A program made the position numbers and the translations under genes. A DNA stretch of 64,000 bases from Candidatus Peribacter sp. (GTDB taxonomy: Bacteria > Patescibacteriota > Gracilibacteria > Peribacterales > Peribacteraceae): positions 1,496 to 65,495 of the forward strand of contig JAUSKD010000030.1 of the NCBI GenBank assembly GCA_030647195.1, given 5' to 3'. Below, in pieces: positions 1 to 64,000 of the stretch (the stretch's first letter is position 1; every line of letters begins with the position of its first letter). The notes beneath the pieces are model-generated. The model worked only from the letters and a program-made list of their open reading frames with translations. It ran no database searches and was not told where the DNA came from.

Positions 1-541
1 AGCATGCGCGCAGACATCGCTTGGTCTGACCACCCTCGTCAGCGGGTCGCCCGATATCGTACGGAAGGCAGTACGTAGTGCACTGGCTCTCGACATAGGG
101 ACATTGATTCGAGGTGGGGGAGTCAGGGGTCTGTGTTTGCCCGCCGTACCCACCGGTATTTCCCTGGCACTCGCTCCATGTCACACAGGTCTTGCCATAC
201 TCCACCTTCGTCTGCACGCCGCCATTCGTTTGGATGATTGAAATCCGCCGGCACCGGTACCCCAAAGAGGCTGAATCATATGCGCATGCATTGGAGGTGG
301 CGGTGGATACGGCCCCGGGCGAAGAGGATGCCGGGTTCGCGGGATACGAGGGGATGGCGAGGGAAGATTTCTGTGCGGAGGGGAAGCCGGGAGATTGTTT
401 TAGCGATGGCGAGAACCAGCTTTGACCGAGTAGAAAGGCTGAGTCTCTTCCATCTTTTCCTTCCGCGAACAGGGCAGCCCCTTCGATCAGAACGATCAGG
501 AGCACAAGTCCCATAATCCACCCTCTTTCAAACCGTGTCAT
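1..541 (-). CDS. Cys-rich protein with N-terminal TM/signal anchor; runs off the left window edge
   Basis: Not in the ORF track. Manual translation: MTRFERGWIMGLVLLIVLIEGAALFAEG..., Ser/Pro-rich linker, then 9 Cys (ACAY, YRCR, TCVTWSECQG, QCPYVESQCTTYCLP, RCLRAC); open to position 1. TATAAA lies 8 nt upstream of the ATG. Confidence 0.75.
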   Translation of the reverse strand, partial: MTRFERGWIMGLVLLIVLIEGAALFAEGKDGRDSAFLLGQSWFSPSLKQSPGFPSAQKSSLAIPSYPANPASSSPGAVSTATSNACAYDSASLGYRCRRISIIQTNGGVQTKVEYGKTCVTWSECQGNTGGYGGQTQTPDSPTSNQCPYVESQCTTYCLPYDIGRPADEGGQTKRCLRAC

Positions 542-608
542 GGTATGCATTTATACCCTCCTGCCATGACCCGGGCAAGATTCGGCCGTTGGCAGGATTG
601 TCCCAATG

Positions 609-1826
609 TCATTCAAACCGCATCGCCTCGATGGGGTGCAGCTTCGCGGCGCGGCGCGCGGGGTAGAGCCCGAAGATGAGGCCCGTACCCATGGCCATGC
701 CGAGTGAGAGCAGCACCGAGCTGATCGTGAGTGCGAACGAGAGGTTCCCCAGGAATTTTGCCGCGAGGCGGGTGAGCAGGAACCCGAGGAAGCCGCCGCC
801 CACGATGCCGATCAGTCCTCCGAGCATGGTGAGGGCCACGGCCTCGATGAGGAACTGCAGCAGGATGTCCTTTCGGCTGGCGCCGACCGCCTTGCGCAGG
901 CCGATTTCCTTCGTTCGTTCCGAAACGGACACGAGCATGATATTCATGATGCCGATGCCGCCGACGATCAGCGAAATCCCGGCGATGAGACCGAGGAAGA
1001 TGGTAATGGAGAGGGTGACGGTCCCGATGATCGCCGTTGCCTGGGCGAAGGAGCGCGCAATGAAATCATCCTTGTCCGGGTCATCCTTGGGGTTCTCGAT
1101 GTTGTGACGCTGACGCAGGAGAGACTTGATGTCTTCGGACGCAAGGTCGACGTTGCCTGCGGCCTGCAGGGAAATATAGTCGACGTATTGGCCCTTGCTC
1201 GTCATTGTTTTTGCAACGGTGAACGGGATGTAGATGGGCGTATCCATCTGGGCGCCCAGCGCCCCGCCCAGCGCCTTGAGCACACCGACCACGGTGAATT
1301 TCCGCTCACCGACACTGATGCGCTTGCCCAGGGGATCGGCGTTGCCAAAGAGATCCTCGGCCGTCTTGCTGCTCAGCACGGCTACGCTCTGGCCGCCTTT
1401 CACGTCGCCATCCGTCAGCAGCCGTCCGCGGTCGAGCTTCATGGACCAGTTCGTAAAAATCTCCTTGTATGTCCCGAGGAGCATGGGGCTCAATTCTTCC
1501 GATCCATACTTCACCTTCTGGGCGACGAATATGACGGCAGCCACATTCTTGACCGTCGAGAGCTTGGCGAGAGCCTCCGCATCCGCTTCGGTGAGCGTAT
1601 TGGTTTCCTTGCCGAACTGCTCCAGGCCTTTTGCCTGGATTTCGAAGGTCGCGCCGCTGAAGGTGCTCACCTGATCCAGGATGAACCGTTGGAATGTCGC
1701 GCCAAGCGACACCATCAGCACGACTGACCCTACGCCGATGATGATGCCGAGTGTCGTCAGGAGGGACCGCGAGATGTTTCGCGTGAGTCCTTCGAGGGCC
1801 GATCGCAGGGTGTCTTGAGTGCGCAT
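609..1826 (-). CDS. MacB/FtsX-family ABC transporter permease
   Basis: RSLLTTLGIIIGVGSVV N-terminus; GGIGIMNIMLVSVSERTKEIGLRKAVGA; C-terminal YPARRAAKLHPIEAMRFE. Confidence 0.93.
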   Translation of the reverse strand: MRTQDTLRSALEGLTRNISRSLLTTLGIIIGVGSVVLMVSLGATFQRFILDQVSTFSGATFEIQAKGLEQFGKETNTLTEADAEALAKLSTVKNVAAVIFVAQKVKYGSEELSPMLLGTYKEIFTNWSMKLDRGRLLTDGDVKGGQSVAVLSSKTAEDLFGNADPLGKRISVGERKFTVVGVLKALGGALGAQMDTPIYIPFTVAKTMTSKGQYVDYISLQAAGNVDLASEDIKSLLRQRHNIENPKDDPDKDDFIARSFAQATAIIGTVTLSITIFLGLIAGISLIVGGIGIMNIMLVSVSERTKEIGLRKAVGASRKDILLQFLIEAVALTMLGGLIGIVGGGFLGFLLTRLAAKFLGNLSFALTISSVLLSLGMAMGTGLIFGLYPARRAAKLHPIEAMRFE

Positions 1827-1833
1827 AGGTACC

Positions 1834-1857
1834 GCGGCGAAGCGGAGCGAAGACGGG
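1834..1857 (-). repeat. Short REP-like palindromic element (CCCGYCTTCG...CTWCG type)
   Basis: Minus strand cccgtcttcgctccgcttcgccgc fills the gap between the two permeases and resembles the element at 10870-10920. Confidence 0.4.
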
Positions 1858-3096
1858 TTATTCGTAGCGGAGGGCTTCCATGGGACTCAGCTCCGCGGCT
1901 TTGCGGGCGGGATAAATACCGAAGACGAGCCCCGTTCCGGCGGCCATGAGCAGGGCGGCAATCATGGCGACAAAGTTGATGGCAAAGATGTACCGGTCCA
2001 GGAATTTCCGGGCGATGCCCACGATAATGGCATTCAGGCTGAGCCCCAGCAGCAGCCCGATCAGGCCTCCGAGCATGGTCAGAACAACCGCCTCGATGAG
2101 AAACTGCAGCAGAATGTCTTTTCTGCGGGCGCCCAATGCTTTGCGCAGACCGATTTCGCGTGTCCGCTCCGTGACGGCGACCAGCATGATATTCATGATG
2201 CCGATGCCGCCGACGACGAGGGAAATTGTCGCGATCATCGTGATGAATGCGGTCAGGCTGGTCGAGACCGTTCCCAGAATCTCCTGTGCCTGCTCGGCGC
2301 TGCGCACCAGAAAGTCATCGTTGTCCGTCGCAATGCCGGTGGCTGGAGGAATGATCTTGTGGCGTCGGCGCAAAAGGAATTGGATGTCATCGACGGCATC
2401 AGCCGTATCCCCCGTTGCCATGGCCGTGACCATGTTGGCGTACGAGCGCTGCGCAATCGTGTGTGCCGTTTCAAAAGGGATGATGATGCGCTCATCCATG
2501 TTCTGGAAGAACTGCGATCCCACCGGTTCCAGCACGCCGATGACCGTGTACTTCTGATTTCCGATTTCAATGCGTTTGCCGAGCGGGCTTGCGTTGAAGA
2601 ACAGGTCGCGGGCGGTATCGGGGCCGAGCACGGCGACATACCGTCCCTGCAGCTCGTCCTGCTCATCGTGCAGGCGCCCCTCGGCGGCATTCACGATCTG
2701 GTTTAAGTAGTACTCCGGCGTGGTCCCGACCACCCGCGTATCGGTCTGCTCCTCGCCGTAGCCGGTTTTGCCCTCCACGAAAATGATCGGCGCCACGTTG
2801 GTGATGGTCGAAAGCTTTTTGAGTGCATCGACATCGTTCAGCGTGATGCTGTCAAAATCCGGGTTGAGCGTGGCCGCCCCCTGCTCGGGTCCGTTCTTGC
2901 CAGGCCAGAGCGCGATGGTTTTGGGACCGAGCGCGCTGATCTGGCCCAGGATGACGCTCTGCATGCTTTCGCCCACACTGGTCATCAGCACGACGGCGCC
3001 CACGCCGATGATGATGCCGAGCATGGTCAGAAGCGAGCGGGCGCGGTTGCCCGTCACTGCCTTGAGCGCGATGGTGACGGTGTCGCGGATCTGCAT
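1858..3096 (-). CDS. MacB/FtsX-family ABC transporter permease (second paralog)
   Basis: RSLLTMLGIIIGVGAV; GGIGIMNIMLVAVTERTREIGLRKALGA; probable start MQIRDT at 3096. Confidence 0.93.
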   Translation of the reverse strand: MQIRDTVTIALKAVTGNRARSLLTMLGIIIGVGAVVLMTSVGESMQSVILGQISALGPKTIALWPGKNGPEQGAATLNPDFDSITLNDVDALKKLSTITNVAPIIFVEGKTGYGEEQTDTRVVGTTPEYYLNQIVNAAEGRLHDEQDELQGRYVAVLGPDTARDLFFNASPLGKRIEIGNQKYTVIGVLEPVGSQFFQNMDERIIIPFETAHTIAQRSYANMVTAMATGDTADAVDDIQFLLRRRHKIIPPATGIATDNDDFLVRSAEQAQEILGTVSTSLTAFITMIATISLVVGGIGIMNIMLVAVTERTREIGLRKALGARRKDILLQFLIEAVVLTMLGGLIGLLLGLSLNAIIVGIARKFLDRYIFAINFVAMIAALLMAAGTGLVFGIYPARKAAELSPMEALRYE

Positions 3097-3103
3097 GATT
3101 GTG

Positions 3104-3850
3104 CTACTTGAGCTCTTTGACCTGACTTGCGATGCGGCGCGTGAAGGTGCGGTCATCGGCCACGACGTGTCCGTCCATGATGCGGATGATGCGAGCGGCG
3201 TGTTCGGCCGTCGTCTTCTCGTGCGTTACGAGGATGATGGTGTGTCCTTCTTCGTGCAGGCTCTGCAGGATTTCCATCACGTGCTTTCCCGAGGCGGAAT
3301 CGAGGTTGCCCGTCGGCTCATCGGCGAAGATGACTCCCGGTTCCGTGACGAGCGCGCGCGCGATCGCGACTCTTTGCTGCTGCCCGCCCGAGAGCTGATT
3401 CGAGAGGTAGGTGGCGCGATCGGTGAGACCCACGGCCTTGATGGCCTTCATGGCCTTTTCACGCCTCTCCGCCGGCTTTGTCCCGCTGTGGTACAGCAGG
3501 GGCAGGGTGACATTGTCGATGACGCTCGTCCGCGGCAAAAGGTTGAAGGACTGAAAGACGAAACTGACGCTCGAGGAGCGGATGCGTGCCAGCTCATCTT
3601 CCGTTTTCTCTTCCGTCGATTCCCCCTTGAAGTGGTAATGGCCTTTTGTGGGCACATCCAGAAAACCCAGAATGTGCATGAGCGTCGATTTTCCGGAACC
3701 CGAAGGCCCCATTATCGCCACGAATTCCCCCGCGTCGATGCGCAAATTGATGTCGAAGAGTACGGGCGTCTCGACCGCTTCATTGAAGTAGGATTTGAAG
3801 AGGTTCTTCGTTTCGATCAGCGGTGCTGGTTCTTTTTTTGTCATGATCAT
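3104..3850 (-). CDS. ABC transporter ATP-binding protein (MacB/LolD-type)
   Basis: Walker [10 protein letters not shown], signature [15 protein letters not shown], Walker [11 protein letters not shown]-loop VTHE. Confidence 0.95.
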
Positions 3851-3867
3851 GGGGCGGATTTTTGAGC

Positions 3868-5646
3868 TTACTGCTTGATGAGTACGATCACAGTTTCCCC
3901 TTCGCTGAGCCCACTGACAATCTCTGCGTCGGTGTCGGATTCCATGCCGGTTTCGACCGGCTTGTCCACGACTTCCCCGTTTTCCAGTATGCGGATCACC
4001 TTGCCTTCGCCGTTTTTCTGGATGATGGAGCGCACCGGGGCGAGCAGCACGTCTGCGCGATTTCCCGTGATGATTTCGGCGTCACCGGTCATACCGATTT
4101 TGAATTCATCGTGCGGGTGCACAAAGCCCAGACTCACGCGGTACTTCGACACGCCGTCGACCTTCGTGGGGCCCGGCTCAATGGAGGTGACCGTGAGAGC
4201 GTAATTGACCCCCGGAAAAGCATCGAGCTCGATGGACCCGCTCTGCGTCAGCAGGATTTTGGGGATATCCACCTCCGAGAGGAACATCTCTACGCGGAAG
4301 GGGGACGTGCCCAGCATGGTGACGGAATGACCGATGTTATCCGCGTCGCCGGTGAATTCCCCTTCCTTGAAATCCACTTTCGTAATGATGCCGTCGGTCG
4401 GAGCGCGGATGATGGTATCTTCCAGTTTCGCCCTGGCGCGTGCCACGCTCGCCGCCGCCGCGTTCATATTCGCCCGTGAGGCGGAAAGCTGCGTTTCGCG
4501 GGGACCGGCTTTCGAAAGGGCCAGTTGCGCCTCTTGTGTGCGGAGTGCGGTTTCGTAGGTGAGGATTGCCGACTGCGCCGACTGCTTGCTCGCTTTGGCG
4601 GCGGCGAAGGTATTCTCTTCGGTTGCGATATTCGCCGTGTAGCCAGCCGAGGCGTCCCGCAGACTCTTCATGGCTGTATTGATGGTGCTCAGGGCGGTCT
4701 GGGCCACAGCTTTTTCGGTGGAGATGGTGGACTTGGTCGATTCGCGCAGGGTGGAATCGAATGCCGTGGTGAGCGGCAGATCGGCAATCAGTGCATAGGC
4801 CTCTTGCAGGACGCTTGCGGATTGCATAATCACCTCCGTGGCGCGCTGCATGGTCGCAAGTGAGCTGTCGTACGTGTCGAAGCCCGTACACGAGAACGCA
4901 TCAAGGGCCGTCTGTGCCGCAATCCAATTCGCACGGAAGACGGAGTAGGCCGTCGTGCGGTACTGCCTGGCCATGTCCGTGATGAAGGAGCTGACGAAGA
5001 CATCGTCGAGCGTCCTTAGGGCGGTTCGCGTCAGCGAGATCTGCTGTGCGCACGTGCTCGAGGAAGTGACGAGGTAGCCGGCGAGATTGGTCGTCGCCTC
5101 TGCCCTGATCGCTGCCAGTTTCTCTTCAGACGTACGCAGCTTCTCTTCGGCGCTCTGATAATCCGCCTTCACCGCCTCCAGGGCAGCGCGCTTGTTGGCC
5201 ACTTCGGCTTCGGCAATGGCGAGATCTTCCGGCCGCGTTCCTTCCTCCAGCTCCTGGTAGCTGGCCTGTGCCTGGCGGTACTGGGCTGCGGCAGATGCCA
5301 GATCCGCGGCGAACGATTCGTTGCGCAATCGCACCAGCTCCTGACCGGCCAGCACTTTGTCCCCCTCTTTCGCTGACACGCTGGCGACGATGCCCGTTAC
5401 GGGGAATTTCATGTTCACGTCGCGGTCCGAGGTGATGGTACCCACGGCCTCGACCTGCTGGACGAGGTCGCCCCGCCTGACCGTTTCCGTGATCATCTGG
5501 GGCTTCGCAGGTGAGAAGATGTACCACAAAAGCAACCCGAACAGCAGCAGGAATATGCCAAGGACGGAAGCCCAAACCGGGTGCCGAAGCACGAAGGATT
5601 TGAGGGCTGTCCAGAAGCGCCGCAGGAGGGGAAGAGGGGACCACAT
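3868..5646 (-). CDS. MacA/HlyD-family adaptor with an extended helical insert
   Basis: N-terminal TM, lipoyl halves (FPVTGIVASVSAKEGDKV; IRAPTDGIIT), C-terminal VETGMESDTDAEIVSGLSEGETV. Confidence 0.88.
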   Translation of the reverse strand: MWSPLPLLRRFWTALKSFVLRHPVWASVLGIFLLLFGLLLWYIFSPAKPQMITETVRRGDLVQQVEAVGTITSDRDVNMKFPVTGIVASVSAKEGDKVLAGQELVRLRNESFAADLASAAAQYRQAQASYQELEEGTRPEDLAIAEAEVANKRAALEAVKADYQSAEEKLRTSEEKLAAIRAEATTNLAGYLVTSSSTCAQQISLTRTALRTLDDVFVSSFITDMARQYRTTAYSVFRANWIAAQTALDAFSCTGFDTYDSSLATMQRATEVIMQSASVLQEAYALIADLPLTTAFDSTLRESTKSTISTEKAVAQTALSTINTAMKSLRDASAGYTANIATEENTFAAAKASKQSAQSAILTYETALRTQEAQLALSKAGPRETQLSASRANMNAAAASVARARAKLEDTIIRAPTDGIITKVDFKEGEFTGDADNIGHSVTMLGTSPFRVEMFLSEVDIPKILLTQSGSIELDAFPGVNYALTVTSIEPGPTKVDGVSKYRVSLGFVHPHDEFKIGMTGDAEIITGNRADVLLAPVRSIIQKNGEGKVIRILENGEVVDKPVETGMESDTDAEIVSGLSEGETVIVLIKQ

Positions 5647-5832
5647 AGCTCTGTCCTATAATTATACCATATAACAATATATTTGTTTTGCATTTTCCGA
5701 GGAATTTGTGATGGAAAGAGTACTTTCCATCCTTTTCAGCTATTGGCGAATTACGGTAAATAGGAAGGATATTTCGCGCTTTGTCGGGGGTTCTCTCCCC
5801 CGTTTCCATCCCGTAGACTCCCCTGTACCCCC

Positions 5833-7224
5833 ATGACACGTCCCCCTTCGCCGCGTGCGGCATTGCAGGCCCCCAATTCCTCCCCGTACGCGGAGGGGCT
5901 CGAGCGCGGACTCACGGAGGGCCTCGTTCGCCGCATGAGCGCGGAGAAAGGCGAGCCCACTTGGATGCTTCAGCACCGGCTCGCGTGTTTCCGCCTCTTC
6001 CAAAAGTCCGCACTGCCCACATGGGGCCCGGATCTTTCTTCCCTCGATCTTCACAAGATTCTCTTCTACGCCAGCCCCGGTGTTGAGCAGACCGATGACT
6101 GGACCCAGATTCCGGAGGACATCCGTTTAGTCTATGAACGGCTGGGCATTCCTCAGGCGGAGTATCAGATGCTCGGCGGCGCGGGCGCGCAGTACGAGAG
6201 CGATGTGATTTACCATCGACTGAAGGAGGAGTGGGCCGAGCGCGGAGTGATTTTCCTCAATATGGATGAGGCGGTGCAGATGTATCCCGATCTCGTGCGT
6301 GAGTATTTCATGCAGTGCGTGCGTCCGTCAGACCATGCATTCGCCGCGCTGCACGGCGCCGTGTGGAGCGGGGGAACATTCCTCTACGTGCCTGCCGGCG
6401 TGACGGTGTTTGAACCCCTGCAGTCCTACTTCCGCATGAATGCACGAGGCATGGGGCAGTTCGAACACACGCTCATCATTCTCGAGGAGGGTGCGCAGGC
6501 GCACTACATCGAGGGTTGCTCGGCGCCGAAGTATGTCAGTCCCTCGCTCCACGCGGGGTGCGTGGAGGTGTTCGTGAAACCGGGTGCGCAGATGCGATAC
6601 TCCTCCGTGGAAAACTGGAGCCTGAACACGTTCAACCTGAATACGAAGCGTGCGATCGTCGAGCGCGAGGCGACCATGGAGTGGGTGGGAGGCAATCTGG
6701 GCAGCGGTGTCACCATGCTCTATCCGTGCTCGGTGCTGAGGGGCGAGGGGGCGCGATGCGAGCATCTGGGGCTGGCCATGGCAGGCAAAGGTCAGTGGCA
6801 GGATACGGGTGCCAAGGTCATCCATTTGGCCCCGCATACGTCCAGCAGTGTCGTAAGCAAGTCCGTCAGCAGGGATGGCGGCCGCACGGTGTATCGCGGG
6901 CTTCTCAAGGTTTCGCCCGAAGCGAAGGATGCCACCGCGAGCATCCAGTGCGATGCGCTCCTGCTGGATGCGCAGAGCAGCACGGCAACATTTCCGGATC
7001 TGCAGGTGCACACGGACGATGCGACCGTTGCGCACGAGGCAACGGTGGGCAAATTATCCGAGGAAGATCTGTTCTATGCCATGTCGCGGGGGCTTACGGA
7101 GCCGGAGGCCAAGACGATGATCGTACGCGGATTCGTGGAGCCGATCATGCAGCAGATTCCATTGGAGTATGCCGTCGAAATGAACCGACTGATTGAAATG
7201 GAAATGGAAGGATCTGTTGGCTAG
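5833..7224 (+). CDS. sufB: Fe-S cluster assembly protein SufB
   Basis: GAGAQYESD, WSGGTFLYVP, HYIEGCSAP, SLHAGCVE, HEATVGK, PLEYAVEMNRLIEMEMEGSVG. Confidence 0.95.
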   Translation: MTRPPSPRAALQAPNSSPYAEGLERGLTEGLVRRMSAEKGEPTWMLQHRLACFRLFQKSALPTWGPDLSSLDLHKILFYASPGVEQTDDWTQIPEDIRLVYERLGIPQAEYQMLGGAGAQYESDVIYHRLKEEWAERGVIFLNMDEAVQMYPDLVREYFMQCVRPSDHAFAALHGAVWSGGTFLYVPAGVTVFEPLQSYFRMNARGMGQFEHTLIILEEGAQAHYIEGCSAPKYVSPSLHAGCVEVFVKPGAQMRYSSVENWSLNTFNLNTKRAIVEREATMEWVGGNLGSGVTMLYPCSVLRGEGARCEHLGLAMAGKGQWQDTGAKVIHLAPHTSSSVVSKSVSRDGGRTVYRGLLKVSPEAKDATASIQCDALLLDAQSSTATFPDLQVHTDDATVAHEATVGKLSEEDLFYAMSRGLTEPEAKTMIVRGFVEPIMQQIPLEYAVEMNRLIEMEMEGSVG

Positions 7225-7235
7225 AAAGCGGGTGT

Positions 7236-7264
7236 TTGATCATTTCAATATTATATGTTATAAT
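7236..7264 (+). promoter_or_regulatory. Sigma70 promoter directly upstream of a start codon
   Basis: TTGATC-17 nt-TATAAT with a TG extension; ATG at 7271 is 6 nt downstream. Confidence 0.75.
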
Positions 7265-7270
7265 ATGCCT

Positions 7271-7591
7271 ATGTCTGATGAAGGATTGCTCAGGGCCAGT
7301 ACCGTCGGCAGGACGCCGGACATGAAATTGATCGTCGATAAAGAGTTCAATGTGCTCATCGATCGCAACCATGTGGTGGCGGATACCATCCTCGCCATGG
7401 GCCATAAGGCGAGCAAGGCGATCGGGGATGTATTGAACCGGGAGGATAAGCGATGGACGGATCTCGTCGATGTGCCGGACAAAGATATCTCGATACTCCA
7501 GAGGGCCGGTGAGGCACTGGCGTCCAATGAGGTCGGATCACCCGAGTGGAAGGAGGCAAAAACGAAGCTGCTGGGCTTATTGGATGCCTAG
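7271..7591 (+). CDS. Hypothetical protein (~106 aa)
   Basis: Clean ORF MSDEGLLRAS... directly after a near-consensus promoter. Confidence 0.65.
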   Translation: MSDEGLLRASTVGRTPDMKLIVDKEFNVLIDRNHVVADTILAMGHKASKAIGDVLNREDKRWTDLVDVPDKDISILQRAGEALASNEVGSPEWKEAKTKLLGLLDA

Positions 7592-8086
7592 TGATTCAGC
7601 GCACTCTATTCCGTGGGTCTCCTTTTTCATCACCCTTCGAAATTCGAAGAGCAGGTAGCGAAAATTGCCGATGGGTCTGCCGAAGGATTTGGTGCTGTCA
7701 CAGAGGCCCAGAGTTTTCAGTTCTTCGGCGAGAGCGGCATCCGAAAGATCATCGAATCGTCCCAGGAGTGCGAAGGCTGCCTCTCGGTGCACCTGGTCCC
7801 TTGCGAGATCCGCAGTTGCGATAAGCTCTACAAATCTTCGCAGTGATTGGCGCTGATCGCGCACGAAGGTTGCGACTGCCAATTCGTGCACGTGTTCCCC
7901 CGTTGTTACCTGTCCGCGCTCGATCAGTGTGCGGATTTCGGGTGCTGAGGTGAGTGCGAGGATGGTTGCGGCTGCCTCTCGCCGGTGTGGCTTGGCGGGA
8001 TCCCGCGGCGGGCAGTATTCGGGAGGAGAAAAATCAAACGTGAGTTGGTGCTCTCCAGTTCCGTGCGATTTGGTGCGCGACATCAT
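7577..8086 (-). CDS. Hypothetical protein with an N-terminal QLTFDF motif
   Basis: 169-aa ORF coupled by a TGATG overlap to the upstream ORF. Confidence 0.6.
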   Translation of the reverse strand: MMSRTKSHGTGEHQLTFDFSPPEYCPPRDPAKPHRREAAATILALTSAPEIRTLIERGQVTTGEHVHELAVATFVRDQRQSLRRFVELIATADLARDQVHREAAFALLGRFDDLSDAALAEELKTLGLCDSTKSFGRPIGNFRYLLFEFRRVMKKETHGIECAESLGIQ

Positions 8087-8412
8087 CAGACAGTCAGCAG
8101 ATCGGCGGCGCGCTGGCCGAGCCGGTGCATTTCTCCCGCGAGTACAAAGAGATCGTTCTGCTCCTCCGTCTTTTCGCCCTTCTGTCTGAGCGCACGTGCC
8201 TCGCCCTTGAGCTGTTCTGTCACACGCGGTTCAATACTCATATCCGTGCTGAGCCGGTGGATGGGAGTCATCATCTGCGTGATAGCCTGGTTCACCGCCT
8301 CGCGGCCGGTCAGCGTCCTCCCGCATACGGTATCTTCTGCCGCGTCGGCTGCGCACGCTTCTTCGTAGCGACTGAGATGCTCCATTTCTGCGTCCGGTAC
8401 GGCTGTTACCAT
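8086..8412 (-). CDS. Hypothetical helical protein
   Basis: Probable start MVTAVPD at 8412; its stop overlaps the next start. Confidence 0.55.
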   Translation of the reverse strand: MVTAVPDAEMEHLSRYEEACAADAAEDTVCGRTLTGREAVNQAITQMMTPIHRLSTDMSIEPRVTEQLKGEARALRQKGEKTEEQNDLFVLAGEMHRLGQRAADLLTV

Positions 8413-8484
8413 GCTATTGTGGGGGAGGGAACAAAAGCGATAGTAGACCATAAATTCATTTATGCAATTATTCTCTTCTGTCTT

Positions 8485-9282
8485 ATGGGATCGGCCAAAT
8501 CATCCATTCGCGGGCGAAAGGTGATACTGAAGGGCAGCACAAAGAAGCCGCAGGAATTTACCCTCTCGGATCGTGTTCCTTCCCTCGCGTTTCGGGCGCG
8601 GCGCGGAAGCGATTCCACTGTCGTCATCGCATGTTCGACACGCAAAAATAATTCCTATCGCATGCTGGAGGCGGAGCTGGAACCGCACTCCACTCTGACT
8701 GTTGTCTTTGTCTGGTGCGGGAAGCAACGTGTGAATATCGCGCAGAATTTCCGGGTGGGGCAGGGCGCGAAGTTGCATCTTTTGAACATCACGCGCGGAT
8801 CCTGCGTGCAGGAAACTGTTTCGGAGGTCACAGGAGTACTGGGCGAAAGCCGCATCGACTGGATCGTTCACGGGCAGGGTGCAATGCAGTGCCGCCTTTC
8901 GGCGCGCAATGTGTTTCAGGGCAAAAACGGGAAAGGAGATCTCCACATTCGCGGCGTTGCAGAGGGGAGTGCGAAGATCACGTGCGATGCTTCCGTCGAA
9001 ATCGGTCCGAAAGCGGCGGGCACACAGGCGCACCTCGTTGAAAAAATTCTCGTACTCGATCCGTTGTCGCGGGCCGATGCCATTCCTTCTCTGGATGTGA
9101 AAACACACGATGTCGCTGCCGGTCACTCCGCGTCCGTTTCGCGCATCCATCCCGAGGACCTGTTCTACTTCCAAAGTCGCGGAATTTCGGAGAAGAAAGC
9201 CCGAAAGCTGTTCATCGACGGGTTTCTTGGGGCCCTTCTCGTGGATACTCCCATTCCGGAAATACAGAAGTTCCTCCGTTAG
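8485..9282 (+). CDS. sufD: SufD-family Fe-S assembly protein (short form)
   Basis: ADAIPSLDVKTHDVAAGHSASVSRIHPEDLFYFQSRGISEKKARKLFIDGF; start reassigned to the ATG at 8485. Confidence 0.85.
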   Translation: MGSAKSSIRGRKVILKGSTKKPQEFTLSDRVPSLAFRARRGSDSTVVIACSTRKNNSYRMLEAELEPHSTLTVVFVWCGKQRVNIAQNFRVGQGAKLHLLNITRGSCVQETVSEVTGVLGESRIDWIVHGQGAMQCRLSARNVFQGKNGKGDLHIRGVAEGSAKITCDASVEIGPKAAGTQAHLVEKILVLDPLSRADAIPSLDVKTHDVAAGHSASVSRIHPEDLFYFQSRGISEKKARKLFIDGFLGALLVDTPIPEIQKFLR

Positions 9283-9656
9283 TTCTGTGAGAAGGCGGGC
9301 AGGTAGGAGGTATCGAGCGGCTCCGGTGGCTTATATTGAAAGTATTCAGTGCGATAGATATATTCCCCATTGGGGCGAGGATTTTTACTGGGCATCATCA
9401 GCAGGACGCCGATTGCCTCGTGTAGCTCCTGATGGAATGAGACAAAATCATAGAGCTGTTGCAGCTTTGGCAGCACGAATTCCACCTCTTCCCCATCGAT
9501 GATTTCGAAAACACTCGTTCGGCCTTCGAGAATCTGGGCGACGATTGTCTCGTGCAGGTCGCTCATAAATGTGCGCATTTCCTGCACGCGGATTTTGCAG
9601 TTTCCCGAAGGCAGTGATTCTCCATCTCCGTCCGGAAGTTCGTCGAGGGCCTGCAT
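9279..9656 (-). CDS. Hypothetical protein
   Basis: 125-aa ORF preceded by TTGACC-17-TATAAG, 6 nt from the ATG. Confidence 0.6.
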   Translation of the reverse strand: MQALDELPDGDGESLPSGNCKIRVQEMRTFMSDLHETIVAQILEGRTSVFEIIDGEEVEFVLPKLQQLYDFVSFHQELHEAIGVLLMMPSKNPRPNGEYIYRTEYFQYKPPEPLDTSYLPAFSQN

Positions 9657-9752
9657 AGGGGACTTATAGGAGGGGGAGACTTTGGGGTCAATGCTCTGAA
9701 TGACGCAGTGGCCAGATATTGTAATTAAATGTATTCATGGTATAATACCAGT

Positions 9753-10205
9753 ATGGCTGATCGATTCTTCTCACAGGAAGGGCTGCGGACCTCCATCAAT
9801 CGTGATGCGGATGCCAATCGTATCGTTTCGAGAATCAATGGCGTGCAGAACGCCCTGTTTCGCGAGGACCGTGATCCAAAGCTAGAGATGCCCGTCCCTG
9901 CCGTATTGTATGCCTCCGTGTCTGCGCTTATTGCCGAGATGACACAAGAAGCATCCGGCAGAGGCGACACTGCCTGGCTGGGTGATATGGAACAGGTCCT
10001 CCAGTTCGTCGTGCCGATCTACGCACGGGACCCGAAGGAGGCTCTCGATATGCTTCTCTTCGCGCTGCGCAGTTCGTGGCGGCAGTCAGAGGCGATGAAC
10101 GGGCGCGGGAAAGCGGTATCGCAAGGAGTCGGCGCGATCACGGGGAAAGTGCGGGGAGCACTCGGGAATTTGGAACAATGGCTGAAGAAGCAGATGGGGC
10201 AGTGA
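9753..10205 (+). CDS. Hypothetical protein
   Basis: MADRFFSQEG... starts 6 nt after TGGTATAAT (9738-9746). Confidence 0.65.
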   Translation: MADRFFSQEGLRTSINRDADANRIVSRINGVQNALFREDRDPKLEMPVPAVLYASVSALIAEMTQEASGRGDTAWLGDMEQVLQFVVPIYARDPKEALDMLLFALRSSWRQSEAMNGRGKAVSQGVGAITGKVRGALGNLEQWLKKQMGQ

Positions 10206-10252
10206 GGTGCACTATCAGACCTGCGCGAACAGCACTCTTTTTCGCGCGCCAG

Positions 10253-10648
10253 TTATTTCTCATCGTGACGCGTGCGCACATAGCGCGCCGGCAACAGTAA
10301 GTCATCGATGATGACCGTATGCGTTTTTTGGGGCTGCTCCACGTCTTCGGGGCAGTGAAGCCAGACTTTCAGGAGCAGGTTGCCAGTGGGGTATGCATCT
10401 TTGCATCCAATATCCGCCATGCCGAGAATGGTCTGGGCGGTCGGAGCTTTGAACGCGCACAGTGTTCCCTTTATGCGTTCACGGATAAAATCGCTTGTCA
10501 TGTGCACGCCGCGCTCCGTTTCCTCCTGTTCCTGCCGTTCCCTTTGCGTGATCAAATACCCTGCCATGAGTAGACGTTCCACTTCCGTACGGTGTTCCGG
10601 TAACGGCTCGAGATAGTTGCCTCTCAGGTAGAGCGGAGCGAGTGCCAT
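10253..10648 (-). CDS. Hypothetical protein
   Basis: 131-aa ORF; TACATT 9 nt upstream of the ATG. Confidence 0.5.
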   Translation of the reverse strand: MALAPLYLRGNYLEPLPEHRTEVERLLMAGYLITQRERQEQEETERGVHMTSDFIRERIKGTLCAFKAPTAQTILGMADIGCKDAYPTGNLLLKVWLHCPEDVEQPQKTHTVIIDDLLLPARYVRTRHDEK

Positions 10649-10718
10649 TGGAGGGACAATGTACTCTCTTTGTGAAGATGATCTCTATTTTCTCTTATCC
10701 GCCCGACAAGTTTCTTTC

Positions 10719-11071
10719 GTCAGGGGGCTAGGGCACCTTGTTCGGTTCCCTAAGCCCCCCGACACCCCCTTTACCCTCCTAACAGTAAACCGCATCCATC
10801 TAACAACTCGCTTCTGCCTGAGACCCTTTTGTTCTATGAGGAGGTATGTGTTTCTGTTCGTGTTTCACCCCCGCCTGCCCGTCCGTAGTCCCGCAGTCGC
10901 GGGACGAAGGCGGGTGGCGGCGGACCTCCAGTTATTGTTTGTAATAAAAAATCGTCGCGAAGCTGTAGGCAATCAAACAAACCGGTGAACCCCGCACTTG
11001 TTGCGGGGTGGAGCCGCACCACTAAAGGGAGGGGTTTCACGAAAAGGGGAACCGCAAGGTGCCCCTTTTCG
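10719..11071. repeat. Cluster of GC-rich hairpins / REP-like elements downstream of the 16S
   Basis: Hairpins at 10719-10763, 10870-10920, 10989-11009 and 11040-11071; the first and last share gggcacc-loop-ggttccc in opposite orientation. Confidence 0.6.
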
Positions 11072-11074
11072 AAA

Positions 11075-11099
11075 TCACACCATTGCAGAGTAGAGAAGT
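11075..11099 (-). other. 3' arm of the 16S precursor processing stem
   Basis: tcacaccattgcagagtagagaagt is the reverse complement (24/25) of 12766-12790. Confidence 0.8.
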
Positions 11100-11205
11100 C
11101 TTCTAGGTGGTGACCCCAGAGGGATCACGGGTGCTCTCCTAGGCAATCGAAGGGCATGATGGTCAATTGAGCACGACCAGCGCATGCGCCAGAGATATTC
11201 CCTGG

Positions 11206-12670
<1,465 letters not shown>

Positions 12671-12765
12671 GAAGACTTTATTGACCTGGTTGTTCAAAGA
12701 AAAACAACTAGTTTCTAAATTGTAATCCATGCATCGTCCCCGGGGACGGGGAGATGATGGTTGAT

Positions 12766-12790
12766 ACTTCTCTACTCTGCGATGGTGTGA
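12766..12790 (-). other. 5' arm of the 16S precursor processing stem
   Basis: Complementary to 11075-11099. Confidence 0.8.
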
Positions 12791-12929
12791 ATGACCGATT
12801 GCATCGCTCCTTTTCTTCGGCTCCACGATGGAAACGGCCGCACTCCCGCGGCCGCGGGACGCGAGCCAACAAGGGAGTAGAAGGAAAGGTCTCTCCCATC
12901 CCGTTATTGGCGGGACAGGAAGCAGGGGC

Positions 12930-12957
12930 ATTGTAAGCTGCCCACTCCTTCCGTCAA
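12930..12957 (-). promoter_or_regulatory. rRNA promoter
   Basis: TTGACG-16 nt-TACAAT followed by GC-rich gcccctgc, the typical rrn P1 layout. Confidence 0.8.
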
Positions 12958-12993
12958 GGAATTTTGCAGCTCTTCAGGGAAAATGATGAAATT

Positions 12994-13821
12994 TCATATG
13001 GTCACCCATGGTCGCCCCTTGGGATCGGCCGGATGTCCTTTCCCCGGAATGCCCTTATACGCTGCCGGATGGAAGATTTGTGCAAAGGAGGGCGGGGAGA
13101 AATTTCCGGGGACGAGGGGAGCCGACACAAAGAATGCATTGACCCCGCACCGGTCCGTTGCGACGAGTGTGTAGCCCTTTTCCCTGCCAAGCTTCTCGAG
13201 TGCACGCAGACTCGCGCCCTGATAATCCGATCCGTCCCATCGGAATGCAGAGTCGTACGGGATCGTCACGCTCGCATCCGGTCCTTTGTTCGCGTTGTAT
13301 TCCATAATCACCACGCGCGGATGGAAATGTGTGATCGCCTTCCAGACCCAGTAATCGTTGCCGTCGATATCGATCGAGAGCAGGTCGAATTCCGGCGGCA
13401 CGCCGTACTTTTGCAGGAGCAGTTCGATGTTCTCGGCCGTGACGAATTCCTGCCGGACTCCGTTCTCGTCCGGCCACTTTCCTCCGTCCATAAGCAATCC
13501 TTTCCAGCCCTTGTGCTTGAGCAGGTAGCGGCAGTTGCATTGCAGTCCGTCTTCAACGCCGAACTCCACAAAGGAGCGGTTGGTCGTGCCGATCTTCGCG
13601 AAGATCGCGGCGATGATTCCATCCTCCCCGTTCTGCGAGTACTCGCGTCGTTCAATGAAAGGAATACGCCTTTGAAAGAGCGCAAGGTCGCGCAGGGGTT
13701 GATGGGTCCAGCAGAGCCACTTCAGCGTCACATGTGCGTGGAACCAGCCCTTCAGCCAGTCGAAGGATTTACGGGCGCGTTTGCGGATGCGGATCAGGAA
13801 GCGGGAGAGAATGCTTAGCAT
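12994..13821 (-). CDS. FkbM-like SAM-dependent methyltransferase
   Basis: YSQNGEDGII, FVEFGVEDG, DLLSIDIDGNDYWVW, GASLRAL motifs. Confidence 0.7.
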   Translation of the reverse strand: MLSILSRFLIRIRKRARKSFDWLKGWFHAHVTLKWLCWTHQPLRDLALFQRRIPFIERREYSQNGEDGIIAAIFAKIGTTNRSFVEFGVEDGLQCNCRYLLKHKGWKGLLMDGGKWPDENGVRQEFVTAENIELLLQKYGVPPEFDLLSIDIDGNDYWVWKAITHFHPRVVIMEYNANKGPDASVTIPYDSAFRWDGSDYQGASLRALEKLGREKGYTLVATDRCGVNAFFVSAPLVPGNFSPPSFAQIFHPAAYKGIPGKGHPADPKGRPWVTI

Positions 13822-13849
13822 GTGTCGCGTATGGTACTACGATAGCGCC

Positions 13850-14983
13850 GTGCGCGTCTGTGTCCTGATGCCGTTTCTGGATGTTTACAAAGGAGGCAAC
13901 CACCTCCCGCTCTTTGCATCACTCCCGGATGTGCAGTTCACCGTGCTCACGAGCAGAGTGCTCCCGCCCGATGCCCCTCTTCCCGCGAATGTGCGGGTGA
14001 TTGAGCTCCATGCACGATTGGGCTCTTACTACTTCGGGTTCGCGGACCGGCGATTTGCGCGCGCGGTGCTGCGGACCTATCCGGTCGGTCATTCTTTCTG
14101 GAAAGATTTTGATGTTCTTCATCTGAACCAGGTTCTCGGGCCGCAGTTTCGCTTTCTGACGAAGACCGGCGTTCCCATCCTCTATGCCATTCACCATCCT
14201 GTCACCGCCGATAGGGAAGTAGCGATGGCGGAGACCGTTTCGTGCGAACGCATGCTCTGGCGTGCCAAGTATTTCTTTCCGGTTCGTTGGCAGAGGCAAC
14301 TGTGTCGGTCGCTTCCGCATGTCATGACGGTTTCAGAGACCGTGTGCGACCGTCTGGTACGGGATTTCGGCATTCCGCCGGCGAAAATTTCCATCGTGCG
14401 AAACGGGGTGGACGGCGAACGTTTCGCTTTCGCAGGCGACCTGACTCCGGAATTCGACGTGATCGCGGTCGGGTCCTTTCTGCATCCGCGCAAAGGATTC
14501 CCTTACCTCTTCAAGGTGTACGAAGCGCTCGCGGCACAGGGCATTCGCATCGCCGACGTGGGCAAGCGGTCGCCCGCTCAACGCTCCCAACTCGAAAAAC
14601 TCAAAGGCGTAAAGCTTTTCGGCACGGTGCCGGATGACAAGATCACGGCGCTCATTCAGCGTTCCTCCATGCTCCTCTCCACCTCGCTCTACGAAGGATT
14701 CGGCCTCTCGCTCATCGAGGCACTGGCCTGCGGTCGTCCCGCATTCGCGTTCGATGCCGGGGCGGTGGCTGAAGTCCTTTCGCCCGTTGATCCCTCGCTC
14801 GTCGTTCCGCTTCGGGATTGCGACGCTCTCGTGCGCCGCGTGCGGGAGTTTCTCGCTCTTTCTCCCGAAGAACGTCGCCAGCGTGGCGGCCGGTACAGAG
14901 AAGAGGTGCTGAAGCGCTATTCCCTCCATGCATCGGCTGATGCGCTGAGGGGGGTGTATGCGCGGCTCTGCGGGAATGCATGA
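13850..14983 (+). CDS. Glycosyltransferase family 4
   Basis: RKG, SLYEGFGLSLIEALACGRP (EX7E); GTG start 6 nt after TACGAT. Confidence 0.9.
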   Translation: MRVCVLMPFLDVYKGGNHLPLFASLPDVQFTVLTSRVLPPDAPLPANVRVIELHARLGSYYFGFADRRFARAVLRTYPVGHSFWKDFDVLHLNQVLGPQFRFLTKTGVPILYAIHHPVTADREVAMAETVSCERMLWRAKYFFPVRWQRQLCRSLPHVMTVSETVCDRLVRDFGIPPAKISIVRNGVDGERFAFAGDLTPEFDVIAVGSFLHPRKGFPYLFKVYEALAAQGIRIADVGKRSPAQRSQLEKLKGVKLFGTVPDDKITALIQRSSMLLSTSLYEGFGLSLIEALACGRPAFAFDAGAVAEVLSPVDPSLVVPLRDCDALVRRVREFLALSPEERRQRGGRYREEVLKRYSLHASADALRGVYARLCGNA

Positions 14984-15012
14984 GCGCGAAGTGTTGTCAT
15001 TCTGAGCACTGC

Positions 15013-15036
15013 AGCCGGGGTTCATGAACCCCGGCT
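15013..15036. repeat. Perfect 24-bp palindrome
   Basis: agccggggttca|tgaaccccggct, intergenic. Confidence 0.8.
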
Positions 15037-15098
15037 CCGTGGGGTTTTCTCCGTGACGATTCTTGTGATCACACTGCCCTTCCGGTAGCTTTACGGGG

Positions 15099-16913
15099 AT
15101 GCAGACGCGTGAACGCACGAATATGGGGAAGACCTTCTCTCTGCTCAGGAAGATCCGCATCCATCCGGCATACCTGCTGATCCCGCTTTTCTTCACCCTG
15201 CTCGCCGCCGCCTTTGAGGGAGTCGGCATGGGGCTGTTGGTCCCGATGCTCAACGGGTTTCTCAACAAGAGTTTCTCGTTCGCCGCAAGCACTCCCGTGC
15301 TCGGCAAAGCGGTTCGTCTGCTGCCGGAGTCTTTCCTCGCCAATGACCGTTTGCTTTTTGTGGTCTTCCTCGGCGGGTTCATCGCCGTGTATGTCACGAA
15401 GAATATTCTGCGGTTTCTCGCGAATGCCACGATGGGGTACTTTTCGGAGCGCTGTCTGCACCACCTGCGCAAGGCGCTCTTTGCGAAGTACTTAAGCTTC
15501 GGCAAACTCTTCTTCGACCAGACGAACGTGGGGCATCACTCCACGCTGCTTCTGAATTTTTCACAGAACGCGCTCTACCCGCTGACGGCGCTGGACGGAT
15601 TTGTCGGCGCCTTCCTCTCTCTTGTGGTGTATCTGGCCGTGCTCGTCGGCATTTCGTGGAAGCTGACGCTGGTCGCGCTGCCGCTGTTCGTCATTCTCCA
15701 CCTGGCGATCAAGTTCACCATCACCAGGATCAAACGCCTTTCGCGTTTCATCGCGGAACAGGGGAGCGCGCTCGGCAAGAAGTCCATCGAGATCCTCTCG
15801 ACGATCCCGCTGGTGAAGTCCTACCAGACCGAAGCGCGCGAGCAGGAGCACTACACCCGGATCAGCGACCAGAAAGCCATTTACGACTTCCGCGTCCGGC
15901 TGCTGCTGGGCATGATCCTGCCGATACAGGAGATTGTCACACTCCTCGTGGTCTCCGCCATCATGTTCGGATCGCTGTACCTCTTCGGGCGCGAGCAGAT
16001 CGCCTCCGCCCCCGCGCTTCTGGTGTATTTCTACATCATCATGAATGCCTCGAGTAAGTTTGGAACCGTCTCGGGGTTCCGTGGCGTGATCGCGAATGCC
16101 AGCGGTCCCCTGGATGCCGTGCTCGAGATCTTTGACGAGAAGGGAAAGTACTTCGTGCGGGGGGGCGACCGGGTCTTTGCCGGTCTTGAGCGCACCATTG
16201 AGTTCCGGGATCTCACCTTCAGCTACCTGCCGGGTCGCGCAGTGCTGCACGGCGTTTCGTTTACGGTGGAAAAAGGGCGGATGACGGCTGTCGTCGGGCC
16301 CACGGGCGGCGGCAAATCCACTCTCATCAGCCTGCTGATGCGGTACTACGACTGCCCGCCGGCCTCACTCTTCGTCGATGGAACGGATATCCGGGAATTC
16401 ACCCTCGATTCGTATCTGCACAGGGTAGCGCTCGTGAGTCAGGAAACCCTTTTGCTCCATGACTCGCTGCGGAACAACATCACCTATGGTCTCACGGATG
16501 TTCCGGAAGATCGACTCCGCGAGGTGATCAGGCGCGCACGTCTGGAAGATTTCATCGGCAAGCTTCCGCTGGGAATGGAAACGCTGATCGGAGACCGGGG
16601 CGTGCGGCTGTCGGGCGGCGAAAAACAGCGCGTTTCCATTGCGAGAGCGCTCCTCAAGGATGCCGAGATCCTCATTCTGGACGAAGCGACGAGCTCCCTC
16701 GACAGCAAGACGGAATCGCTCATTCAGGAGGCGATTGATGATGCGGTGACCGGCCGCACCAGTATCGTCATCGCGCACCGCCTGAGCACCATCAAGCATG
16801 CCGACAAAATCGTGGTTCTGGAGGATGGCGGCGTGAGCGAGGAGGGGACGCTGGATGAGCTGCTGGCGGCAAAAGGGGCATTCTTCTCACTCTGGGAGCA
16901 GCAGAAGTTTTAA
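15099..16913 (+). CDS. ABC exporter, fused TMD-NBD (MsbA/PglK-like), probable glycan flippase
   Basis: N-terminal TM domain, GPTGGGKST, LSGGEKQR, ILDEATSSLD; located in a glycan cluster. Confidence 0.9.
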   Translation: MQTRERTNMGKTFSLLRKIRIHPAYLLIPLFFTLLAAAFEGVGMGLLVPMLNGFLNKSFSFAASTPVLGKAVRLLPESFLANDRLLFVVFLGGFIAVYVTKNILRFLANATMGYFSERCLHHLRKALFAKYLSFGKLFFDQTNVGHHSTLLLNFSQNALYPLTALDGFVGAFLSLVVYLAVLVGISWKLTLVALPLFVILHLAIKFTITRIKRLSRFIAEQGSALGKKSIEILSTIPLVKSYQTEAREQEHYTRISDQKAIYDFRVRLLLGMILPIQEIVTLLVVSAIMFGSLYLFGREQIASAPALLVYFYIIMNASSKFGTVSGFRGVIANASGPLDAVLEIFDEKGKYFVRGGDRVFAGLERTIEFRDLTFSYLPGRAVLHGVSFTVEKGRMTAVVGPTGGGKSTLISLLMRYYDCPPASLFVDGTDIREFTLDSYLHRVALVSQETLLLHDSLRNNITYGLTDVPEDRLREVIRRARLEDFIGKLPLGMETLIGDRGVRLSGGEKQRVSIARALLKDAEILILDEATSSLDSKTESLIQEAIDDAVTGRTSIVIAHRLSTIKHADKIVVLEDGGVSEEGTLDELLAAKGAFFSLWEQQKF

Positions 16914-16958
16914 GCGCGAGAAACCACCTTTACTGCCGGATGGATAAAGGGGCTTTGA

Positions 16959-17065
16959 TTGACATTTTAATAAAATATATGTTAAATATCACTATTCCGA
17001 TCACGGGGGTCGGCGCACCAAGGAAACGCAGCATTCCCGGATAGGATGCTGCTCATTCACAGGAG
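16959..17065 (+). promoter_or_regulatory. Promoter plus structured 5' UTR with SD
   Basis: TTGACA-17-TTAAAT; hairpins ccgatc/ggtcgg and gcagcat/atgctgc; AGGAG before the ATG. Confidence 0.55.
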
Positions 17066-17977
17066 ATGATGATGTCCGGACAGGCTCTTACCGCGCTTGG
17101 CGCGGCGATTGCGGCTGCTCTCGAAGCGGCCGCTCAGGACCTCGAGGTTCTCGTCGCAAAGATGAGAGAGGTCGACGCGGCCTTTACGGTCGCAGAACAA
17201 CAAGAGGGCGAAGAGGCAGTGAGATTGTTGGTCAGGGTGGCGGTTGCCCCACAAGGGTGGTCACCCGAAATCCTGGGGAAACTGGATTTCGCCAGCTCTC
17301 TCGTGTCGATGGAACGCCCATTCTTCGTGCGTGCCATGGAGATCGTCGTAGAAAACGCGCAGTCCCTCGAACCCCAGCAGATCGTGTCCGCCATCGGCGC
17401 ATGCAGGAGGCATAAAGGGTACACGAGCATGCGTCGGTTCAATGACGTGCTGCGTCTCAGGCTGACGGGTGACGACTCTCCCGGCGCATACGGATGGCGG
17501 GCCAAGGCCGACTACGAACTGCACATGGCCGCCTACCAGAAGGCCGAGACCCTCAAGGGCAGCGACGCGCAGGCCCAGTACCAGACATCACGCGATCTGG
17601 CCGAGCAGTCCGCTGCCGCTGCGCAGCGCGCGGGAGACCCCTGCGGTCGCCTGTTCGCTCTCATGAATGTCAGCGGGCTCATCCTCCCGAAGATGGGACG
17701 ATGGGAAGAAGGCCTCCGGCTTTCCGAACGGGTGAGCACCGAGGCCGAGGCGCTGGCCGCGGATGCGCCGGATGATGAGGCCAAGAAGCGCCCCCTTCGC
17801 GTCGCGATGAACTGCTATCTGCATCGCATCGACATGCTGGTTCAGAACGGCGGACGGAAGGGTGCGGTCGAGGCGTTGCTCGCCAAGCTCAACGGCAACC
17901 CGATCTACCAGGCATGCTGCGAGCATGCCGACGTGGCGGCTCTCGTGCAGAGGGCCCAGCGGTATGTGAAGGTGTGA
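17066..17977 (+). CDS. Hypothetical alpha-helical (TPR-like) protein
   Basis: 303-aa Ala-rich helical ORF with its own promoter. Confidence 0.65.
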   Translation: MMMSGQALTALGAAIAAALEAAAQDLEVLVAKMREVDAAFTVAEQQEGEEAVRLLVRVAVAPQGWSPEILGKLDFASSLVSMERPFFVRAMEIVVENAQSLEPQQIVSAIGACRRHKGYTSMRRFNDVLRLRLTGDDSPGAYGWRAKADYELHMAAYQKAETLKGSDAQAQYQTSRDLAEQSAAAAQRAGDPCGRLFALMNVSGLILPKMGRWEEGLRLSERVSTEAEALAADAPDDEAKKRPLRVAMNCYLHRIDMLVQNGGRKGAVEALLAKLNGNPIYQACCEHADVAALVQRAQRYVKV

Positions 17978-18081
17978 ATGAGCAGAACCCCGGGGCCATC
18001 GACGTCATGTCGATGGCCCCATTCAAAAATCACGCAAAGACTTCCTTGTTGCCGCTGCGATTTCTCGCCATACTTTTTTCG

Positions 18082-19575
18082 ATGCAGAACACGCGCGAAC
18101 CCATCCGGGCCATCGTGGGGCGGTTCTCCGAAAGGTTCTCCTTTCAGATGATCGAAGAGATGTTGCGGGAGTATCCGTTCGAGCACTGCGCCATTATCGC
18201 GAGCGGTCTTGAGCCACGGTACTTCCAGGCGATTCCTTCCGCATGTCAGCGATGGTTCGTTTCGAGTCAGGTGAGAGGCAGCGAGTATCCGGGGGTCTTG
18301 TGGGAGGAACTCCTTCCGCTCGACGAGGAGCTGATCGAGAGCATGCGGGAGTGCGAAGCGACGTTCATGGAGATGGTGACGCGCCTCGAGTGGAAAAAGC
18401 GCGTTTCGTACGACATCCGCAAGCAGTGGTACTTTCGGCACCTGCGATTCTGGAACGACTACATCACACGCAATCGCATCAACTTTTACCTGTCGGCGTG
18501 GATCCCGCACGAGATCCCCGACATCGTCATCTACTATCTCTGCAAGCTCAAACAGATTCCCGTGGTGTACTTCGGCATCTCTTCCGTCCGCGACGCCTCG
18601 TTCATCGAGCACGACTGGCAGGAATCCAATATCCAGACCGGAAAGCGGTACGCAGAGCTTCTCGCCCGTACCCCCGACACGACGGATCCTCTCACCATTC
18701 CATTGCACGAGCGGTTCGATCAGCGCTATCGGGCGCTTGTCCGCTCTTCGGGCGAGATTCCGCCCCTCGAACAACAGGAGGTGGATGTTCCCTTCACCAG
18801 GTCCGTTCATCGGGCGTTTCTTCGTCATCCTTTCAGGGTCTTGCATTTCGTTCTGCTCTATCTCACCCCCTCCGGGATCAATCGTGCGCTCAATGCATGG
18901 CGGCGATGGCGGATCCGCCGGCAGGCAAACGCTTTCTACGATGCCCATGCGGTTCAACCGGATTTGCATCGTCCGTTCGTCTACATGCCGCTTCACTTTC
19001 AGCCAGAGGCGACCACGGTGCCGCAGGCCGGCGGGTACGAGGACCAGCTGCTCGTGGCACAAATGCTCAATGCGCGCCTGCCGGATGATGTGCTGATCTA
19101 CGTGAAGGAACATCCGCGGTCGAGCGGGATGCAGAAACGGAACATCCAGTTCTACAGTGAATTTCTGGGGCTTCCGAAAGTACGGTTCATGCCGAGAGGG
19201 TTCAGTACATTCGTGTTGCGCGAGCACTGCAAGGCCACGGTAACCGCTGCGGGGACAGCCGGGTTCGAGGGTCTCTTCAGGGGCAAGCCCACGCTCCTCT
19301 TCGGGCACTGCTATTACCAGTATGCCCCGGGGGTATTTCGCATTCACACGAGTAATGATTGCCGCGAGGCCGTCCATGCGGTGTTCACGGAAGGTCGCTC
19401 TCCCACTCGGCTGCAGTGCAGACTGTTCCTGAAAGCCATGGAAGAAACGTGTGTGCACGGCGTGACGGATCCGTTCTGCTTTAACGTCTCGCGCTTAACC
19501 GAGCAGCAGAACGCAGCCGCCTGCAGCAGGGCGATCATGGACGAGATCCGCGCACAATTCGGTCAGGTGTCGTAA
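18082..19575 (+). CDS. KpsS-like / Capsule_synth glycosyltransferase
   Basis: PLHFQPEATT, YVKEHP, GTAGFEGLFRGKP; start reassigned to MQNTREP. Confidence 0.8.
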   Translation: MQNTREPIRAIVGRFSERFSFQMIEEMLREYPFEHCAIIASGLEPRYFQAIPSACQRWFVSSQVRGSEYPGVLWEELLPLDEELIESMRECEATFMEMVTRLEWKKRVSYDIRKQWYFRHLRFWNDYITRNRINFYLSAWIPHEIPDIVIYYLCKLKQIPVVYFGISSVRDASFIEHDWQESNIQTGKRYAELLARTPDTTDPLTIPLHERFDQRYRALVRSSGEIPPLEQQEVDVPFTRSVHRAFLRHPFRVLHFVLLYLTPSGINRALNAWRRWRIRRQANAFYDAHAVQPDLHRPFVYMPLHFQPEATTVPQAGGYEDQLLVAQMLNARLPDDVLIYVKEHPRSSGMQKRNIQFYSEFLGLPKVRFMPRGFSTFVLREHCKATVTAAGTAGFEGLFRGKPTLLFGHCYYQYAPGVFRIHTSNDCREAVHAVFTEGRSPTRLQCRLFLKAMEETCVHGVTDPFCFNVSRLTEQQNAAACSRAIMDEIRAQFGQVS

Positions 19576-19577
19576 GC

Positions 19578-21056
19578 TCAGGCGCGCCCGGGCAACACGG
19601 CGCGGATCTTCTTCTCGATCAGCGCGCCCACCAGATCCGATTTTTCTCTCTGCGTGTACTCCTCGAAGGGGCTGTCGGGAGGGCCGGGGAAGGGCGTGGA
19701 GCACCTCTCGAGTGCCTTGAGGAACATGCGGACATCGCGGACAGAATGTGATTCTTTCTGACTCATGATTTGCCTGATGGCACGTCCGCAGTCGTCAGCA
19801 GTGCGGATGCGGTGGATACCGGGGGCGTATTGATAGACGAAATGTCCGAACATGAGCACGGGTTTTTGGCGCATCATGGCCTCAAAGCCGACGGTCCCCG
19901 TGGCCGTGGCGACCGCCAGGCAACGATCCACCAACTCATAGGTATCTGTTTCCCGTGGGATGAATGTCACAGAGGGGATGGCGAGCAGGGATTGATAGAA
20001 GGCTTCGCTGCGGCACCGTTCGCTCTGCGCGGGATGCTCTTTGACGTAGATGCTCACGTGCGGGGGGAGATTGGCAGCCAGCAGCTGGATGATGCGCTCC
20101 TGCTCCACGTAGGCCCCGGCAAGCGGGAGCGTTGTGGCCTCGGGTTGGTAGTGTAAAGCGATGTAGATGAAGGGCTTGCTGAGGTCCGGGACCTTGATGT
20201 GCCGGTCGTAGAATTGAATGGCCTTGTGCTGGCGGAGCTTGCGCGACCAGAACTGTCCGGAAAACAGGGAGACCAAAAAGCGTTTTGGATCCCGCTTAAG
20301 GATCTTGATCGCCGCTCTCCACCATCGCGAAATGAATTTCTGCTGCGTTAAGTTCACCTTCTTCGGTTTATACCAGGGGTTCGGCTGCTTATTGCGGAAG
20401 AGATTGAAGTACGCTTCGTAGTTTTTCGAGAGCTCCACGGGCTTGTTCGGGTCCCGGTACTCCTCGCGGAGCCTTAAGAGCGCCTCGCGCAGTTCCGGTG
20501 CAGGATCTTCCCAATCCGCCACGACGAATGACGTATCAATCGTGAAGATTCTCGCGAGGTAGAGGATGGGAATGTTCTTCACTTTACAGAGCCCATAGAG
20601 CACGTAGTCGTAGCACTGGTGCGGTTCATGGTTCATGAGGACCACGTCGATTTTCTTTGAGTCGAGCAGGTGGTTCCAGTACCGCAGGTTCGCGTAGTAG
20701 ATCCGCTTGCGCTCGGGGTAGGGCACGTCGCCCGACACAAGGAATCTTTCCATCTTGTTCGCATAGCGGTCCACCATATCCATGAACACTGCTTCGTAGT
20801 GTCGCATCTTCTCGATCAGATCCTCGTCGATCGGAGCGCAGGTATTCAGCTGCCCTTCGTCGTACCGCCCCTCGCGGAAAGGAGCCGCTTCCAGCCAGAT
20901 TTCCTCATCCACCTGAAGGACGGGCGATCCCTCTTTCTTGTCGCAGACGGAAACATATGTTCCCAGTGGAATATTCTTGAATGCGCGCTCGAGGACATAC
21001 TTCTTATCCAGCGGATCGCCGTCGAAAGCCTTCAGGATGACATTCAACTTCTCCAT
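19578..21056 (-). CDS. KpsS-like / Capsule_synth glycosyltransferase (paralog)
   Basis: ALHYQPEATT, YVKEHP, GTVGFEAMMRQKP. Confidence 0.8.
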   Translation of the reverse strand: MEKLNVILKAFDGDPLDKKYVLERAFKNIPLGTYVSVCDKKEGSPVLQVDEEIWLEAAPFREGRYDEGQLNTCAPIDEDLIEKMRHYEAVFMDMVDRYANKMERFLVSGDVPYPERKRIYYANLRYWNHLLDSKKIDVVLMNHEPHQCYDYVLYGLCKVKNIPILYLARIFTIDTSFVVADWEDPAPELREALLRLREEYRDPNKPVELSKNYEAYFNLFRNKQPNPWYKPKKVNLTQQKFISRWWRAAIKILKRDPKRFLVSLFSGQFWSRKLRQHKAIQFYDRHIKVPDLSKPFIYIALHYQPEATTLPLAGAYVEQERIIQLLAANLPPHVSIYVKEHPAQSERCRSEAFYQSLLAIPSVTFIPRETDTYELVDRCLAVATATGTVGFEAMMRQKPVLMFGHFVYQYAPGIHRIRTADDCGRAIRQIMSQKESHSVRDVRMFLKALERCSTPFPGPPDSPFEEYTQREKSDLVGALIEKKIRAVLPGRA

Positions 21057-21092
21057 CGACTTTGATCATACCGAACAGCTGTACTCATTCAA

Positions 21093-22166
21093 TCATTCCC
21101 TGCCGTTCCTTTCCTCCCCTTCAATCATTTTCCACGAGAGAGGGGTTCCCCGCTCCATGGCACACTTGGCGTGTTTTCCGAGGACATTGGGGAGTTCTTT
21201 GGGGGGCAGTCCATCGGACGGACGAATGGAGCGGACATTCCTCTCCGTAAAATTTTCTCCCTTCGCGATATTTTCAACAACGAAGAGTGATCTGCGGAAT
21301 TTCTTGCTCTCCTGTTCTTTTTCGCTCGGTTTGTAGGACACGATGCCGAGTGCACGCTCCGTCAGACGCACGGCATCCACCATTTGGCGGAATTCTTTCG
21401 GCTCCAGCGAGAATGCTGTGTCGGGTCCCGGTTCACGGCGCGAGAGACAGAAGTGCTTCTCGATAACGCAGGCACCCAGTGCCACTGCTGCGATGGGCAC
21501 GGCAAGTTCCAGCGAGTGATCCGAGAGGCCGATGGGTACCCCGAAGCGCTCGCGCATGTCCGGGATCGTACGCAGGTTCATCTCTTCCGGTTCCGCCGGA
21601 TAGGCGCTCGTGCATTTGAGCAGGATGATCCGGTCGTTTCCGGCATTCCGCGCACATTCCACGGCTTCCTGAATTTCCTCTGCGCTCGCCATACCCGTCG
21701 AGAGAATGAGGGGCTTGCCTCTGCGAGCCGCACAGGCAATGAGCGGCAGATCCGTGATCTCAAACGAAGCGATCTTGTAGGCGGGGACGCTCATTTTTTC
21801 CAAAAAATCCACGGCCGTCGCATCGAACGGAGTGGAGAAACAGTCGAGTCCGATTTTTTCCGCTTCTTTCTTGAGCTTGGGCTGCCATTCCCATGGTGTG
21901 AATGCTTCGCCATAGAGTTCATGAAGCGTTTTTCCCTCCCAGATTGTTCCCTTGATGCGGAATTCCTCGCGGTCACTCTTCAATGTCAGCGTATCCGCCG
22001 TGTAGGTCTGCAGTTTCACGGCATCCGCTCCCGATTCCTTCATGGCGCGGATCGTCTCGACTGCGCGGTCAAAGCTTCCGCCATGGTTCGCCGAAAGTTC
22101 CGCGATGATGTAGGCGGGGTGGCCTAAGCCGATGCTTCTGCCGTTGATGGCGAGAGGCAGTGTCAT
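21093..22166 (-). CDS. pseI: Pseudaminic acid synthase
   Basis: IAELSANHGG, KLQTYTADT, AFTPWEW, KIASFEITD, GLSDHS, C-terminal SAF domain. Confidence 0.9.
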   Translation of the reverse strand: MTLPLAINGRSIGLGHPAYIIAELSANHGGSFDRAVETIRAMKESGADAVKLQTYTADTLTLKSDREEFRIKGTIWEGKTLHELYGEAFTPWEWQPKLKKEAEKIGLDCFSTPFDATAVDFLEKMSVPAYKIASFEITDLPLIACAARRGKPLILSTGMASAEEIQEAVECARNAGNDRIILLKCTSAYPAEPEEMNLRTIPDMRERFGVPIGLSDHSLELAVPIAAVALGACVIEKHFCLSRREPGPDTAFSLEPKEFRQMVDAVRLTERALGIVSYKPSEKEQESKKFRRSLFVVENIAKGENFTERNVRSIRPSDGLPPKELPNVLGKHAKCAMERGTPLSWKMIEGEERNGRE

Positions 22167-22939
22167 CGGGAGCGCCAAATCCATATTTTGGTCTGTCCGA
22201 GGCCATCCATCATCGCCGGCAGCTTCAGAGCGAGAGCATTGATGGGATCATCATACTTCGGTTCTTCCCCTTTGAGCGAAGCGAGGTGCGCGTTCACGAT
22301 CCTGCTCAGGAAGTAGTAGGTGCTGCTGAAATCCAACACACGTTCCAATGTGAGACCGGGTGAGGAGAGCTGCTGCATGGATTCGTCATCGATGTAGCAG
22401 TTATGCCATGGTGTCTCGATTATTTTGAGTCCGAGTTGCGCGCGAAACTCGTTGATGCGCCGGAGCCCTTCCGCACTGTTCTCACACATCAGATAGCGCC
22501 CTCCCGGGATGAGCAGCTTCGCTATGTTGCGGATTGCCTTCGCTTGCGCAGCGGTATCGGGCAGGTTGATCAGCGTGCGTTCGGTGTACACGATGTCGTA
22601 CTGCTTCAGATCCGTCGGTAATTGCGTGATATCCCCCACGCGGAATTCCGTCTGCCCCTTCAGTGTTGCTTTTTTTGAGAGCTCCTGTGCGGCCTCCACC
22701 ATTTTCTCCGCATTATCCATGCCAGTCACATGCACGGAGTGCCGGCGCGCCAGTTCGATCGCCGTGATGCCGTTGCCACAGCCGATATCGAGCACGTTCA
22801 TCCCGTTGCTCACCTGCCCTGCGATCGCTTCGACCTCCAATTGCTTCGCGATCACATCCTGCGTTCCCGCCTGCAGGCCCAGGTGTGCTCTGCTGTTCCA
22901 GAATTCTTTTCTGGCCTGGGGATCAGTGGCGGGATTCAT
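22163..22939 (-). CDS. Class I SAM-dependent methyltransferase
   Basis: VLDIGCGNG, YDIVYTERTLINL; ATGA overlaps at both ends. Confidence 0.85.
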   Translation of the reverse strand: MNPATDPQARKEFWNSRAHLGLQAGTQDVIAKQLEVEAIAGQVSNGMNVLDIGCGNGITAIELARRHSVHVTGMDNAEKMVEAAQELSKKATLKGQTEFRVGDITQLPTDLKQYDIVYTERTLINLPDTAAQAKAIRNIAKLLIPGGRYLMCENSAEGLRRINEFRAQLGLKIIETPWHNCYIDDESMQQLSSPGLTLERVLDFSSTYYFLSRIVNAHLASLKGEEPKYDDPINALALKLPAMMDGLGQTKIWIWRSR

Positions 22940-23973
22940 GCGTGGGGGCGTTGCATGGCCGAGAGTACACGAGAGCATCCCCGGCCATCCACTATTCCCA
23001 TGCCTTTTGCGCTGAGGCGTGACCTGAGCGTCTGGTCCCCGATGACGGAATCCAGCAGGGCAATGAGGGACCGGTCATCCGTTTTCGTGTTCCATCCTGC
23101 GTTCACGACCGCATCTGTCCGCCCAAGGGCCAGCACGTTTCGCTCCTGATTGTCCGCCGTAATGAGAACAATGCCGGGCAGGCCCATGTATAGCAATTCG
23201 TAGCAGGTCGATCCGCCTGCCGTGATGCCCACGTCGGCTTCGGCCATCAGTGCAGCCATATTCGAGACATTGGCGAGCAGCGTCATTGCATGACGGGATT
23301 CCCTTGCCGCCTGCTCCAGGAGTTTCAGGTGAGGATTGGCCGCACCGCTGACGACGGTGATCTCCCATGTTCCCCGATCCATACTCTCGAGACATTTGAG
23401 AACGCGCCCCGTATCGTTTCTGGTATCGGCTCCTCCCATGCTCACCAGAATCCGGGTGGCGGTCTTCGCGATTGTGCGTTTGCGGACTTGCCATAGGACG
23501 AATTCCCGCCGGAGCAGGGCGTACATTGGTCCGAGTAACTGCTGTCCGTGTTCTGCGGCGTTGCGGTACTTCATCTCGTCGGCATAGAAATTCTGATTGA
23601 GGATGATATCGGCATCGTACTGGCCGGCATGTCCGTAATCATCAATGAACAGGAGAGGAATGTTCTCTTTCCTCACAGTCTGCTGGTAGCCAGTATCGAA
23701 CTGGTACCCATCCGCAATGATCCAGTTGGCAGCTTGCTCGCGGGCAAGCCGCGTCGTTTCAACGGCATCCTCTTTACTCCCCATCTTCGAGACCAGCGGA
23801 AGCACCATGCACTGTTCCGCGCGCAGACGTTCCGCAATCTTCTCCCCGCCCGGAGCCATGATAAAGACCGACGAATGCCCGGACTCTTGCGCCACCTGTG
23901 CAAGCGCCAGACAGCGCATCACGTGTCCGAGACCGATTGTCGCGCTGCCGTCGGTGCGGAAGACCAGCTTCAT
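22936..23973 (-). CDS. pseG: UDP-2,4-diacetamido-2,4,6-trideoxy-beta-L-altropyranose hydrolase
   Basis: FRTDGSATIGLGHVMRCLALA, MGGAD, AGGSTCYE, ADNQ. Confidence 0.88.
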   Translation of the reverse strand: MKLVFRTDGSATIGLGHVMRCLALAQVAQESGHSSVFIMAPGGEKIAERLRAEQCMVLPLVSKMGSKEDAVETTRLAREQAANWIIADGYQFDTGYQQTVRKENIPLLFIDDYGHAGQYDADIILNQNFYADEMKYRNAAEHGQQLLGPMYALLRREFVLWQVRKRTIAKTATRILVSMGGADTRNDTGRVLKCLESMDRGTWEITVVSGAANPHLKLLEQAARESRHAMTLLANVSNMAALMAEADVGITAGGSTCYELLYMGLPGIVLITADNQERNVLALGRTDAVVNAGWNTKTDDRSLIALLDSVIGDQTLRSRLSAKGMGIVDGRGCSRVLSAMQRPHA

Positions 23974-24749
23974 GCGTGGCGATTGGATTGTGTGGCATCC
24001 TGCTGCAGCGATCTTTTGTAGCCCTCGTCCGGATCGATACCTTCATTCAGCATCTGTATTTCCGGATGAGCTGCCAGCAGAGCCAGAACCTCCTCCTGTC
24101 CGAAGAGACCATTGCCGAGTTCCCCATATACCGCGCGGACGAATGCCAGATCCCGCGGCTCATCCACCGTCCAGCGCAGGGCAGAGTGGTTTGTCTTCTG
24201 CGTGACTTCCCGGATGCGGAAGAGAGAAGGATTTTTATAGATGAAGGGCGTGACGTGTTCCCGCTCGGAAGGAAGTTTCGCCTGTTCCCACACTTTCGCG
24301 AGAGTTTGCATAGAGAAGGCTTCGGCATCAAGGCCTTTCGGATATGTCCTATGAAGAACGTTGCTCACGTAGTCCGTTTTTGCATCGAGTGCCTCGACCA
24401 CCGTGCGGATAACGGCGGGGTCTAAGAGCGGGCAGTCACCGGTCAGACGCGCAATGCGATCCGCACCGTGGGATGTTGCGGTCTGATAGTAGCGATCCAG
24501 CACGTCATCCAGGTTTCCGCGGAAGCAGGGTATGTTTTGTATCTTGCAGAAGGCCTGGACGGGATCATCCGTCTTTTCGGTCGATGTCGCGGCGATCACC
24601 TCGTCAAACACGCCCGAGGCCTGAGCGCGGCGGATGACGTGGGCGAGCAGGGGAACACCCGCAACGTCTTCCAGAATTTTGCCCGGCAGCCGCCGGGAGC
24701 TCATGCGCGCCTGAATGATGGCTATGGTTTTCATGGTCGGAGGGTTCAC
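23970..24749 (-). CDS. pseF: SpsF-type acylneuraminate cytidylyltransferase (PseF role)
   Basis: IIQARMSSRRLPGKIL, DVLDRY, RLTGDCPLLDP, REHVTPFI, RWTVDEPRD. Confidence 0.8.
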   Translation of the reverse strand: MNPPTMKTIAIIQARMSSRRLPGKILEDVAGVPLLAHVIRRAQASGVFDEVIAATSTEKTDDPVQAFCKIQNIPCFRGNLDDVLDRYYQTATSHGADRIARLTGDCPLLDPAVIRTVVEALDAKTDYVSNVLHRTYPKGLDAEAFSMQTLAKVWEQAKLPSEREHVTPFIYKNPSLFRIREVTQKTNHSALRWTVDEPRDLAFVRAVYGELGNGLFGQEEVLALLAAHPEIQMLNEGIDPDEGYKRSLQQDATQSNRHA

Positions 24750-25942
24750 AGCTTCACTGCGTAGTGGGCGAGGATTTTTCGCAGCGCCTCGACGACATCC
24801 TGCACATCCCGGTCAGTCATCCCTGCGAACATCGGTAGCGAAATGATGCGCTCGTACGCGCGTTCCGCGACCGGGCAGAGGCCGGACTTGGTACCGAAGG
24901 TCTGCCGGTAGTACGGGTGCAGGTGCACCGGGACGTAGTGCACGTTCACACCGATGTTCTCCGCACGCAGCGCCCGGAATACTTCATTGCGGTCCGCGGA
25001 GAGGCGTTCCAGCTCCAGTTGAATGACGTAGAGGTGATAGGCGTGTTCCACGTTCTTCCGTACCTGAAGCGGTTTTGCGGCCGCCATCTCCTTCAGTGCG
25101 GCATCGTACTGCTTCGCGATTTCCTGTCTGCGTTTCGTCCACGCAGGAACGCGTTTGAGCTGGCTCAAACCCAGCGCGCACTGAATGTCGGTCAGGCGGT
25201 AGTTGTAGCCCAGTTCCGTGACCTCGTAGAACCACGAACCTTTCTCCTGCCGTTCGCGGTGGTCGGTGGTCATGCAGTGGTTGCGGAAACGGCGCATGCG
25301 CTCCGCGAAGCGAGCTTCGTTCGTGGTCACCATGCCGCCCTCGCCCGTGGCGAGCGGCTTGACCGGGTGGAAGCTGAAAGTGCTGATATCTGCGAGCGAG
25401 CCAACGGGCTGCCCTTCACCGGTGCCGCCGAGGGCGTGGCAGGCATCTGCCACGAGGATCAGGCTGTGTTTCTTCGCGATGGTGCGAAGAGCGGCGTAGT
25501 CGCACGGCTGCCCGGCGTAATCTACCGCGATGATGGCCTTCGTTTTCGGCGTGATGCGCGCTTCGACCGTGCGCGGATCCAGAAGCAGCGTTTCAGCATC
25601 GCAGTCCGCGAAGACGGGTTTGGCTCCGAGAAAAACAGCCGCGTTCGCCGTCGCGGCGAAGGTCATGGGTGGCACGATCACCTCATCACCGGTTGTAATT
25701 CCGGCTCCGTACAACGCCACGTGCAGCGCGGCGGTGCCGTTACTCACCGCGACAGCTTCTTTTGACTGTGTCACTGCGGCGAATGCCTGCTCAAATTCCG
25801 GCACCTTGGGTCCCGTGGTCCACCAGTCCGATCGCAACACCGCATTCACGGCCGCGATATCCTCTTCGCTCACGGATTGATGGGCGTAGGGGAGGAGCGA
25901 AGAGCGAACGGGTGGGCCGCCGTGGAGGGCGAGAGGTTGCAT
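24746..25942 (-). CDS. pseC: UDP-4-amino-4,6-dideoxy-N-acetyl-beta-L-altrosamine transaminase
   Basis: SNGTAALH, DACHALG, FSFHPVKPLATGEGG, LGYNYRLTDIQCALG. Confidence 0.88.
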   Translation of the reverse strand: MQPLALHGGPPVRSSLLPYAHQSVSEEDIAAVNAVLRSDWWTTGPKVPEFEQAFAAVTQSKEAVAVSNGTAALHVALYGAGITTGDEVIVPPMTFAATANAAVFLGAKPVFADCDAETLLLDPRTVEARITPKTKAIIAVDYAGQPCDYAALRTIAKKHSLILVADACHALGGTGEGQPVGSLADISTFSFHPVKPLATGEGGMVTTNEARFAERMRRFRNHCMTTDHRERQEKGSWFYEVTELGYNYRLTDIQCALGLSQLKRVPAWTKRRQEIAKQYDAALKEMAAAKPLQVRKNVEHAYHLYVIQLELERLSADRNEVFRALRAENIGVNVHYVPVHLHPYYRQTFGTKSGLCPVAERAYERIISLPMFAGMTDRDVQDVVEALRKILAHYAVKL

Positions 25943-25946
25943 GGGT

Positions 25947-26939
25947 TTAGCACGCAGCGGACGGTTCTGATGTCTGCAAAAGCTTCAACAATTGCTGCTG
26001 CGTGAGCCACTCGGTATTCGTATCGCTGTTGTAGCGCCAGTTCTCCTTCGGGCGCGAACCTTTCCAGTGGTCGAAACCCCACGAGTCCTCTTCGGGCTCA
26101 ATCACGAACATGTCCGGGAGCTCCACCGTGTGACGCGCCTCGTCTTCCGAGAGCAGGCACTCGTGCAGTTTTTCGCCGGCACGGATGCCCGTGACCGTTT
26201 TCTTGCAGCCCGGTGCCACCGCATCCGCCAGATCGGTGAGCTTGGCGCTGGGGATCCTGGGCACAAAGATCTCGCCGCCGTGCATGTCTTTGAGGCAGCG
26301 GAGGACGAAATTCACTCCTTGTTCGATGGTGAGCCAGAAACGCGTCATGCGTTCATCAGTAATCGTCACCGTTCCGGTCCGGCTTTGTTTGCGGAAAATC
26401 GGTACCACGCTGCCGCGGCTCCCCATGACGTTGCCGTATCGCACGCAGCTGAAGAGCGTGCCTCCTGATCCGGAGTAGGCGTTGCCCTGCACGAACAGTT
26501 TTTCCGCACAGAGCTTGCTGGCGCCGTACAGGTTCACCGGATTCACTGCTTTGTCGGTGGAGAGGGCGAGTACTTTCTTCACGCCGGCATCGATTGCCGC
26601 GTTGATGACGTTCTGGGCGCCGATGATATTCGTCTGGATCGCCTCGATGGGGTTATATTCGCAGGCGGACACGTGTTTGAGAGCGGCTGCATGAATGACG
26701 ATATCTACGCCGTTCATGGCGCGGCGCAGTCTTTCGCGATCACGCACATCCCCGATGAAGTAGCGCATGCATTTGTCGTTGAAACCCTCCGTGCGCATTT
26801 CGTGCTGCTTCAGTTCATCCCGGCTGAAAACGATCAATTTGCGGGGGCGTATTCCCTTCAACGCCATTTCGACGAATTTCTTGCCAAATGATCCCGTGCC
26901 ACCCGTCACCAAAATGGAGAGATTTTCATCAATACTCAT
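25947..26939 (-). CDS. pseB: UDP-GlcNAc 4,6-dehydratase (inverting)
   Basis: TGGTGSFG, SRDELKQ, HAAALKHV, STDKAVNPVNLYGASKL, MTRFW; start MSIDEN at 26939. Confidence 0.92.
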   Translation of the reverse strand: MSIDENLSILVTGGTGSFGKKFVEMALKGIRPRKLIVFSRDELKQHEMRTEGFNDKCMRYFIGDVRDRERLRRAMNGVDIVIHAAALKHVSACEYNPIEAIQTNIIGAQNVINAAIDAGVKKVLALSTDKAVNPVNLYGASKLCAEKLFVQGNAYSGSGGTLFSCVRYGNVMGSRGSVVPIFRKQSRTGTVTITDERMTRFWLTIEQGVNFVLRCLKDMHGGEIFVPRIPSAKLTDLADAVAPGCKKTVTGIRAGEKLHECLLSEDEARHTVELPDMFVIEPEEDSWGFDHWKGSRPKENWRYNSDTNTEWLTQQQLLKLLQTSEPSAAC

Positions 26940-27063
26940 AGCGGGGAGAATATCACAGTCCTGGCATTTTTTGCGTAAAATCCCGTGTTTTGCATGTGCG
27001 GAATGGCTGTTTTCTGCCCTATTTGTCTGTATCGTTGCACTGGATTTTTCCTCTCCCAACCAC

Positions 27064-27693
27064 GTGTCTCCGTCCGTTGCCATCATCGATTACGGCGTCG
27101 GAAACCTCACTTCGGTTGCCAATGCCGTCTCGCGTCTGCAGGTGGAGGTGCGGATTTCGGCCGATCCACTGGAGCTCAAAAATGCCACGCACATCATCCT
27201 GCCGGGCGTGGGGAGTTTCGGCGAGGGCATGAAGGGACTTGCGGAACGCGGATTTATTCCCGCACTGCAGGAGGAGGTGAGGACGAAGAAGAAGCCGTTG
27301 CTCGGCATTTGTCTCGGGATGCAGTTGCTGGCGACGGAGGGATTCGAGCACGGCCATCATCAGGGACTTGGATTCATTCCCGGGTCCGTGCGCATGATCG
27401 ATACGACTCAATCGGGTCTGCGGCTTCCGCACATCGGATGGAACGATGTTGCCGTCTCGGACCGCCATCCAATCGCCCGCGGGTTCACCCACATGCCGAT
27501 CTTCTACTTCGTACACAGTTTCCATCTCGTACCCGAACAGGCGGATGTCATCGCGGGTACATGCGAGTATGGGGAGCGGATTGTGGCGCTCGTGCAGTCT
27601 GCGAATGTGTGCGGGGCGCAGTTTCATCCTGAGAAGAGCCATGATGACGGACTCAGGATTTTCCAGAATTTCCTCGCACTTTCCTCATGCTGA
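27064..27693 (+). CDS. hisH: HisH-like glutamine amidotransferase (glycan amidation)
   Basis: IDYGVGN, PGVGSF, GICLGMQ, FVHSF, QFHPEKS; GTG start inferred. Confidence 0.88.
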   Translation: MSPSVAIIDYGVGNLTSVANAVSRLQVEVRISADPLELKNATHIILPGVGSFGEGMKGLAERGFIPALQEEVRTKKKPLLGICLGMQLLATEGFEHGHHQGLGFIPGSVRMIDTTQSGLRLPHIGWNDVAVSDRHPIARGFTHMPIFYFVHSFHLVPEQADVIAGTCEYGERIVALVQSANVCGAQFHPEKSHDDGLRIFQNFLALSSC

Positions 27694-28514
27694 AACCGCG
27701 TCTCATTCCCGTGCTCCTGCTCAAGAACGGCATACTGGTCCGGAGCAAGAACTTCACATTCCACCAGCACACGGGTGATCCGCTGGGCCAGGTGGAGCGC
27801 TACACCGCCTGGAAGGCCGACGAGCTCATTTATCTCGATATCAACCGCGACGACACGCATGACTTTCGCGAGACGATGAGCGTGATCGGCTCCACCAGCT
27901 CCAACAAGAACATCCCCGCCACAATGACCAACGACGTCGTGTCGGTGATACGCTCTGTTTCCGAGAAATGCATGATCCCGCTGACGGTCGGTGGAAAAAT
28001 CCGGTCGATCGACGACATCCGCGTGCGCCTTGCGAATGGGGCAGACAAAGTGAGTATCAATACGCAGGCACTCGATAATCCTTCGTTCATTGACCATGCC
28101 GCACGCACCTTTGGCAACCAGTGCATCGTTGTGTGCATTGATGTGAAGCGCGATCCCGGGACGGGAGTGTGCGAAGTGTACAAACATTTCGGCCGTGATC
28201 CTGCAGGGATGAAGCCGATAGCGTGGGCGAAAGAGGTGGAGCGGCGTGGGGCAGGGGAAATTTTGCTGCAGTCCATTGACCGCGATGGGACCGGGACGGG
28301 CTATGACCTTGCGCTCATCCGCTCAGTCGCCGAGAGCGTGTCCATTCCAGTCATTGCCCTCGGAGGAGTGGGCAAATTTTCCGATTTCGTCGCAGGGCTC
28401 AAGGAAGGCAGGGCTTCGGCCGTTGCGGCGGCGAATATCTTCCATTTTTCGGAACAGAGCATCATCCACGCCAAGCAGGAAATGCAGGCCAGCGGAATTG
28501 ACGTGCGACTGTAG
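27687..28514 (+). CDS. hisF: HisF-like protein (acetamidino-modification type)
   Basis: GADKVSIN, AGEILLQSIDRDGT; LIPVLLL lacks the canonical catalytic Asp. Confidence 0.85.
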   Translation: MLKPRLIPVLLLKNGILVRSKNFTFHQHTGDPLGQVERYTAWKADELIYLDINRDDTHDFRETMSVIGSTSSNKNIPATMTNDVVSVIRSVSEKCMIPLTVGGKIRSIDDIRVRLANGADKVSINTQALDNPSFIDHAARTFGNQCIVVCIDVKRDPGTGVCEVYKHFGRDPAGMKPIAWAKEVERRGAGEILLQSIDRDGTGTGYDLALIRSVAESVSIPVIALGGVGKFSDFVAGLKEGRASAVAAANIFHFSEQSIIHAKQEMQASGIDVRL

Positions 28515-28552
28515 GGCGATAGACTGGAAATCTCACTTTCTTCCTGTTATTC

Positions 28553-29734
28553 ATGCAGTACTGCAAGCGTTGCACGTACCCCATCATCGCGGTGAACCTG
28601 GCCATGCGTGAGGATGACGTGTGCAGCGGATGCGTTGTCGGGGATGAGAAGGTGAGTATCGACTGGAAGGCCCGGGAAGCGGAATTCCACGACCTGCTCT
28701 TAGCACATCGGAGCAAAGACGGCAGCAACTATGATTGCATCATTCCCGTGAGCGGCGGCAAGGACAGTCACTTTCAGGTGTGGTACGTCACAAAGAAGCT
28801 CGGCTTGAAGCCACTTCTTGTCACCTACTACACGCACAACTACACCGAGACGGCCGAACACAATCTCCGCAACATCAGCAGGGCGTTTGGAGTGGATCAC
28901 TACGTGTTCACGCCCAGTCTGGACATGGTGCGCAAGATGAACATCGCCGGATTCAAAAAAATGGGCGACATGAGCTGGCACTTTCACTGCGGCGTGTGGA
29001 CGCTCCCGTTCCAGGTGGCGGTGAAGTTCAATATTCCGCTCGTGATCTACGGCGAGCACGGTTTTCTGGACCTGGCGGGCCAGTACAGCCTGTCGGACCG
29101 GCCCGAGTTCACCGTCCGCGACCGCAAAGAGAGCTATCTGCGCGGGTACGACTGGCAGGATTTCGTGGGCGACGAAGGCCTCACCGAGCAGGATTTGCTC
29201 TGGGCCAGGTATCCGTCGGATGAAGACATTGCACGCGTGGGGGTGCGGGGCATCCATCTTGGCGTGTACACATACTGGGACGGGAATGCGAATGCCAAGA
29301 ACATGCAGCAGTACGGATTTAAACCAAGCAACGAAAAGAGCGAACGCACCTACCGCACGATCTCGAACGTCGACGACATCCATGAGAACGGTATCAAGGA
29401 CTGGCTCAAGTTCGTGAAGTTCGGCTACGGGCGCTGCACCGATCATACATCCAAAGACATCCGGCTGGGCATCATGACGCGCGACGAGGGGATCGCGCTC
29501 GTGCGCCAGTATGATCACGTCGTTCCGCGAAAATCTTTCGATTATTTCCTCTCCATGACTGGCATGAAAGAGGAGGAGTTCTTCCGCATTGCAGATACGT
29601 TCCGTGACAGAAGGGTGTGGTGGATTCAGAACGGCCAGTGGTGGAAAGATAATGTGTGGGGAGAGTCCTGTGCCTACGGTCCGGTGCACCTGCCCAAGGA
29701 AGCCTGGAAAAAGTTTGAAAAGAAACCATCCTGA
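28553..29734 (+). CDS. N-acetyl sugar amidotransferase (WbuX/PseA-like)
   Basis: CxxC..CxxC N-terminus, PP-loop SGGKDS, KFGYGRCT, IRLGIMTRDEG. Confidence 0.9.
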   Translation: MQYCKRCTYPIIAVNLAMREDDVCSGCVVGDEKVSIDWKAREAEFHDLLLAHRSKDGSNYDCIIPVSGGKDSHFQVWYVTKKLGLKPLLVTYYTHNYTETAEHNLRNISRAFGVDHYVFTPSLDMVRKMNIAGFKKMGDMSWHFHCGVWTLPFQVAVKFNIPLVIYGEHGFLDLAGQYSLSDRPEFTVRDRKESYLRGYDWQDFVGDEGLTEQDLLWARYPSDEDIARVGVRGIHLGVYTYWDGNANAKNMQQYGFKPSNEKSERTYRTISNVDDIHENGIKDWLKFVKFGYGRCTDHTSKDIRLGIMTRDEGIALVRQYDHVVPRKSFDYFLSMTGMKEEEFFRIADTFRDRRVWWIQNGQWWKDNVWGESCAYGPVHLPKEAWKKFEKKPS

Positions 29735-29753
29735 TTTCCCTTCTTTGATCTCC

Positions 29754-30473
29754 ATGTCTCTCCTCATCACCCTCTGTGCCCGTGGCGGTTCCAAAGGCAT
29801 TCCGGGCAAGAATATCCGTCCGATCAACGGCATGTCGCTCATTGCCTACACTATCCGCCATGCGCAGGCGTTCGCGGAGAAGACGAAGGCGGATATCACA
29901 CTCTCGACGGAGAGTGATGCCATCCGAGACGTTGCGGCGCAACATGGTCTTAAGAGCGACTACGTCCGTCCCGCGGAGCTTGCCTCGGACTCGGCGGGCA
30001 AACTCCCTGTGCTGCAGCATCTGCTGCTGCATGAGGAGCAGCGTCTGAAAAAGCGGTACGACTATCTGCTCGATCTCGACGTCACTTCGCCGCTGCGCAC
30101 CGTCGCGGATCTGGAGCAGGGGTTTGCACTCTTGGAACGGGACGAGGCGGCACTCAACCTCTTTTCCGTCAGTCCGGCACGGCGCAGCCCGTACTTCAAC
30201 ATGGTGGAGCGCGGCGAGGACGGATATGTGCATCTCTGCAAGCAGCCCGCGGCAACCCTGCTGGCCCGGCAGAGCGCGCCGAAGGTGTACGACATGAACG
30301 CATCATTCTATTTCTACCGTCGCGCGTTCTTTGACTCTGCTCCCCAGAGTGCTGTTTCGGAGCGCTCTCTCATCTACGAGATGCCGCACCTATGCTTCGA
30401 TCTGGATGCGCCGGAGGATTTCGCCTTCCTGGAATTCCTGTTGGCACAGAATCAGCTTGGATTTTCCTTATGA
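29754..30473 (+). CDS. neuA: CMP-nonulosonate synthetase (NeuA/LegF/PtmB-like)
   Basis: CARGGSKGIPGKN, LDVTSPLR, SPYFNMVE, YDMNASFY. Confidence 0.88.
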   Translation: MSLLITLCARGGSKGIPGKNIRPINGMSLIAYTIRHAQAFAEKTKADITLSTESDAIRDVAAQHGLKSDYVRPAELASDSAGKLPVLQHLLLHEEQRLKKRYDYLLDLDVTSPLRTVADLEQGFALLERDEAALNLFSVSPARRSPYFNMVERGEDGYVHLCKQPAATLLARQSAPKVYDMNASFYFYRRAFFDSAPQSAVSERSLIYEMPHLCFDLDAPEDFAFLEFLLAQNQLGFSL

Positions 30474-31381
30474 ACATTCTTATCCTCGGCCTCGGCTCTA
30501 TTGCGAAGAAGCACATCGCGGCGCTGAGGACGCTCGGGGTTGATGCCACGATCGTTGCACTCCGTTCCTCACCAGATGCCGAACCCGTCGAAGGGGTAGA
30601 GGACATTCATTCGCTTGGTGAGCTCGCCACTCGTCCGGATTTCGTTATCATCTCGAACCCGACTAATTTACATTTCGCCTCCATCCAGAGCGTTCTGCCT
30701 CTTAAGTGCCCGCTCTTCATCGAAAAGCCGGTGGTGCTGACCGAAGAGGAGGCGAAGAAATTCACGACGCTCCTTCCCAAAGATGCGGTGACGTACGTGG
30801 CATGCGTGCTCAGGCACCATCCCTGCCTGCAGTTCGTCCGCGATCACCTGAAGGGTGCCCACAAGCAGATCAACGAGGCGCATGCGTACTGCGGGTCCTA
30901 CATGCCTGACTGGGTAAAGGGGAAGGATTGGAAGCAGAGCTTCCGCTTCGATCCTGCCCAGAGCGGGGGCGTGCACCTGGAGCTGATCCACGAGATGGAT
31001 TATGTCTCCTGGCTCTTCGGCAAGCCCTCTTCTGTTTCTCACACGCTTCGGAATGTCTCTTCTCTCAAGATGCCGGCGCCGGATTATGCACACTACGTGC
31101 TTGGCTTCGATTCCTTCACTGCCACCATCACCCTCAATTACTTCCGCAAAGATGCCAAACGGACACTCGAAATCGTCTTCGAGGACGAAACATGGTCGGT
31201 GGATCTGCTCAAGTACACCGTCGAGGCGGGCGGAAAGCGGATATTTTCCTCTCCCCTGACCATGCCGGATCTATACTGCGCGCAGATGCGCTACTTCCTC
31301 GACTGTCTAAAGACCGGCAAGAAGCCGATGAATGCGGCAGAGGAAGCCTGCGATGTCTTACACCTTGCACTCCATGAGTAA
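30470..31381 (+). CDS. Gfo/Idh/MocA oxidoreductase (PtmF-like)
   Basis: GLGSIAKKH, IEKP, GGVHLELIHEMD. Confidence 0.85.
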   Translation: MNILILGLGSIAKKHIAALRTLGVDATIVALRSSPDAEPVEGVEDIHSLGELATRPDFVIISNPTNLHFASIQSVLPLKCPLFIEKPVVLTEEEAKKFTTLLPKDAVTYVACVLRHHPCLQFVRDHLKGAHKQINEAHAYCGSYMPDWVKGKDWKQSFRFDPAQSGGVHLELIHEMDYVSWLFGKPSSVSHTLRNVSSLKMPAPDYAHYVLGFDSFTATITLNYFRKDAKRTLEIVFEDETWSVDLLKYTVEAGGKRIFSSPLTMPDLYCAQMRYFLDCLKTGKKPMNAAEEACDVLHLALHE

Positions 31382-32111
31382 CCTCAAAGATCGCATCATC
31401 GTCGTGACCGGCGGCGAGGGATTGCTTGGCAAAGAGTTGATTGCCCGGTGCCGTGAAGCCGGTGCCACGGCCATTTCCGCCGATATTCATTGTGAGACGG
31501 ATCTAGCGAAGGGAACCGTGCGCATGGATATCACGGATACGGACTCCATTCGTTCCTGTGTTGCCGAGGTCCAGAAGAAATTCGGTGCCCTGCACGGCTG
31601 GATCAACAACGCCTATCCGCGGACGGCCGATTGGGGACTCCCTTTTGAAAAAATTCCTCCTGCTTCGTGGGACCAGAATGTTGCGATGCATCTCGGCGGG
31701 TATTTCCGTTGCTGCCAGGTCGTATTGGAGCACATGAAGCAGGCCAAAGGCGGATCGCTGATCAATATCGGATCGATCTACGGATTTCATGCACCGGATT
31801 TTTCGGTGTACGAAGGGACGAGCATGACGATGCCCGCCGCCTACAGCGCGATCAAGGGCGGCGTCATCAATCTGACGCGCTATCTGGCGGCGTACTACGG
31901 ACCACACGGGGTGCGTGTGAATGCCATCTCGCCCGGGGGCATCTTCGATCAGCAACCGGAATCGTTCGTGAAGCGTTACGAGGCTCACACGCCGCTCGGC
32001 CGCATGGCCACGCCCAAGGACATCGCTCCGGCAGCGACATTCCTCCTCTCGGATTCCGCCCGCTACATCACGGGGCACAATCTGGTCGTGGATGGCGGTT
32101 GGTCACTCTGA
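31374..32111 (+). CDS. SDR oxidoreductase (PtmA-like)
   Basis: TGGEGLLG, NNAYP, SIYG, YSAIKGG, ITGHNLVVDGG. Confidence 0.88.
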   Translation: MSNLKDRIIVVTGGEGLLGKELIARCREAGATAISADIHCETDLAKGTVRMDITDTDSIRSCVAEVQKKFGALHGWINNAYPRTADWGLPFEKIPPASWDQNVAMHLGGYFRCCQVVLEHMKQAKGGSLINIGSIYGFHAPDFSVYEGTSMTMPAAYSAIKGGVINLTRYLAAYYGPHGVRVNAISPGGIFDQQPESFVKRYEAHTPLGRMATPKDIAPAATFLLSDSARYITGHNLVVDGGWSL

Positions 32112-33392
32112 TCACGCAACGGTGTACTTGAGCTTCCAGTCCCCGCCGGTTTTTTCCCACAGGCTGGGATCGCGGTAAGAGTCCACGGTCTCCCAGAATT
32201 TCTTTTCATCAAGATCGATGTATTGCAAAAAGTCCTTGAAGTAGCGGTGGGGAAACTCCCCCCGGAACCGGTTCACCAGTGCCACTCCCTCTTCCCGCGT
32301 GATCTCCCTGTTTCGGATTTCCTGCGCGGCATCTTGCGTCGCCCGTCCATAACCGAATTTGATGAGTGTCGTGTAGTAGAAGAAGTCGTCCGTGCGGTCA
32401 TCCAGACTGTTATATTTGCTGTAGGTGCCGGGCGTGCGTTCCGGCGCAGCTTCGAACCCGCAGTGCTTCACGGCGTAGTAATAGGTTTCCTGCGGGTGCC
32501 AGTTCAAGTAGTAGCCCAGGTAGTGGAATTCAATTTTCTTCTTTTTGATTTCATCCGGATCCGCCGGGAAGTACGGAGCCAGATCCCCTTTGGAGACGCC
32601 TTTTTCCAGGTAATCGGCGACCGAGACGCCACCGAGGTAGATCTGGTCGAGGTTTTTGCCCTGCAGAAAATCCAAGCGGAATCCTTCGCTATTCTTGTCA
32701 TCGGCATTGAACTTGTTCTGGTCGATTGCGACATTGGCGCCGTACTCTCCCGGACTCTCGCCGTAGAAGATCAGGGGGATGTTGTACTTGATGGCCATCT
32801 TCACGGCGAATGTCTTTTGTCCGAGGATGAACGGCTGGAACGGGTGGAGCAGGTGGAGGAAGGCGTTGCGCGTGAGCAGGCGGTGCGTCTTGCCGTTGGG
32901 GGTGAAGAGGTAGTTGTCGAAGCCGCCGACATGCAGCCAGTTCTGAAAATTGCGGAAACCGATGTCCGTGTACAGGTGCGGCGCCCAGGTGACGGTGAGC
33001 GGGTGCATGTCGTACTTGTACTTGAGGATGTGCGACGCGAAGCAGCTGTCCTTTCCGCCGCTGCCCGGTACGAGTATGTCATAGGAACCGTCTTTGCTCC
33101 GGTACTTCGCAAGGAGCTCGATGAGCTCCTTTTCCCGCTCCAGCCAATCAATGGTTCCGTCATACTTCGCCGCGCAAAACCGGCAGGCGCTGCAGACACC
33201 CTGCTCATCAAAGTCGATGTACCGGTGCTTGAGACGGATGTGATGCTGATATTCGTTGCAGGAGGTCGGCCGGGTATTGGGCATGACGCACTTTTTGCAG
33301 AACTTCACCGTTGCCGGCAAGCCGTATTGTCGCTCATCCAAACCGTCTGGTGCCGGTTGCAGCGCTGCGGCGATTTTGGATTGAGAATCCAT
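32112..33392 (-). CDS. N-acetyl sugar amidotransferase (second copy)
   Basis: CKKC..CSAC, SGGKDS, KFGYGRATQD, IRNREITREEG. Confidence 0.9.
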   Translation of the reverse strand: MDSQSKIAAALQPAPDGLDERQYGLPATVKFCKKCVMPNTRPTSCNEYQHHIRLKHRYIDFDEQGVCSACRFCAAKYDGTIDWLEREKELIELLAKYRSKDGSYDILVPGSGGKDSCFASHILKYKYDMHPLTVTWAPHLYTDIGFRNFQNWLHVGGFDNYLFTPNGKTHRLLTRNAFLHLLHPFQPFILGQKTFAVKMAIKYNIPLIFYGESPGEYGANVAIDQNKFNADDKNSEGFRLDFLQGKNLDQIYLGGVSVADYLEKGVSKGDLAPYFPADPDEIKKKKIEFHYLGYYLNWHPQETYYYAVKHCGFEAAPERTPGTYSKYNSLDDRTDDFFYYTTLIKFGYGRATQDAAQEIRNREITREEGVALVNRFRGEFPHRYFKDFLQYIDLDEKKFWETVDSYRDPSLWEKTGGDWKLKYTVA

Positions 33393-33413
33393 CCGGGTGT
33401 CGGAGGAGGTGGG

Positions 33414-34133
33414 TTACCGACGCGCGGCATTCTGCGCCAGCCGTACGAAATTATCAATGATGCGGATACCCATTTTACCGCTTTTCTCAGGGTGAAACTG
33501 GCAACCGATAATGTTGCCCTTTCCGATTACAGAAGCGAAGGTAAACCCGCCATACATTGTTTCGGCAAGGACGTGTGCCGGATCTTTTGGTTTCAGGAAG
33601 TACGAATGGATGAAGTACATATCCGCGCCGGCGTTCACCCCTTCGAGAACCGTTCCTTTCCATGCTTTGCCCCTCTCCTGTCCCTCTCCTGCCCCTCGAC
33701 TTTGCTCGGGGCACCCTCTCCCAGGGGGAGAGGGAACAAGGAGGGCGCTTTCTATGGAATTCCAGCCCATGTGCGGCGTCTTGGCGCCGTCTTTGAGCGG
33801 CGGAAAGTGCACCACTTCTCCCGGAAGTAAGCCCAGTCCCTCCCATTCGCCGAATTCATATCCTTTTTCCAGCAGTAACTGCGCACCGAGACAAATGCCG
33901 AGAATGGGCTTACCCTTCGCCGCCGCAGTTTTCACTTCATCCAGCAGGCCGCGGACCCGCAGCCCCTCCATGCCCGCCTCGAAGGCCCCCTGTCCCGGAA
34001 GAACGAGGGCGGCAGCATCGCGGATTTCTTTGGGATCCTCGCTCAAGCTGACATCCTGCGTGAAACGCTTGAGCGCCTTCATGGCGCTATGGATGTTCCC
34101 GATGCCGTAGTCGACGATGCAGATGCGGGCCAT
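33414..34133 (-). CDS. hisH: HisH-like amidotransferase with an in-frame repeat-derived insertion
   Basis: DYGIGN, GICLGAQ, QFHPEKS; extra segment VPSPPGRGCPEQSRGAGEGQERG. Confidence 0.88.
   Translation of the reverse strand: MARICIVDYGIGNIHSAMKALKRFTQDVSLSEDPKEIRDAAALVLPGQGAFEAGMEGLRVRGLLDEVKTAAAKGKPILGICLGAQLLLEKGYEFGEWEGLGLLPGEVVHFPPLKDGAKTPHMGWNSIESALLVPSPPGRGCPEQSRGAGEGQERGKAWKGTVLEGVNAGADMYFIHSYFLKPKDPAHVLAETMYGGFTFASVIGKGNIIGCQFHPEKSGKMGIRIIDNFVRLAQNAARR
33670..33735. repeat. Nested REP-like palindromic element inside hisH
   Basis: CCCTCTCC x3, inner hairpin gcccc-tcgactttgctc-ggggc, adjacent hairpin ccctctccc/gggagaggg. Confidence 0.75.
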
Positions 34134-34138
34134 GTGCG

Positions 34139-34900
34139 TTACGGGTGACGGATAGGAATGCGGTGTTCTGCCATTGTCTTCTTGAGGTCCGGAATGGCGT
34201 ATTCATCGTAGTGCAGGATAGACGCCACACATACCGCGTCAGCGTGACCGTCATTCACCGCCTCGGCCAGGGACATGCCGTCTTTCGCTCCGCCGTGAAT
34301 CACCACGGGAATATCCGCAATGGCCGTCACGGCGGCGAGCAGTTCCCGGTCATACCCTTTCTTCGTCCCATCGAAGTCTACGGAGGTCAGCAAGATCTCT
34401 CCTACACCCATGTCGAGTGCGCGCTTGATCCACTCGATGGCATCCAGCCCCGAGTGCTCGCGTCCTCCATCGGTGTACGCCTCCCAGTGCCCGGGGCTGC
34501 TGCGCTTTGCTTCAACCGAAAGAACAATGCACTGTGCGCCGAACTGGTGCACGGCTTCGGAGAGGAGCGTGGGATTGCGGGTCGCGTAGGTGTTGATCGC
34601 GACCTTGTCCGCTCCCGCGCGCAGGAAATTATTGATGTCATGCAGTGACTGGATGCCCCCGCCCATGGTGAGCGGGATGAAGAGCTCGTTCCCGATCGAG
34701 CGCATCAGGTCGAAGTCGGGACTGCGCTGGTAGAGCGAGGCGACGATATCCATGGCGATCAGTTCGTCCGCCCCCTGCTCGAAGTACTTGCGGGCGAGGT
34801 CCACGGGATTCCCGATGACGCGCAGCCCTTCCAGGTGGATACCCTTCACCACGTTGGGTCCTTTGATGTCGAGCCGGGGGATCAGGCGCACGCTATGCAC
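34139..34900 (-). CDS. hisF: HisF-like cyclase subunit (second copy)
   Basis: LIPRLDIKGPNVVKGIHLEGLR, DIVASLY, GADKVAIN, GEILLTSVD. Confidence 0.88.
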   Translation of the reverse strand: MHSVRLIPRLDIKGPNVVKGIHLEGLRVIGNPVDLARKYFEQGADELIAMDIVASLYQRSPDFDLMRSIGNELFIPLTMGGGIQSLHDINNFLRAGADKVAINTYATRNPTLLSEAVHQFGAQCIVLSVEAKRSSPGHWEAYTDGGREHSGLDAIEWIKRALDMGVGEILLTSVDFDGTKKGYDRELLAAVTAIADIPVVIHGGAKDGMSLAEAVNDGHADAVCVASILHYDEYAIPDLKKTMAEHRIPIRHP

Positions 34901-34941
34901 AGGACATAGTTTATTGAAAAACGTGCCAAAGGGTTATAGAT

Positions 34942-36018
34942 TTGCCTTCTGTTCGTATTTCCTTTCTTTTGCCCTTGGAGCCCTCTCCCCGCCCATCCGT
35001 ATTCGTCATCGCCGAGGCCGGTGTGAACCATAATGGCAAGGAGGATCTGGCCATGCGTCTGGTGGATGCCGCCAGCGATGCCGGGGCGGATGCCGTCAAA
35101 TTCCAGCTGTTCGATCCGGACGAGCTGGCCGGTGCGGCGCCTTTGGCCTCGTATCAGGAAGGCAAGGATGCCTGGCGCGATCAGAAAGAGATGCTCACTT
35201 CCCTCGTGCTGCCGAAGGATGCATACCGGCGGCTCGCCGACCGGGCAGCGGAGCGCAACATCGAGCTCATCGTGACCCCATTCGATATCGTGTCTGCCAA
35301 ATTTTTGCTTTCTCTCGATCTCAAAAAACTGAAAATCCCTTCCGGCGAAGTGACGAACCTTCCGTTTCTGCAAAACGTCGCCGCCCTTGGCGCCGATGTC
35401 ATTCTTTCCACGGGCATGTGTTCCCTTGAGGAGGTGCAGGAGGCCGTCGATATTTTCCGTACAACGAAAGTCCCACTGACCCTGCTCCACTGCGTCAGCG
35501 CCTACCCCGCGCCCACCGACCAAATCAATCTTCGGGCCATGGAGACGCTCCGTCAGGCATTCCGTGTTCCCGTCGGCTATTCCGACCACACCGCAGGCAT
35601 AGCAGTGGCTTTGACTGCCGCGGCATTGGGCGCACAGGTTCTCGAAAAGCATTTCACGCTCGACCGCACACTGCCGGGCCCCGACCACGCGGCATCGCTG
35701 GAACCCGGGGAACTCACGCAGATGATTCGTATCATCAGGGATGCAGAGGCTCTGAAGAACGTGTCCATCCTTCAGGAAGCCCTCGGGACAGGCGAGAAAA
35801 AATGTCAGCCGTGCGAAGAGGATGTGCGCTCCGTTGCGCGCCGGAGCGTGGTGGCTGCCCGCGATCTTTCGAAAGACCAGACTCTCACTGCGGAAATGGT
35901 CGCCGTGCGCAGGCCGGGCACCGGGATCGCACCGAAATTCCTGCAGGATGTCATCGGCAAGAAGCCCAAGAAGGATATGCTGTCCGGGACATCGCTCACC
36001 TGGGACCTGCTCGCATGA
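34942..36018 (+). CDS. neuB: Nonulosonate synthase, NeuB/LegI-like (start uncertain; no ATG)
   Basis: IAEAGVNHNG, KIPSGEVTN, GYSDHT, EKHFTLDR, GPDHAASLEP, SAF domain. Confidence 0.9.
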   Translation: MPSVRISFLLPLEPSPRPSVFVIAEAGVNHNGKEDLAMRLVDAASDAGADAVKFQLFDPDELAGAAPLASYQEGKDAWRDQKEMLTSLVLPKDAYRRLADRAAERNIELIVTPFDIVSAKFLLSLDLKKLKIPSGEVTNLPFLQNVAALGADVILSTGMCSLEEVQEAVDIFRTTKVPLTLLHCVSAYPAPTDQINLRAMETLRQAFRVPVGYSDHTAGIAVALTAAALGAQVLEKHFTLDRTLPGPDHAASLEPGELTQMIRIIRDAEALKNVSILQEALGTGEKKCQPCEEDVRSVARRSVVAARDLSKDQTLTAEMVAVRRPGTGIAPKFLQDVIGKKPKKDMLSGTSLTWDLLA

Positions 36019-37163
36019 AGACCATCCTCGCCATCACCGGCACGCGCGCGGATTACGGGATCTACGTTCCGGTCTTTCGGGCGATTGAGCGCATGAAAGA
36101 TCTGAAGCTCGAAGTAGTGGCAGTGGGGATGCACCTGAAGAAAGAATTCGGCTCGACCATCGACGAGATCCGCCGTGACGGATTCCACATTGCCGCCGAG
36201 GTGGATACGCTCACGCTCGAGGATACCCCTGCGTCGATGGCGGAATTTGTGGGCAGAACGACGGTCGAGTGCGCGCGCATCTTTGCCGAACGCAAGCCCT
36301 CCCTGGTTCTGGTGCTGGGGGATCGCGGCGAGCAGCTGGCGGCGACCGTTGCGGCAGCGTACCTCGATATCCCCGTCGCGCAGTTGCATGCGGGCGAGCT
36401 CTCGGGGTCCGTGGATGACGCCGTGCGTCATGCCATCTCACAATTGGCCTCGGTTCACTGTACCTCGACGGAAGAGGATGCGGAGCGCGTGCGGCATATG
36501 CTCGGCAATCGTGCCAGACAGGTGCACTGCACGGGTGCTCCCGCGCTCGATACGATCGCGTCGGTTACGCTGACTCCGAAAGAAAAATTACTCACGGAAG
36601 CCGGGTTGCCGGCCACTGGTTCCCTTCTGCTCTTTCTGCAGCACCCCGATACGCTCGATCCGCTGTCTCCCGCGCAGCAACTTGGATCCTCACTCAAGGC
36701 ACTGGAGTCGTTTGACGGGAACATCGTGATCTTCGGATCGAATGCGGATGCCGGCGGCGTTTTGATGAATGAGACACTCAGAGAATTTGCGAAGAAAAGG
36801 AAGAACACACGGTTCGTGCAGAGCGTCCCGCACGCCACATTCCTTTCGTGGATGGCGGCGGCGGACGTGCTGATCGGCAACAGTTCGAGCGGAATCATCG
36901 AGGCGGCGTCCTTCCGCCTGCCCGTCGTGAACATCGGCGGACGCCAGCAGGGACGGACCCGTTCGGGGAACGTCCTCGACGTGCCGTACGATGCCGACCG
37001 CATCCACAAGGCGATTCAGGGCGCGCTCAGCGATGCGACGTTCCGTGCGAAACTCACACAGTGCAGGAATCTCTATGGCGACGGAAAGGCGAGCGGGCGC
37101 ATTGCCGATATTCTCCACGCCTTCCTCATGGAGCGCCCAGAGGCTTACGGCTACACTGCATGA
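36015..37163 (+). CDS. neuC: Hydrolysing NDP-sugar 2-epimerase (NeuC/LegG-like)
   Basis: TGTRADYG, GMHL, LGDRGE, RHAISQLA, GNSSSGIIEA, GGRQQGR. Confidence 0.9.
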   Translation: MKTILAITGTRADYGIYVPVFRAIERMKDLKLEVVAVGMHLKKEFGSTIDEIRRDGFHIAAEVDTLTLEDTPASMAEFVGRTTVECARIFAERKPSLVLVLGDRGEQLAATVAAAYLDIPVAQLHAGELSGSVDDAVRHAISQLASVHCTSTEEDAERVRHMLGNRARQVHCTGAPALDTIASVTLTPKEKLLTEAGLPATGSLLLFLQHPDTLDPLSPAQQLGSSLKALESFDGNIVIFGSNADAGGVLMNETLREFAKKRKNTRFVQSVPHATFLSWMAAADVLIGNSSSGIIEAASFRLPVVNIGGRQQGRTRSGNVLDVPYDADRIHKAIQGALSDATFRAKLTQCRNLYGDGKASGRIADILHAFLMERPEAYGYTA

Positions 37164-37786
37164 TCATGACACTTCTTCCCCTCGTCCTGTTCGGCGCCGG
37201 AGGCCACGGCAAAGTTGTCGCCGATGCCGCAGCGGGCAACTGGCGAGTGATCGGATTCATCGATGACACGCGCACGGGGGAGCATGGCGGGTACCCGATT
37301 CTTGGTAACCAAAAAGCGCTGGAGCATCTGAAGAAGGAAGGAGCGCACTGCATCGTTTCCATCGGCGACTGTGCCGGACGGGCAAAGACACAGGAGATGC
37401 TGGAAAAAATGGGATTCACCATGGCGACGGTCATCCATCCTTCCGCGACCGTTTCCAAAAGTGCTCGCATCGCAGCGGGGAGCGCCGTTCTCGCGCAGAC
37501 AACTGTCGGCCCGGATGCCGTATTGGGCAAGGGGTGCATCGTGAATACCTGCGCTTCGGTCGATCACGATTGCGCGGTGGGGGACTACACGCACATTGCG
37601 CCGGGGGCGCATGTCGCAGGCGGCGTCACCATCGGCACACAGACATTTGTGGGGATCGGGAGCTGCGTCCGTGAATACTGTTCCATCGGCAGTCGTGTCG
37701 TCGTCGGAGCGGGGGCGGCGGTCGTCACCGATTTCGGTGATGATGTCACGGTTTTGGGGGTACCGGCGGTCGTGAAAGGCCGGTAA
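37160..37786 (+). CDS. NeuD/PglD-family sugar acetyltransferase
   Basis: GAGGHGKVV, hexapeptide repeats, VDHDC, GVPA. Confidence 0.88.
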   Translation: MIMTLLPLVLFGAGGHGKVVADAAAGNWRVIGFIDDTRTGEHGGYPILGNQKALEHLKKEGAHCIVSIGDCAGRAKTQEMLEKMGFTMATVIHPSATVSKSARIAAGSAVLAQTTVGPDAVLGKGCIVNTCASVDHDCAVGDYTHIAPGAHVAGGVTIGTQTFVGIGSCVREYCSIGSRVVVGAGAAVVTDFGDDVTVLGVPAVVKGR

Positions 37787-37828
37787 ACGTTCGCATCATC
37801 CATGGCGTTTGGGCTATCGTGTCCTCTG

Positions 37829-38962
37829 ATGCAGCAGATGATTCCCCTCTCCATACCGGATTTGAGCGAGGAGGATATTCAGGCGGTCGTGGCCGTCCTT
37901 CGCACGCCCCAGCTCTCGCTCGGGCCCAAACTGCGGGAGTTTGAGCAGCAGTTTGCAGCGTTCGTCGGTACGAAAGAGGCGGTTGCGGTGAACAGCGGAA
38001 CGTCTGCGCTCCATCTCGCCATGCGCGGGCTCGCTATTCACGACGGGGACGAGGTGATCACGACGCCTTTCAGCTTCATCGCCTCCGCCAACTGCATTCT
38101 GTTCGAGCGGGCAAAGCCGGTGTTCGTCGACATTCTGCCGGGTACGATGTGCATCGATCCTGCGAAAGTCGAGGCGGCCATCACGCCGCGCACGAAGGCG
38201 ATTCTCGCGGTGGATGTGTTTGGCTATCTGGCGGACTGGGAAGCCCTTCGGGCGATCGCAGACAAGCATCACCTGCTTCTCATCGAGGACAGCTGCGAGG
38301 CCATGGGATCGGAACGCAGCGGAAAATGTGCAGGCTCCTTCGCCGACTGCGCCGTGTTCGGGTTCTATCCCAACAAGCAGATGACGACCGGCGAAGGGGG
38401 GATGCTGGTGACGGATCGTCCGGAGCTGGCGAAGATGGCGCGCTCTCTCCGTAATCAGGGGCGCGACGACGAAGATGCGTTTCTGATCCACCATCGTCTG
38501 GGGTTCAACTATCGCATCAGCGATATCAACTGCGCGCTCGGCATAAGCCAGCTCAAGAAACTGCCCGCGATGATCGCCCGCCGCGCGCAGGTTGCGCAGT
38601 GGTACAGAGAAGGATTGGCGGATGTTTCGGAAAATGTTTCCGTCCCTGCGGATCAGGAAGGGGTGAACATCAGCTGGTTCGTTTTCGTGATCCGGCTCGC
38701 CGATCGCTACACCTCACGCGACCGCGATGCACTGAAGCAGCACCTCAGGGACCACGGAATCGGGTGCAACGTGTACTTCCCCTGCATCCATTTGCAGCCG
38801 TTCTATCAGGAGGAATATGGTTTCAAGGAGGGGGATTTTCCCATAACTGAACACATCGCGGAGCGCACACTTGCGCTTCCCTTTTCGTCCCGAATGTCGG
38901 CGAAGGACGTTGCGCAAGTCTGCGAAACGTTGAAAGATGGGCTCTTGCATCTTCCCTCGTAA
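37829..38962 (+). CDS. DegT/DnrJ/EryC1/StrS aminotransferase
   Basis: NSGTSALH, EDSCEAMG, GFYPNKQMTTGEGG, LGFNYR. Confidence 0.9.
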   Translation: MQQMIPLSIPDLSEEDIQAVVAVLRTPQLSLGPKLREFEQQFAAFVGTKEAVAVNSGTSALHLAMRGLAIHDGDEVITTPFSFIASANCILFERAKPVFVDILPGTMCIDPAKVEAAITPRTKAILAVDVFGYLADWEALRAIADKHHLLLIEDSCEAMGSERSGKCAGSFADCAVFGFYPNKQMTTGEGGMLVTDRPELAKMARSLRNQGRDDEDAFLIHHRLGFNYRISDINCALGISQLKKLPAMIARRAQVAQWYREGLADVSENVSVPADQEGVNISWFVFVIRLADRYTSRDRDALKQHLRDHGIGCNVYFPCIHLQPFYQEEYGFKEGDFPITEHIAERTLALPFSSRMSAKDVAQVCETLKDGLLHLPS

Positions 38963-38966
38963 ATCC

Positions 38967-40022
38967 ATGTCTTTCTTTCAGGGTAAAACCATTCTCGTCA
39001 CCGGCGGCACCGGATCCATCGGATCGGAGGTGGTGCGCCAACTCCTCGCGCTTCACCCCAAGGCGATCCGGGTCCTGTCGCGCGATGAGCACAAGCAATA
39101 TCTGTTTCAGCAGGAATTGGGAACGGAGGCACAGCCCATCGTTCGCTATCTGCTCGGGGATATCCGTGACTATGCGCGTCTGCTCCGGGCGATGGAGGGG
39201 GTGGATTACGTTTTTCACTGTGCGGCGTACAAGCACGTTCCCTTCTGTGAATACAATTCCTTTGAGGCGGTGAAGACGAACGTCATCGGGACGCAGAATA
39301 TGATCGATGCGGCAATCGCACAGGGCGTGAGCCGCGTATTGCTCATCTCGACCGACAAGGCGGCCAGTCCCTCGAACGTTATGGGCGCCACCAAGCTGCT
39401 CGCGGAGAAGATGATGACCTCGGCCATGAATTTCTCCGGTGACCGGCCCATCCGTTTCGCGAGTGTGCGTTTCGGCAATGTTCTCGCATCGCGCGGTTCC
39501 GTTCTGCCTCTCTTCTGCAGGCAGATTGAGCACGGCGGTCCCGTCACCGTCACGAATCCCGAGATGATCCGGTTCTTCATGTCCATTCCGCAGGCCGTCT
39601 CCCTCCTCTTCCGTGCCATGGAGCGCATGGAAGGAGGGGAGCTCTTCATCCTCAAAATGCCGGTTCTGCGTCTGGGGGACATGATCGATGTCCTGATCGA
39701 GGAACTGGCTCCGCGCTTCGGACTCACACCCTCTTCGATCAAGCGTCAGGTGATCGGGGCACGCCCCGGGGAGAAGACGGAAGAGATCCTGATGACCACC
39801 GAAGAGTCGCAGTACGCCATCGAAGAGAGCGATATGTTCGTCGTGCGTCCGCCGATTCTGCTTGCGGATGGCAAGTGGAGCGATACCGCCAAGAAGAGCC
39901 CCATGCAGAGCGGAGATACCGCGCACGCCAAGCCCATGACCAAAGAGCAGATCCGCACGCTGCTCTCCACCGTGCTTACGGAGTACTTTCAGCGACGGCG
40001 GCACGATCCGGAATCCGCCTGA
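38967..40022 (+). CDS. NDP-sugar 4,6-dehydratase (CapD/PglF catalytic-domain family)
   Basis: TGGTGSIG, HCAAYKHVP, STDKA, MGATKL, RFGNVLASRGSV, RPGEK. Confidence 0.88.
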   Translation: MSFFQGKTILVTGGTGSIGSEVVRQLLALHPKAIRVLSRDEHKQYLFQQELGTEAQPIVRYLLGDIRDYARLLRAMEGVDYVFHCAAYKHVPFCEYNSFEAVKTNVIGTQNMIDAAIAQGVSRVLLISTDKAASPSNVMGATKLLAEKMMTSAMNFSGDRPIRFASVRFGNVLASRGSVLPLFCRQIEHGGPVTVTNPEMIRFFMSIPQAVSLLFRAMERMEGGELFILKMPVLRLGDMIDVLIEELAPRFGLTPSSIKRQVIGARPGEKTEEILMTTEESQYAIEESDMFVVRPPILLADGKWSDTAKKSPMQSGDTAHAKPMTKEQIRTLLSTVLTEYFQRRRHDPESA

Positions 40023-40072
40023 GGCTGGCCATCTCGTTGTTTTCTGAATGAGAGATTGTAGAATCTCATAAC

Positions 40073-42286
40073 ATGTCAGAAGACGTACGCCGTTTCCCGC
40101 TTTTTCGCGTCATCCTGTTTCACGGTGCGGGTTTTCTTTTCGCACTGTCCCCCATTGTGATCGGAGGAGCATTCGGAAATGCGGAGGCGCGTCTCGGCGT
40201 GTATCCCCACGCAGCCCTTCTGGCCCGCTGCCTCTCCTCGGGAGACATTTTCTGGAACAATCTGAATGCTTGGGGGTCCATCTCAGCACCGTTCGGGTAC
40301 GAATTCCATCCCTTTCTGCTCTTCTTCCTCCTTTTCCTTAAACCAATCATCGCCGTGCATGCGGTCACGCTCCTCTACGTGATCACCGCCGCCGTTTGTG
40401 CGACCGTCTTTCTTCATCGGGAGGGATTTTCTCCCTGGACGAGTCTGTTCGGGGGTACTGCGTATGCGTTCCTCCTGTGGTCCTGGATGTTCGAGCTGAT
40501 CCTCAGTGTGGTTCCGTCTCTTCTGATCATCACGCTGCTGGCCTTTCAGATGAGTAACCGTCGTCCGTTCATCGCTCTGTTCCTCGCCACCGTATCGCTC
40601 ACCCTCCTCTGGGCCGGCACCCACGTGCAATTCGCCGTCATGGCCTGCATCCTCTCGTGGCTGTATCTCATCATCCATGTGATGCGCGAGGGACGGTGGA
40701 AGCGCGCAATCACCGTCGGCATCAGCGCGTCCGTTGCTGGTTTTCTGCTTGCACTTCCGCGCATCATTCCTCTCATTGCACATGTCATGCTCTCCACGCG
40801 TGCTCCACTCACGACGATGCAGACAGTGGACGTGAATTTTCCTCTCTTCCTCTTCCTCCCGCGCCTGCCATTCGTTTTTCCGGGGTCACATCTGTCCTAC
40901 CAGCTGGTGCCGCACATGGGTGCGTTTGCCGGGGCATGCATCCTTCTCGCGCTCACGCGCCTCCGGCGTCTTCGGGTCTTGCGGGTGCTTCTCGGCATCG
41001 CTCTCGTTCCTCTCGCCCTCTCACTCCCGGGTGTCTCTTCCATGGCACTCGCCCTGCCGTTTGTGCCGCTCCTTGGCCCTCCCGAACGGTGGCTCTTTGT
41101 CAGCATGGTTGCGCTGATACCGGTCGCCTGCTTCGGGTTCGACACTCTGCTGCAGGGCAGCAAGAGGGGCGTTGCCCGTGTGATCGGCTGGCTGTTTGCC
41201 GGTGGCGGTATCGCCCTGCTCTGCGCGATCGTCTTCAAGGCCGCAGCGACCGGTCACCTTTCCGGCATTCCGGGGTCGCGCCTGCTGTTTCCCTCGCTGT
41301 CGCTCGTGCTTGCCGGCGTTGTCTTCCTCCGTTTCCATTCCCGTCCCGCGCTTGCGGCCGTCCTTGGCGCCCTCTCTGTGCTCCTCACCCTGTTTGGCAT
41401 GACTTTGGAGTGGCGCATCCCTGTGCAGGCCCTTCGCGGCACCCCGCTTTTCGTGCCCTCTTCGGCCGAGGAGATTTCGCATGTGTTCGCGGCAAGAGCT
41501 TCCCTGCCGCCCTCACTTTCCCGCAGCGGACACAAGCTCTACGAAGACTCGCTCTTCTATGCGAACGTCAACCTTTTTTCCGGTTTCGCTCTGACGGCGG
41601 CCAATGATCCGACGCTGCCTGCCCGGACACAGATGGTGTTGGATCTCCTGGGCGCGGAGCCACCCACCTCTCCCCTGTACGCAACGGATACGACTGATGT
41701 GCTGATCGGGCGACTGCGGTCGTATGAGCATTTGTTGCCAGCATTGGGGGTCCACTGGGTACTGAGCCCCGTTCCGTTGACGGGTTTCCGTACTCTCGTT
41801 CTCGCGCAGGTTCATCCTGTCGAAGGAGACACGAAGATGTATCGGTATGCAGTGCGCGATCCCAAACCCCTTGCCTACGTTCTTCCGTCCGTTTCGCTGG
41901 CCGAACCGGGTGTCGATGATCTGCCGGACCGGCTGAAAGCATCGGCGCGGCGTCCGGTGATCGTGGAGTGCCGCGATTGTCGCGGAGAGGTCACATCATC
42001 CGGACGTGGCACGTTCACTGTGCGTGCGGAAACCGCTTCGCAGGTTCTCGTGGATGTTACGACTCCCGAGGCGCAATGGATGGCGGTCCGGCGCATCGCA
42101 CTCCCCGGAACGGAAGTCACCGTCGATGGTCAGCCGGTCTCCTTTGGCATTGTCTATGGCGTCTTGGTCGCGGTGAACGTTCCCCCGGGCAGGCACACCG
42201 TGACCGTATCGCATTCCTATAAAACTCTTCTCAAAGACAGCCTGAAGATCCTGAGAAAGGAACGGTGTCTTTGGTTCCCTGTGTAA
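40073..42286 (+). CDS. YfhO-like multi-TM (GT-C-like) membrane protein
   Basis: Many TM segments, WNN..AWG loop, PERW, C-terminal PGTEVTVDG...AVNVPPGRHTV. Confidence 0.7.
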   Translation: MSEDVRRFPLFRVILFHGAGFLFALSPIVIGGAFGNAEARLGVYPHAALLARCLSSGDIFWNNLNAWGSISAPFGYEFHPFLLFFLLFLKPIIAVHAVTLLYVITAAVCATVFLHREGFSPWTSLFGGTAYAFLLWSWMFELILSVVPSLLIITLLAFQMSNRRPFIALFLATVSLTLLWAGTHVQFAVMACILSWLYLIIHVMREGRWKRAITVGISASVAGFLLALPRIIPLIAHVMLSTRAPLTTMQTVDVNFPLFLFLPRLPFVFPGSHLSYQLVPHMGAFAGACILLALTRLRRLRVLRVLLGIALVPLALSLPGVSSMALALPFVPLLGPPERWLFVSMVALIPVACFGFDTLLQGSKRGVARVIGWLFAGGGIALLCAIVFKAAATGHLSGIPGSRLLFPSLSLVLAGVVFLRFHSRPALAAVLGALSVLLTLFGMTLEWRIPVQALRGTPLFVPSSAEEISHVFAARASLPPSLSRSGHKLYEDSLFYANVNLFSGFALTAANDPTLPARTQMVLDLLGAEPPTSPLYATDTTDVLIGRLRSYEHLLPALGVHWVLSPVPLTGFRTLVLAQVHPVEGDTKMYRYAVRDPKPLAYVLPSVSLAEPGVDDLPDRLKASARRPVIVECRDCRGEVTSSGRGTFTVRAETASQVLVDVTTPEAQWMAVRRIALPGTEVTVDGQPVSFGIVYGVLVAVNVPPGRHTVTVSHSYKTLLKDSLKILRKERCLWFPV

Positions 42287-42359
42287 GGGGGGTCCGTTGA
42301 GAGAATGCGCCGTGTTTAATTGACCGTAAGGCCAAACGAACCTATCGTAGCCGTCTACA

Positions 42360-43214
42360 ATGAAAGTTGTCATTCTCTGTGGCGGGCAGGGGACGCGCTT
42401 GCGTGAAGAGAGCGAATATCGCCCCAAGCCTCTCATCGAGGTGGGGGAGCGGCCGATCCTGTGGCACATCATGAAGCTCTATGCGCACTACGGGCTCAAG
42501 GATTTCGTGCTGTGCCTGGGCTACAAGGGCCAGATGATCAAGGAGTACTTTCTTAATTACGAGGCGACGAACAATGACTTCACCATTCAGCTGGGCTCAC
42601 GTCCCGCCCTCGTCTACCACGGGAATCATACGGAGCAGGATTTTCGCGTGACGCTGGCGGATACGGGTCCGGATGCGATGACGGGTTCCCGCGTCAAAAA
42701 AGTCGCGCACCATCTGACCGATCAGACATTCCTTCTGACGTACGGCGATGGTGTCAGCAACGTGAATATCGATCAGCTCATCACCTTCCACCGCTCACAT
42801 GGCAAGCTGGCCACGGTGACGACAGTCCGTCCCCACTCGCGGTTCGGTGTCGTTGAAATGCAGGAGGACGGACACATCATTTCCTTTGCCGAAAAGCCGC
42901 AGATGGATGGCTGGGCCAGTGCCGGCTACTTCGTGTGCGAGAGGGGCGTACTCGATTACCTCGATGTCGACAGCAACTGTTCTTTCGAGCAGGAACCGCT
43001 CCACCGCCTCGCACAGGACGGGCAACTGATGGCCTACCGGCACGAAGGATTCTTCTATGCCATGGATACCCATCGCGAGTACCTCTTCCTGAATGAGATG
43101 TGGAAGAAAGGAAATGCACCATGGGCGGTCTGGCAGCATCCGAAAGAGAAAATGATACTGCCCGCCTCCGTTGAGGGGGTGAGCGGTAAGCGCGCAGCTC
43201 TCTCTGCCGTATGA
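42360..43214 (+). CDS. rfbF: Glucose-1-phosphate cytidylyltransferase
   Basis: [32 protein letters not shown]. Confidence 0.93.
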
Positions 43215-44197
43215 GCAAGGAAACCGCATCATTCTGGCGCGATCGTCCCACCTGTGTCACGGGTGCGACGGGTCTCGTGGGAATCTGGCTCGTTCGCCGA
43301 TTGGTGGAGGCGGGAGCACAGGTGATTTGCCCCGTCCGCGACTGGGTTCCGCAATCCGATCTGCTGCGTTCCCCGTTGAACGAGCGCGTGGTTTTGGTGC
43401 GCGGAGATGTGCAGGATCAGGCTTTTTTGGAGCGCGTCCTTGGCGAGTATGAAATAGACACCGTCATCCACCTGGCCGCGCAGACGATCGTCGGGATCGC
43501 AAATCGCAATCCCATTTCCACCTTTGAATCCAATATTCAGGGCACCTGGACACTGCTCGAGGCCTGCCGCCGCAGCCCGCTCGTGCGGCAGATCGTCGTC
43601 GCCTCCTCGGACAAGGCCTACGGCGATCAGGAAAAGCTTCCGTATACCGAAGAAGCCCCGCTGCAGGGGCGCCATCCGTACGACGTCAGCAAATCCTGTG
43701 CCGATCTGATTGCCCGTTCCTATGCCGAGACGTACGGGCTTCCTGCGGTCATCACGCGCTGCGGGAATTTCTACGGTGGAGGGGATTTGAACTGGAATCG
43801 CATCGTTCCGGGCACGATCCGCTCGATCCTGCGGTCCACGCCACCCGTTATCCGCTCGGATGGGAAGAACATTCGTGATTATTTCTACGTCGAGGACGGC
43901 GCGGCGGCCTACATGCTCCTCGCGGAGAAGCTCGCAGAGCATCCGGAGCTTCGGGGCCAGTCTTTCAACTTCAGCAACGAGGAACAAATGACAGTGCTCG
44001 ATCTCACGCAGCGCATACTCACGCTCATGGGCAGCGATCTCAAACCCGAAATTCGCAACGAGGCGACAAACGAGATCCGTCACCAGTACCTGAGTGCGGC
44101 AAAAGCACGCAAAGTGCTCGGATGGAAGCCGCTCTTCGGGCTCGATGAAGGCCTCAAGAAAACAATCGAGTGGTACCGCGGATTTTTCGCCTCGTAG
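43211..44197 (+). CDS. rfbG: CDP-glucose 4,6-dehydratase-like enzyme
   Basis: [37 protein letters not shown]; coupled to rfbF. Confidence 0.75.
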
Positions 44198-44212
44198 CAT
44201 TTCCATTCATAC

Positions 44213-45235
44213 ATGAAACCTCTTCCTGCGGTCGACCTTGAATCGGTGTTGGCGGATACGCGGGATCTGTGGGAGGAATTTCGCGGAAACAAACTCTTTC
44301 TCACGGGTGCGACGGGTTTCATGGGATGCTGGTTGCTCGAGTCATTCGCGTGGGCGTGCGATCATCTCGGCCTGGATGCGCACGTGGTTGCGCTGACCCG
44401 CGACCCGGATCGTTTTGCGGCGAAGGCTCCCCACCTTGCCTCGCATCCGTCGATTGCTCTCGTGCAGGGGGATGTGCGGTCATTCACGTTTCCCGCCGGT
44501 TCTTTTTCTCACATCATCCATGGGGCGGCACAACCTTCCGCCGCGACGTCGCAACCGCTTCAGCGCGAGATCATTGTTGAGGGTACGCGACGGGTTCTCA
44601 CCTTCGGCCGTGCATGCGGCGCATCGAAATCATTGTTCTTAAGCTCCGGCGCGGTTTACGGCACTCAGCCGCCATCATGTTCCCATATGCCGGAGGACGA
44701 GACGGCCGTTGCGCGTCCCCTCACCGTTCCTTCCGCATATGCGGATGGCAAGCGCGAGGCGGAACGATTGTGGCGGGAGGAGCAGGCGCCGGGGCAACGG
44801 ACCATCGCACGATGTTTTGCATTCTTAGGACCGCACCTTCCCCTCGACGGACAGTTCGCCGCGGGGAATTTTATCCGTGACGGACTCAACGGCGGACCGA
44901 TCCGGGTGAACGGGGACGGGACACCCTTCCGTTCGTACCTCTATGCCGCCGATCTCGTTGTGTGGCTGCTCACGATCCTGTGTAAGGGCACGGCCGGGCG
45001 GGCGTACAACGTCGGATCCGAGCAGGCCGTCAGCATTCTCGAGCTCGCACATTCAGTGGCGGCAGCGTTTTCGCCGAAGCCGGCTGTTTCGGTGTTGCAG
45101 AAACCCGTTCCCGGGGCTTTTCCGGCACGCTACGTTCCCTCAACGCTGCGCGCCCGTACTGAGCTTCATCTGAAGGAAAATTTCCCGCTTGCTTCGGCTA
45201 TCCAGGCCACGGTCTCGTGGTACGCTACGGATTAG
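44213..45235 (+). CDS. NAD-dependent epimerase/dehydratase/reductase
   Basis: TGATGFMG, SSGAVYG, YADGK, GDGTPFRSYLY. Confidence 0.85.
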   Translation: MKPLPAVDLESVLADTRDLWEEFRGNKLFLTGATGFMGCWLLESFAWACDHLGLDAHVVALTRDPDRFAAKAPHLASHPSIALVQGDVRSFTFPAGSFSHIIHGAAQPSAATSQPLQREIIVEGTRRVLTFGRACGASKSLFLSSGAVYGTQPPSCSHMPEDETAVARPLTVPSAYADGKREAERLWREEQAPGQRTIARCFAFLGPHLPLDGQFAAGNFIRDGLNGGPIRVNGDGTPFRSYLYAADLVVWLLTILCKGTAGRAYNVGSEQAVSILELAHSVAAAFSPKPAVSVLQKPVPGAFPARYVPSTLRARTELHLKENFPLASAIQATVSWYATD

Positions 45236-45255
45236 TTTTTCCCGCAGTGAGCCCT

Positions 45256-46185
45256 ATGCGAACCATCAGCGTCGTCACCCCGACGTTCAACGAGGAGGCC
45301 AATGTCCGCGAGCTCTATCGGCAGACGAAGGAGGTTTTCGCCGGACTGCCCGCGTACCGGTACGAGCACATTTTCATCGACAACGCTTCAACCGATCGTA
45401 CCGTTGCGATCCTGAAAGAAATCGCTGCCACGGATCCGCAGGTGAAAGTCATCGTCAACGCGCGGAATTTCGGACACATCCGTTCACCATACTATGGTCT
45501 GCTGCAGGCATCCGGCGATGCGGCGATTCTGATTGTCGCCGACCTGCAAGATCCTCCCTCCCTCATTCCCACATTCGTTGAGCGGTGGGAACAGGGCGAG
45601 AAGATCGTCATCGCCGTCAAAACGGCCAGCGGGGAATCGCCCCTGCTCTTCGCCATCCGCAAGCTCTACTACCGCCTCGTATCGAGTCTGTCAGAGACAC
45701 CGTTGATCAGAAATTTTTCCGGCTTCGGTCTGTATGACCGCTCCGTTCTGGATGTGCTCCGGACGATTCAGGATCCGTACCCCTACTTCCGCGGACTCGT
45801 GCTGGAAGTCGGCCCCAAACCATCGATTGTTCCTTTCCAGCAGCCGCAGCGAAAACGGGGCATCTCCAAAAACAACTTCTACACGCTCTACGATATCGCG
45901 ATGCTCGGCATTACCAGCCACTCCAAGGTACCGCTCCGTATCGCGACGATTGCAGGGTTCTTTCTCTCTGCCGTGGGCTTGCTGGTCGCATTGGGATATC
46001 TGGTCGCCAAGTTGGTCTTCTGGAACACCTTTTCGGCGGGGATCGCGCCGATTGTCGTCGGCGGATTCATCTTCTTCTCCATACAACTGTTCTTCATCGG
46101 GCTCATCGGAGAATACGTTGCTGCCATCCACACGCAGACACTCCGACGGCCCTTGGTTACGGAGAAGGAGCGCGTCAATTTCTGA
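45256..46185 (+). CDS. GT2 polyprenyl-phosphate glycosyltransferase (GtrB-like)
   Basis: PTFNEE, DNASTD, RNFG, ADLQDPP, two C-terminal TMs. Confidence 0.88.
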   Translation: MRTISVVTPTFNEEANVRELYRQTKEVFAGLPAYRYEHIFIDNASTDRTVAILKEIAATDPQVKVIVNARNFGHIRSPYYGLLQASGDAAILIVADLQDPPSLIPTFVERWEQGEKIVIAVKTASGESPLLFAIRKLYYRLVSSLSETPLIRNFSGFGLYDRSVLDVLRTIQDPYPYFRGLVLEVGPKPSIVPFQQPQRKRGISKNNFYTLYDIAMLGITSHSKVPLRIATIAGFFLSAVGLLVALGYLVAKLVFWNTFSAGIAPIVVGGFIFFSIQLFFIGLIGEYVAAIHTQTLRRPLVTEKERVNF

Positions 46186-46191
46186 TCTTCA

Positions 46192-47907
46192 TCACGTTTT
46201 TTCGTTCATGCCGACCGGATTCACATGAGGTTCCATATCGGTCATCGGTCTGCCGAAGGCGATTTTTGGGTAGGCATTGAGCGACTGATCCACCATCACC
46301 TGCAACAGGCACGGTTCCGTAGGCTCCTGCCAGAGCCACCGCACGGCGTCCGGCACCTCTCCTGATTCGACAACCGTCCGCGCTGCGATGCCGTAAGCGC
46401 TGGCGATGCGCGTGAAATCCGGCGCGCTGTATCCCCACACGGTGGATTGGTACCGTCCCTCAAAGTAGCTGTCCTGAAATTGCCGCACCATTCCGTATGA
46501 ATCATTGTGCATGATGATGATTTTGATGGGCAGGTGGTTACGGACGACTGTCTGGAGCTCCTGGATATTCAGTTGGAAACCCCCATCTCCTGCAATCACT
46601 ACCACCGGATGCGGTCGCGTGACGCATGCGACGCCGATTGCGGCCGGGAGGGCATAGCCCATGGCGCCCATACCGCCTGGTGTCAGGAAACGCTGTCCCT
46701 GTTTCCTCTCCACCGACTGTGCCGCCCACATCTGGTGCAGGCCGACATCCGTAACATATGCGGCGGCTGCTCCGGACTGTGACGAGAGGGCGTGCATGAA
46801 AACGTTCGGGTTGATCCCGCGCACATCCTTCAATTCCGACGTATCGGGCCAGCGGTCGCGCAGTTCGCCGATCTCCTTTCGCCAACTCTGGTATCGGTCG
46901 CTGCTGTCCGGCAGAGCGTTCAGGATGTGCGGGAGGATATCGGCGATGTCAGCGACGATCGGTATGCAGCCACGGATGCGATGATTGATTTCCCCAACAT
47001 CGCAGTCTATGTGAATGACGGTGCGTTCCCCTTTCCACGCAACAGTGTCCGCTCCCGTCTGGCGAATATCCAGGCGACTGCCGATGACGATGACGCAGTC
47101 GCTGCGTCCGACGGCAAGGTTGGCCCACCGGTTTCCGTAGGTGCCGATCATGCCCACAGAGAGAGGATGATCGGAGGGGAGGACATCTAACCCGAGCAGG
47201 GAGTGAACAACTGGGACATGCGCGCGCTCGGCGAAGCGCGTCAGAGCATCTGCGGCCATCGCCGTTCTCACACCGCTTCCGACGAGGATGAGCGGCCGTG
47301 CGGCTGCAGCAAGTGCCTGCAAGAGGCCGTCGAGAGCGGGGACCGCGCATGTATCCGGAGAAGACGCTTCGCTCGGCAGTGGAGAGAAAGGGATGTCGCC
47401 ACTCTGGATATCCAGTGGGATATCGAGGAGTACCGGCCCCGGTCGTCCCTCCATCGCAATCGCATACGCCCGTTCCAGTGATGGCAGCAGATCATCGGGT
47501 TCACGGACCTGCCATGCAGCCTTCGTGACGGGAACCGCCATAGAAACAATGTCCGTTTCCTGAAATCCCACCTGGCGGACGGGACGATCCCCCTTAAGTT
47601 CGTGCCGGTTCACCTGCCCTGTGATAAAAATGGCGGGCGAAGAGTCGAAGAAGCAGCTTCCGATGCCCGTAAGCAGGTTTGTAGCTCCCGGACCGCTCGT
47701 TGCCATCGCGATGCCAGGCTTGCCCGTCATCCTTCCCACTGCATCGGCCGCGAATGCGGTTGATTGCTCGTGATGCATGCTCACGATGGGTATCTGGATG
47801 GCATGCAGCGAATCCAGAATGTGTGCGATCATTCCGCCCACCACCTCGAAGACGCAGGGTACTTCTTTCCGCCTCAGAAAATCCGCAATCAGGGCACTCG
47901 CTTTCAC
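46192..47907 (-). CDS. ThDP-dependent acetolactate-synthase-like carboligase (YerE-like by context)
   Basis: [30 protein letters not shown]...NDSYGMVRQ; GTG start at 47907. Confidence 0.85.
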
Positions 47908-48073
47908 GCGGAAAATATACAGGATGAACACAGCGACCACAATGAATGCCGTTGAGAATCTGGGCTATTCTTTGCGTTCCATTGGCAAAATCAGACCATG
48001 GATTGCCTCTCTGAAAACCCTGTTCATTCACACAGATTTTCCCTCACAGCGCTTCCAGCCGTGTACAATGAGC

Positions 48074-49123
48074 ATGACCATGTCGCGACGTGCTCTGATC
48101 ACCGGCATCACCGGTCAGGACGGTTCCTACCTGGCCGAGTTTCTCCTGACGAAGGGATACGCAGTGCACGGGCTCGTACGACGCGCCTCCACGTTCAACC
48201 GCGGGCGCATCGAACACCTGTTCAAGGATGTGTCGAGGGATGCGCCGAATTTCCAGCTGCACTACGGCGATCTGGCCGATTCAAATTCGCTCATCCGCAT
48301 CCTCACGATTGCGAAGCCGGATGAGGTGTACAACCTCGCCGCGCAGAGCCATGTCGGCGTGAGCTTTGATACGCCGGAGTACACCGGAGACATCACGGGC
48401 ATCGGGACGACGCGCCTTCTCGAGGCTCTTCGGACGATCGGTCTTCCCACCCGGTTCTATCAGGCCAGCTCGAGCGAGCTCTACGGCAAGGCTCTCACCA
48501 CGCCGCAGAACGAAGACACGCCGTTCTACCCCCGCAGTCCCTATGGGTGTGCCAAGGCGTACGCCTATTACCTCACCCGGAACTATCGCGAGAGCTACGG
48601 GATGTTCGCGGTGAACGGCATTCTCTTCAATCACGAATCCCCCCGGCGCGGTGAGAACTTCGTCACGCGCAAGATCACTCTGAGTATTGCCAATATCCTC
48701 GCGGGTCGGCAGGAGTGCCTGTACCTCGGCAACCTGGAGGCCAAGCGTGACTGGGGGTATGCCAAGGAGTTCGTCGAAGGCATGTGGATGATGCTCCAGC
48801 AGCCCGTACCGGATGATTTCGTCCTCGCGACGGGCAGGGCGGCCACCGTCCGTGAATTTCTGGAGCTCGCGCTCACAGAGGCTCGCATTCCGTTCGAGCG
48901 CACCGGCATCGGCAAAGAGGAGGCCTACCGCGACACGCGGACGGGAAAGGTCATCGTAAAAATCGACCCGCACTACTATCGCCCGGCGGAGGTGGATTTT
49001 CTGGTAGGAGATGCCTCCAAGGCACGCAGTAAACTCGGCTGGCAGCCCAAGACTTCACTCCCCGAACTCGTGGCAATCATGATGGAGGCAGATCTCAAGC
49101 TCGCAGGGGTACAGAAAGCGTGA
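48074..49123 (+). CDS. gmd: GDP-mannose 4,6-dehydratase
   Basis: [46 protein letters not shown]. Confidence 0.95.
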
Positions 49124-49170
49124 GGAATCCATGCCCGTTTTTGTGGCTCCGTACCGTTTTTCGTGGCAAA

Positions 49171-50538
49171 ATGCCCATCACGGTTATGGAAGAATCCTAC
49201 GTCCATCCCCGGTCACGGCAGTCCTTCTTCTCCGGTGCTTCCGTTCACAAGGAAAAGAAGCAGTGGGGCGAGGAGCACTGGATCGTGAACAAGGAGTACT
49301 GCGGCAAGAAGCTGCTCCTCAAAAAAGACCGTCGTTGCAGCCTGCACACGCACAAACAGAAGGACGAAGTCTTCTACATTCAGAAGGGGCGCGTGCTTCT
49401 GGAGCTTGGCAAGGAGAGCCGCACGCTTACACCCGGCGATTTCGTGCACATTCCGTCGAACACACCCCATCGTTTCACGGGACTACAGGACAGCGAAATA
49501 TTCGAGTTTTCCACCACGCACAGTGAGGACGACAGTTTCCGCACGGAGTACTCTGGTCATGTGGAGCAGAAACGCTACGACCGGCAGGCCGCGCTGATCC
49601 GTTCATTCAAGAAGTGTTCGGTGCTCGTCGTGGGGGATGTGATGCTCGATACGTACTTCTCGGGGTCCGTCGACCGCATCTCGCCCGAGGCGCCCATTCC
49701 CGTGGTGCACTTTCGGCAGAAGACGTCCTTCCCCGGTGGCGCGGCGAACGCGGCACGCAACATCGCGGCACTCGGCGCGCGCGCAACTCTGCTGGGACTG
49801 AGGGGTGATGATGATGCGGGTCGGGAGCTCGATGCCCTGATTAAGAAAGAGAAGGTTCGCTCCCTCCTGCTCGTGGATCCCAAGCGCTCGACCACGCAGA
49901 AGCAGCGCATCGTCGCGGGGTCAAAGCACCAGATCGTTCGTCTGGATATCGAGGAGCAGTCCTCTCCGTCACCGGCCCAGGTGCGCTCCCTCCTCAAGCG
50001 CGTGGAACGGGAACTCTCCAAACATGATGTGCTCCTGCTCTCGGACTATGCGAAGGGGATTTTCACCCCTGCGGTGCTGCGCGCCTGCATCGCGCTCGCG
50101 CGCCGGAAGAAGAAGCCCGTTGTGCTCGACCCCAAGCCCCTCGATGCCTCCTACCTTGCCTCTGCGCGCGGCGTAACCCTGATGACGCCCAACCGCCGCG
50201 AAGCTCTGCTCCTCTCGGGCCGGGCGAATATCTCCCCCGAGGAGACGGGAAAGATCCTGGCAACCGCACTCAAGACCGATATCCTTCTCACGCTGGGGGC
50301 GGATGGCATGCTGCTTTCGCACCCCCGCAAGGCTCACGAGCGCTTTCCCACGTTCGTGCGCGAGGTGGCCGATGTCTCGGGTGCCGGCGATACGGTGGTT
50401 GCCGTCCTTGCAATTGTTCTGGGACTCAAAGGAAAGCTTCTGGATGCCGTCGATCTCTCGAACCGCGCTGCGGGCATCGTCGTCGGCAAGGCGGGTACGG
50501 CCACGGTCTCTCCCGCAGAGCTCCTCGACGTGCTATGA
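49171..50538 (+). CDS. Fusion: N-terminal cupin + heptose-7-phosphate kinase (HldE/RfaE domain I)
   Basis: KQWGEE..CSLHTHKQKDEVF..PHRF cupin, then VVGDVMLD, RISPEAP, GGAANAA, SDYAKG, TPNRRE, DVSGAGDT. Confidence 0.88.
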   Translation: MPITVMEESYVHPRSRQSFFSGASVHKEKKQWGEEHWIVNKEYCGKKLLLKKDRRCSLHTHKQKDEVFYIQKGRVLLELGKESRTLTPGDFVHIPSNTPHRFTGLQDSEIFEFSTTHSEDDSFRTEYSGHVEQKRYDRQAALIRSFKKCSVLVVGDVMLDTYFSGSVDRISPEAPIPVVHFRQKTSFPGGAANAARNIAALGARATLLGLRGDDDAGRELDALIKKEKVRSLLLVDPKRSTTQKQRIVAGSKHQIVRLDIEEQSSPSPAQVRSLLKRVERELSKHDVLLLSDYAKGIFTPAVLRACIALARRKKKPVVLDPKPLDASYLASARGVTLMTPNRREALLLSGRANISPEETGKILATALKTDILLTLGADGMLLSHPRKAHERFPTFVREVADVSGAGDTVVAVLAIVLGLKGKLLDAVDLSNRAAGIVVGKAGTATVSPAELLDVL

Positions 50539-51521
50539 AGAACCTGCTTCTCGATTTCGATGGGACGTTGATCGCGGACAACGGGGGGTTGGCGTACGAC
50601 CCGGCAACGGTGATATTGCTTCCCGGCGTCGTGGAGGGACTGAAGCGTTTCCGTGATATCGGCGTGCGCTTCTTCATTGTCACGAATCAGTCCAAGATCA
50701 GCCGGGGAATCTGTACGGAAGCAGATGTGGTCGCCTGCATTGATCGCGTGACTCATTTGCTCAAAGAGGAGGGTATTACCATCGAGGGAGCGCAGTGGTG
50801 TCCGCACCGTTCGGAAGATGCGTGTGACTGTCGCAAGCCCAAAACCGGGATGTGGAAGGCGCTCCAGCGGCGCTTTTCTGATCTCAGGGCGTCTGAAACC
50901 GTCATCGTGGGCGACTCGGACAGGGATATTGAGCTCGGCCAGGCGATCGGCTGCACGACCGCGCGCATCCTCTCGTCACTGTACCCGCGGACCGTGGCGG
51001 CCGAGTACCTCGTACGGTCAATGAATGAGCTGGCCGACATCCTCCTCGCCCCGGCAGACCGGCTGTACCAGTTTCACGAAGTGGTGGAATTTGCAGAGGG
51101 CATTCATGCGCAGGGGCATTCCATCGTCACGACCAACGGCGCATTCGATCTCTTTCATGCGGGGCACCGGTATGTGATCGACGAGGCGCACAAGCACGGG
51201 GATTTTCTCGTCGTCGGGATCAACAGCGATGCCTCGGTGCGCAGGGCGAAAGGCGAAGGGCGCCCGATACAGAATGAGGAAACCCGTGCGCGCATGGTTG
51301 CCCGGTTTGCGGATGCCGTTTTCATCTTTGATGACGATGATCCGCGGCTGTGGCTGCCCAAGATCAAGCCGCAGGCGCACGTGAATGCGGCAACCTATGG
51401 CGAGCAGTGCGTCGAACGACCGGTCTTGGACCAGATCGGGGCGAAACTCGTCCTCGTTCCCGTGAAAAAGGAGCTGGGTTCCACGACGCAATTCCTCTCT
51501 GACTCACTTTCCTCCCGCTGA
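50535..51521 (+). CDS. Fusion: GmhB-type heptose bisphosphate phosphatase + heptose-1-P nucleotidyltransferase (RfaE domain II)
   Basis: DFDGTL, TNQS, CPH..CDCRKP, VGDSDRD; then TNGAFDLFHAGH, GINSDASVRRAKGEGRP, STT. Confidence 0.88.
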   Translation: MKNLLLDFDGTLIADNGGLAYDPATVILLPGVVEGLKRFRDIGVRFFIVTNQSKISRGICTEADVVACIDRVTHLLKEEGITIEGAQWCPHRSEDACDCRKPKTGMWKALQRRFSDLRASETVIVGDSDRDIELGQAIGCTTARILSSLYPRTVAAEYLVRSMNELADILLAPADRLYQFHEVVEFAEGIHAQGHSIVTTNGAFDLFHAGHRYVIDEAHKHGDFLVVGINSDASVRRAKGEGRPIQNEETRARMVARFADAVFIFDDDDPRLWLPKIKPQAHVNAATYGEQCVERPVLDQIGAKLVLVPVKKELGSTTQFLSDSLSSR

Positions 51522-52663
51522 TGCTCCGTGCGCTCCTCCTTGGCACGCTCACCACGCTCGCACTCCCGTGGCTGCTGCTTGCGGCGTGGCTGCGTTCGCG
51601 TTCTTCAGCACTGCAGCGCAAGGTCCTCGTCGTCCAGGCGGCGAAAATCGGCGATGTCGTCTGCATGACGCCGCTCTTTCGGTCTCTTCACGATCACGGG
51701 GACCACGTGACGGTGCTGTGTCTGAGGCGCACGGGTGAAGTGCTCACTCATCATCCTTGCGTGGATGCGATGATCCACATCGATGATCCGATGTTCCGGG
51801 GGCTTTCTGGAGCATTTCGTCTCTGGCGGGAGTTCTTTTGTGGGCGGTTCGATGTGAGCATGGTTCTGTTTCCCGCATCTTCACTCAGCATGATGGGGCT
51901 GTGGTCGGCGTCGCCGGTGCGGATCTACACACGGGGAAGGATGATGAGCCTGATGGAGCGGTGGTTCCGTCTTTTCTACACACATCGGATCCACTACCGC
52001 AGGCACACGCGGACATTCGATCATTACATGTTCCTTGCAGGGCTCATCGGGGTGAAGCCGGTTGCTTACCGGCACGAGATTTTTCTGACCGATGCCGAAG
52101 AGCAGTTCGCATTTTCCTGGATTCAGGATCACGGCGTGCGCGCAGATCAGCGTTTTGCGGCGATTTCGCTCCGTGCCGGCAATGCGCTCAAAGAATGGCC
52201 AATCGAACGGTTCGTGGCTGTGGCGCGGCATATCATTGATCGGCATTCCCTGCATGTGGTTTTCCTCGATTTGGATCAACGGGTCACAGACCATGCGCTC
52301 GCGCTCCTCGCCGATCCTTCACATGCATCCGGGGGTTGCCGTCTTTCCCTCCGCCACCTTGCCGCGATCATCAAGCGGGCATCCCTCTTCGTTTCGGTGG
52401 ATACCGGGCCGCTCTACATGGCCCATGCGTTCGGTGTGCCGCTCGTGGATATCATCGGGCCGGTGGATCCCGAGGAACAGCCGCCTCCTGCCGGCGAGCG
52501 CGTGGAGCTCGTTCTGCCGCCGCCCCCATGCGAGCCGAGTTCCTTCGTAGCCGATACGCTGCGTGCACCGACGGCGGCTCAGCAGGCTGCGCTGGAGGGC
52601 ACGACGGTCGGCATGGTCACAGATGCGATCGATGCAGTACTTCATTCTTCCGCCGCGTCATGA
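51521..52663 (+). CDS. Glycosyltransferase family 9 (heptosyltransferase-like) with N-terminal TM
   Basis: KIGDVVC, KEWP, SVDTGPLYMAHA, IIGP. Confidence 0.85.
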   Translation: MLRALLLGTLTTLALPWLLLAAWLRSRSSALQRKVLVVQAAKIGDVVCMTPLFRSLHDHGDHVTVLCLRRTGEVLTHHPCVDAMIHIDDPMFRGLSGAFRLWREFFCGRFDVSMVLFPASSLSMMGLWSASPVRIYTRGRMMSLMERWFRLFYTHRIHYRRHTRTFDHYMFLAGLIGVKPVAYRHEIFLTDAEEQFAFSWIQDHGVRADQRFAAISLRAGNALKEWPIERFVAVARHIIDRHSLHVVFLDLDQRVTDHALALLADPSHASGGCRLSLRHLAAIIKRASLFVSVDTGPLYMAHAFGVPLVDIIGPVDPEEQPPPAGERVELVLPPPPCEPSSFVADTLRAPTAAQQAALEGTTVGMVTDAIDAVLHSSAAS

Positions 52664-53574
52664 ATTCCACGCTTCCTCCGTGGTCCACTGCATGCCCGCT
52701 CTGCTCCCATGCGCCCCGTGAACGCATGCTGCGCGATCTTGCCGCTTTCGAGTGTCCGTCCTGCGGGTTTTTGTGGCTCCGCGACCGGTCCACTGCTCCT
52801 GAATACGAAGAATCGGTCGTCGATTTGTCTGCGGAAAAGATTCGTACACGCAAGCGCAATTGCTACAACCGGGTCGCGATGATTGCGAAGCATATTTCTC
52901 TCGATCGTGTGTGTGACATCGGTTGCGGCGAGGGATTATTCCTTGCCGCAGTCCGCGATCAGCATTATAGCGATCCGATGGGGCTTGAACCGAGCAGTGC
53001 CTGCGTGTCGTATGGCCGGAGCATCGGGCTTTCGATCGAGCAGGGAATGGTGGAGGATTATCCAGCACTTTTTTCCGGCCGCCCGAGGGATGTGGTCACG
53101 CTCTTTCATGTGATTGAACATCTGGTCGATCCCTTTGAGACGATGCGCATGTTTCGCAGTGTGCTTCATCCGGGTTCGTTCCTCGTCATCGAGACACCGA
53201 ATATCGAAAGCTACTCTGCGCGAAAATGGGGGGACCGTTGGCGGATGATTTATCGTCAGCATCTGTCCTATTTCAATCCATCGACGCTGCGATCGTGTCT
53301 TGAACAGGCCGGTTTCGACATCCTTGCGGAGGGGACACAGGATTTTGATCAGAATTTTCTTTCGTGGGGCGAGCTCAAGCTGCGACTTGGGCTCAAAAAA
53401 GTGCCTCCTCCCTCCCGGGAGCCTTCATCCCAGGCATCTACTCCTTCTTCGCAGAAGGCGACAGGCGTCTCGCGCGGAAACATACTCAAAGACGGCGTAC
53501 GCTACTTCTTGAGCAGGCTGGTGGGACTGCTTGGGCGGCGCGACTACATCTGGGTGATTGCCCGGGTTCCGTAA
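52660..53574 (+). CDS. Class I SAM-dependent methyltransferase with N-terminal Zn finger
   Basis: CPLC..CPSC, DIGCGEG, FHVIEH, IETPN. Confidence 0.85.
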   Translation: MNSTLPPWSTACPLCSHAPRERMLRDLAAFECPSCGFLWLRDRSTAPEYEESVVDLSAEKIRTRKRNCYNRVAMIAKHISLDRVCDIGCGEGLFLAAVRDQHYSDPMGLEPSSACVSYGRSIGLSIEQGMVEDYPALFSGRPRDVVTLFHVIEHLVDPFETMRMFRSVLHPGSFLVIETPNIESYSARKWGDRWRMIYRQHLSYFNPSTLRSCLEQAGFDILAEGTQDFDQNFLSWGELKLRLGLKKVPPPSREPSSQASTPSSQKATGVSRGNILKDGVRYFLSRLVGLLGRRDYIWVIARVP

Positions 53575-53630
53575 TTTCCCCCCTCTGCGTTGGGTTCTCC
53601 TCTATTGCTTGCTATGCTGGGCTGGTGGGC

Positions 53631-54293
53631 ATGTTGGATGCCATCGGCCTGACACGAAAGATCACGCGTCCGAGGATTCGGGCTTTTTTGCAGCGCCATG
53701 CCAGCGGCGGGCGCGTGCTCGATGTGGGATGCGGAGCAGCGGGTTACCGCGATCTCTTCCCTCAGCTCACCACACTCGACCTCACACCGCGGGAGGGAAC
53801 CAAAGTGGATATCGTCGCCGATGCGCACGATCTCTCGCAAATTCCGGAGGCATCCTTCGATGTGGTGCTCTGTACGGAAGTTCTCGAGCATCTTCATACG
53901 CCGGCAAAGGCCATTGCCGAATTCCGGCGGGTCCTGAAGTCCGGCGGACAGTTGCTCCTCTCCACGCGGTTCATCTTTCCGCTCCATGACGTGCCCGGGG
54001 ATTATTACCGTTATACCAAGTATGGTCTGCGGCACCTGCTGAAGGATTTTGAAATCATTGAGCTTATCGAGGAGGCTTCGACGGTGGAAACGCTCGCCGT
54101 GTTGGAGCAGCGCATCGGGTTCCAGTGCGAGACATTGGGGTTTCGCCCATTCAAGCTCTTCTGGTTCCTGCTGGCGGCGATTACACGATGGTGTGGATGG
54201 CTGCTCAGTCGCGAATATGGAGATATTCGGCAAAAGGTTCCGGAAAAGAACATCCTCACGTCAGGGTACTACGTCGCTGCAAAAAAAATCTGA
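53631..54293 (+). CDS. Class I SAM-dependent methyltransferase
   Basis: VLDVGCG, CTEVLEH, PLHDVPGDYYRYT; in-frame GTG at 53625 is an alternative start. Confidence 0.85.
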   Translation: MLDAIGLTRKITRPRIRAFLQRHASGGRVLDVGCGAAGYRDLFPQLTTLDLTPREGTKVDIVADAHDLSQIPEASFDVVLCTEVLEHLHTPAKAIAEFRRVLKSGGQLLLSTRFIFPLHDVPGDYYRYTKYGLRHLLKDFEIIELIEEASTVETLAVLEQRIGFQCETLGFRPFKLFWFLLAAITRWCGWLLSREYGDIRQKVPEKNILTSGYYVAAKKI

Positions 54294-54316
54294 CCTCCTA
54301 TTCTCTCTGTTTTCCT

Positions 54317-54490
54317 GTCCTTTCTTTGTCATGGCGACAAAGAAAGGACCAAAGAAAGCGCTCCCGCGCCAACTCCCCTCCGCCCGGCCCTGTGCCTCCT
54401 CGCTGGCTCTTCCAAGGCTTCAGAGCCGACTCGTCGGCACGCAAAAGCGTGGCAGGGCCTTCCCCTTCACCCCCAGTGGCGCGGTGCCCC
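54317..54490. repeat. Structured intergenic element (MITE-like or ncRNA)
   Basis: Perfect 14-bp stem gtcctttctttgtc/gacaaagaaaggac, then nested stems ccgcgcca/tggcgcgg, ggccctg/cagggcc, gtgcc/ggcac, ggctct/agagcc. Confidence 0.6.
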
Positions 54491-54522
54491 CCGGTTACTG
54501 TTTTGTTTCTGTATTTTTTTGA

Positions 54523-55782
54523 TTACAGAGCTTTATATCTCATTCCATTCCCTTCAATCTCTTTCCTCGGCAGCAGTGTTTTGAGATCGTAGACGAGGCC
54601 TCCTGCCTTCAGTGCCTGGGTGAGGTCATCGGCCATGTACTCCCGGTGCGGCACCAGCAGCACCACGGCATCATAGGGGCCGGACTTTAGTGACCCCGGC
54701 TTCCATCCTTTCCTGATCATGATTTCTTCGGGCATGTAGGGATCGTGGACTTCCACAACGCAGCCAAGTTTGGTGAGGTGCTTCACCACGTCACCGGATT
54801 TGCTGTTGCGGGTATCGGGAATGTTTTCTTTGAAGGTCAGGCCCAGCACGAGCACGCGCGGGTTCTTTGTTCCCTTCAATTCCTCGCCCACCTGCTCAGC
54901 CACATGGCGGCTCATGGAGTCATTCAGGGCGCGTCCCGCGGTGATGACCTGCGTTTCCATCCCCAACTGGCGCGCTTTCTCGACCAGGTAGTACGGGTCC
55001 ACGCCGATGCAGTGCCCGCCCACAAGACCCGGAACAAATTTGAGGAAATTCCACTTCGTTGCGGCCGCATCGATCACGTCTTTCGTCTCGATGCCGACCT
55101 TGTGGCAGAGGAGGGCGATTTCGTTGATGAAGGCGATGTTGAGGTCCCGCTGCGCGTTCTCGATGGCCTTGGCCATTTCGGCCACCTTGATATTCGCGGC
55201 GCGGTGGATGCCCGCCTCGATCACCGATCCATACAGGTCAGCCAGCGCATCCAGTGTTTCCGCGTCCTGCCCCGAGACAATCTTCTTGATCTTCTCGATC
55301 GTGTGCTCCTTGTCCCCGGGGTTCACGCGCTCGGGCGAGTAGCCCAGTTTGAAATCCGTGCCACACTTCATGCCCGATTCCTTCTCCAGGATGGGGCCGC
55401 AAATTTCTTCCGTGGTGCCCGGCCACACCGTGGATTCATACACGATGATGGCCCCTTTCTTCATGTGCTTGCCGACCGTAGAGCTGGCGCTTTCCACGGG
55501 CGTGAGATCGGGATTGTTCTTCTCATCCACGGGTGTGGGGATGGCAAGGATCACGATATCCGCCTCATGGATGACCGCGGGGTCGGCGCTGTAGAGAATC
55601 GTCACTGCCTTCAACTGCTGCTGCGAAAGCTCCCGCGTGCGGTCATGCCCGGTGTTGAGCTCCGCGATGCGCTCCGCATTGAGATCATATCCCCGCACGT
55701 CGTAGCCTTTCCTCGCAAAGATGTACGCAAGCGGCAGGCCCACATACCCGAGTCCCACGATGCAAATCACCGGTTTTTTCAT
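54523..55782 (-). CDS. UDP-HexNAc 6-dehydrogenase (TviB/WbpO-like)
   Basis: VGLGYVGLPLA, YESTVWPG, YSPER, PGLVGGHCIGVDPYY, GLTFKEN; start MKKPVIC. Confidence 0.9.
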   Translation of the reverse strand: MKKPVICIVGLGYVGLPLAYIFARKGYDVRGYDLNAERIAELNTGHDRTRELSQQQLKAVTILYSADPAVIHEADIVILAIPTPVDEKNNPDLTPVESASSTVGKHMKKGAIIVYESTVWPGTTEEICGPILEKESGMKCGTDFKLGYSPERVNPGDKEHTIEKIKKIVSGQDAETLDALADLYGSVIEAGIHRAANIKVAEMAKAIENAQRDLNIAFINEIALLCHKVGIETKDVIDAAATKWNFLKFVPGLVGGHCIGVDPYYLVEKARQLGMETQVITAGRALNDSMSRHVAEQVGEELKGTKNPRVLVLGLTFKENIPDTRNSKSGDVVKHLTKLGCVVEVHDPYMPEEIMIRKGWKPGSLKSGPYDAVVLLVPHREYMADDLTQALKAGGLVYDLKTLLPRKEIEGNGMRYKAL

Positions 55783-55802
55783 CACAGGGAAGTGTAGACG
55801 AA

Positions 55803-55836
55803 CGATTGGCGATTGGCGATTTATTGATTGGCGATT
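55803..55836. repeat. Imperfect heptamer tandem repeat (CGATTGG)
   Basis: cgattgg cgattgg cgatttat tgattgg cgatt between divergent genes. Confidence 0.65.
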
Positions 55837-55879
55837 TTCACCGTGGTCTTGGGGTATTTCCAATGGTACCGTAGGCGGG

Positions 55880-56305
55880 ATGCAACGGTTTCGTCACTGG
55901 ATTTTCGGCCCTGCGCGCTCCACCCGGGTGCAATTCTTCCGGTATTTCTGGGTGGGCGGGATTTCGACGGTGGTCGATTTCGCCGTGTTCATTTTCTTCG
56001 TGCGCGTGCTCGGCATCCATTACCTCCTTGCCCAGTTTTTCGCCTACTGCGCCGGCTTCGTCACGAATTATATTCTTTCGGTTCTTTGGGTTTTTCAGAA
56101 AACGAACCAGATCGTGCGCGAGATCACTGTGGTCTTCATCATTACCATGTTCGGGCTCCTCTGGACCGAGCTTCTGCTCTACCTCTTCGTCGATACCTTC
56201 TTCTTTGGGGAGGTGAAGGCAAAGGTGATTGCCACCATTATCGTGCTCTTCTGGAATTTCGGTGCGAGGCGATTCATTGTCTACAGGAATCCGTCCAGGG
56301 CCTAG
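55880..56305 (+). CDS. GtrA-family protein
   Basis: QFFRYFWVGGISTVVD, four TMs, FWNF. Confidence 0.88.
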   Translation: MQRFRHWIFGPARSTRVQFFRYFWVGGISTVVDFAVFIFFVRVLGIHYLLAQFFAYCAGFVTNYILSVLWVFQKTNQIVREITVVFIITMFGLLWTELLLYLFVDTFFFGEVKAKVIATIIVLFWNFGARRFIVYRNPSRA

Positions 56306-56337
56306 GCTCTGCGGATGAATATGAGTAGAGTACGGGC

Positions 56338-57975
56338 GTGTCAAAAGTTGCCATTATCGCAGGTGCCGGGCCGGCGGGTCTGACAGCGGCATACGAGCTC
56401 CTGAAGCGCACGGATATCCGTCCCATTGTGTGCGAGCTCAGCGACGTCATCGGTGGCATTGCCCAGACGTACAACTACAAAGGCAATCGCATTGACCTCG
56501 GAGGCCACCGCTTCTTTTCGAAGAGCAAGCGCATCATGCAGTGGTGGTTCAATATTCTTCCGCTGCAGGGCAAACCTTCGGCGGATACGGCCGAAAAGAA
56601 GCACGAGATCGATTACGCGGCGGAGGCGATCGTCAATTTTCTCTGTCCTGCGTGCACAAATGACGGCGCGACAAACACTCAGCGAACATTTCCTGCCCCC
56701 GATCCCGAAAAAGACGACCAGGTCATGCTCCAGCGGCCGCGCCTCAGCCGCATCTACCACCGCAGGCATTTTTTTCCGTATCCCATCTCGATCACACTCG
56801 GGGTCGCCATGCGATTGGGGGTGCTCAATACGTTCCTGATCGGTCTGAGCTACATCAAGGCGCGGATGTTCCGGCTGAAGGACGAAACCTACCTCGATGC
56901 ATTTTTCATCAATCGTTTCGGGCGACGCCTCTACGAGACATTCTTCCGGGATTACACCGAGAAAGTCTGGGGGATTCCCTGCAGCCAGATACGGGCGGAC
57001 TGGGGGGCCCAGCGCGTGCAGGGGTTGTCGCTTCGGCGCGCCGTGGTCCATGCCGTAAAAGACCTTTTGAGCTCCGATTTCAAAAAGGCCCAGCAGGAGC
57101 GCGAAACCACGCTCATCACGCGCTTCTATTACCCCAAGTACGGACCCGGGCAGATGTGGGAAACCGTTGCAGCGCAGGTGCGTTCCTGTGGTGGCGAGGT
57201 GCGCATGCATACGCGTGTTTCGGGAGTGCACCTGACGGACGGCCGCGTCACCTCCGTCACACTCGAAAACACCCAGACGGGAGCAGAGGAAACGTTGCCT
57301 TGCGACTTCTTCTTCTCCTCCATGCCGATCAAGCATCTTGCGGGCATGATGACGCCCCATCCTCCCGCGCGGGTTACCGAGGTGGCTGAGGGCTTGCCGT
57401 ACCGCGATTTCATCACCATCGGGCTCCTTTTGAAGAAACTTCATGTGCAGGACGGCAGGCACGTCGATGCGTCCGTACCGGATAACTGGATCTACATTCA
57501 GGAGGGCGGGGTCAAGGTGGGGCGTGTGCAGATCTTCAACAACTGGAGTCCGTATCTGGTGAACGACCGCAAGAATACCGTGTGGATCGGGCTCGAGTAC
57601 TTCGTAAACGAGGGCGGTGATTTGTGGATCAAGCCCGATCAGGAACTGATTCAATTCGGAATCACGGAGATGGAGAAGATCCACTTCCTCAAGAGCGAAG
57701 ATGTGCTCGATGCCTGCGTGCTTCGGATCCCCAAGGCGTATCCGGCGTACTTCGGCAGCTACGACCAGCTCCACGTGGTGCGCGAATTCGTCCAGAACAT
57801 TCCCAATCTCTACCTGATTGGCAGAAATGGCATGCACCGTTACAACAATCAGGATCACAGCATGCTTACGTCGATGACGGCGGTGGATAACATCGTCGCG
57901 GGCCGCACGGATTCCTCAAATGTGTGGGAGGTGAATCTGGAAATGGTCTACCACGAGGAGCACAAGAAATCTTAG
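56338..57975 (+). CDS. FAD-dependent oxidoreductase (UDP-galactopyranose mutase / protoporphyrinogen oxidase-like family)
   Basis: [42 protein letters not shown]. Confidence 0.85.
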
Positions 57976-59204
57976 GCTCGCCGAGCCTGGAGTTGTTCCA
58001 GACGAGGGAGAATGGTTTTTGAGATGAATTGGTACACCGCGTTTTTCTCGTCAGCGTAGAAGAACGGATCCATCGGCGACGGTTCCCATTCCTGGGGGAT
58101 AGAGAGGAAGAGGCCGATGCCTCGCTGCATGCAATTCTTCAGGAGTTCGTAAGCGTGCGACGCGCCGTAGACGACGTGAGGCGTCTTCCCCTCAGTGATG
58201 GTTTCGGCGATCCTGTCTAAGACATCTGCTTCCCTGCGTCTGTTCATCGACGCGAAGAGTTCTGTTGCGTCGCAGTAGCGACGGAAGTCCGCGATCATCG
58301 TGGCAAGGTCTCCCGTGTGTTGTATCGCCATTCCGTTGTACTGCATGACGACTTTTGTCGGGTCTCCCGGCTTAAGAGAGATGGTCCCTCCTACATGCAG
58401 CAAATTGCCCAACATCCCTTCGTACGGCTTCGCGGCTCCCCGGCCGCGGGAGACCATGGTCAGTTCCCGCCCCGTTTGCTCGTGATGTTCCGGAGGTTCG
58501 ACGCCGTTGATGGTCGCCTTCTTCCAGAGGATGAACGCCTGGTCGGCATTTCCGCGCATTCTTCCTCTCTCCTCTTCCAAAAAACGCTCCAGGTGCCCAG
58601 GCGAAGAGAGCAGAAGCTGCTGTCCCTCATCATCGCTGGCGCAGACGTCCGTTCCCGTGATGACGGGGTTGGGCAGGTTTTCAATCTTCAGTCCCTCCCG
58701 CATAAAGACAAAGCCCTCCGTGAAGATCCGCTGATCGGGGGTGGCAGTGAGTGTGTGGAGCGTGTGGAAGAGATGCTGTGCGATGCGCTTCGCCGAGGGA
58801 TCGAAATCTCCCTTTTCCTTGTGGTGTTTCTGGATGATCAGGGAAGCAAACGACCGGGTCCCTTCGGGAGGGAGGAACACTTCCGTGGAGAGTCGCTGCG
58901 CCTGCTCCAGTTTCCTGAGACCGTCGAAAGCTTTGCCGGCAGGCTCGCCTTCGTGAGGAGCTCCATGCACGTCCCTGAGTGCGACGCGACGTGCGGATCC
59001 GACGATTCCTTCGTTATACGCCGAAAGCACAGGCCACCGGCCGAACTCATGCATCGCCGAGCGTATCTGTGGACGCGCTTGCGGGGACGTCAGCGCTTCG
59101 TAGAGTCTGCGCGAGACTTCTTCGGAAGCCGACACTGGTTCCTCACGCGTGGGTCTCTGCGATAGGGGCAACTCTCCGCCCACCGGATTTTCCTGCGGAC
59201 TCAT
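57972..59204 (-). CDS. Hypothetical protein, possibly TraB/ChaN/EreA-like fold
   Basis: Long ORF; RRE...VVYGASH motif; TTGACT-17-ATTAAT 6 nt upstream of the ATG. Confidence 0.65.
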
Positions 59205-59235
59205 ATGTATATTAATGCCAATTTTCGTCAAAAAG

Positions 59236-60147
59236 TCAATGCTCAGCGTACCACTCCACCGACTTTTTCACCCCTTCCACGAAGGGTACCTTGGGGTCAA
59301 AGCCGAGAATTTTCCGCGCTTTCGAAATATCCGCCGTGTAGCGCGTGACTTCACCGGTACGGGAGGATGTCGCAGTGACTTCGGAGGTGCTGCCCATGAG
59401 TTTCTTGATCAGTTCCGCCAGTTCCATGATGGAGTGCGCCTCGCCGAATGCGAGATTGATGGTCTGCCCGTTCGCTTTGGTGAAATTCTTGAGAATGAGA
59501 AGAAGGCCATCCACGGCGTCGTCGATGTAGGTGAAATCGAGGCTCTTATCTTTGCCAAAGACCACGAGGGGTTCATTTTTCTTGGTCTGCCGGATGAAGA
59601 GCGGCACGACACGCTGCGAGTCGTCGTACATGCCGTAGACGTTCGAGAAGCGCACGATCACCGTCTCCATGCCGTAGCAGCGGCGGTAGGACTCCACGAG
59701 CGCCTCGCCGGCGATCTTGCTGGCGGTGTAGGGGCTCTCACAGTTTTCCACCCGCACCATGTCCTCGCGGTACTTTTCGGCGCCGCTATTGCCATATGTT
59801 TCGCGGGATGATGCGAAAACGAAACGTTTCACCCCGTTTAAGCGCGCCCATTCCAGAGCATTGAATGTGGTCAGCATGTTATCGCGCGCCCGGTCGGGAT
59901 TTTCCACGAGCTCATAGACGCGAGCATTCGCGGCAAGATGGATGACGACGTCAGCTTTGAGCTTTGAGCTTTGAGCTTTGAGCTGGCTCTCGTCCCGCAG
60001 GTCTATACGAACGGTAAGCTGCTCCACCGCTGGCTGCCACTTATTCGGTTCCCAATCGGCCCCGACAACTTCGAATTGCTGCTCCAGAAGCCTTTCGCAG
60101 AGCCGTGTGCCGATGGTGCCCGAGGAGCCAGTGACAAGGATCTTCAT
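59236..60147 (-). CDS. NAD-dependent epimerase/dehydratase
   Basis: TGSSGTIG, HLAA, SSRETYG, YTASK, RFSNVYG, DFTYIDD. Confidence 0.88.
   Translation of the reverse strand: MKILVTGSSGTIGTRLCERLLEQQFEVVGADWEPNKWQPAVEQLTVRIDLRDESQLKAQSSKLKADVVIHLAANARVYELVENPDRARDNMLTTFNALEWARLNGVKRFVFASSRETYGNSGAEKYREDMVRVENCESPYTASKIAGEALVESYRRCYGMETVIVRFSNVYGMYDDSQRVVPLFIRQTKKNEPLVVFGKDKSLDFTYIDDAVDGLLLILKNFTKANGQTINLAFGEAHSIMELAELIKKLMGSTSEVTATSSRTGEVTRYTADISKARKILGFDPKVPFVEGVKKSVEWYAEH
59953..59984. repeat. Perfect heptamer repeat (AGCTTTG)x4 inside a CDS
   Basis: Encodes QLKAQSSKLKA. Confidence 0.85.
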
Positions 60148-60178
60148 ACAGTGAGCAGTTTGCACTTGAATAGTGATG

Positions 60179-60278
60179 AGGGAAATAGGGAAGTCGGGAA
60201 TTAGGGAAATCGGGCTGAAAAATGAATCAAGTTCCCTAGTTCCCGCATCCGAGTTCCCTTCTCATTCCTTAATTCCCC
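60179..60278. repeat. Inverted arrays of octamer repeats
   Basis: Left arm agggaaat/agggaagt/cgggaatt/agggaaat; right arm agttccct/agttcccg/agttccct/aattcccc. Confidence 0.7.
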
Positions 60279-60326
60279 TGAAGAAATCGCTGACACCAAC
60301 AGTTCCCAATCGCTACACTGCCCCCG

Positions 60327-61316
60327 ATGTTATCGCTCGTGATTCCCACGTACAACGAGGCGGAGAGCCTGCCGATGCTGCTCCCACGACTACAGGGGGC
60401 GCTCAAAGGCATTCCGCACGAAATCATCATCGTCGATGACGATTCCCCCGATGGAACATGGCACAAAGCGGAGGAATTGCAGGCGTTCTACCCCACGCTC
60501 CGCGTCATCCGGCGTCGCGGCGAGCGCGGGCTCTCGTCGGCGGTCGTTGCGGGATTCAGGGCGGCGCGCGGCGAGATTCTGGCCGTGATGGACGCTGACG
60601 GTCAGCATGATGCGGGGCTCCTGAAGAAACTCGTGGAAACCGTGCAAGTGCGACGTGGTGTTGCGGTGGCTTCGCGCTACATTCCCGGCGGAAGCACGGG
60701 TCAGTGGAACCGTCGGCGCACACTCTTCAGCCGTGCGGGAACCCGCGTCACCACTCTGCTCTGCCGTCTGTCCGTTCGCGATCCCATGAGCGGGTTCTTC
60801 GCCATCGATCGCCCGCTCTTCGAGCGGATCTCACCCCACTTGCATCCACGGGGATTCAAAATCCTGTTTGATCTTCTCATGCGGCTTCCGCGCGGGACCC
60901 CGGTGACGGAAGTTCCGTACACATTTGCGCCCCGCGCGGTCGGCACGAGCAAATTGTCACTCAAAGTGCAGTGGGAGTTCATCTTCTCGCTCTTCTCGCT
61001 CCTTTTCGAGCGATGGGCACGGGCTGCATGGGTGTTGTTTCTGCTCCTCTTCATCGGCCTTGGAGTATTCCTCTCCGTGCGTGCGTGGGAATTAAAACTT
61101 CTGGTCCTCGATGCAGAGGTGCGAGAACGGACCAAGATGGCGTTTGAATCTCTTTCGAATACGGAGGGATGGCTGATTTCCGATCTCTCGCTGCGTTCCG
61201 TCAGTGCCACGAGCCTTACGATGATTTACCGTCCGCACGGACGCGGCGACGCGCCTGCCAAGTGCATCCGCGTTAATCTTGATTTCTTCGGCTGGTCACC
61301 ATGCGACGCTTCGTAA
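60327..61316 (+). CDS. Polyprenol-phosphate mannose synthase-like GT2 with C-terminal TM and extension
   Basis: PTYNE, DDDSPDGT, RGLSSA, MDADGQH, DPMSGFF, GFKIL. Confidence 0.88.
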   Translation: MLSLVIPTYNEAESLPMLLPRLQGALKGIPHEIIIVDDDSPDGTWHKAEELQAFYPTLRVIRRRGERGLSSAVVAGFRAARGEILAVMDADGQHDAGLLKKLVETVQVRRGVAVASRYIPGGSTGQWNRRRTLFSRAGTRVTTLLCRLSVRDPMSGFFAIDRPLFERISPHLHPRGFKILFDLLMRLPRGTPVTEVPYTFAPRAVGTSKLSLKVQWEFIFSLFSLLFERWARAAWVLFLLLFIGLGVFLSVRAWELKLLVLDAEVRERTKMAFESLSNTEGWLISDLSLRSVSATSLTMIYRPHGRGDAPAKCIRVNLDFFGWSPCDAS

Positions 61317-62533
61317 ATCCCTTCTTCGGCCTCGTGCTCCTCGGCATCGCGCTTGCCGCCCTCCATGCATGGCAGGGCATCACCACGGATGAGGCGAAGT
61401 ATCTGCTCAATATTCCCTATCCGCATCCGCCACTTGCGCGCGGCATCATCGGGTTCACGCAGTGGATTCCCGGTCAGGAGATGCTCTGGCGTGTCATCCT
61501 TGCGATTATTCTTCTTCTTGCAGCGGAGCTGGCCCGCGCTTTTGCGCCTGCACGCGAGAAGGCATCGACATTCCTACTCGCAGGGCTCTGGGTACTGTCG
61601 GCGTCGGTGTTCGTCTCTGCGGGACAGATCCTGCTCGCCCCCATCACCGCAGTTGAGATGCTCGTGTTCTGCTACTGGTATCTCAAATGTGAGGATCAGC
61701 CCGCCCGTACCGATCCACAGTACGGATCGGGCGGGGAGCGCATGGTCGGGTGGATGGCGCTGCTGTGGATGGCGTCGCTCTTCACGGCTTACCACGCCAT
61801 TCTGTTCCTTCCGGTGGTTGCGGCGGTGTTCTGGCGCCTGCGGCTGAGCCGATGGCAGCGTCTGGTTGCGCTGTGCGGACCCGTTCTGCTGCTCGCGCTC
61901 TATACGGCAATGAACCCTCTCGCCTTTGCGAGCATGGTCACCGCGAGCGGGCAGAATCTGGGCGACGGTTCCCCGCTGACGGCACTGCGCGAAACTGTCT
62001 GGCTCTGGGTACTCGGAGGGAGCCTTGTCCTGAGCGTGCTCGGAACGATAGGGATGTTCGCCTCGCGCAAGTGGCCGCTCATTCTGAGCCTCCTGCTTGT
62101 CGCCGGATTCACGTTCCTCTCGTTCCGTCCGTACTACGGCATCCTCTTCGCGCCGCTTCTGATCGCAGGTCTCGTCTCGTCGCCTTCGCTCATGCGAAGA
62201 GTGGGGACGATCCTGCTCTTGACTCTCGTCTGTGCCCTGATGCTCATTCCACTATCCTTTCCGTCGGGCAGTCCATCGCCGGTTCCAGGTGTTTATGCGG
62301 CCGTGGAGCAAGCCGGTATCCCTGCAGGGGTGACGGCGATCATCGCCGGTCCCTTCGGACACGAGTGGCAGTACGGCCCTTACATTGTGCGGCGGATGGT
62401 GGGGAATCCCCAGCTCCTCGATTCCGCACGCGTGGCCGTGTGTCTGGTCGATTGTCCGGTACTCCGCGGACGGGAGGGATGGGAAGAGCTCCAGGGTGTT
62501 CCTGTGGAGGTTTGGGTGAGACCGTTACGATGA
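61301..62533 (+). CDS. Multi-TM putative GT-C glycosyltransferase
   Basis: TM1 followed by TDEAKY..HPPL, many TMs; overlaps the GT2 gene. Confidence 0.65.
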   Translation: MRRFVNPFFGLVLLGIALAALHAWQGITTDEAKYLLNIPYPHPPLARGIIGFTQWIPGQEMLWRVILAIILLLAAELARAFAPAREKASTFLLAGLWVLSASVFVSAGQILLAPITAVEMLVFCYWYLKCEDQPARTDPQYGSGGERMVGWMALLWMASLFTAYHAILFLPVVAAVFWRLRLSRWQRLVALCGPVLLLALYTAMNPLAFASMVTASGQNLGDGSPLTALRETVWLWVLGGSLVLSVLGTIGMFASRKWPLILSLLLVAGFTFLSFRPYYGILFAPLLIAGLVSSPSLMRRVGTILLLTLVCALMLIPLSFPSGSPSPVPGVYAAVEQAGIPAGVTAIIAGPFGHEWQYGPYIVRRMVGNPQLLDSARVAVCLVDCPVLRGREGWEELQGVPVEVWVRPLR

Positions 62534-62612
62534 AGGGGTAAGGGGTAGGTATCATGGGGGAAGGGTTTTTAAAAAGAGATCCCTTATCCCTTCATACGTA
62601 TCCCTTATCCCT
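62533..62612. repeat. Inverted heptamer repeat arms
   Basis: aaggggt x2 ... atccctt x2 ... atccctt atccct between convergent genes. Confidence 0.6.
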
Positions 62613-63558
62613 ACAGACCGTAGTACTTCCGGTACCACTCGACGAACTGTGGCACGCCGTCCTTGATCTGCGTCTTCGGTTGAAACCCGAGCATCTTCTT
62701 TGCCTTCGAGATATCCGCCTCGGTGCGCACGACGTCGCCCGGCTGCATATCCATGAGGTTCTTCTTCGCCTCTCTGCCACAAGCTTTCTCGATCGCTGCG
62801 ACGTAATCCATCAGCTCTTCGGTCCTTCCGCAGCCCAGGTTGAAGACCTCTTCAGGATAATTTTTGTCGATCGAGGCGACAATGCCATCCACGATGTCGT
62901 TGATGAAGGTGAAATCCCGTTGCATCTTGCCGTGTCCGAAGATATCGAGCGGCTGACCGTGGAGGATTTTGTCCGTGAACAGGAAGAGCGCCATATCGGG
63001 CCTGCCCCACGGTCCGTACACGGTGAAGAACCGCAGCCCCGTCACGGGGATGCCGTACAGCGAGTGGTACGCGTGTGCCATCAGCTCGTTGTCCTTCTTG
63101 TTCATGCCATAGAGCGAGAGCTGGTTATCCGTCCGGTCCGTCTCGGCGAGCGGCATCTTGGTATTGCCGCCGTAGACGGAGCTCGAAGAGGCATAGATCA
63201 GGCCGGGAATTTTCTGGAGCCTCACTTCATCAAGAACGTTGAAGAAGCCGCGGATGTTGATATCGATGTACTCGTCCGGATGATCGAAGGCGTAGCGCAC
63301 GCCGGCGAGTGCGGCCAGATGACATACGCGATCGCAGCCTTTCATCGCCTTTTCCACGGTCTTGCGGTCGCAGATGTCGCCGCGAATCAGGGTGAATTTT
63401 TTGTCCTTGATCAACTGCGCGTTGCGGTCCTCCTTCAGCTTGGGATCGTAGTAGGGATTGAAGTTATCCAGCCCCACTACTTCGTCCCCGCGGGCGAGGA
63501 GCACCTGAGCCGTGTGGAATCCGATGAAGCCGGCAGAGCCGGTAAGGAGGATGCGCAT
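62611..63558 (-). CDS. UDP-glucuronate 4-epimerase-like enzyme
   Basis: TGSAGFIG, HLAALAGVRY, YASSSSVYG, LRFFTVYGPWGRPDMA, MQPGDV. Confidence 0.9.
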   Translation of the reverse strand: MRILLTGSAGFIGFHTAQVLLARGDEVVGLDNFNPYYDPKLKEDRNAQLIKDKKFTLIRGDICDRKTVEKAMKGCDRVCHLAALAGVRYAFDHPDEYIDINIRGFFNVLDEVRLQKIPGLIYASSSSVYGGNTKMPLAETDRTDNQLSLYGMNKKDNELMAHAYHSLYGIPVTGLRFFTVYGPWGRPDMALFLFTDKILHGQPLDIFGHGKMQRDFTFINDIVDGIVASIDKNYPEEVFNLGCGRTEELMDYVAAIEKACGREAKKNLMDMQPGDVVRTEADISKAKKMLGFQPKTQIKDGVPQFVEWYRKYYGL

Positions 63559-63584
63559 GACGGCAGTGTATCAATACAGCACGT

Positions 63585-64000
63585 TCAACGGGAGATTTCG
63601 TGGGTAGTTTTCGCGGCAGCCCGTGCCGTATCAGCCTGGAGCTCACTGACAGGGCTCTGCCCGTCTTTTTCGTGGCTGTCTTCCGGGGGTGTGCTGCGGA
63701 GAAACGCCTCCAGTAATTGCGCCCATGGCATGCTGGCCGGGATGTATTGGCCGAAGATGGGTTCCAGCCAGTCGCCGTTCGGCAGCCGGTACACGATGTC
63801 CCCGTTCTCAAACGAAACAGCTTCCGTTGCAGTGGCGATGATGTCTTTCACCCCTTTCCATGCAGGGAAGTACTGGCGGAAGAGGGTTTCGGTTGTGAGT
63901 TTGTCGATCGCGTGCTCTCTGGTCATTTCGTGGACATTCGGATTCTCCGCTGACAGTTTGCGGACGTGTTGCATGCTCGAGAAGATTTGCATTTCCTCCA
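63585..64000 (-). CDS. Hypothetical protein, probably 5'-truncated by the window edge
   Basis: Frame is open to the window end (..EEMQIFSS). Confidence 0.55.
   Translation of the reverse strand, partial: EEMQIFSSMQHVRKLSAENPNVHEMTREHAIDKLTTETLFRQYFPAWKGVKDIIATATEAVSFENGDIVYRLPNGDWLEPIFGQYIPASMPWAQLLEAFLRSTPPEDSHEKDGQSPVSELQADTARAAAKTTHEISR

Follow-up and report, generated by a model that had tools for sequence, protein, structure and literature searches.

In the part of PMC6028130 drawn on here, genomes of GeneMarkS-2 group C are described as having, in 25-50 % of operons, a Pribnow box at a distance of 6-8 nt to the first gene's start codon. Group C examples are Actinobacteria such as Mycobacterium tuberculosis, and Deinococcus-Thermus. 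Group B, mostly Bacteroidota/FCB, is described in the same part of that article as having one non-SD (non-Shine-Dalgarno) motif at short distance ahead of first and internal genes, and this motif therefore cannot be a promoter (PMC6028130). A high leaderless share of first genes is given for group D archaea, e.g. haloarchaea (PMC6028130), and loss of the anti-SD for some archaeal lineages (PMC10783764, PMC6028130; relevant parts of both). For Candidatus Peribacter riflensis, of the same family as the bacterium studied here, a 16S tail without CCUCC and the lack of an upstream SD signal have already been published (PMC10783764). A promoter-distance analysis for Peribacter and the pyrimidine element described below are absent from the text of that article as available to us, in which the word 'pyrimidine' has no occurrence.

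The window, a stretch of 64,000 nt from Candidatus Peribacter sp., and the genome around it have what is, as judged from sequence and from the published descriptions available, a bacterial leaderless architecture of the type seen in group C, here in a new lineage and together with a non-SD element. The likeness to group C, as far as that group is described in the text available, lies in the gap between box and start codon, here 6-9 nt, and in the share of divergent genes concerned, here about 30-38 %. bS21 was not found in this genome, nor in the Thermus, Deinococcus and Corynebacterium control genomes. The group C examples lie outside the CPR lineage found here, and group C genomes have SD sites for their other genes, whereas this genome has a mutated anti-SD, no detectable SD, and a pyrimidine element where SD would stand. 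As with the group B motif, the element stands ahead of both first and internal genes; however, the group B motif is A-rich, while the element here is rich in pyrimidines and stands beside a large class of leaderless genes. In archaea the promoter box is a TATA/BRE-type one some 26 nt upstream, in contrast to the bacterial sigma-70 -10/-35 promoter seen here.

The initial annotation listed 19 -10 boxes in the window, and all 19 hexamers were found at the claimed gap before an ATG or GTG, opening ORFs of 106-737 aa. Several were said to have a TTG-type -35 box, and TTG indeed lies 16-18 nt 5' of the hexamer in 8 of the 19; G is found two bases ahead of the hexamer in 10. Two hexamers, TATAAA (541, minus strand) and TATAAG (9656, minus strand), fall outside the TANNNT pattern. 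When 'best coding' starts were chosen without reference to TANNNT (motif-blind starts), 11 of the 19 listed starts were identical to them and 7 were alternative candidates with a coding score 0.5-5.8 nats worse; the gene at 541 was the only one outside the analysis gene set. With motif-blind starts, the 64-kb window alone has a box before 11 of 57 (p = 2e-4). The sites, including one absent from the earlier list (53625), are as follows.

539..555, minus strand: ATG 541 and TATAAA 550-555, gap 8; TTG with 17-nt spacer; non-TANNNT
7259..7273, plus strand: TATAAT 7259-7264 and ATG 7271, gap 6; 1.1 nats below the motif-blind best (7286 TTG)
9654..9668, minus strand: ATG 9656 and TATAAG 9663-9668, gap 6; TTGACC -35 with spacer 17; motif-blind start
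9741..9755, plus strand: TATAAT 9741-9746 and ATG 9753, gap 6; motif-blind start
10646..10663, minus strand: ATG 10648 and TACATT 10658-10663, gap 9; motif-blind start
13819..13836, minus strand: ATG 13821 and TACCAT 13831-13836, gap 9; motif-blind start
13838..13852, plus strand: TACGAT 13838-13843 and GTG 13850, gap 6; 1.6 nats below best (13811)
15086..15101, plus strand: TAGCTT 15086-15091 and ATG 15099, gap 7; TTG spacer 17; motif-blind start
21054..21070, minus strand: ATG 21056 and TATGAT 21065-21070, gap 8; TTG spacer 16; motif-blind start
26937..26952, minus strand: ATG 26939 and TATTCT 26947-26952, gap 7; Pfam Polysacc_synt_2 from residue 9
34898..34913, minus strand: GTG 34900 and TAAACT 34908-34913, gap 7; 0.5 nats below best (34891)
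37815..37831, plus strand: TATCGT 37815-37820 and ATG 37829, gap 8; DegT domain from residue 11
40059..40075, plus strand: TAGAAT 40059-40064 and ATG 40073, gap 8; TTG spacer 16; 3.2 nats below best (40157)
47905..47919, minus strand: GTG 47907 and TATATT 47914-47919, gap 6; TTG spacer 17; 5.8 nats below best
53613..53627, plus strand: TANNNT and GTG 53625, gap 6; extra site; motif-blind start
55780..55796, minus strand: ATG 55782 and TACACT 55791-55796, gap 8; GTG 55785 directly 5'
55867..55882, plus strand: TACCGT 55867-55872 and ATG 55880, gap 7; 5.0 nats below best (55928)
56326..56340, plus strand: TAGAGT 56326-56331 and GTG 56338, gap 6; motif-blind and conserved start
60314..60329, plus strand: TACACT 60314-60319 and ATG 60327, gap 7; motif-blind and conserved start
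63556..63570, minus strand: ATG 63558 and TACACT 63565-63570, gap 6; motif-blind and conserved start

The plus-strand box at 13838-13843 stands back to back with the opposite-strand box at 13831-13836. The box rule had been said to correct over-long ORF starts, which is plausible, as Pfam domains begin at residues 2-11 in the shorter 47907, 26939 and 37829 forms; residue 2 of the GTG 47907 form aligns with position 2 of the TPP_enzyme_N profile despite the poorer coding score. The position of the GtrA domain gives no choice between the 55880 and 55928 starts. Glycos_transf_2 and Epimerase domains begin at residue 3 in the genes at 60327 and 63558, respectively, and the G009 ortholog of the 56338 gene likewise has a box ahead of GTG.

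Genome-wide, TANNNT was found at gaps 6-9 of motif-blind starts in 249 of 1059 genes (104, 48, 51 and 46 at gaps 6, 7, 8 and 9), against about 5 % expected (binomial p = 2e-86 against 5.4 %), which bears out the predicted positional enrichment. At other gaps it occurred at 0.5-2.5 % per position, and at internal in-frame starts (n = 19,147) at 0.1-0.5 %. The gene finder was home-made, calling 1071 genes over 77 % of the genome and recovering 31 of 43 annotated E. coli starts, and its coding-score start equalled the homology-defined start in only 252 of 459 genes. It could be argued that the peak merely reflects the choice of starts, the base composition or upstream in-frame stops (TAA/TAG): the motif admittedly helped to choose some listed starts, 7 of the 19 are not the motif-blind ones, and at gaps 6 and 9 the hexamer's first triplet is in the ORF frame. 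This is extremely unlikely, as the peak persists not only with motif-blind starts but also with homology-defined or independently annotated starts (126 of the 455 homology-defined starts have a box, compared with 4.9 % per four positions elsewhere), and in a motif-first test of start codons opening ORFs of at least 100 aa, in which no gene calls were used. In that test TANNNT occurred 230, 195, 160 and 155 times at gaps 6-9 and 83-183 times at the remaining gaps, and TANANT 87, 54, 57 and 56 times against 10-34; no peak was found with four control patterns. In-frame gaps 3, 12 and 15 have no excess, decoy gaps overall reach just 3-8 %, and only 24 % of the hexamers begin with TAA or TAG, the commonest being TACACT, TATACT and TACAAT. 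E. coli, taken through the identical pipeline, had no TANNNT peak at these gaps, while the gap 6-9 peak was seen again in G012 at 48 % GC. The proposal that 'this CPR organism' uses such starts holds for this genome and not as a wider generalisation, since G015, which represents one of the three other families of the class that were sampled, had no peak.

The boxes had been interpreted as sigma-70-type -10 elements at leaderless distance, and we find support for this in -35 and extended -10 alignment, gene context, start-codon bias and ortholog conservation. With the sites aligned on the hexamer, the TTG of the -35 box stood out exactly 17 nt ahead of it (T.51, T.45, G.35), as did the extended -10 G two bases ahead of it (.53); neither feature had been selected for. 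It is conceivable that TANNNT is instead an AT-rich, group B-like non-SD translation signal within longer 5' UTRs, with transcription starting further upstream. The box lies at the distance expected of a ribosome-binding site (RBS), some other signal must exist because SD is absent, and in M. tuberculosis promoter boxes and RBS sites lie at the same 6-8 nt distance (PMC6028130, part of the text). Such a signal should, however, also precede operon-internal genes, and there boxes do not exceed background: one was found before 5 of 74 overlapping genes on the same strand and before 108 of 386 divergent genes (p = 3e-5). At the internal genes, the RBS role would be held by the different, pyrimidine-rich element. 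Same-strand genes 1-25 nt apart have their own box in 18 of 87 cases. TTG starts are nearly excluded (ATG 101, GTG 21 and TTG 1 of 123 with a box; 237/78/21 without; p =.013), which speaks against a translation signal, as do the unselected promoter traits above; the inclusion of GTG starts, claimed earlier, is borne out by the same counts. We therefore hold the translation-signal interpretation to be very unlikely. The box was kept gene by gene while flanks diverged, in 51/64 vs 6/177 G006 orthologs, 25/38 vs 14/110 in G009 and 37/50 vs 18/131 in G012, although these tests overstate independence because the relatives are kin. The genome has five sigma-70-family genes. With architecture, statistics, context dependence and ortholog conservation all observed directly, the boxes are, on this sequence evidence, real sigma-70 promoters.

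The claim that most genes beginning a transcription unit have the box was overstated. Among divergent genes genome-wide, those with a box make up 28-31 % with motif-blind or homology-defined starts, 38 % at 3-nat tolerance (about 8.5 % for decoy gaps) and 33 % at gap 5-10 in a mixture model. Net, the box is present at about 30 % of the genes transcribed divergently and at about 24 % of the whole gene set, and some two thirds of divergently transcribed genes are without a box at leaderless distance. In the window, 9-10 of 16 divergent genes have a box by the starts of the initial annotation, but only 4 of 16 by motif-blind starts. About a quarter of genes thus appear to start right at the promoter, without leader or RBS; gaps of 7-9 nt could mean leaders of 1-3 nt instead of zero. 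In the four RNA runs compared, contigs covered only conserved 16S pieces.

The reported absence of SD motifs was confirmed, SD 4-mers near starts being no commoner than 40 nt further upstream in six genomes; in a seventh, G015, there were 26 near and 33 far. The same pipeline detected SD before 36 of 59 genes of E. coli, the far window giving 3.

A positioned signal missed by the initial annotation is borne by many leadered or operon-internal genes: a G-poor pyrimidine stretch with a TTCC core starting at -15/-14, then C/T. This pyrimidine element is a new finding here, and many of the remaining genes bear it where SD would sit. Five examples are found in the window.

27048..27066, plus strand: TTCCTCTCCC at 27048-27057, before GTG 27064 of a divergent gene without a -10 box at 6-9
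29736..29756, plus strand: TTCCCTTCTTT at 29736-29746, before operon-internal ATG 29754
34959..34977, plus strand: TTCCTTTCTTT at 34959-34969, before TTG 34975 of a divergent gene without a -10 box
38952..38969, plus strand: TTCCCTC at 38952-38958, before operon-internal ATG 38967
51509..51523, plus strand: TTCCTCC at 51509-51515, before ATG 51521, overlapping the upstream stop

De novo discovery gave TTCCCCC at -14 in G006, and the mixture fraction of the element was 0.30-0.39 of 763 G000 genes without a box. It was kept in 37/45 vs 15/126 G006 orthologs and 13/20 vs 6/76 G009 orthologs; in G012 its conservation was weak (6/19 vs 9/94, p =.02). Among 27 conserved genes examined, it precedes tuf, fusA, rpoA and 10 ribosomal-protein genes, and none of the 27 is leaderless.

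The element spans -15 to -9, where leaderless genes have their -10 hexamer, and could accordingly be read as an alternative-sigma promoter element rather than an mRNA signal, with which the gene content (the five sigma-70-family genes) is compatible; close same-strand genes can also have -10 boxes of their own, as in the 18 of 87 above. This seems unlikely, as the element is commonest at overlapping genes (28/74, against 8/74 in a control window), where ordinary -10 boxes are at background, and in the C49 ribosomal-protein operon it occupies the spacers between cistrons. In 30 of 104 element-bearing genes a normal -10 box, TANNNT, lies 8-12 nt upstream of TTCC; the element is therefore transcribed. 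It is also possible, if rather doubtful, that the pyrimidine tracts are only G-poor, unstructured spacers without a sequence-specific signal, selected as an SD-less ribosome needs single-stranded starts. Lower-GC relatives are T- or CT-rich at this position and not TTCC (G012 CTTCTTCT, G014 TTTCTC, G015 TTTTTC), many ribosomal-protein spacers are long pyrimidine runs of variable register, and no exposed stretch complementary to the element was found in the rRNA. Within the genus, however, the TT and CC positions reach 0.83-0.92 in a sharp register, -16 to -14, which exceeds composition alone.

We consider it probable that a leaderless sigma-70 class combined with an SD-independent pyrimidine element in Peribacteraceae (Peregrinibacteria, CPR) explains the pattern. 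This groundwater Peribacteraceae bacterium would leave SD pairing unused, and about a third of the genes heading transcription units, roughly a quarter of all, would have a promoter set for leaderless start: a -35 TTG, a 17-nt spacer, an extended -10 G and the -10 hexamer TAyAmT. From this arrangement we infer where transcription starts, how translation proceeds and what the element's partner is. Transcription would begin on the A/G of the start codon or no more than about 3 nt from it, and the leaderless mRNAs would be translated via direct recognition of the 5'-terminal AUG/GUG. Leadered or operon-internal genes would often have the pyrimidine element instead, in a short transcribed leader or intercistronic spacer, most likely acting as a single-stranded site at which ribosomes land independently of SD. 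The genome encodes IF3 and an S1 homolog with four S1 domains, and this four-domain S1 protein is the probable binder of the element.

The mutated 16S anti-SD lies in the same window and was overlooked earlier.

11206..12670, minus strand: 16S rRNA gene, 3' tail CACTTCCTTA at 11215-11206
11198..11202, minus strand: GGGAA in the 16S 3' trailer, complementary to tail UUCCU

The tail sequence is CACUUCCUUA, with an anti-SD core of CTTCC (11213-11209, minus strand; RNA CUUCC) in place of CCTCC, and it is identical in all six genomes of the genus with the 3' end present. In G009 and G012 the element did not clearly covary with the variants of the anti-SD or the trailer. In G009, of the same family, CCUCC is kept, yet SD is absent and the leaderless peak present. 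Relatives with a CUCCU tail have GGGAG in the trailer, a compensatory change across genera.

All 19 hexamers that the initial annotation had listed in the window as -10 boxes were found at the gap reported for them, in front of an ATG or GTG whose ORF runs for 106-737 aa. The hexamers at 541 (TATAAA) and 9656 (TATAAG) fall outside the pattern TANNNT, which is referred to here as the box when it stands 6-9 nt before a start codon. Several had been described as also having a TTG-type -35 box, and TTG does occur 16-18 nt upstream at 8 of the 19 sites; a G two bases ahead of the hexamer is present at 10. At 13831-13843 the hexamers TACCAT (start 13821, - strand) and TACGAT (start 13850, + strand) lie on opposite strands, separated by a single base, in a divergent intergenic region of 28 nt, and would be two back-to-back leaderless promoters if both starts are right.

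The peak at gaps 6-9 was borne out across the whole genome (1.354 Mb in 57 contigs, ~58 % GC, rated 98.6 % complete with 2.18 % contamination), where three tests independent of the proposed starts recovered it against controls. Contigs C4, C44, C22, C45, C21 and C2 of this assembly have a GC content of 0.535-0.55 compared to ~0.58 elsewhere, and may represent islands, mobile DNA or contamination from binning. In the first test all 11,843 occurrences of TANNNT were taken and the following starts that open ORFs of at least 100 aa were counted: gaps 6, 7, 8 and 9 gave 230, 195, 160 and 155, and the remaining gaps from 0 to 40 gave 83-183. With the stricter TANANT the counts were 87, 54, 57 and 56 against 10-34, and four control patterns of similar composition yielded only the 3-nt periodicity of coding sequence. 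For the second test, genes were called with a home-made, self-trained dicodon gene finder which ranks candidate starts by coding score and takes the highest, without seeing the upstream sequence; its 1071 genes cover 77 % of the genome and are an incomplete set. At these motif-blind starts a box preceded 249 of 1059 genes (binomial p = 2e-86), distributed over gaps 6/7/8/9 as 104/48/51/46 (9.8/4.5/5.0/4.6 %), compared to 0.5-2.5 % per position at other gaps and 0.1-0.5 % at internal in-frame start codons (n = 19,147). In the third test the start was defined by homology, as the most upstream start codon which aligns with a start codon in an ortholog from a congeneric genome (G006) or from either of two genomes of the same family (G009, G012) and which lies downstream of every upstream stop. 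A box was present before 126 of 455 such genes (27.7 %, compared to 4.9 % per four positions elsewhere), and at 24.2 % compared to 4.0 % when support came from another genus. When 50 kb of E. coli K-12 were passed through the identical pipeline, which recovered 31 of 43 annotated starts, no peak at gaps 6-9 was found.

The sequences around the hexamer are those of a sigma-70 promoter. When the 249 sites are aligned on the hexamer, features emerge that played no part in their selection: the -35 region at a 17-nt spacer shows T, T and G at frequencies of.51,.45 and.35, and the extended -10 position is G at.53, preceded by T at.35. TACACT, TATACT and TACAAT are the commonest hexamers and TGnTAyAmT is the consensus. 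The pattern agrees with the sigma-70 type, in which a TTG-type -35 element stands 17 ± 1 nt upstream of a TAnnnT -10 with an optional TG. The box was found before 108 of 386 divergently transcribed genes and before 5 of 74 genes overlapping a same-strand neighbour, the latter being about background (p = 3e-5), with the reservation that these context classes, like that of operon-internal genes, are distorted by genes missed in calling. At homology-defined starts the box precedes ATG, GTG and TTG in 101, 21 and 1 cases, compared to 237, 78 and 21 at starts without it (p =.013). The proposal that GTG starts are included thus holds for 21 of 123 box-preceded starts, and the bias towards ATG and GTG fits transcripts that begin with the purine of the start codon itself.

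The box is also retained gene by gene in relatives, though the flanking sequences have diverged. Orthologs in G006 (median protein identity 78 %) carried it for 51 of 64 box genes and for 6 of 177 others. The corresponding figures were 25/38 and 14/110 in G009, which belongs to another genus (identity 48 %; p = 1e-9), and 37/50 and 18/131 in G012 (p = 2e-14), the p-values of these comparisons being inflated as the relatives are kin and not independent. Decoy gaps in the same orthologs gave 1-5 matches.

It had been proposed that most genes which begin a transcription unit have such a box. Divergent genes were used as the test set because each must have its own promoter, and 28-31 % of them had a box at the motif-blind or conserved start. 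When any start within 3 nats (the unit of coding score) of the best was allowed, 134 of 352 divergent genes (38 %) had one, compared to 18-40 in five decoy windows (~8.5 %); the net excess was ~30 % and did not grow under a looser tolerance. In a mixture model 51 % of divergent genes have TGnTAnnnT no more than 40 nt away, and 116 of 352 (33 %) have it at a gap of 5-10. The net box share of all genes was ~24 %. Of the 16 divergent genes in the window, 9 have TANNNT at gaps 6-9 with the initially proposed starts, or 10 if TATAAG is accepted, and 4 have it with motif-blind starts; the proposed starts at 13850, 34900, 47907, 55782 and 55880 score 0.5-5.8 nats below the best alternative. Genome-wide the share is therefore about a third of first genes (28-38 % of divergent genes) and not most. 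The box is supported as the most frequent single architecture among first genes, and the reading as leaderless transcription of about a third of them, rather than of most, is well supported computationally.

The suggestion that the motif corrects over-long ORF starts is plausible. Pfam alignments support the proposed starts at 47907, 26939, 37829, 60327 and 63558 and leave 55880 undecided; at 47907, position 2 of the TPP_enzyme_N profile falls on residue 2 of the box-defined protein. Several over-long ORF starts in the window look wrong through SD-based calling, and gene finders leaning on Shine-Dalgarno (SD) sites will misplace starts in genomes of the Peribacteraceae type.

Word counts upstream of starts agree with the initial annotation that SD motifs are essentially absent. 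Of 1043 genes, 9.9 % have GGAG, GAGG or AGGA near the start, compared to 13.9 % forty bases further upstream, and GGAGG was present in 16 compared to 18 genes; in the E. coli control SD words were present near the start in 36 of 59 genes and in 3 in the far window. The 16S rRNA of the genome ends in ...GGAUGGAACACUUCCUUA, with the core CUUCC instead of CCUCC, and the tail CACUUCCUUA was found in this genome and in 5 congeners, i.e. in all six genomes of the genus having a 16S 3' end. Among the other relatives G012 has CAUCUCCUUA, G009 has kept CCUCC, and two more distant members of the class have CCGCC (G019) and CCUCU (G018). Words of 5 nt complementary to the genome's own tail were not in excess near its starts (6.2 % compared to 8.1 % far). 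SD words were likewise not enriched in G006, G009, G012, G014 and G019, nor in G015 (26 near and 33 far among 302 genes), and SD absence is thus common to all seven genomes sampled, the six relatives by 340-400 kb each. The loss of SD is confirmed here and in part already known: PMC10783764 (Estrada, Garciarrubio and Merino 2024) describes this state for Ca. Peribacter riflensis. [quoted passage not shown]

The 16S gene of the window stands alone; no tRNA gene was found in a search of the window, and its surroundings (10649-13000) have protein genes on both sides and no adjoining 23S, 5S or tRNA gene. Seven RNA-labelled sequencing runs shared at most 0.12 of the sampled words each; four of them, compared with positions 1-20000, matched only through short contigs from many organisms on conserved stretches of the 16S, none covering an mRNA, a 5' end or the 16S 3' end, and so speak neither for nor against the leaderless reading.

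11206-12670, - strand, lone 16S rRNA gene

A complement of the tail in the 16S trailer (11198-11215, - strand) covaries with it: the pairs are UUCCU/GGGAA for the genus, CUCCU/GGGAG for G009 and G012, GCCU/AGGC for G019 and CCUCU/AGAGG for G018 (loci L002-L015). This covariation suggests a conserved pre-rRNA hairpin which would mask the tail. In G011, G012, G020, G004 and G008 the 16S match is broken into several pieces, as expected if these rRNA genes carry insertions.

The new part of the findings is a pyrimidine-rich element with a TTCC core, which occupies an SD-like position in genes without the box. Upstream of such genes TTCCC, TCCCC and TTCCCC were counted 130, 115 and 65 times near the start and 37, 31 and 11 times far from it, and CCCC begins at -13, -12 and -11 in 30, 39 and 46 of 782 genes compared to ~5 elsewhere. 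A mixture model returned the motif nTTCC[C/T][C/T][C/T], with the TT and CC positions at 0.83-0.92 and TTCC starting at -15 or -14, in a share of 0.30-0.39 of the 763 boxless genes; the motif was also recovered from a random seed in G006. Start-anchored profiles were used for these words because in the motif-first test, which gave modest excesses only, they were swamped by in-frame internal starts. An unseeded search with a zero-order background returned purine-rich words (GAAGAA, GGAAGGAT), mostly unpositioned and coding-like, which were discarded because of the coding/non-coding heterogeneity of upstream sequence.

The element reaches its highest shares among overlapping genes (28 of 74; control window 8 of 74) and genes lying 1-25 nt downstream of a same-strand neighbour (31 of 87), and it precedes 84 of 386 divergent genes. 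In a set of 121 operon-internal genes, 50 TTCC words begin between -21 and -11, compared to 15 in the 19 positions -48 to -30 (p = 3e-11). In 30 of 104 genes with TTCCYYY a normal TANNNT precedes the TTCC by 8-12 nt (p = 2e-12), and the element would there open a leader of 16-25 nt. The results point to a signal which would act in the mRNA and not as a promoter element. Like the box, it is kept in orthologs, with 37/45 compared to 15/126 in G006, 13/20 compared to 6/76 in G009 and 6/19 compared to 9/94 in G012. In 27 conserved genes (ribosomal proteins, EF-Tu, EF-G, RpoA, SecY), the starts of which were fixed by alignment with E. coli N-termini, no start is leaderless (box in 0/27) and 13 have the element in the strict window; the other spacers are mostly pyrimidine runs in a slightly shifted register. 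Beyond the window, the ribosomal-protein operon of contig C49 has long pyrimidine runs almost devoid of G between its cistrons, with repeat units such as TTCCCT and ATCCCT, e.g. ahead of rplF, rpsN, rpsS and rplO.

Genes for IF3, for five members of the sigma-70 family and for an S1 homolog (frame of 488 aa, four S1 domains) are present in the genome. The search for bS21 (PF01165) gave no match in it, nor any in the control genomes of Thermus, Deinococcus, Corynebacterium and Thermotoga. Ribosomal protein S1 prefers single-stranded, pyrimidine-rich RNA, and upstream words in the lower-GC relatives are T-rich or CT-rich; for these two reasons we prefer the reading in which the element would be an unstructured landing site bound by S1.

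A base-pairing partner was also sought in the 16S rRNA, and none was found. Complements to TTCCYCC lie in helices or variable loops, apart from the GGGAA of the trailer, and none is convincing. Pairing of UUCC with the tail GGAA (GGAACAC) gives only 4 bp in what is presumably the wrong geometry, judged from ribosome structure, and was rejected as unsupported. The element does not vary cleanly in step with the anti-SD or trailer variants, and such covariation is not supported. In G019, whose anti-SD is CCGCC, only A/T-rich words are seen, GGCGG and a pyrimidine core both being absent.

It seems to us improbable that SD/anti-SD pairing has been replaced in Peribacter by sequence-specific recognition of a UUCC core ~8 nt from the start codon through a GGGAA-like purine partner. 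That partner might be a purine run like the GGGAA 3' of the 16S, which pairs and covaries with the CUUCCU tail; if so, this would be an 'inverted' Shine-Dalgarno interaction, with the mRNA mimicking the old anti-SD. TTCCC, the top upstream 5-mer of the genus, is the exact complement of GGGAA, but the complementarity stops at 5 nt and the two family relatives with the trailer GGGAG do not covary cleanly, the top 5-mer being CTCCC in G009 whereas TCCCC and TTCCCC lead in G012 as in the genus. A mature 16S end at ...CUUCCUUA would dispose of the trailer, and if CCAGGGAA were retained such pairing would be worth testing. Binding of the element by S1 remains our preferred reading.

Box shares in the sampled relatives are listed below.

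TANNNT before start codons in relatives of the Peribacter genome
G006, same genus, GC 0.58: box 20.3 % of 316
G009, same family, GC 0.60: box 23.6 % of 367
G012, same family, GC 0.48: box 34.3 % of 350
G019, another family, GC 0.44: gap 6 5.9 %, gap 7 10.0 %, of 271
G014, another family, GC 0.46: gap 6, only 5.4 % of 331 (background 2-4 %)
G015, another family, GC 0.48: flat, 2.0-2.6 %

The leaderless feature is thus family-wide in the four Peribacteraceae sampled, and does not extend to CPR or to the class in general. In contig C1 of G015 (L203-L220), 302 called genes end in TGA 23, TAA 193 and TAG 86 times, and this class-level relative may read TGA differently.

As described in the text of PMC6028130, bacterial leaderless transcription is frequent in Actinobacteria and Deinococcus-Thermus, and group C of GeneMarkS-2 has a Pribnow box 6-8 nt before first-gene starts in 25-50 % of operons. 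The Peribacter genome resembles group C in the box at gaps 6-9 before first genes, in its share of 28-38 % of divergent genes, and in its background level before operon-internal genes. However, the remaining genes of group C use SD sites, whereas here there is the pyrimidine element instead. Group B, with a non-SD ribosome binding site, has one motif before first and internal genes. TTCC is found before both divergent (84/386) and overlapping (28/74) genes, but it is limited to about a third of boxless genes and exists beside a leaderless class. In the literature passages covered, among them those of PMC6028130 and PMC10783764, no leaderless promoter or pyrimidine upstream element was reported for Peribacteria or other CPR, and a search on pyrimidine-rich leaders, SD, ribosomal protein S1 and leaderless found no genome-wide study. 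The available text of the 2016 Peribacter genome paper does not use the terms promoter, start codon or ribosome binding, and in the available part of a 2025 survey of mapped TSSs Nanosynbacter lyticus is the sole CPR species.

With these findings the leaderless lifestyle would reach into a CPR lineage that has a reduced translation machinery, and they provide a natural case across genera in which the loss of SD, the drift of the anti-SD, leaderless promoters and a replacement element can be studied jointly. For initiation at internal cistrons of SD-less bacteria the positioned, ortholog-conserved TTCC is a concrete, mutable candidate, and the promoter-distance rule together with the pyrimidine element would make a better start model for Peribacteraceae.

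The window genes include a MacB-type ABC system and SUF genes, and sequence neighbours of its SufB, at 88-90 % identity, are titled 'Candidatus Peribacteraceae' MAGs (Peregrinibacteria, CPR). A long cluster for the biosynthesis of sugars and nonulosonic acids is also present in the window. Sugar modification takes up a very large region (19578-63558), which contains many epimerases and glycosyltransferases, a PglD-like acetyltransferase and cytidylyltransferases, and two each of DegT-type aminotransferases, Polysacc_synt_2 dehydratases and HisF/HisH-like pairs, besides two NeuB paralogs.

21093-22184, - strand, NeuB paralog 1
34975-36018, + strand, NeuB paralog 2

The region looks like duplicated nonulosonic-acid pathways.
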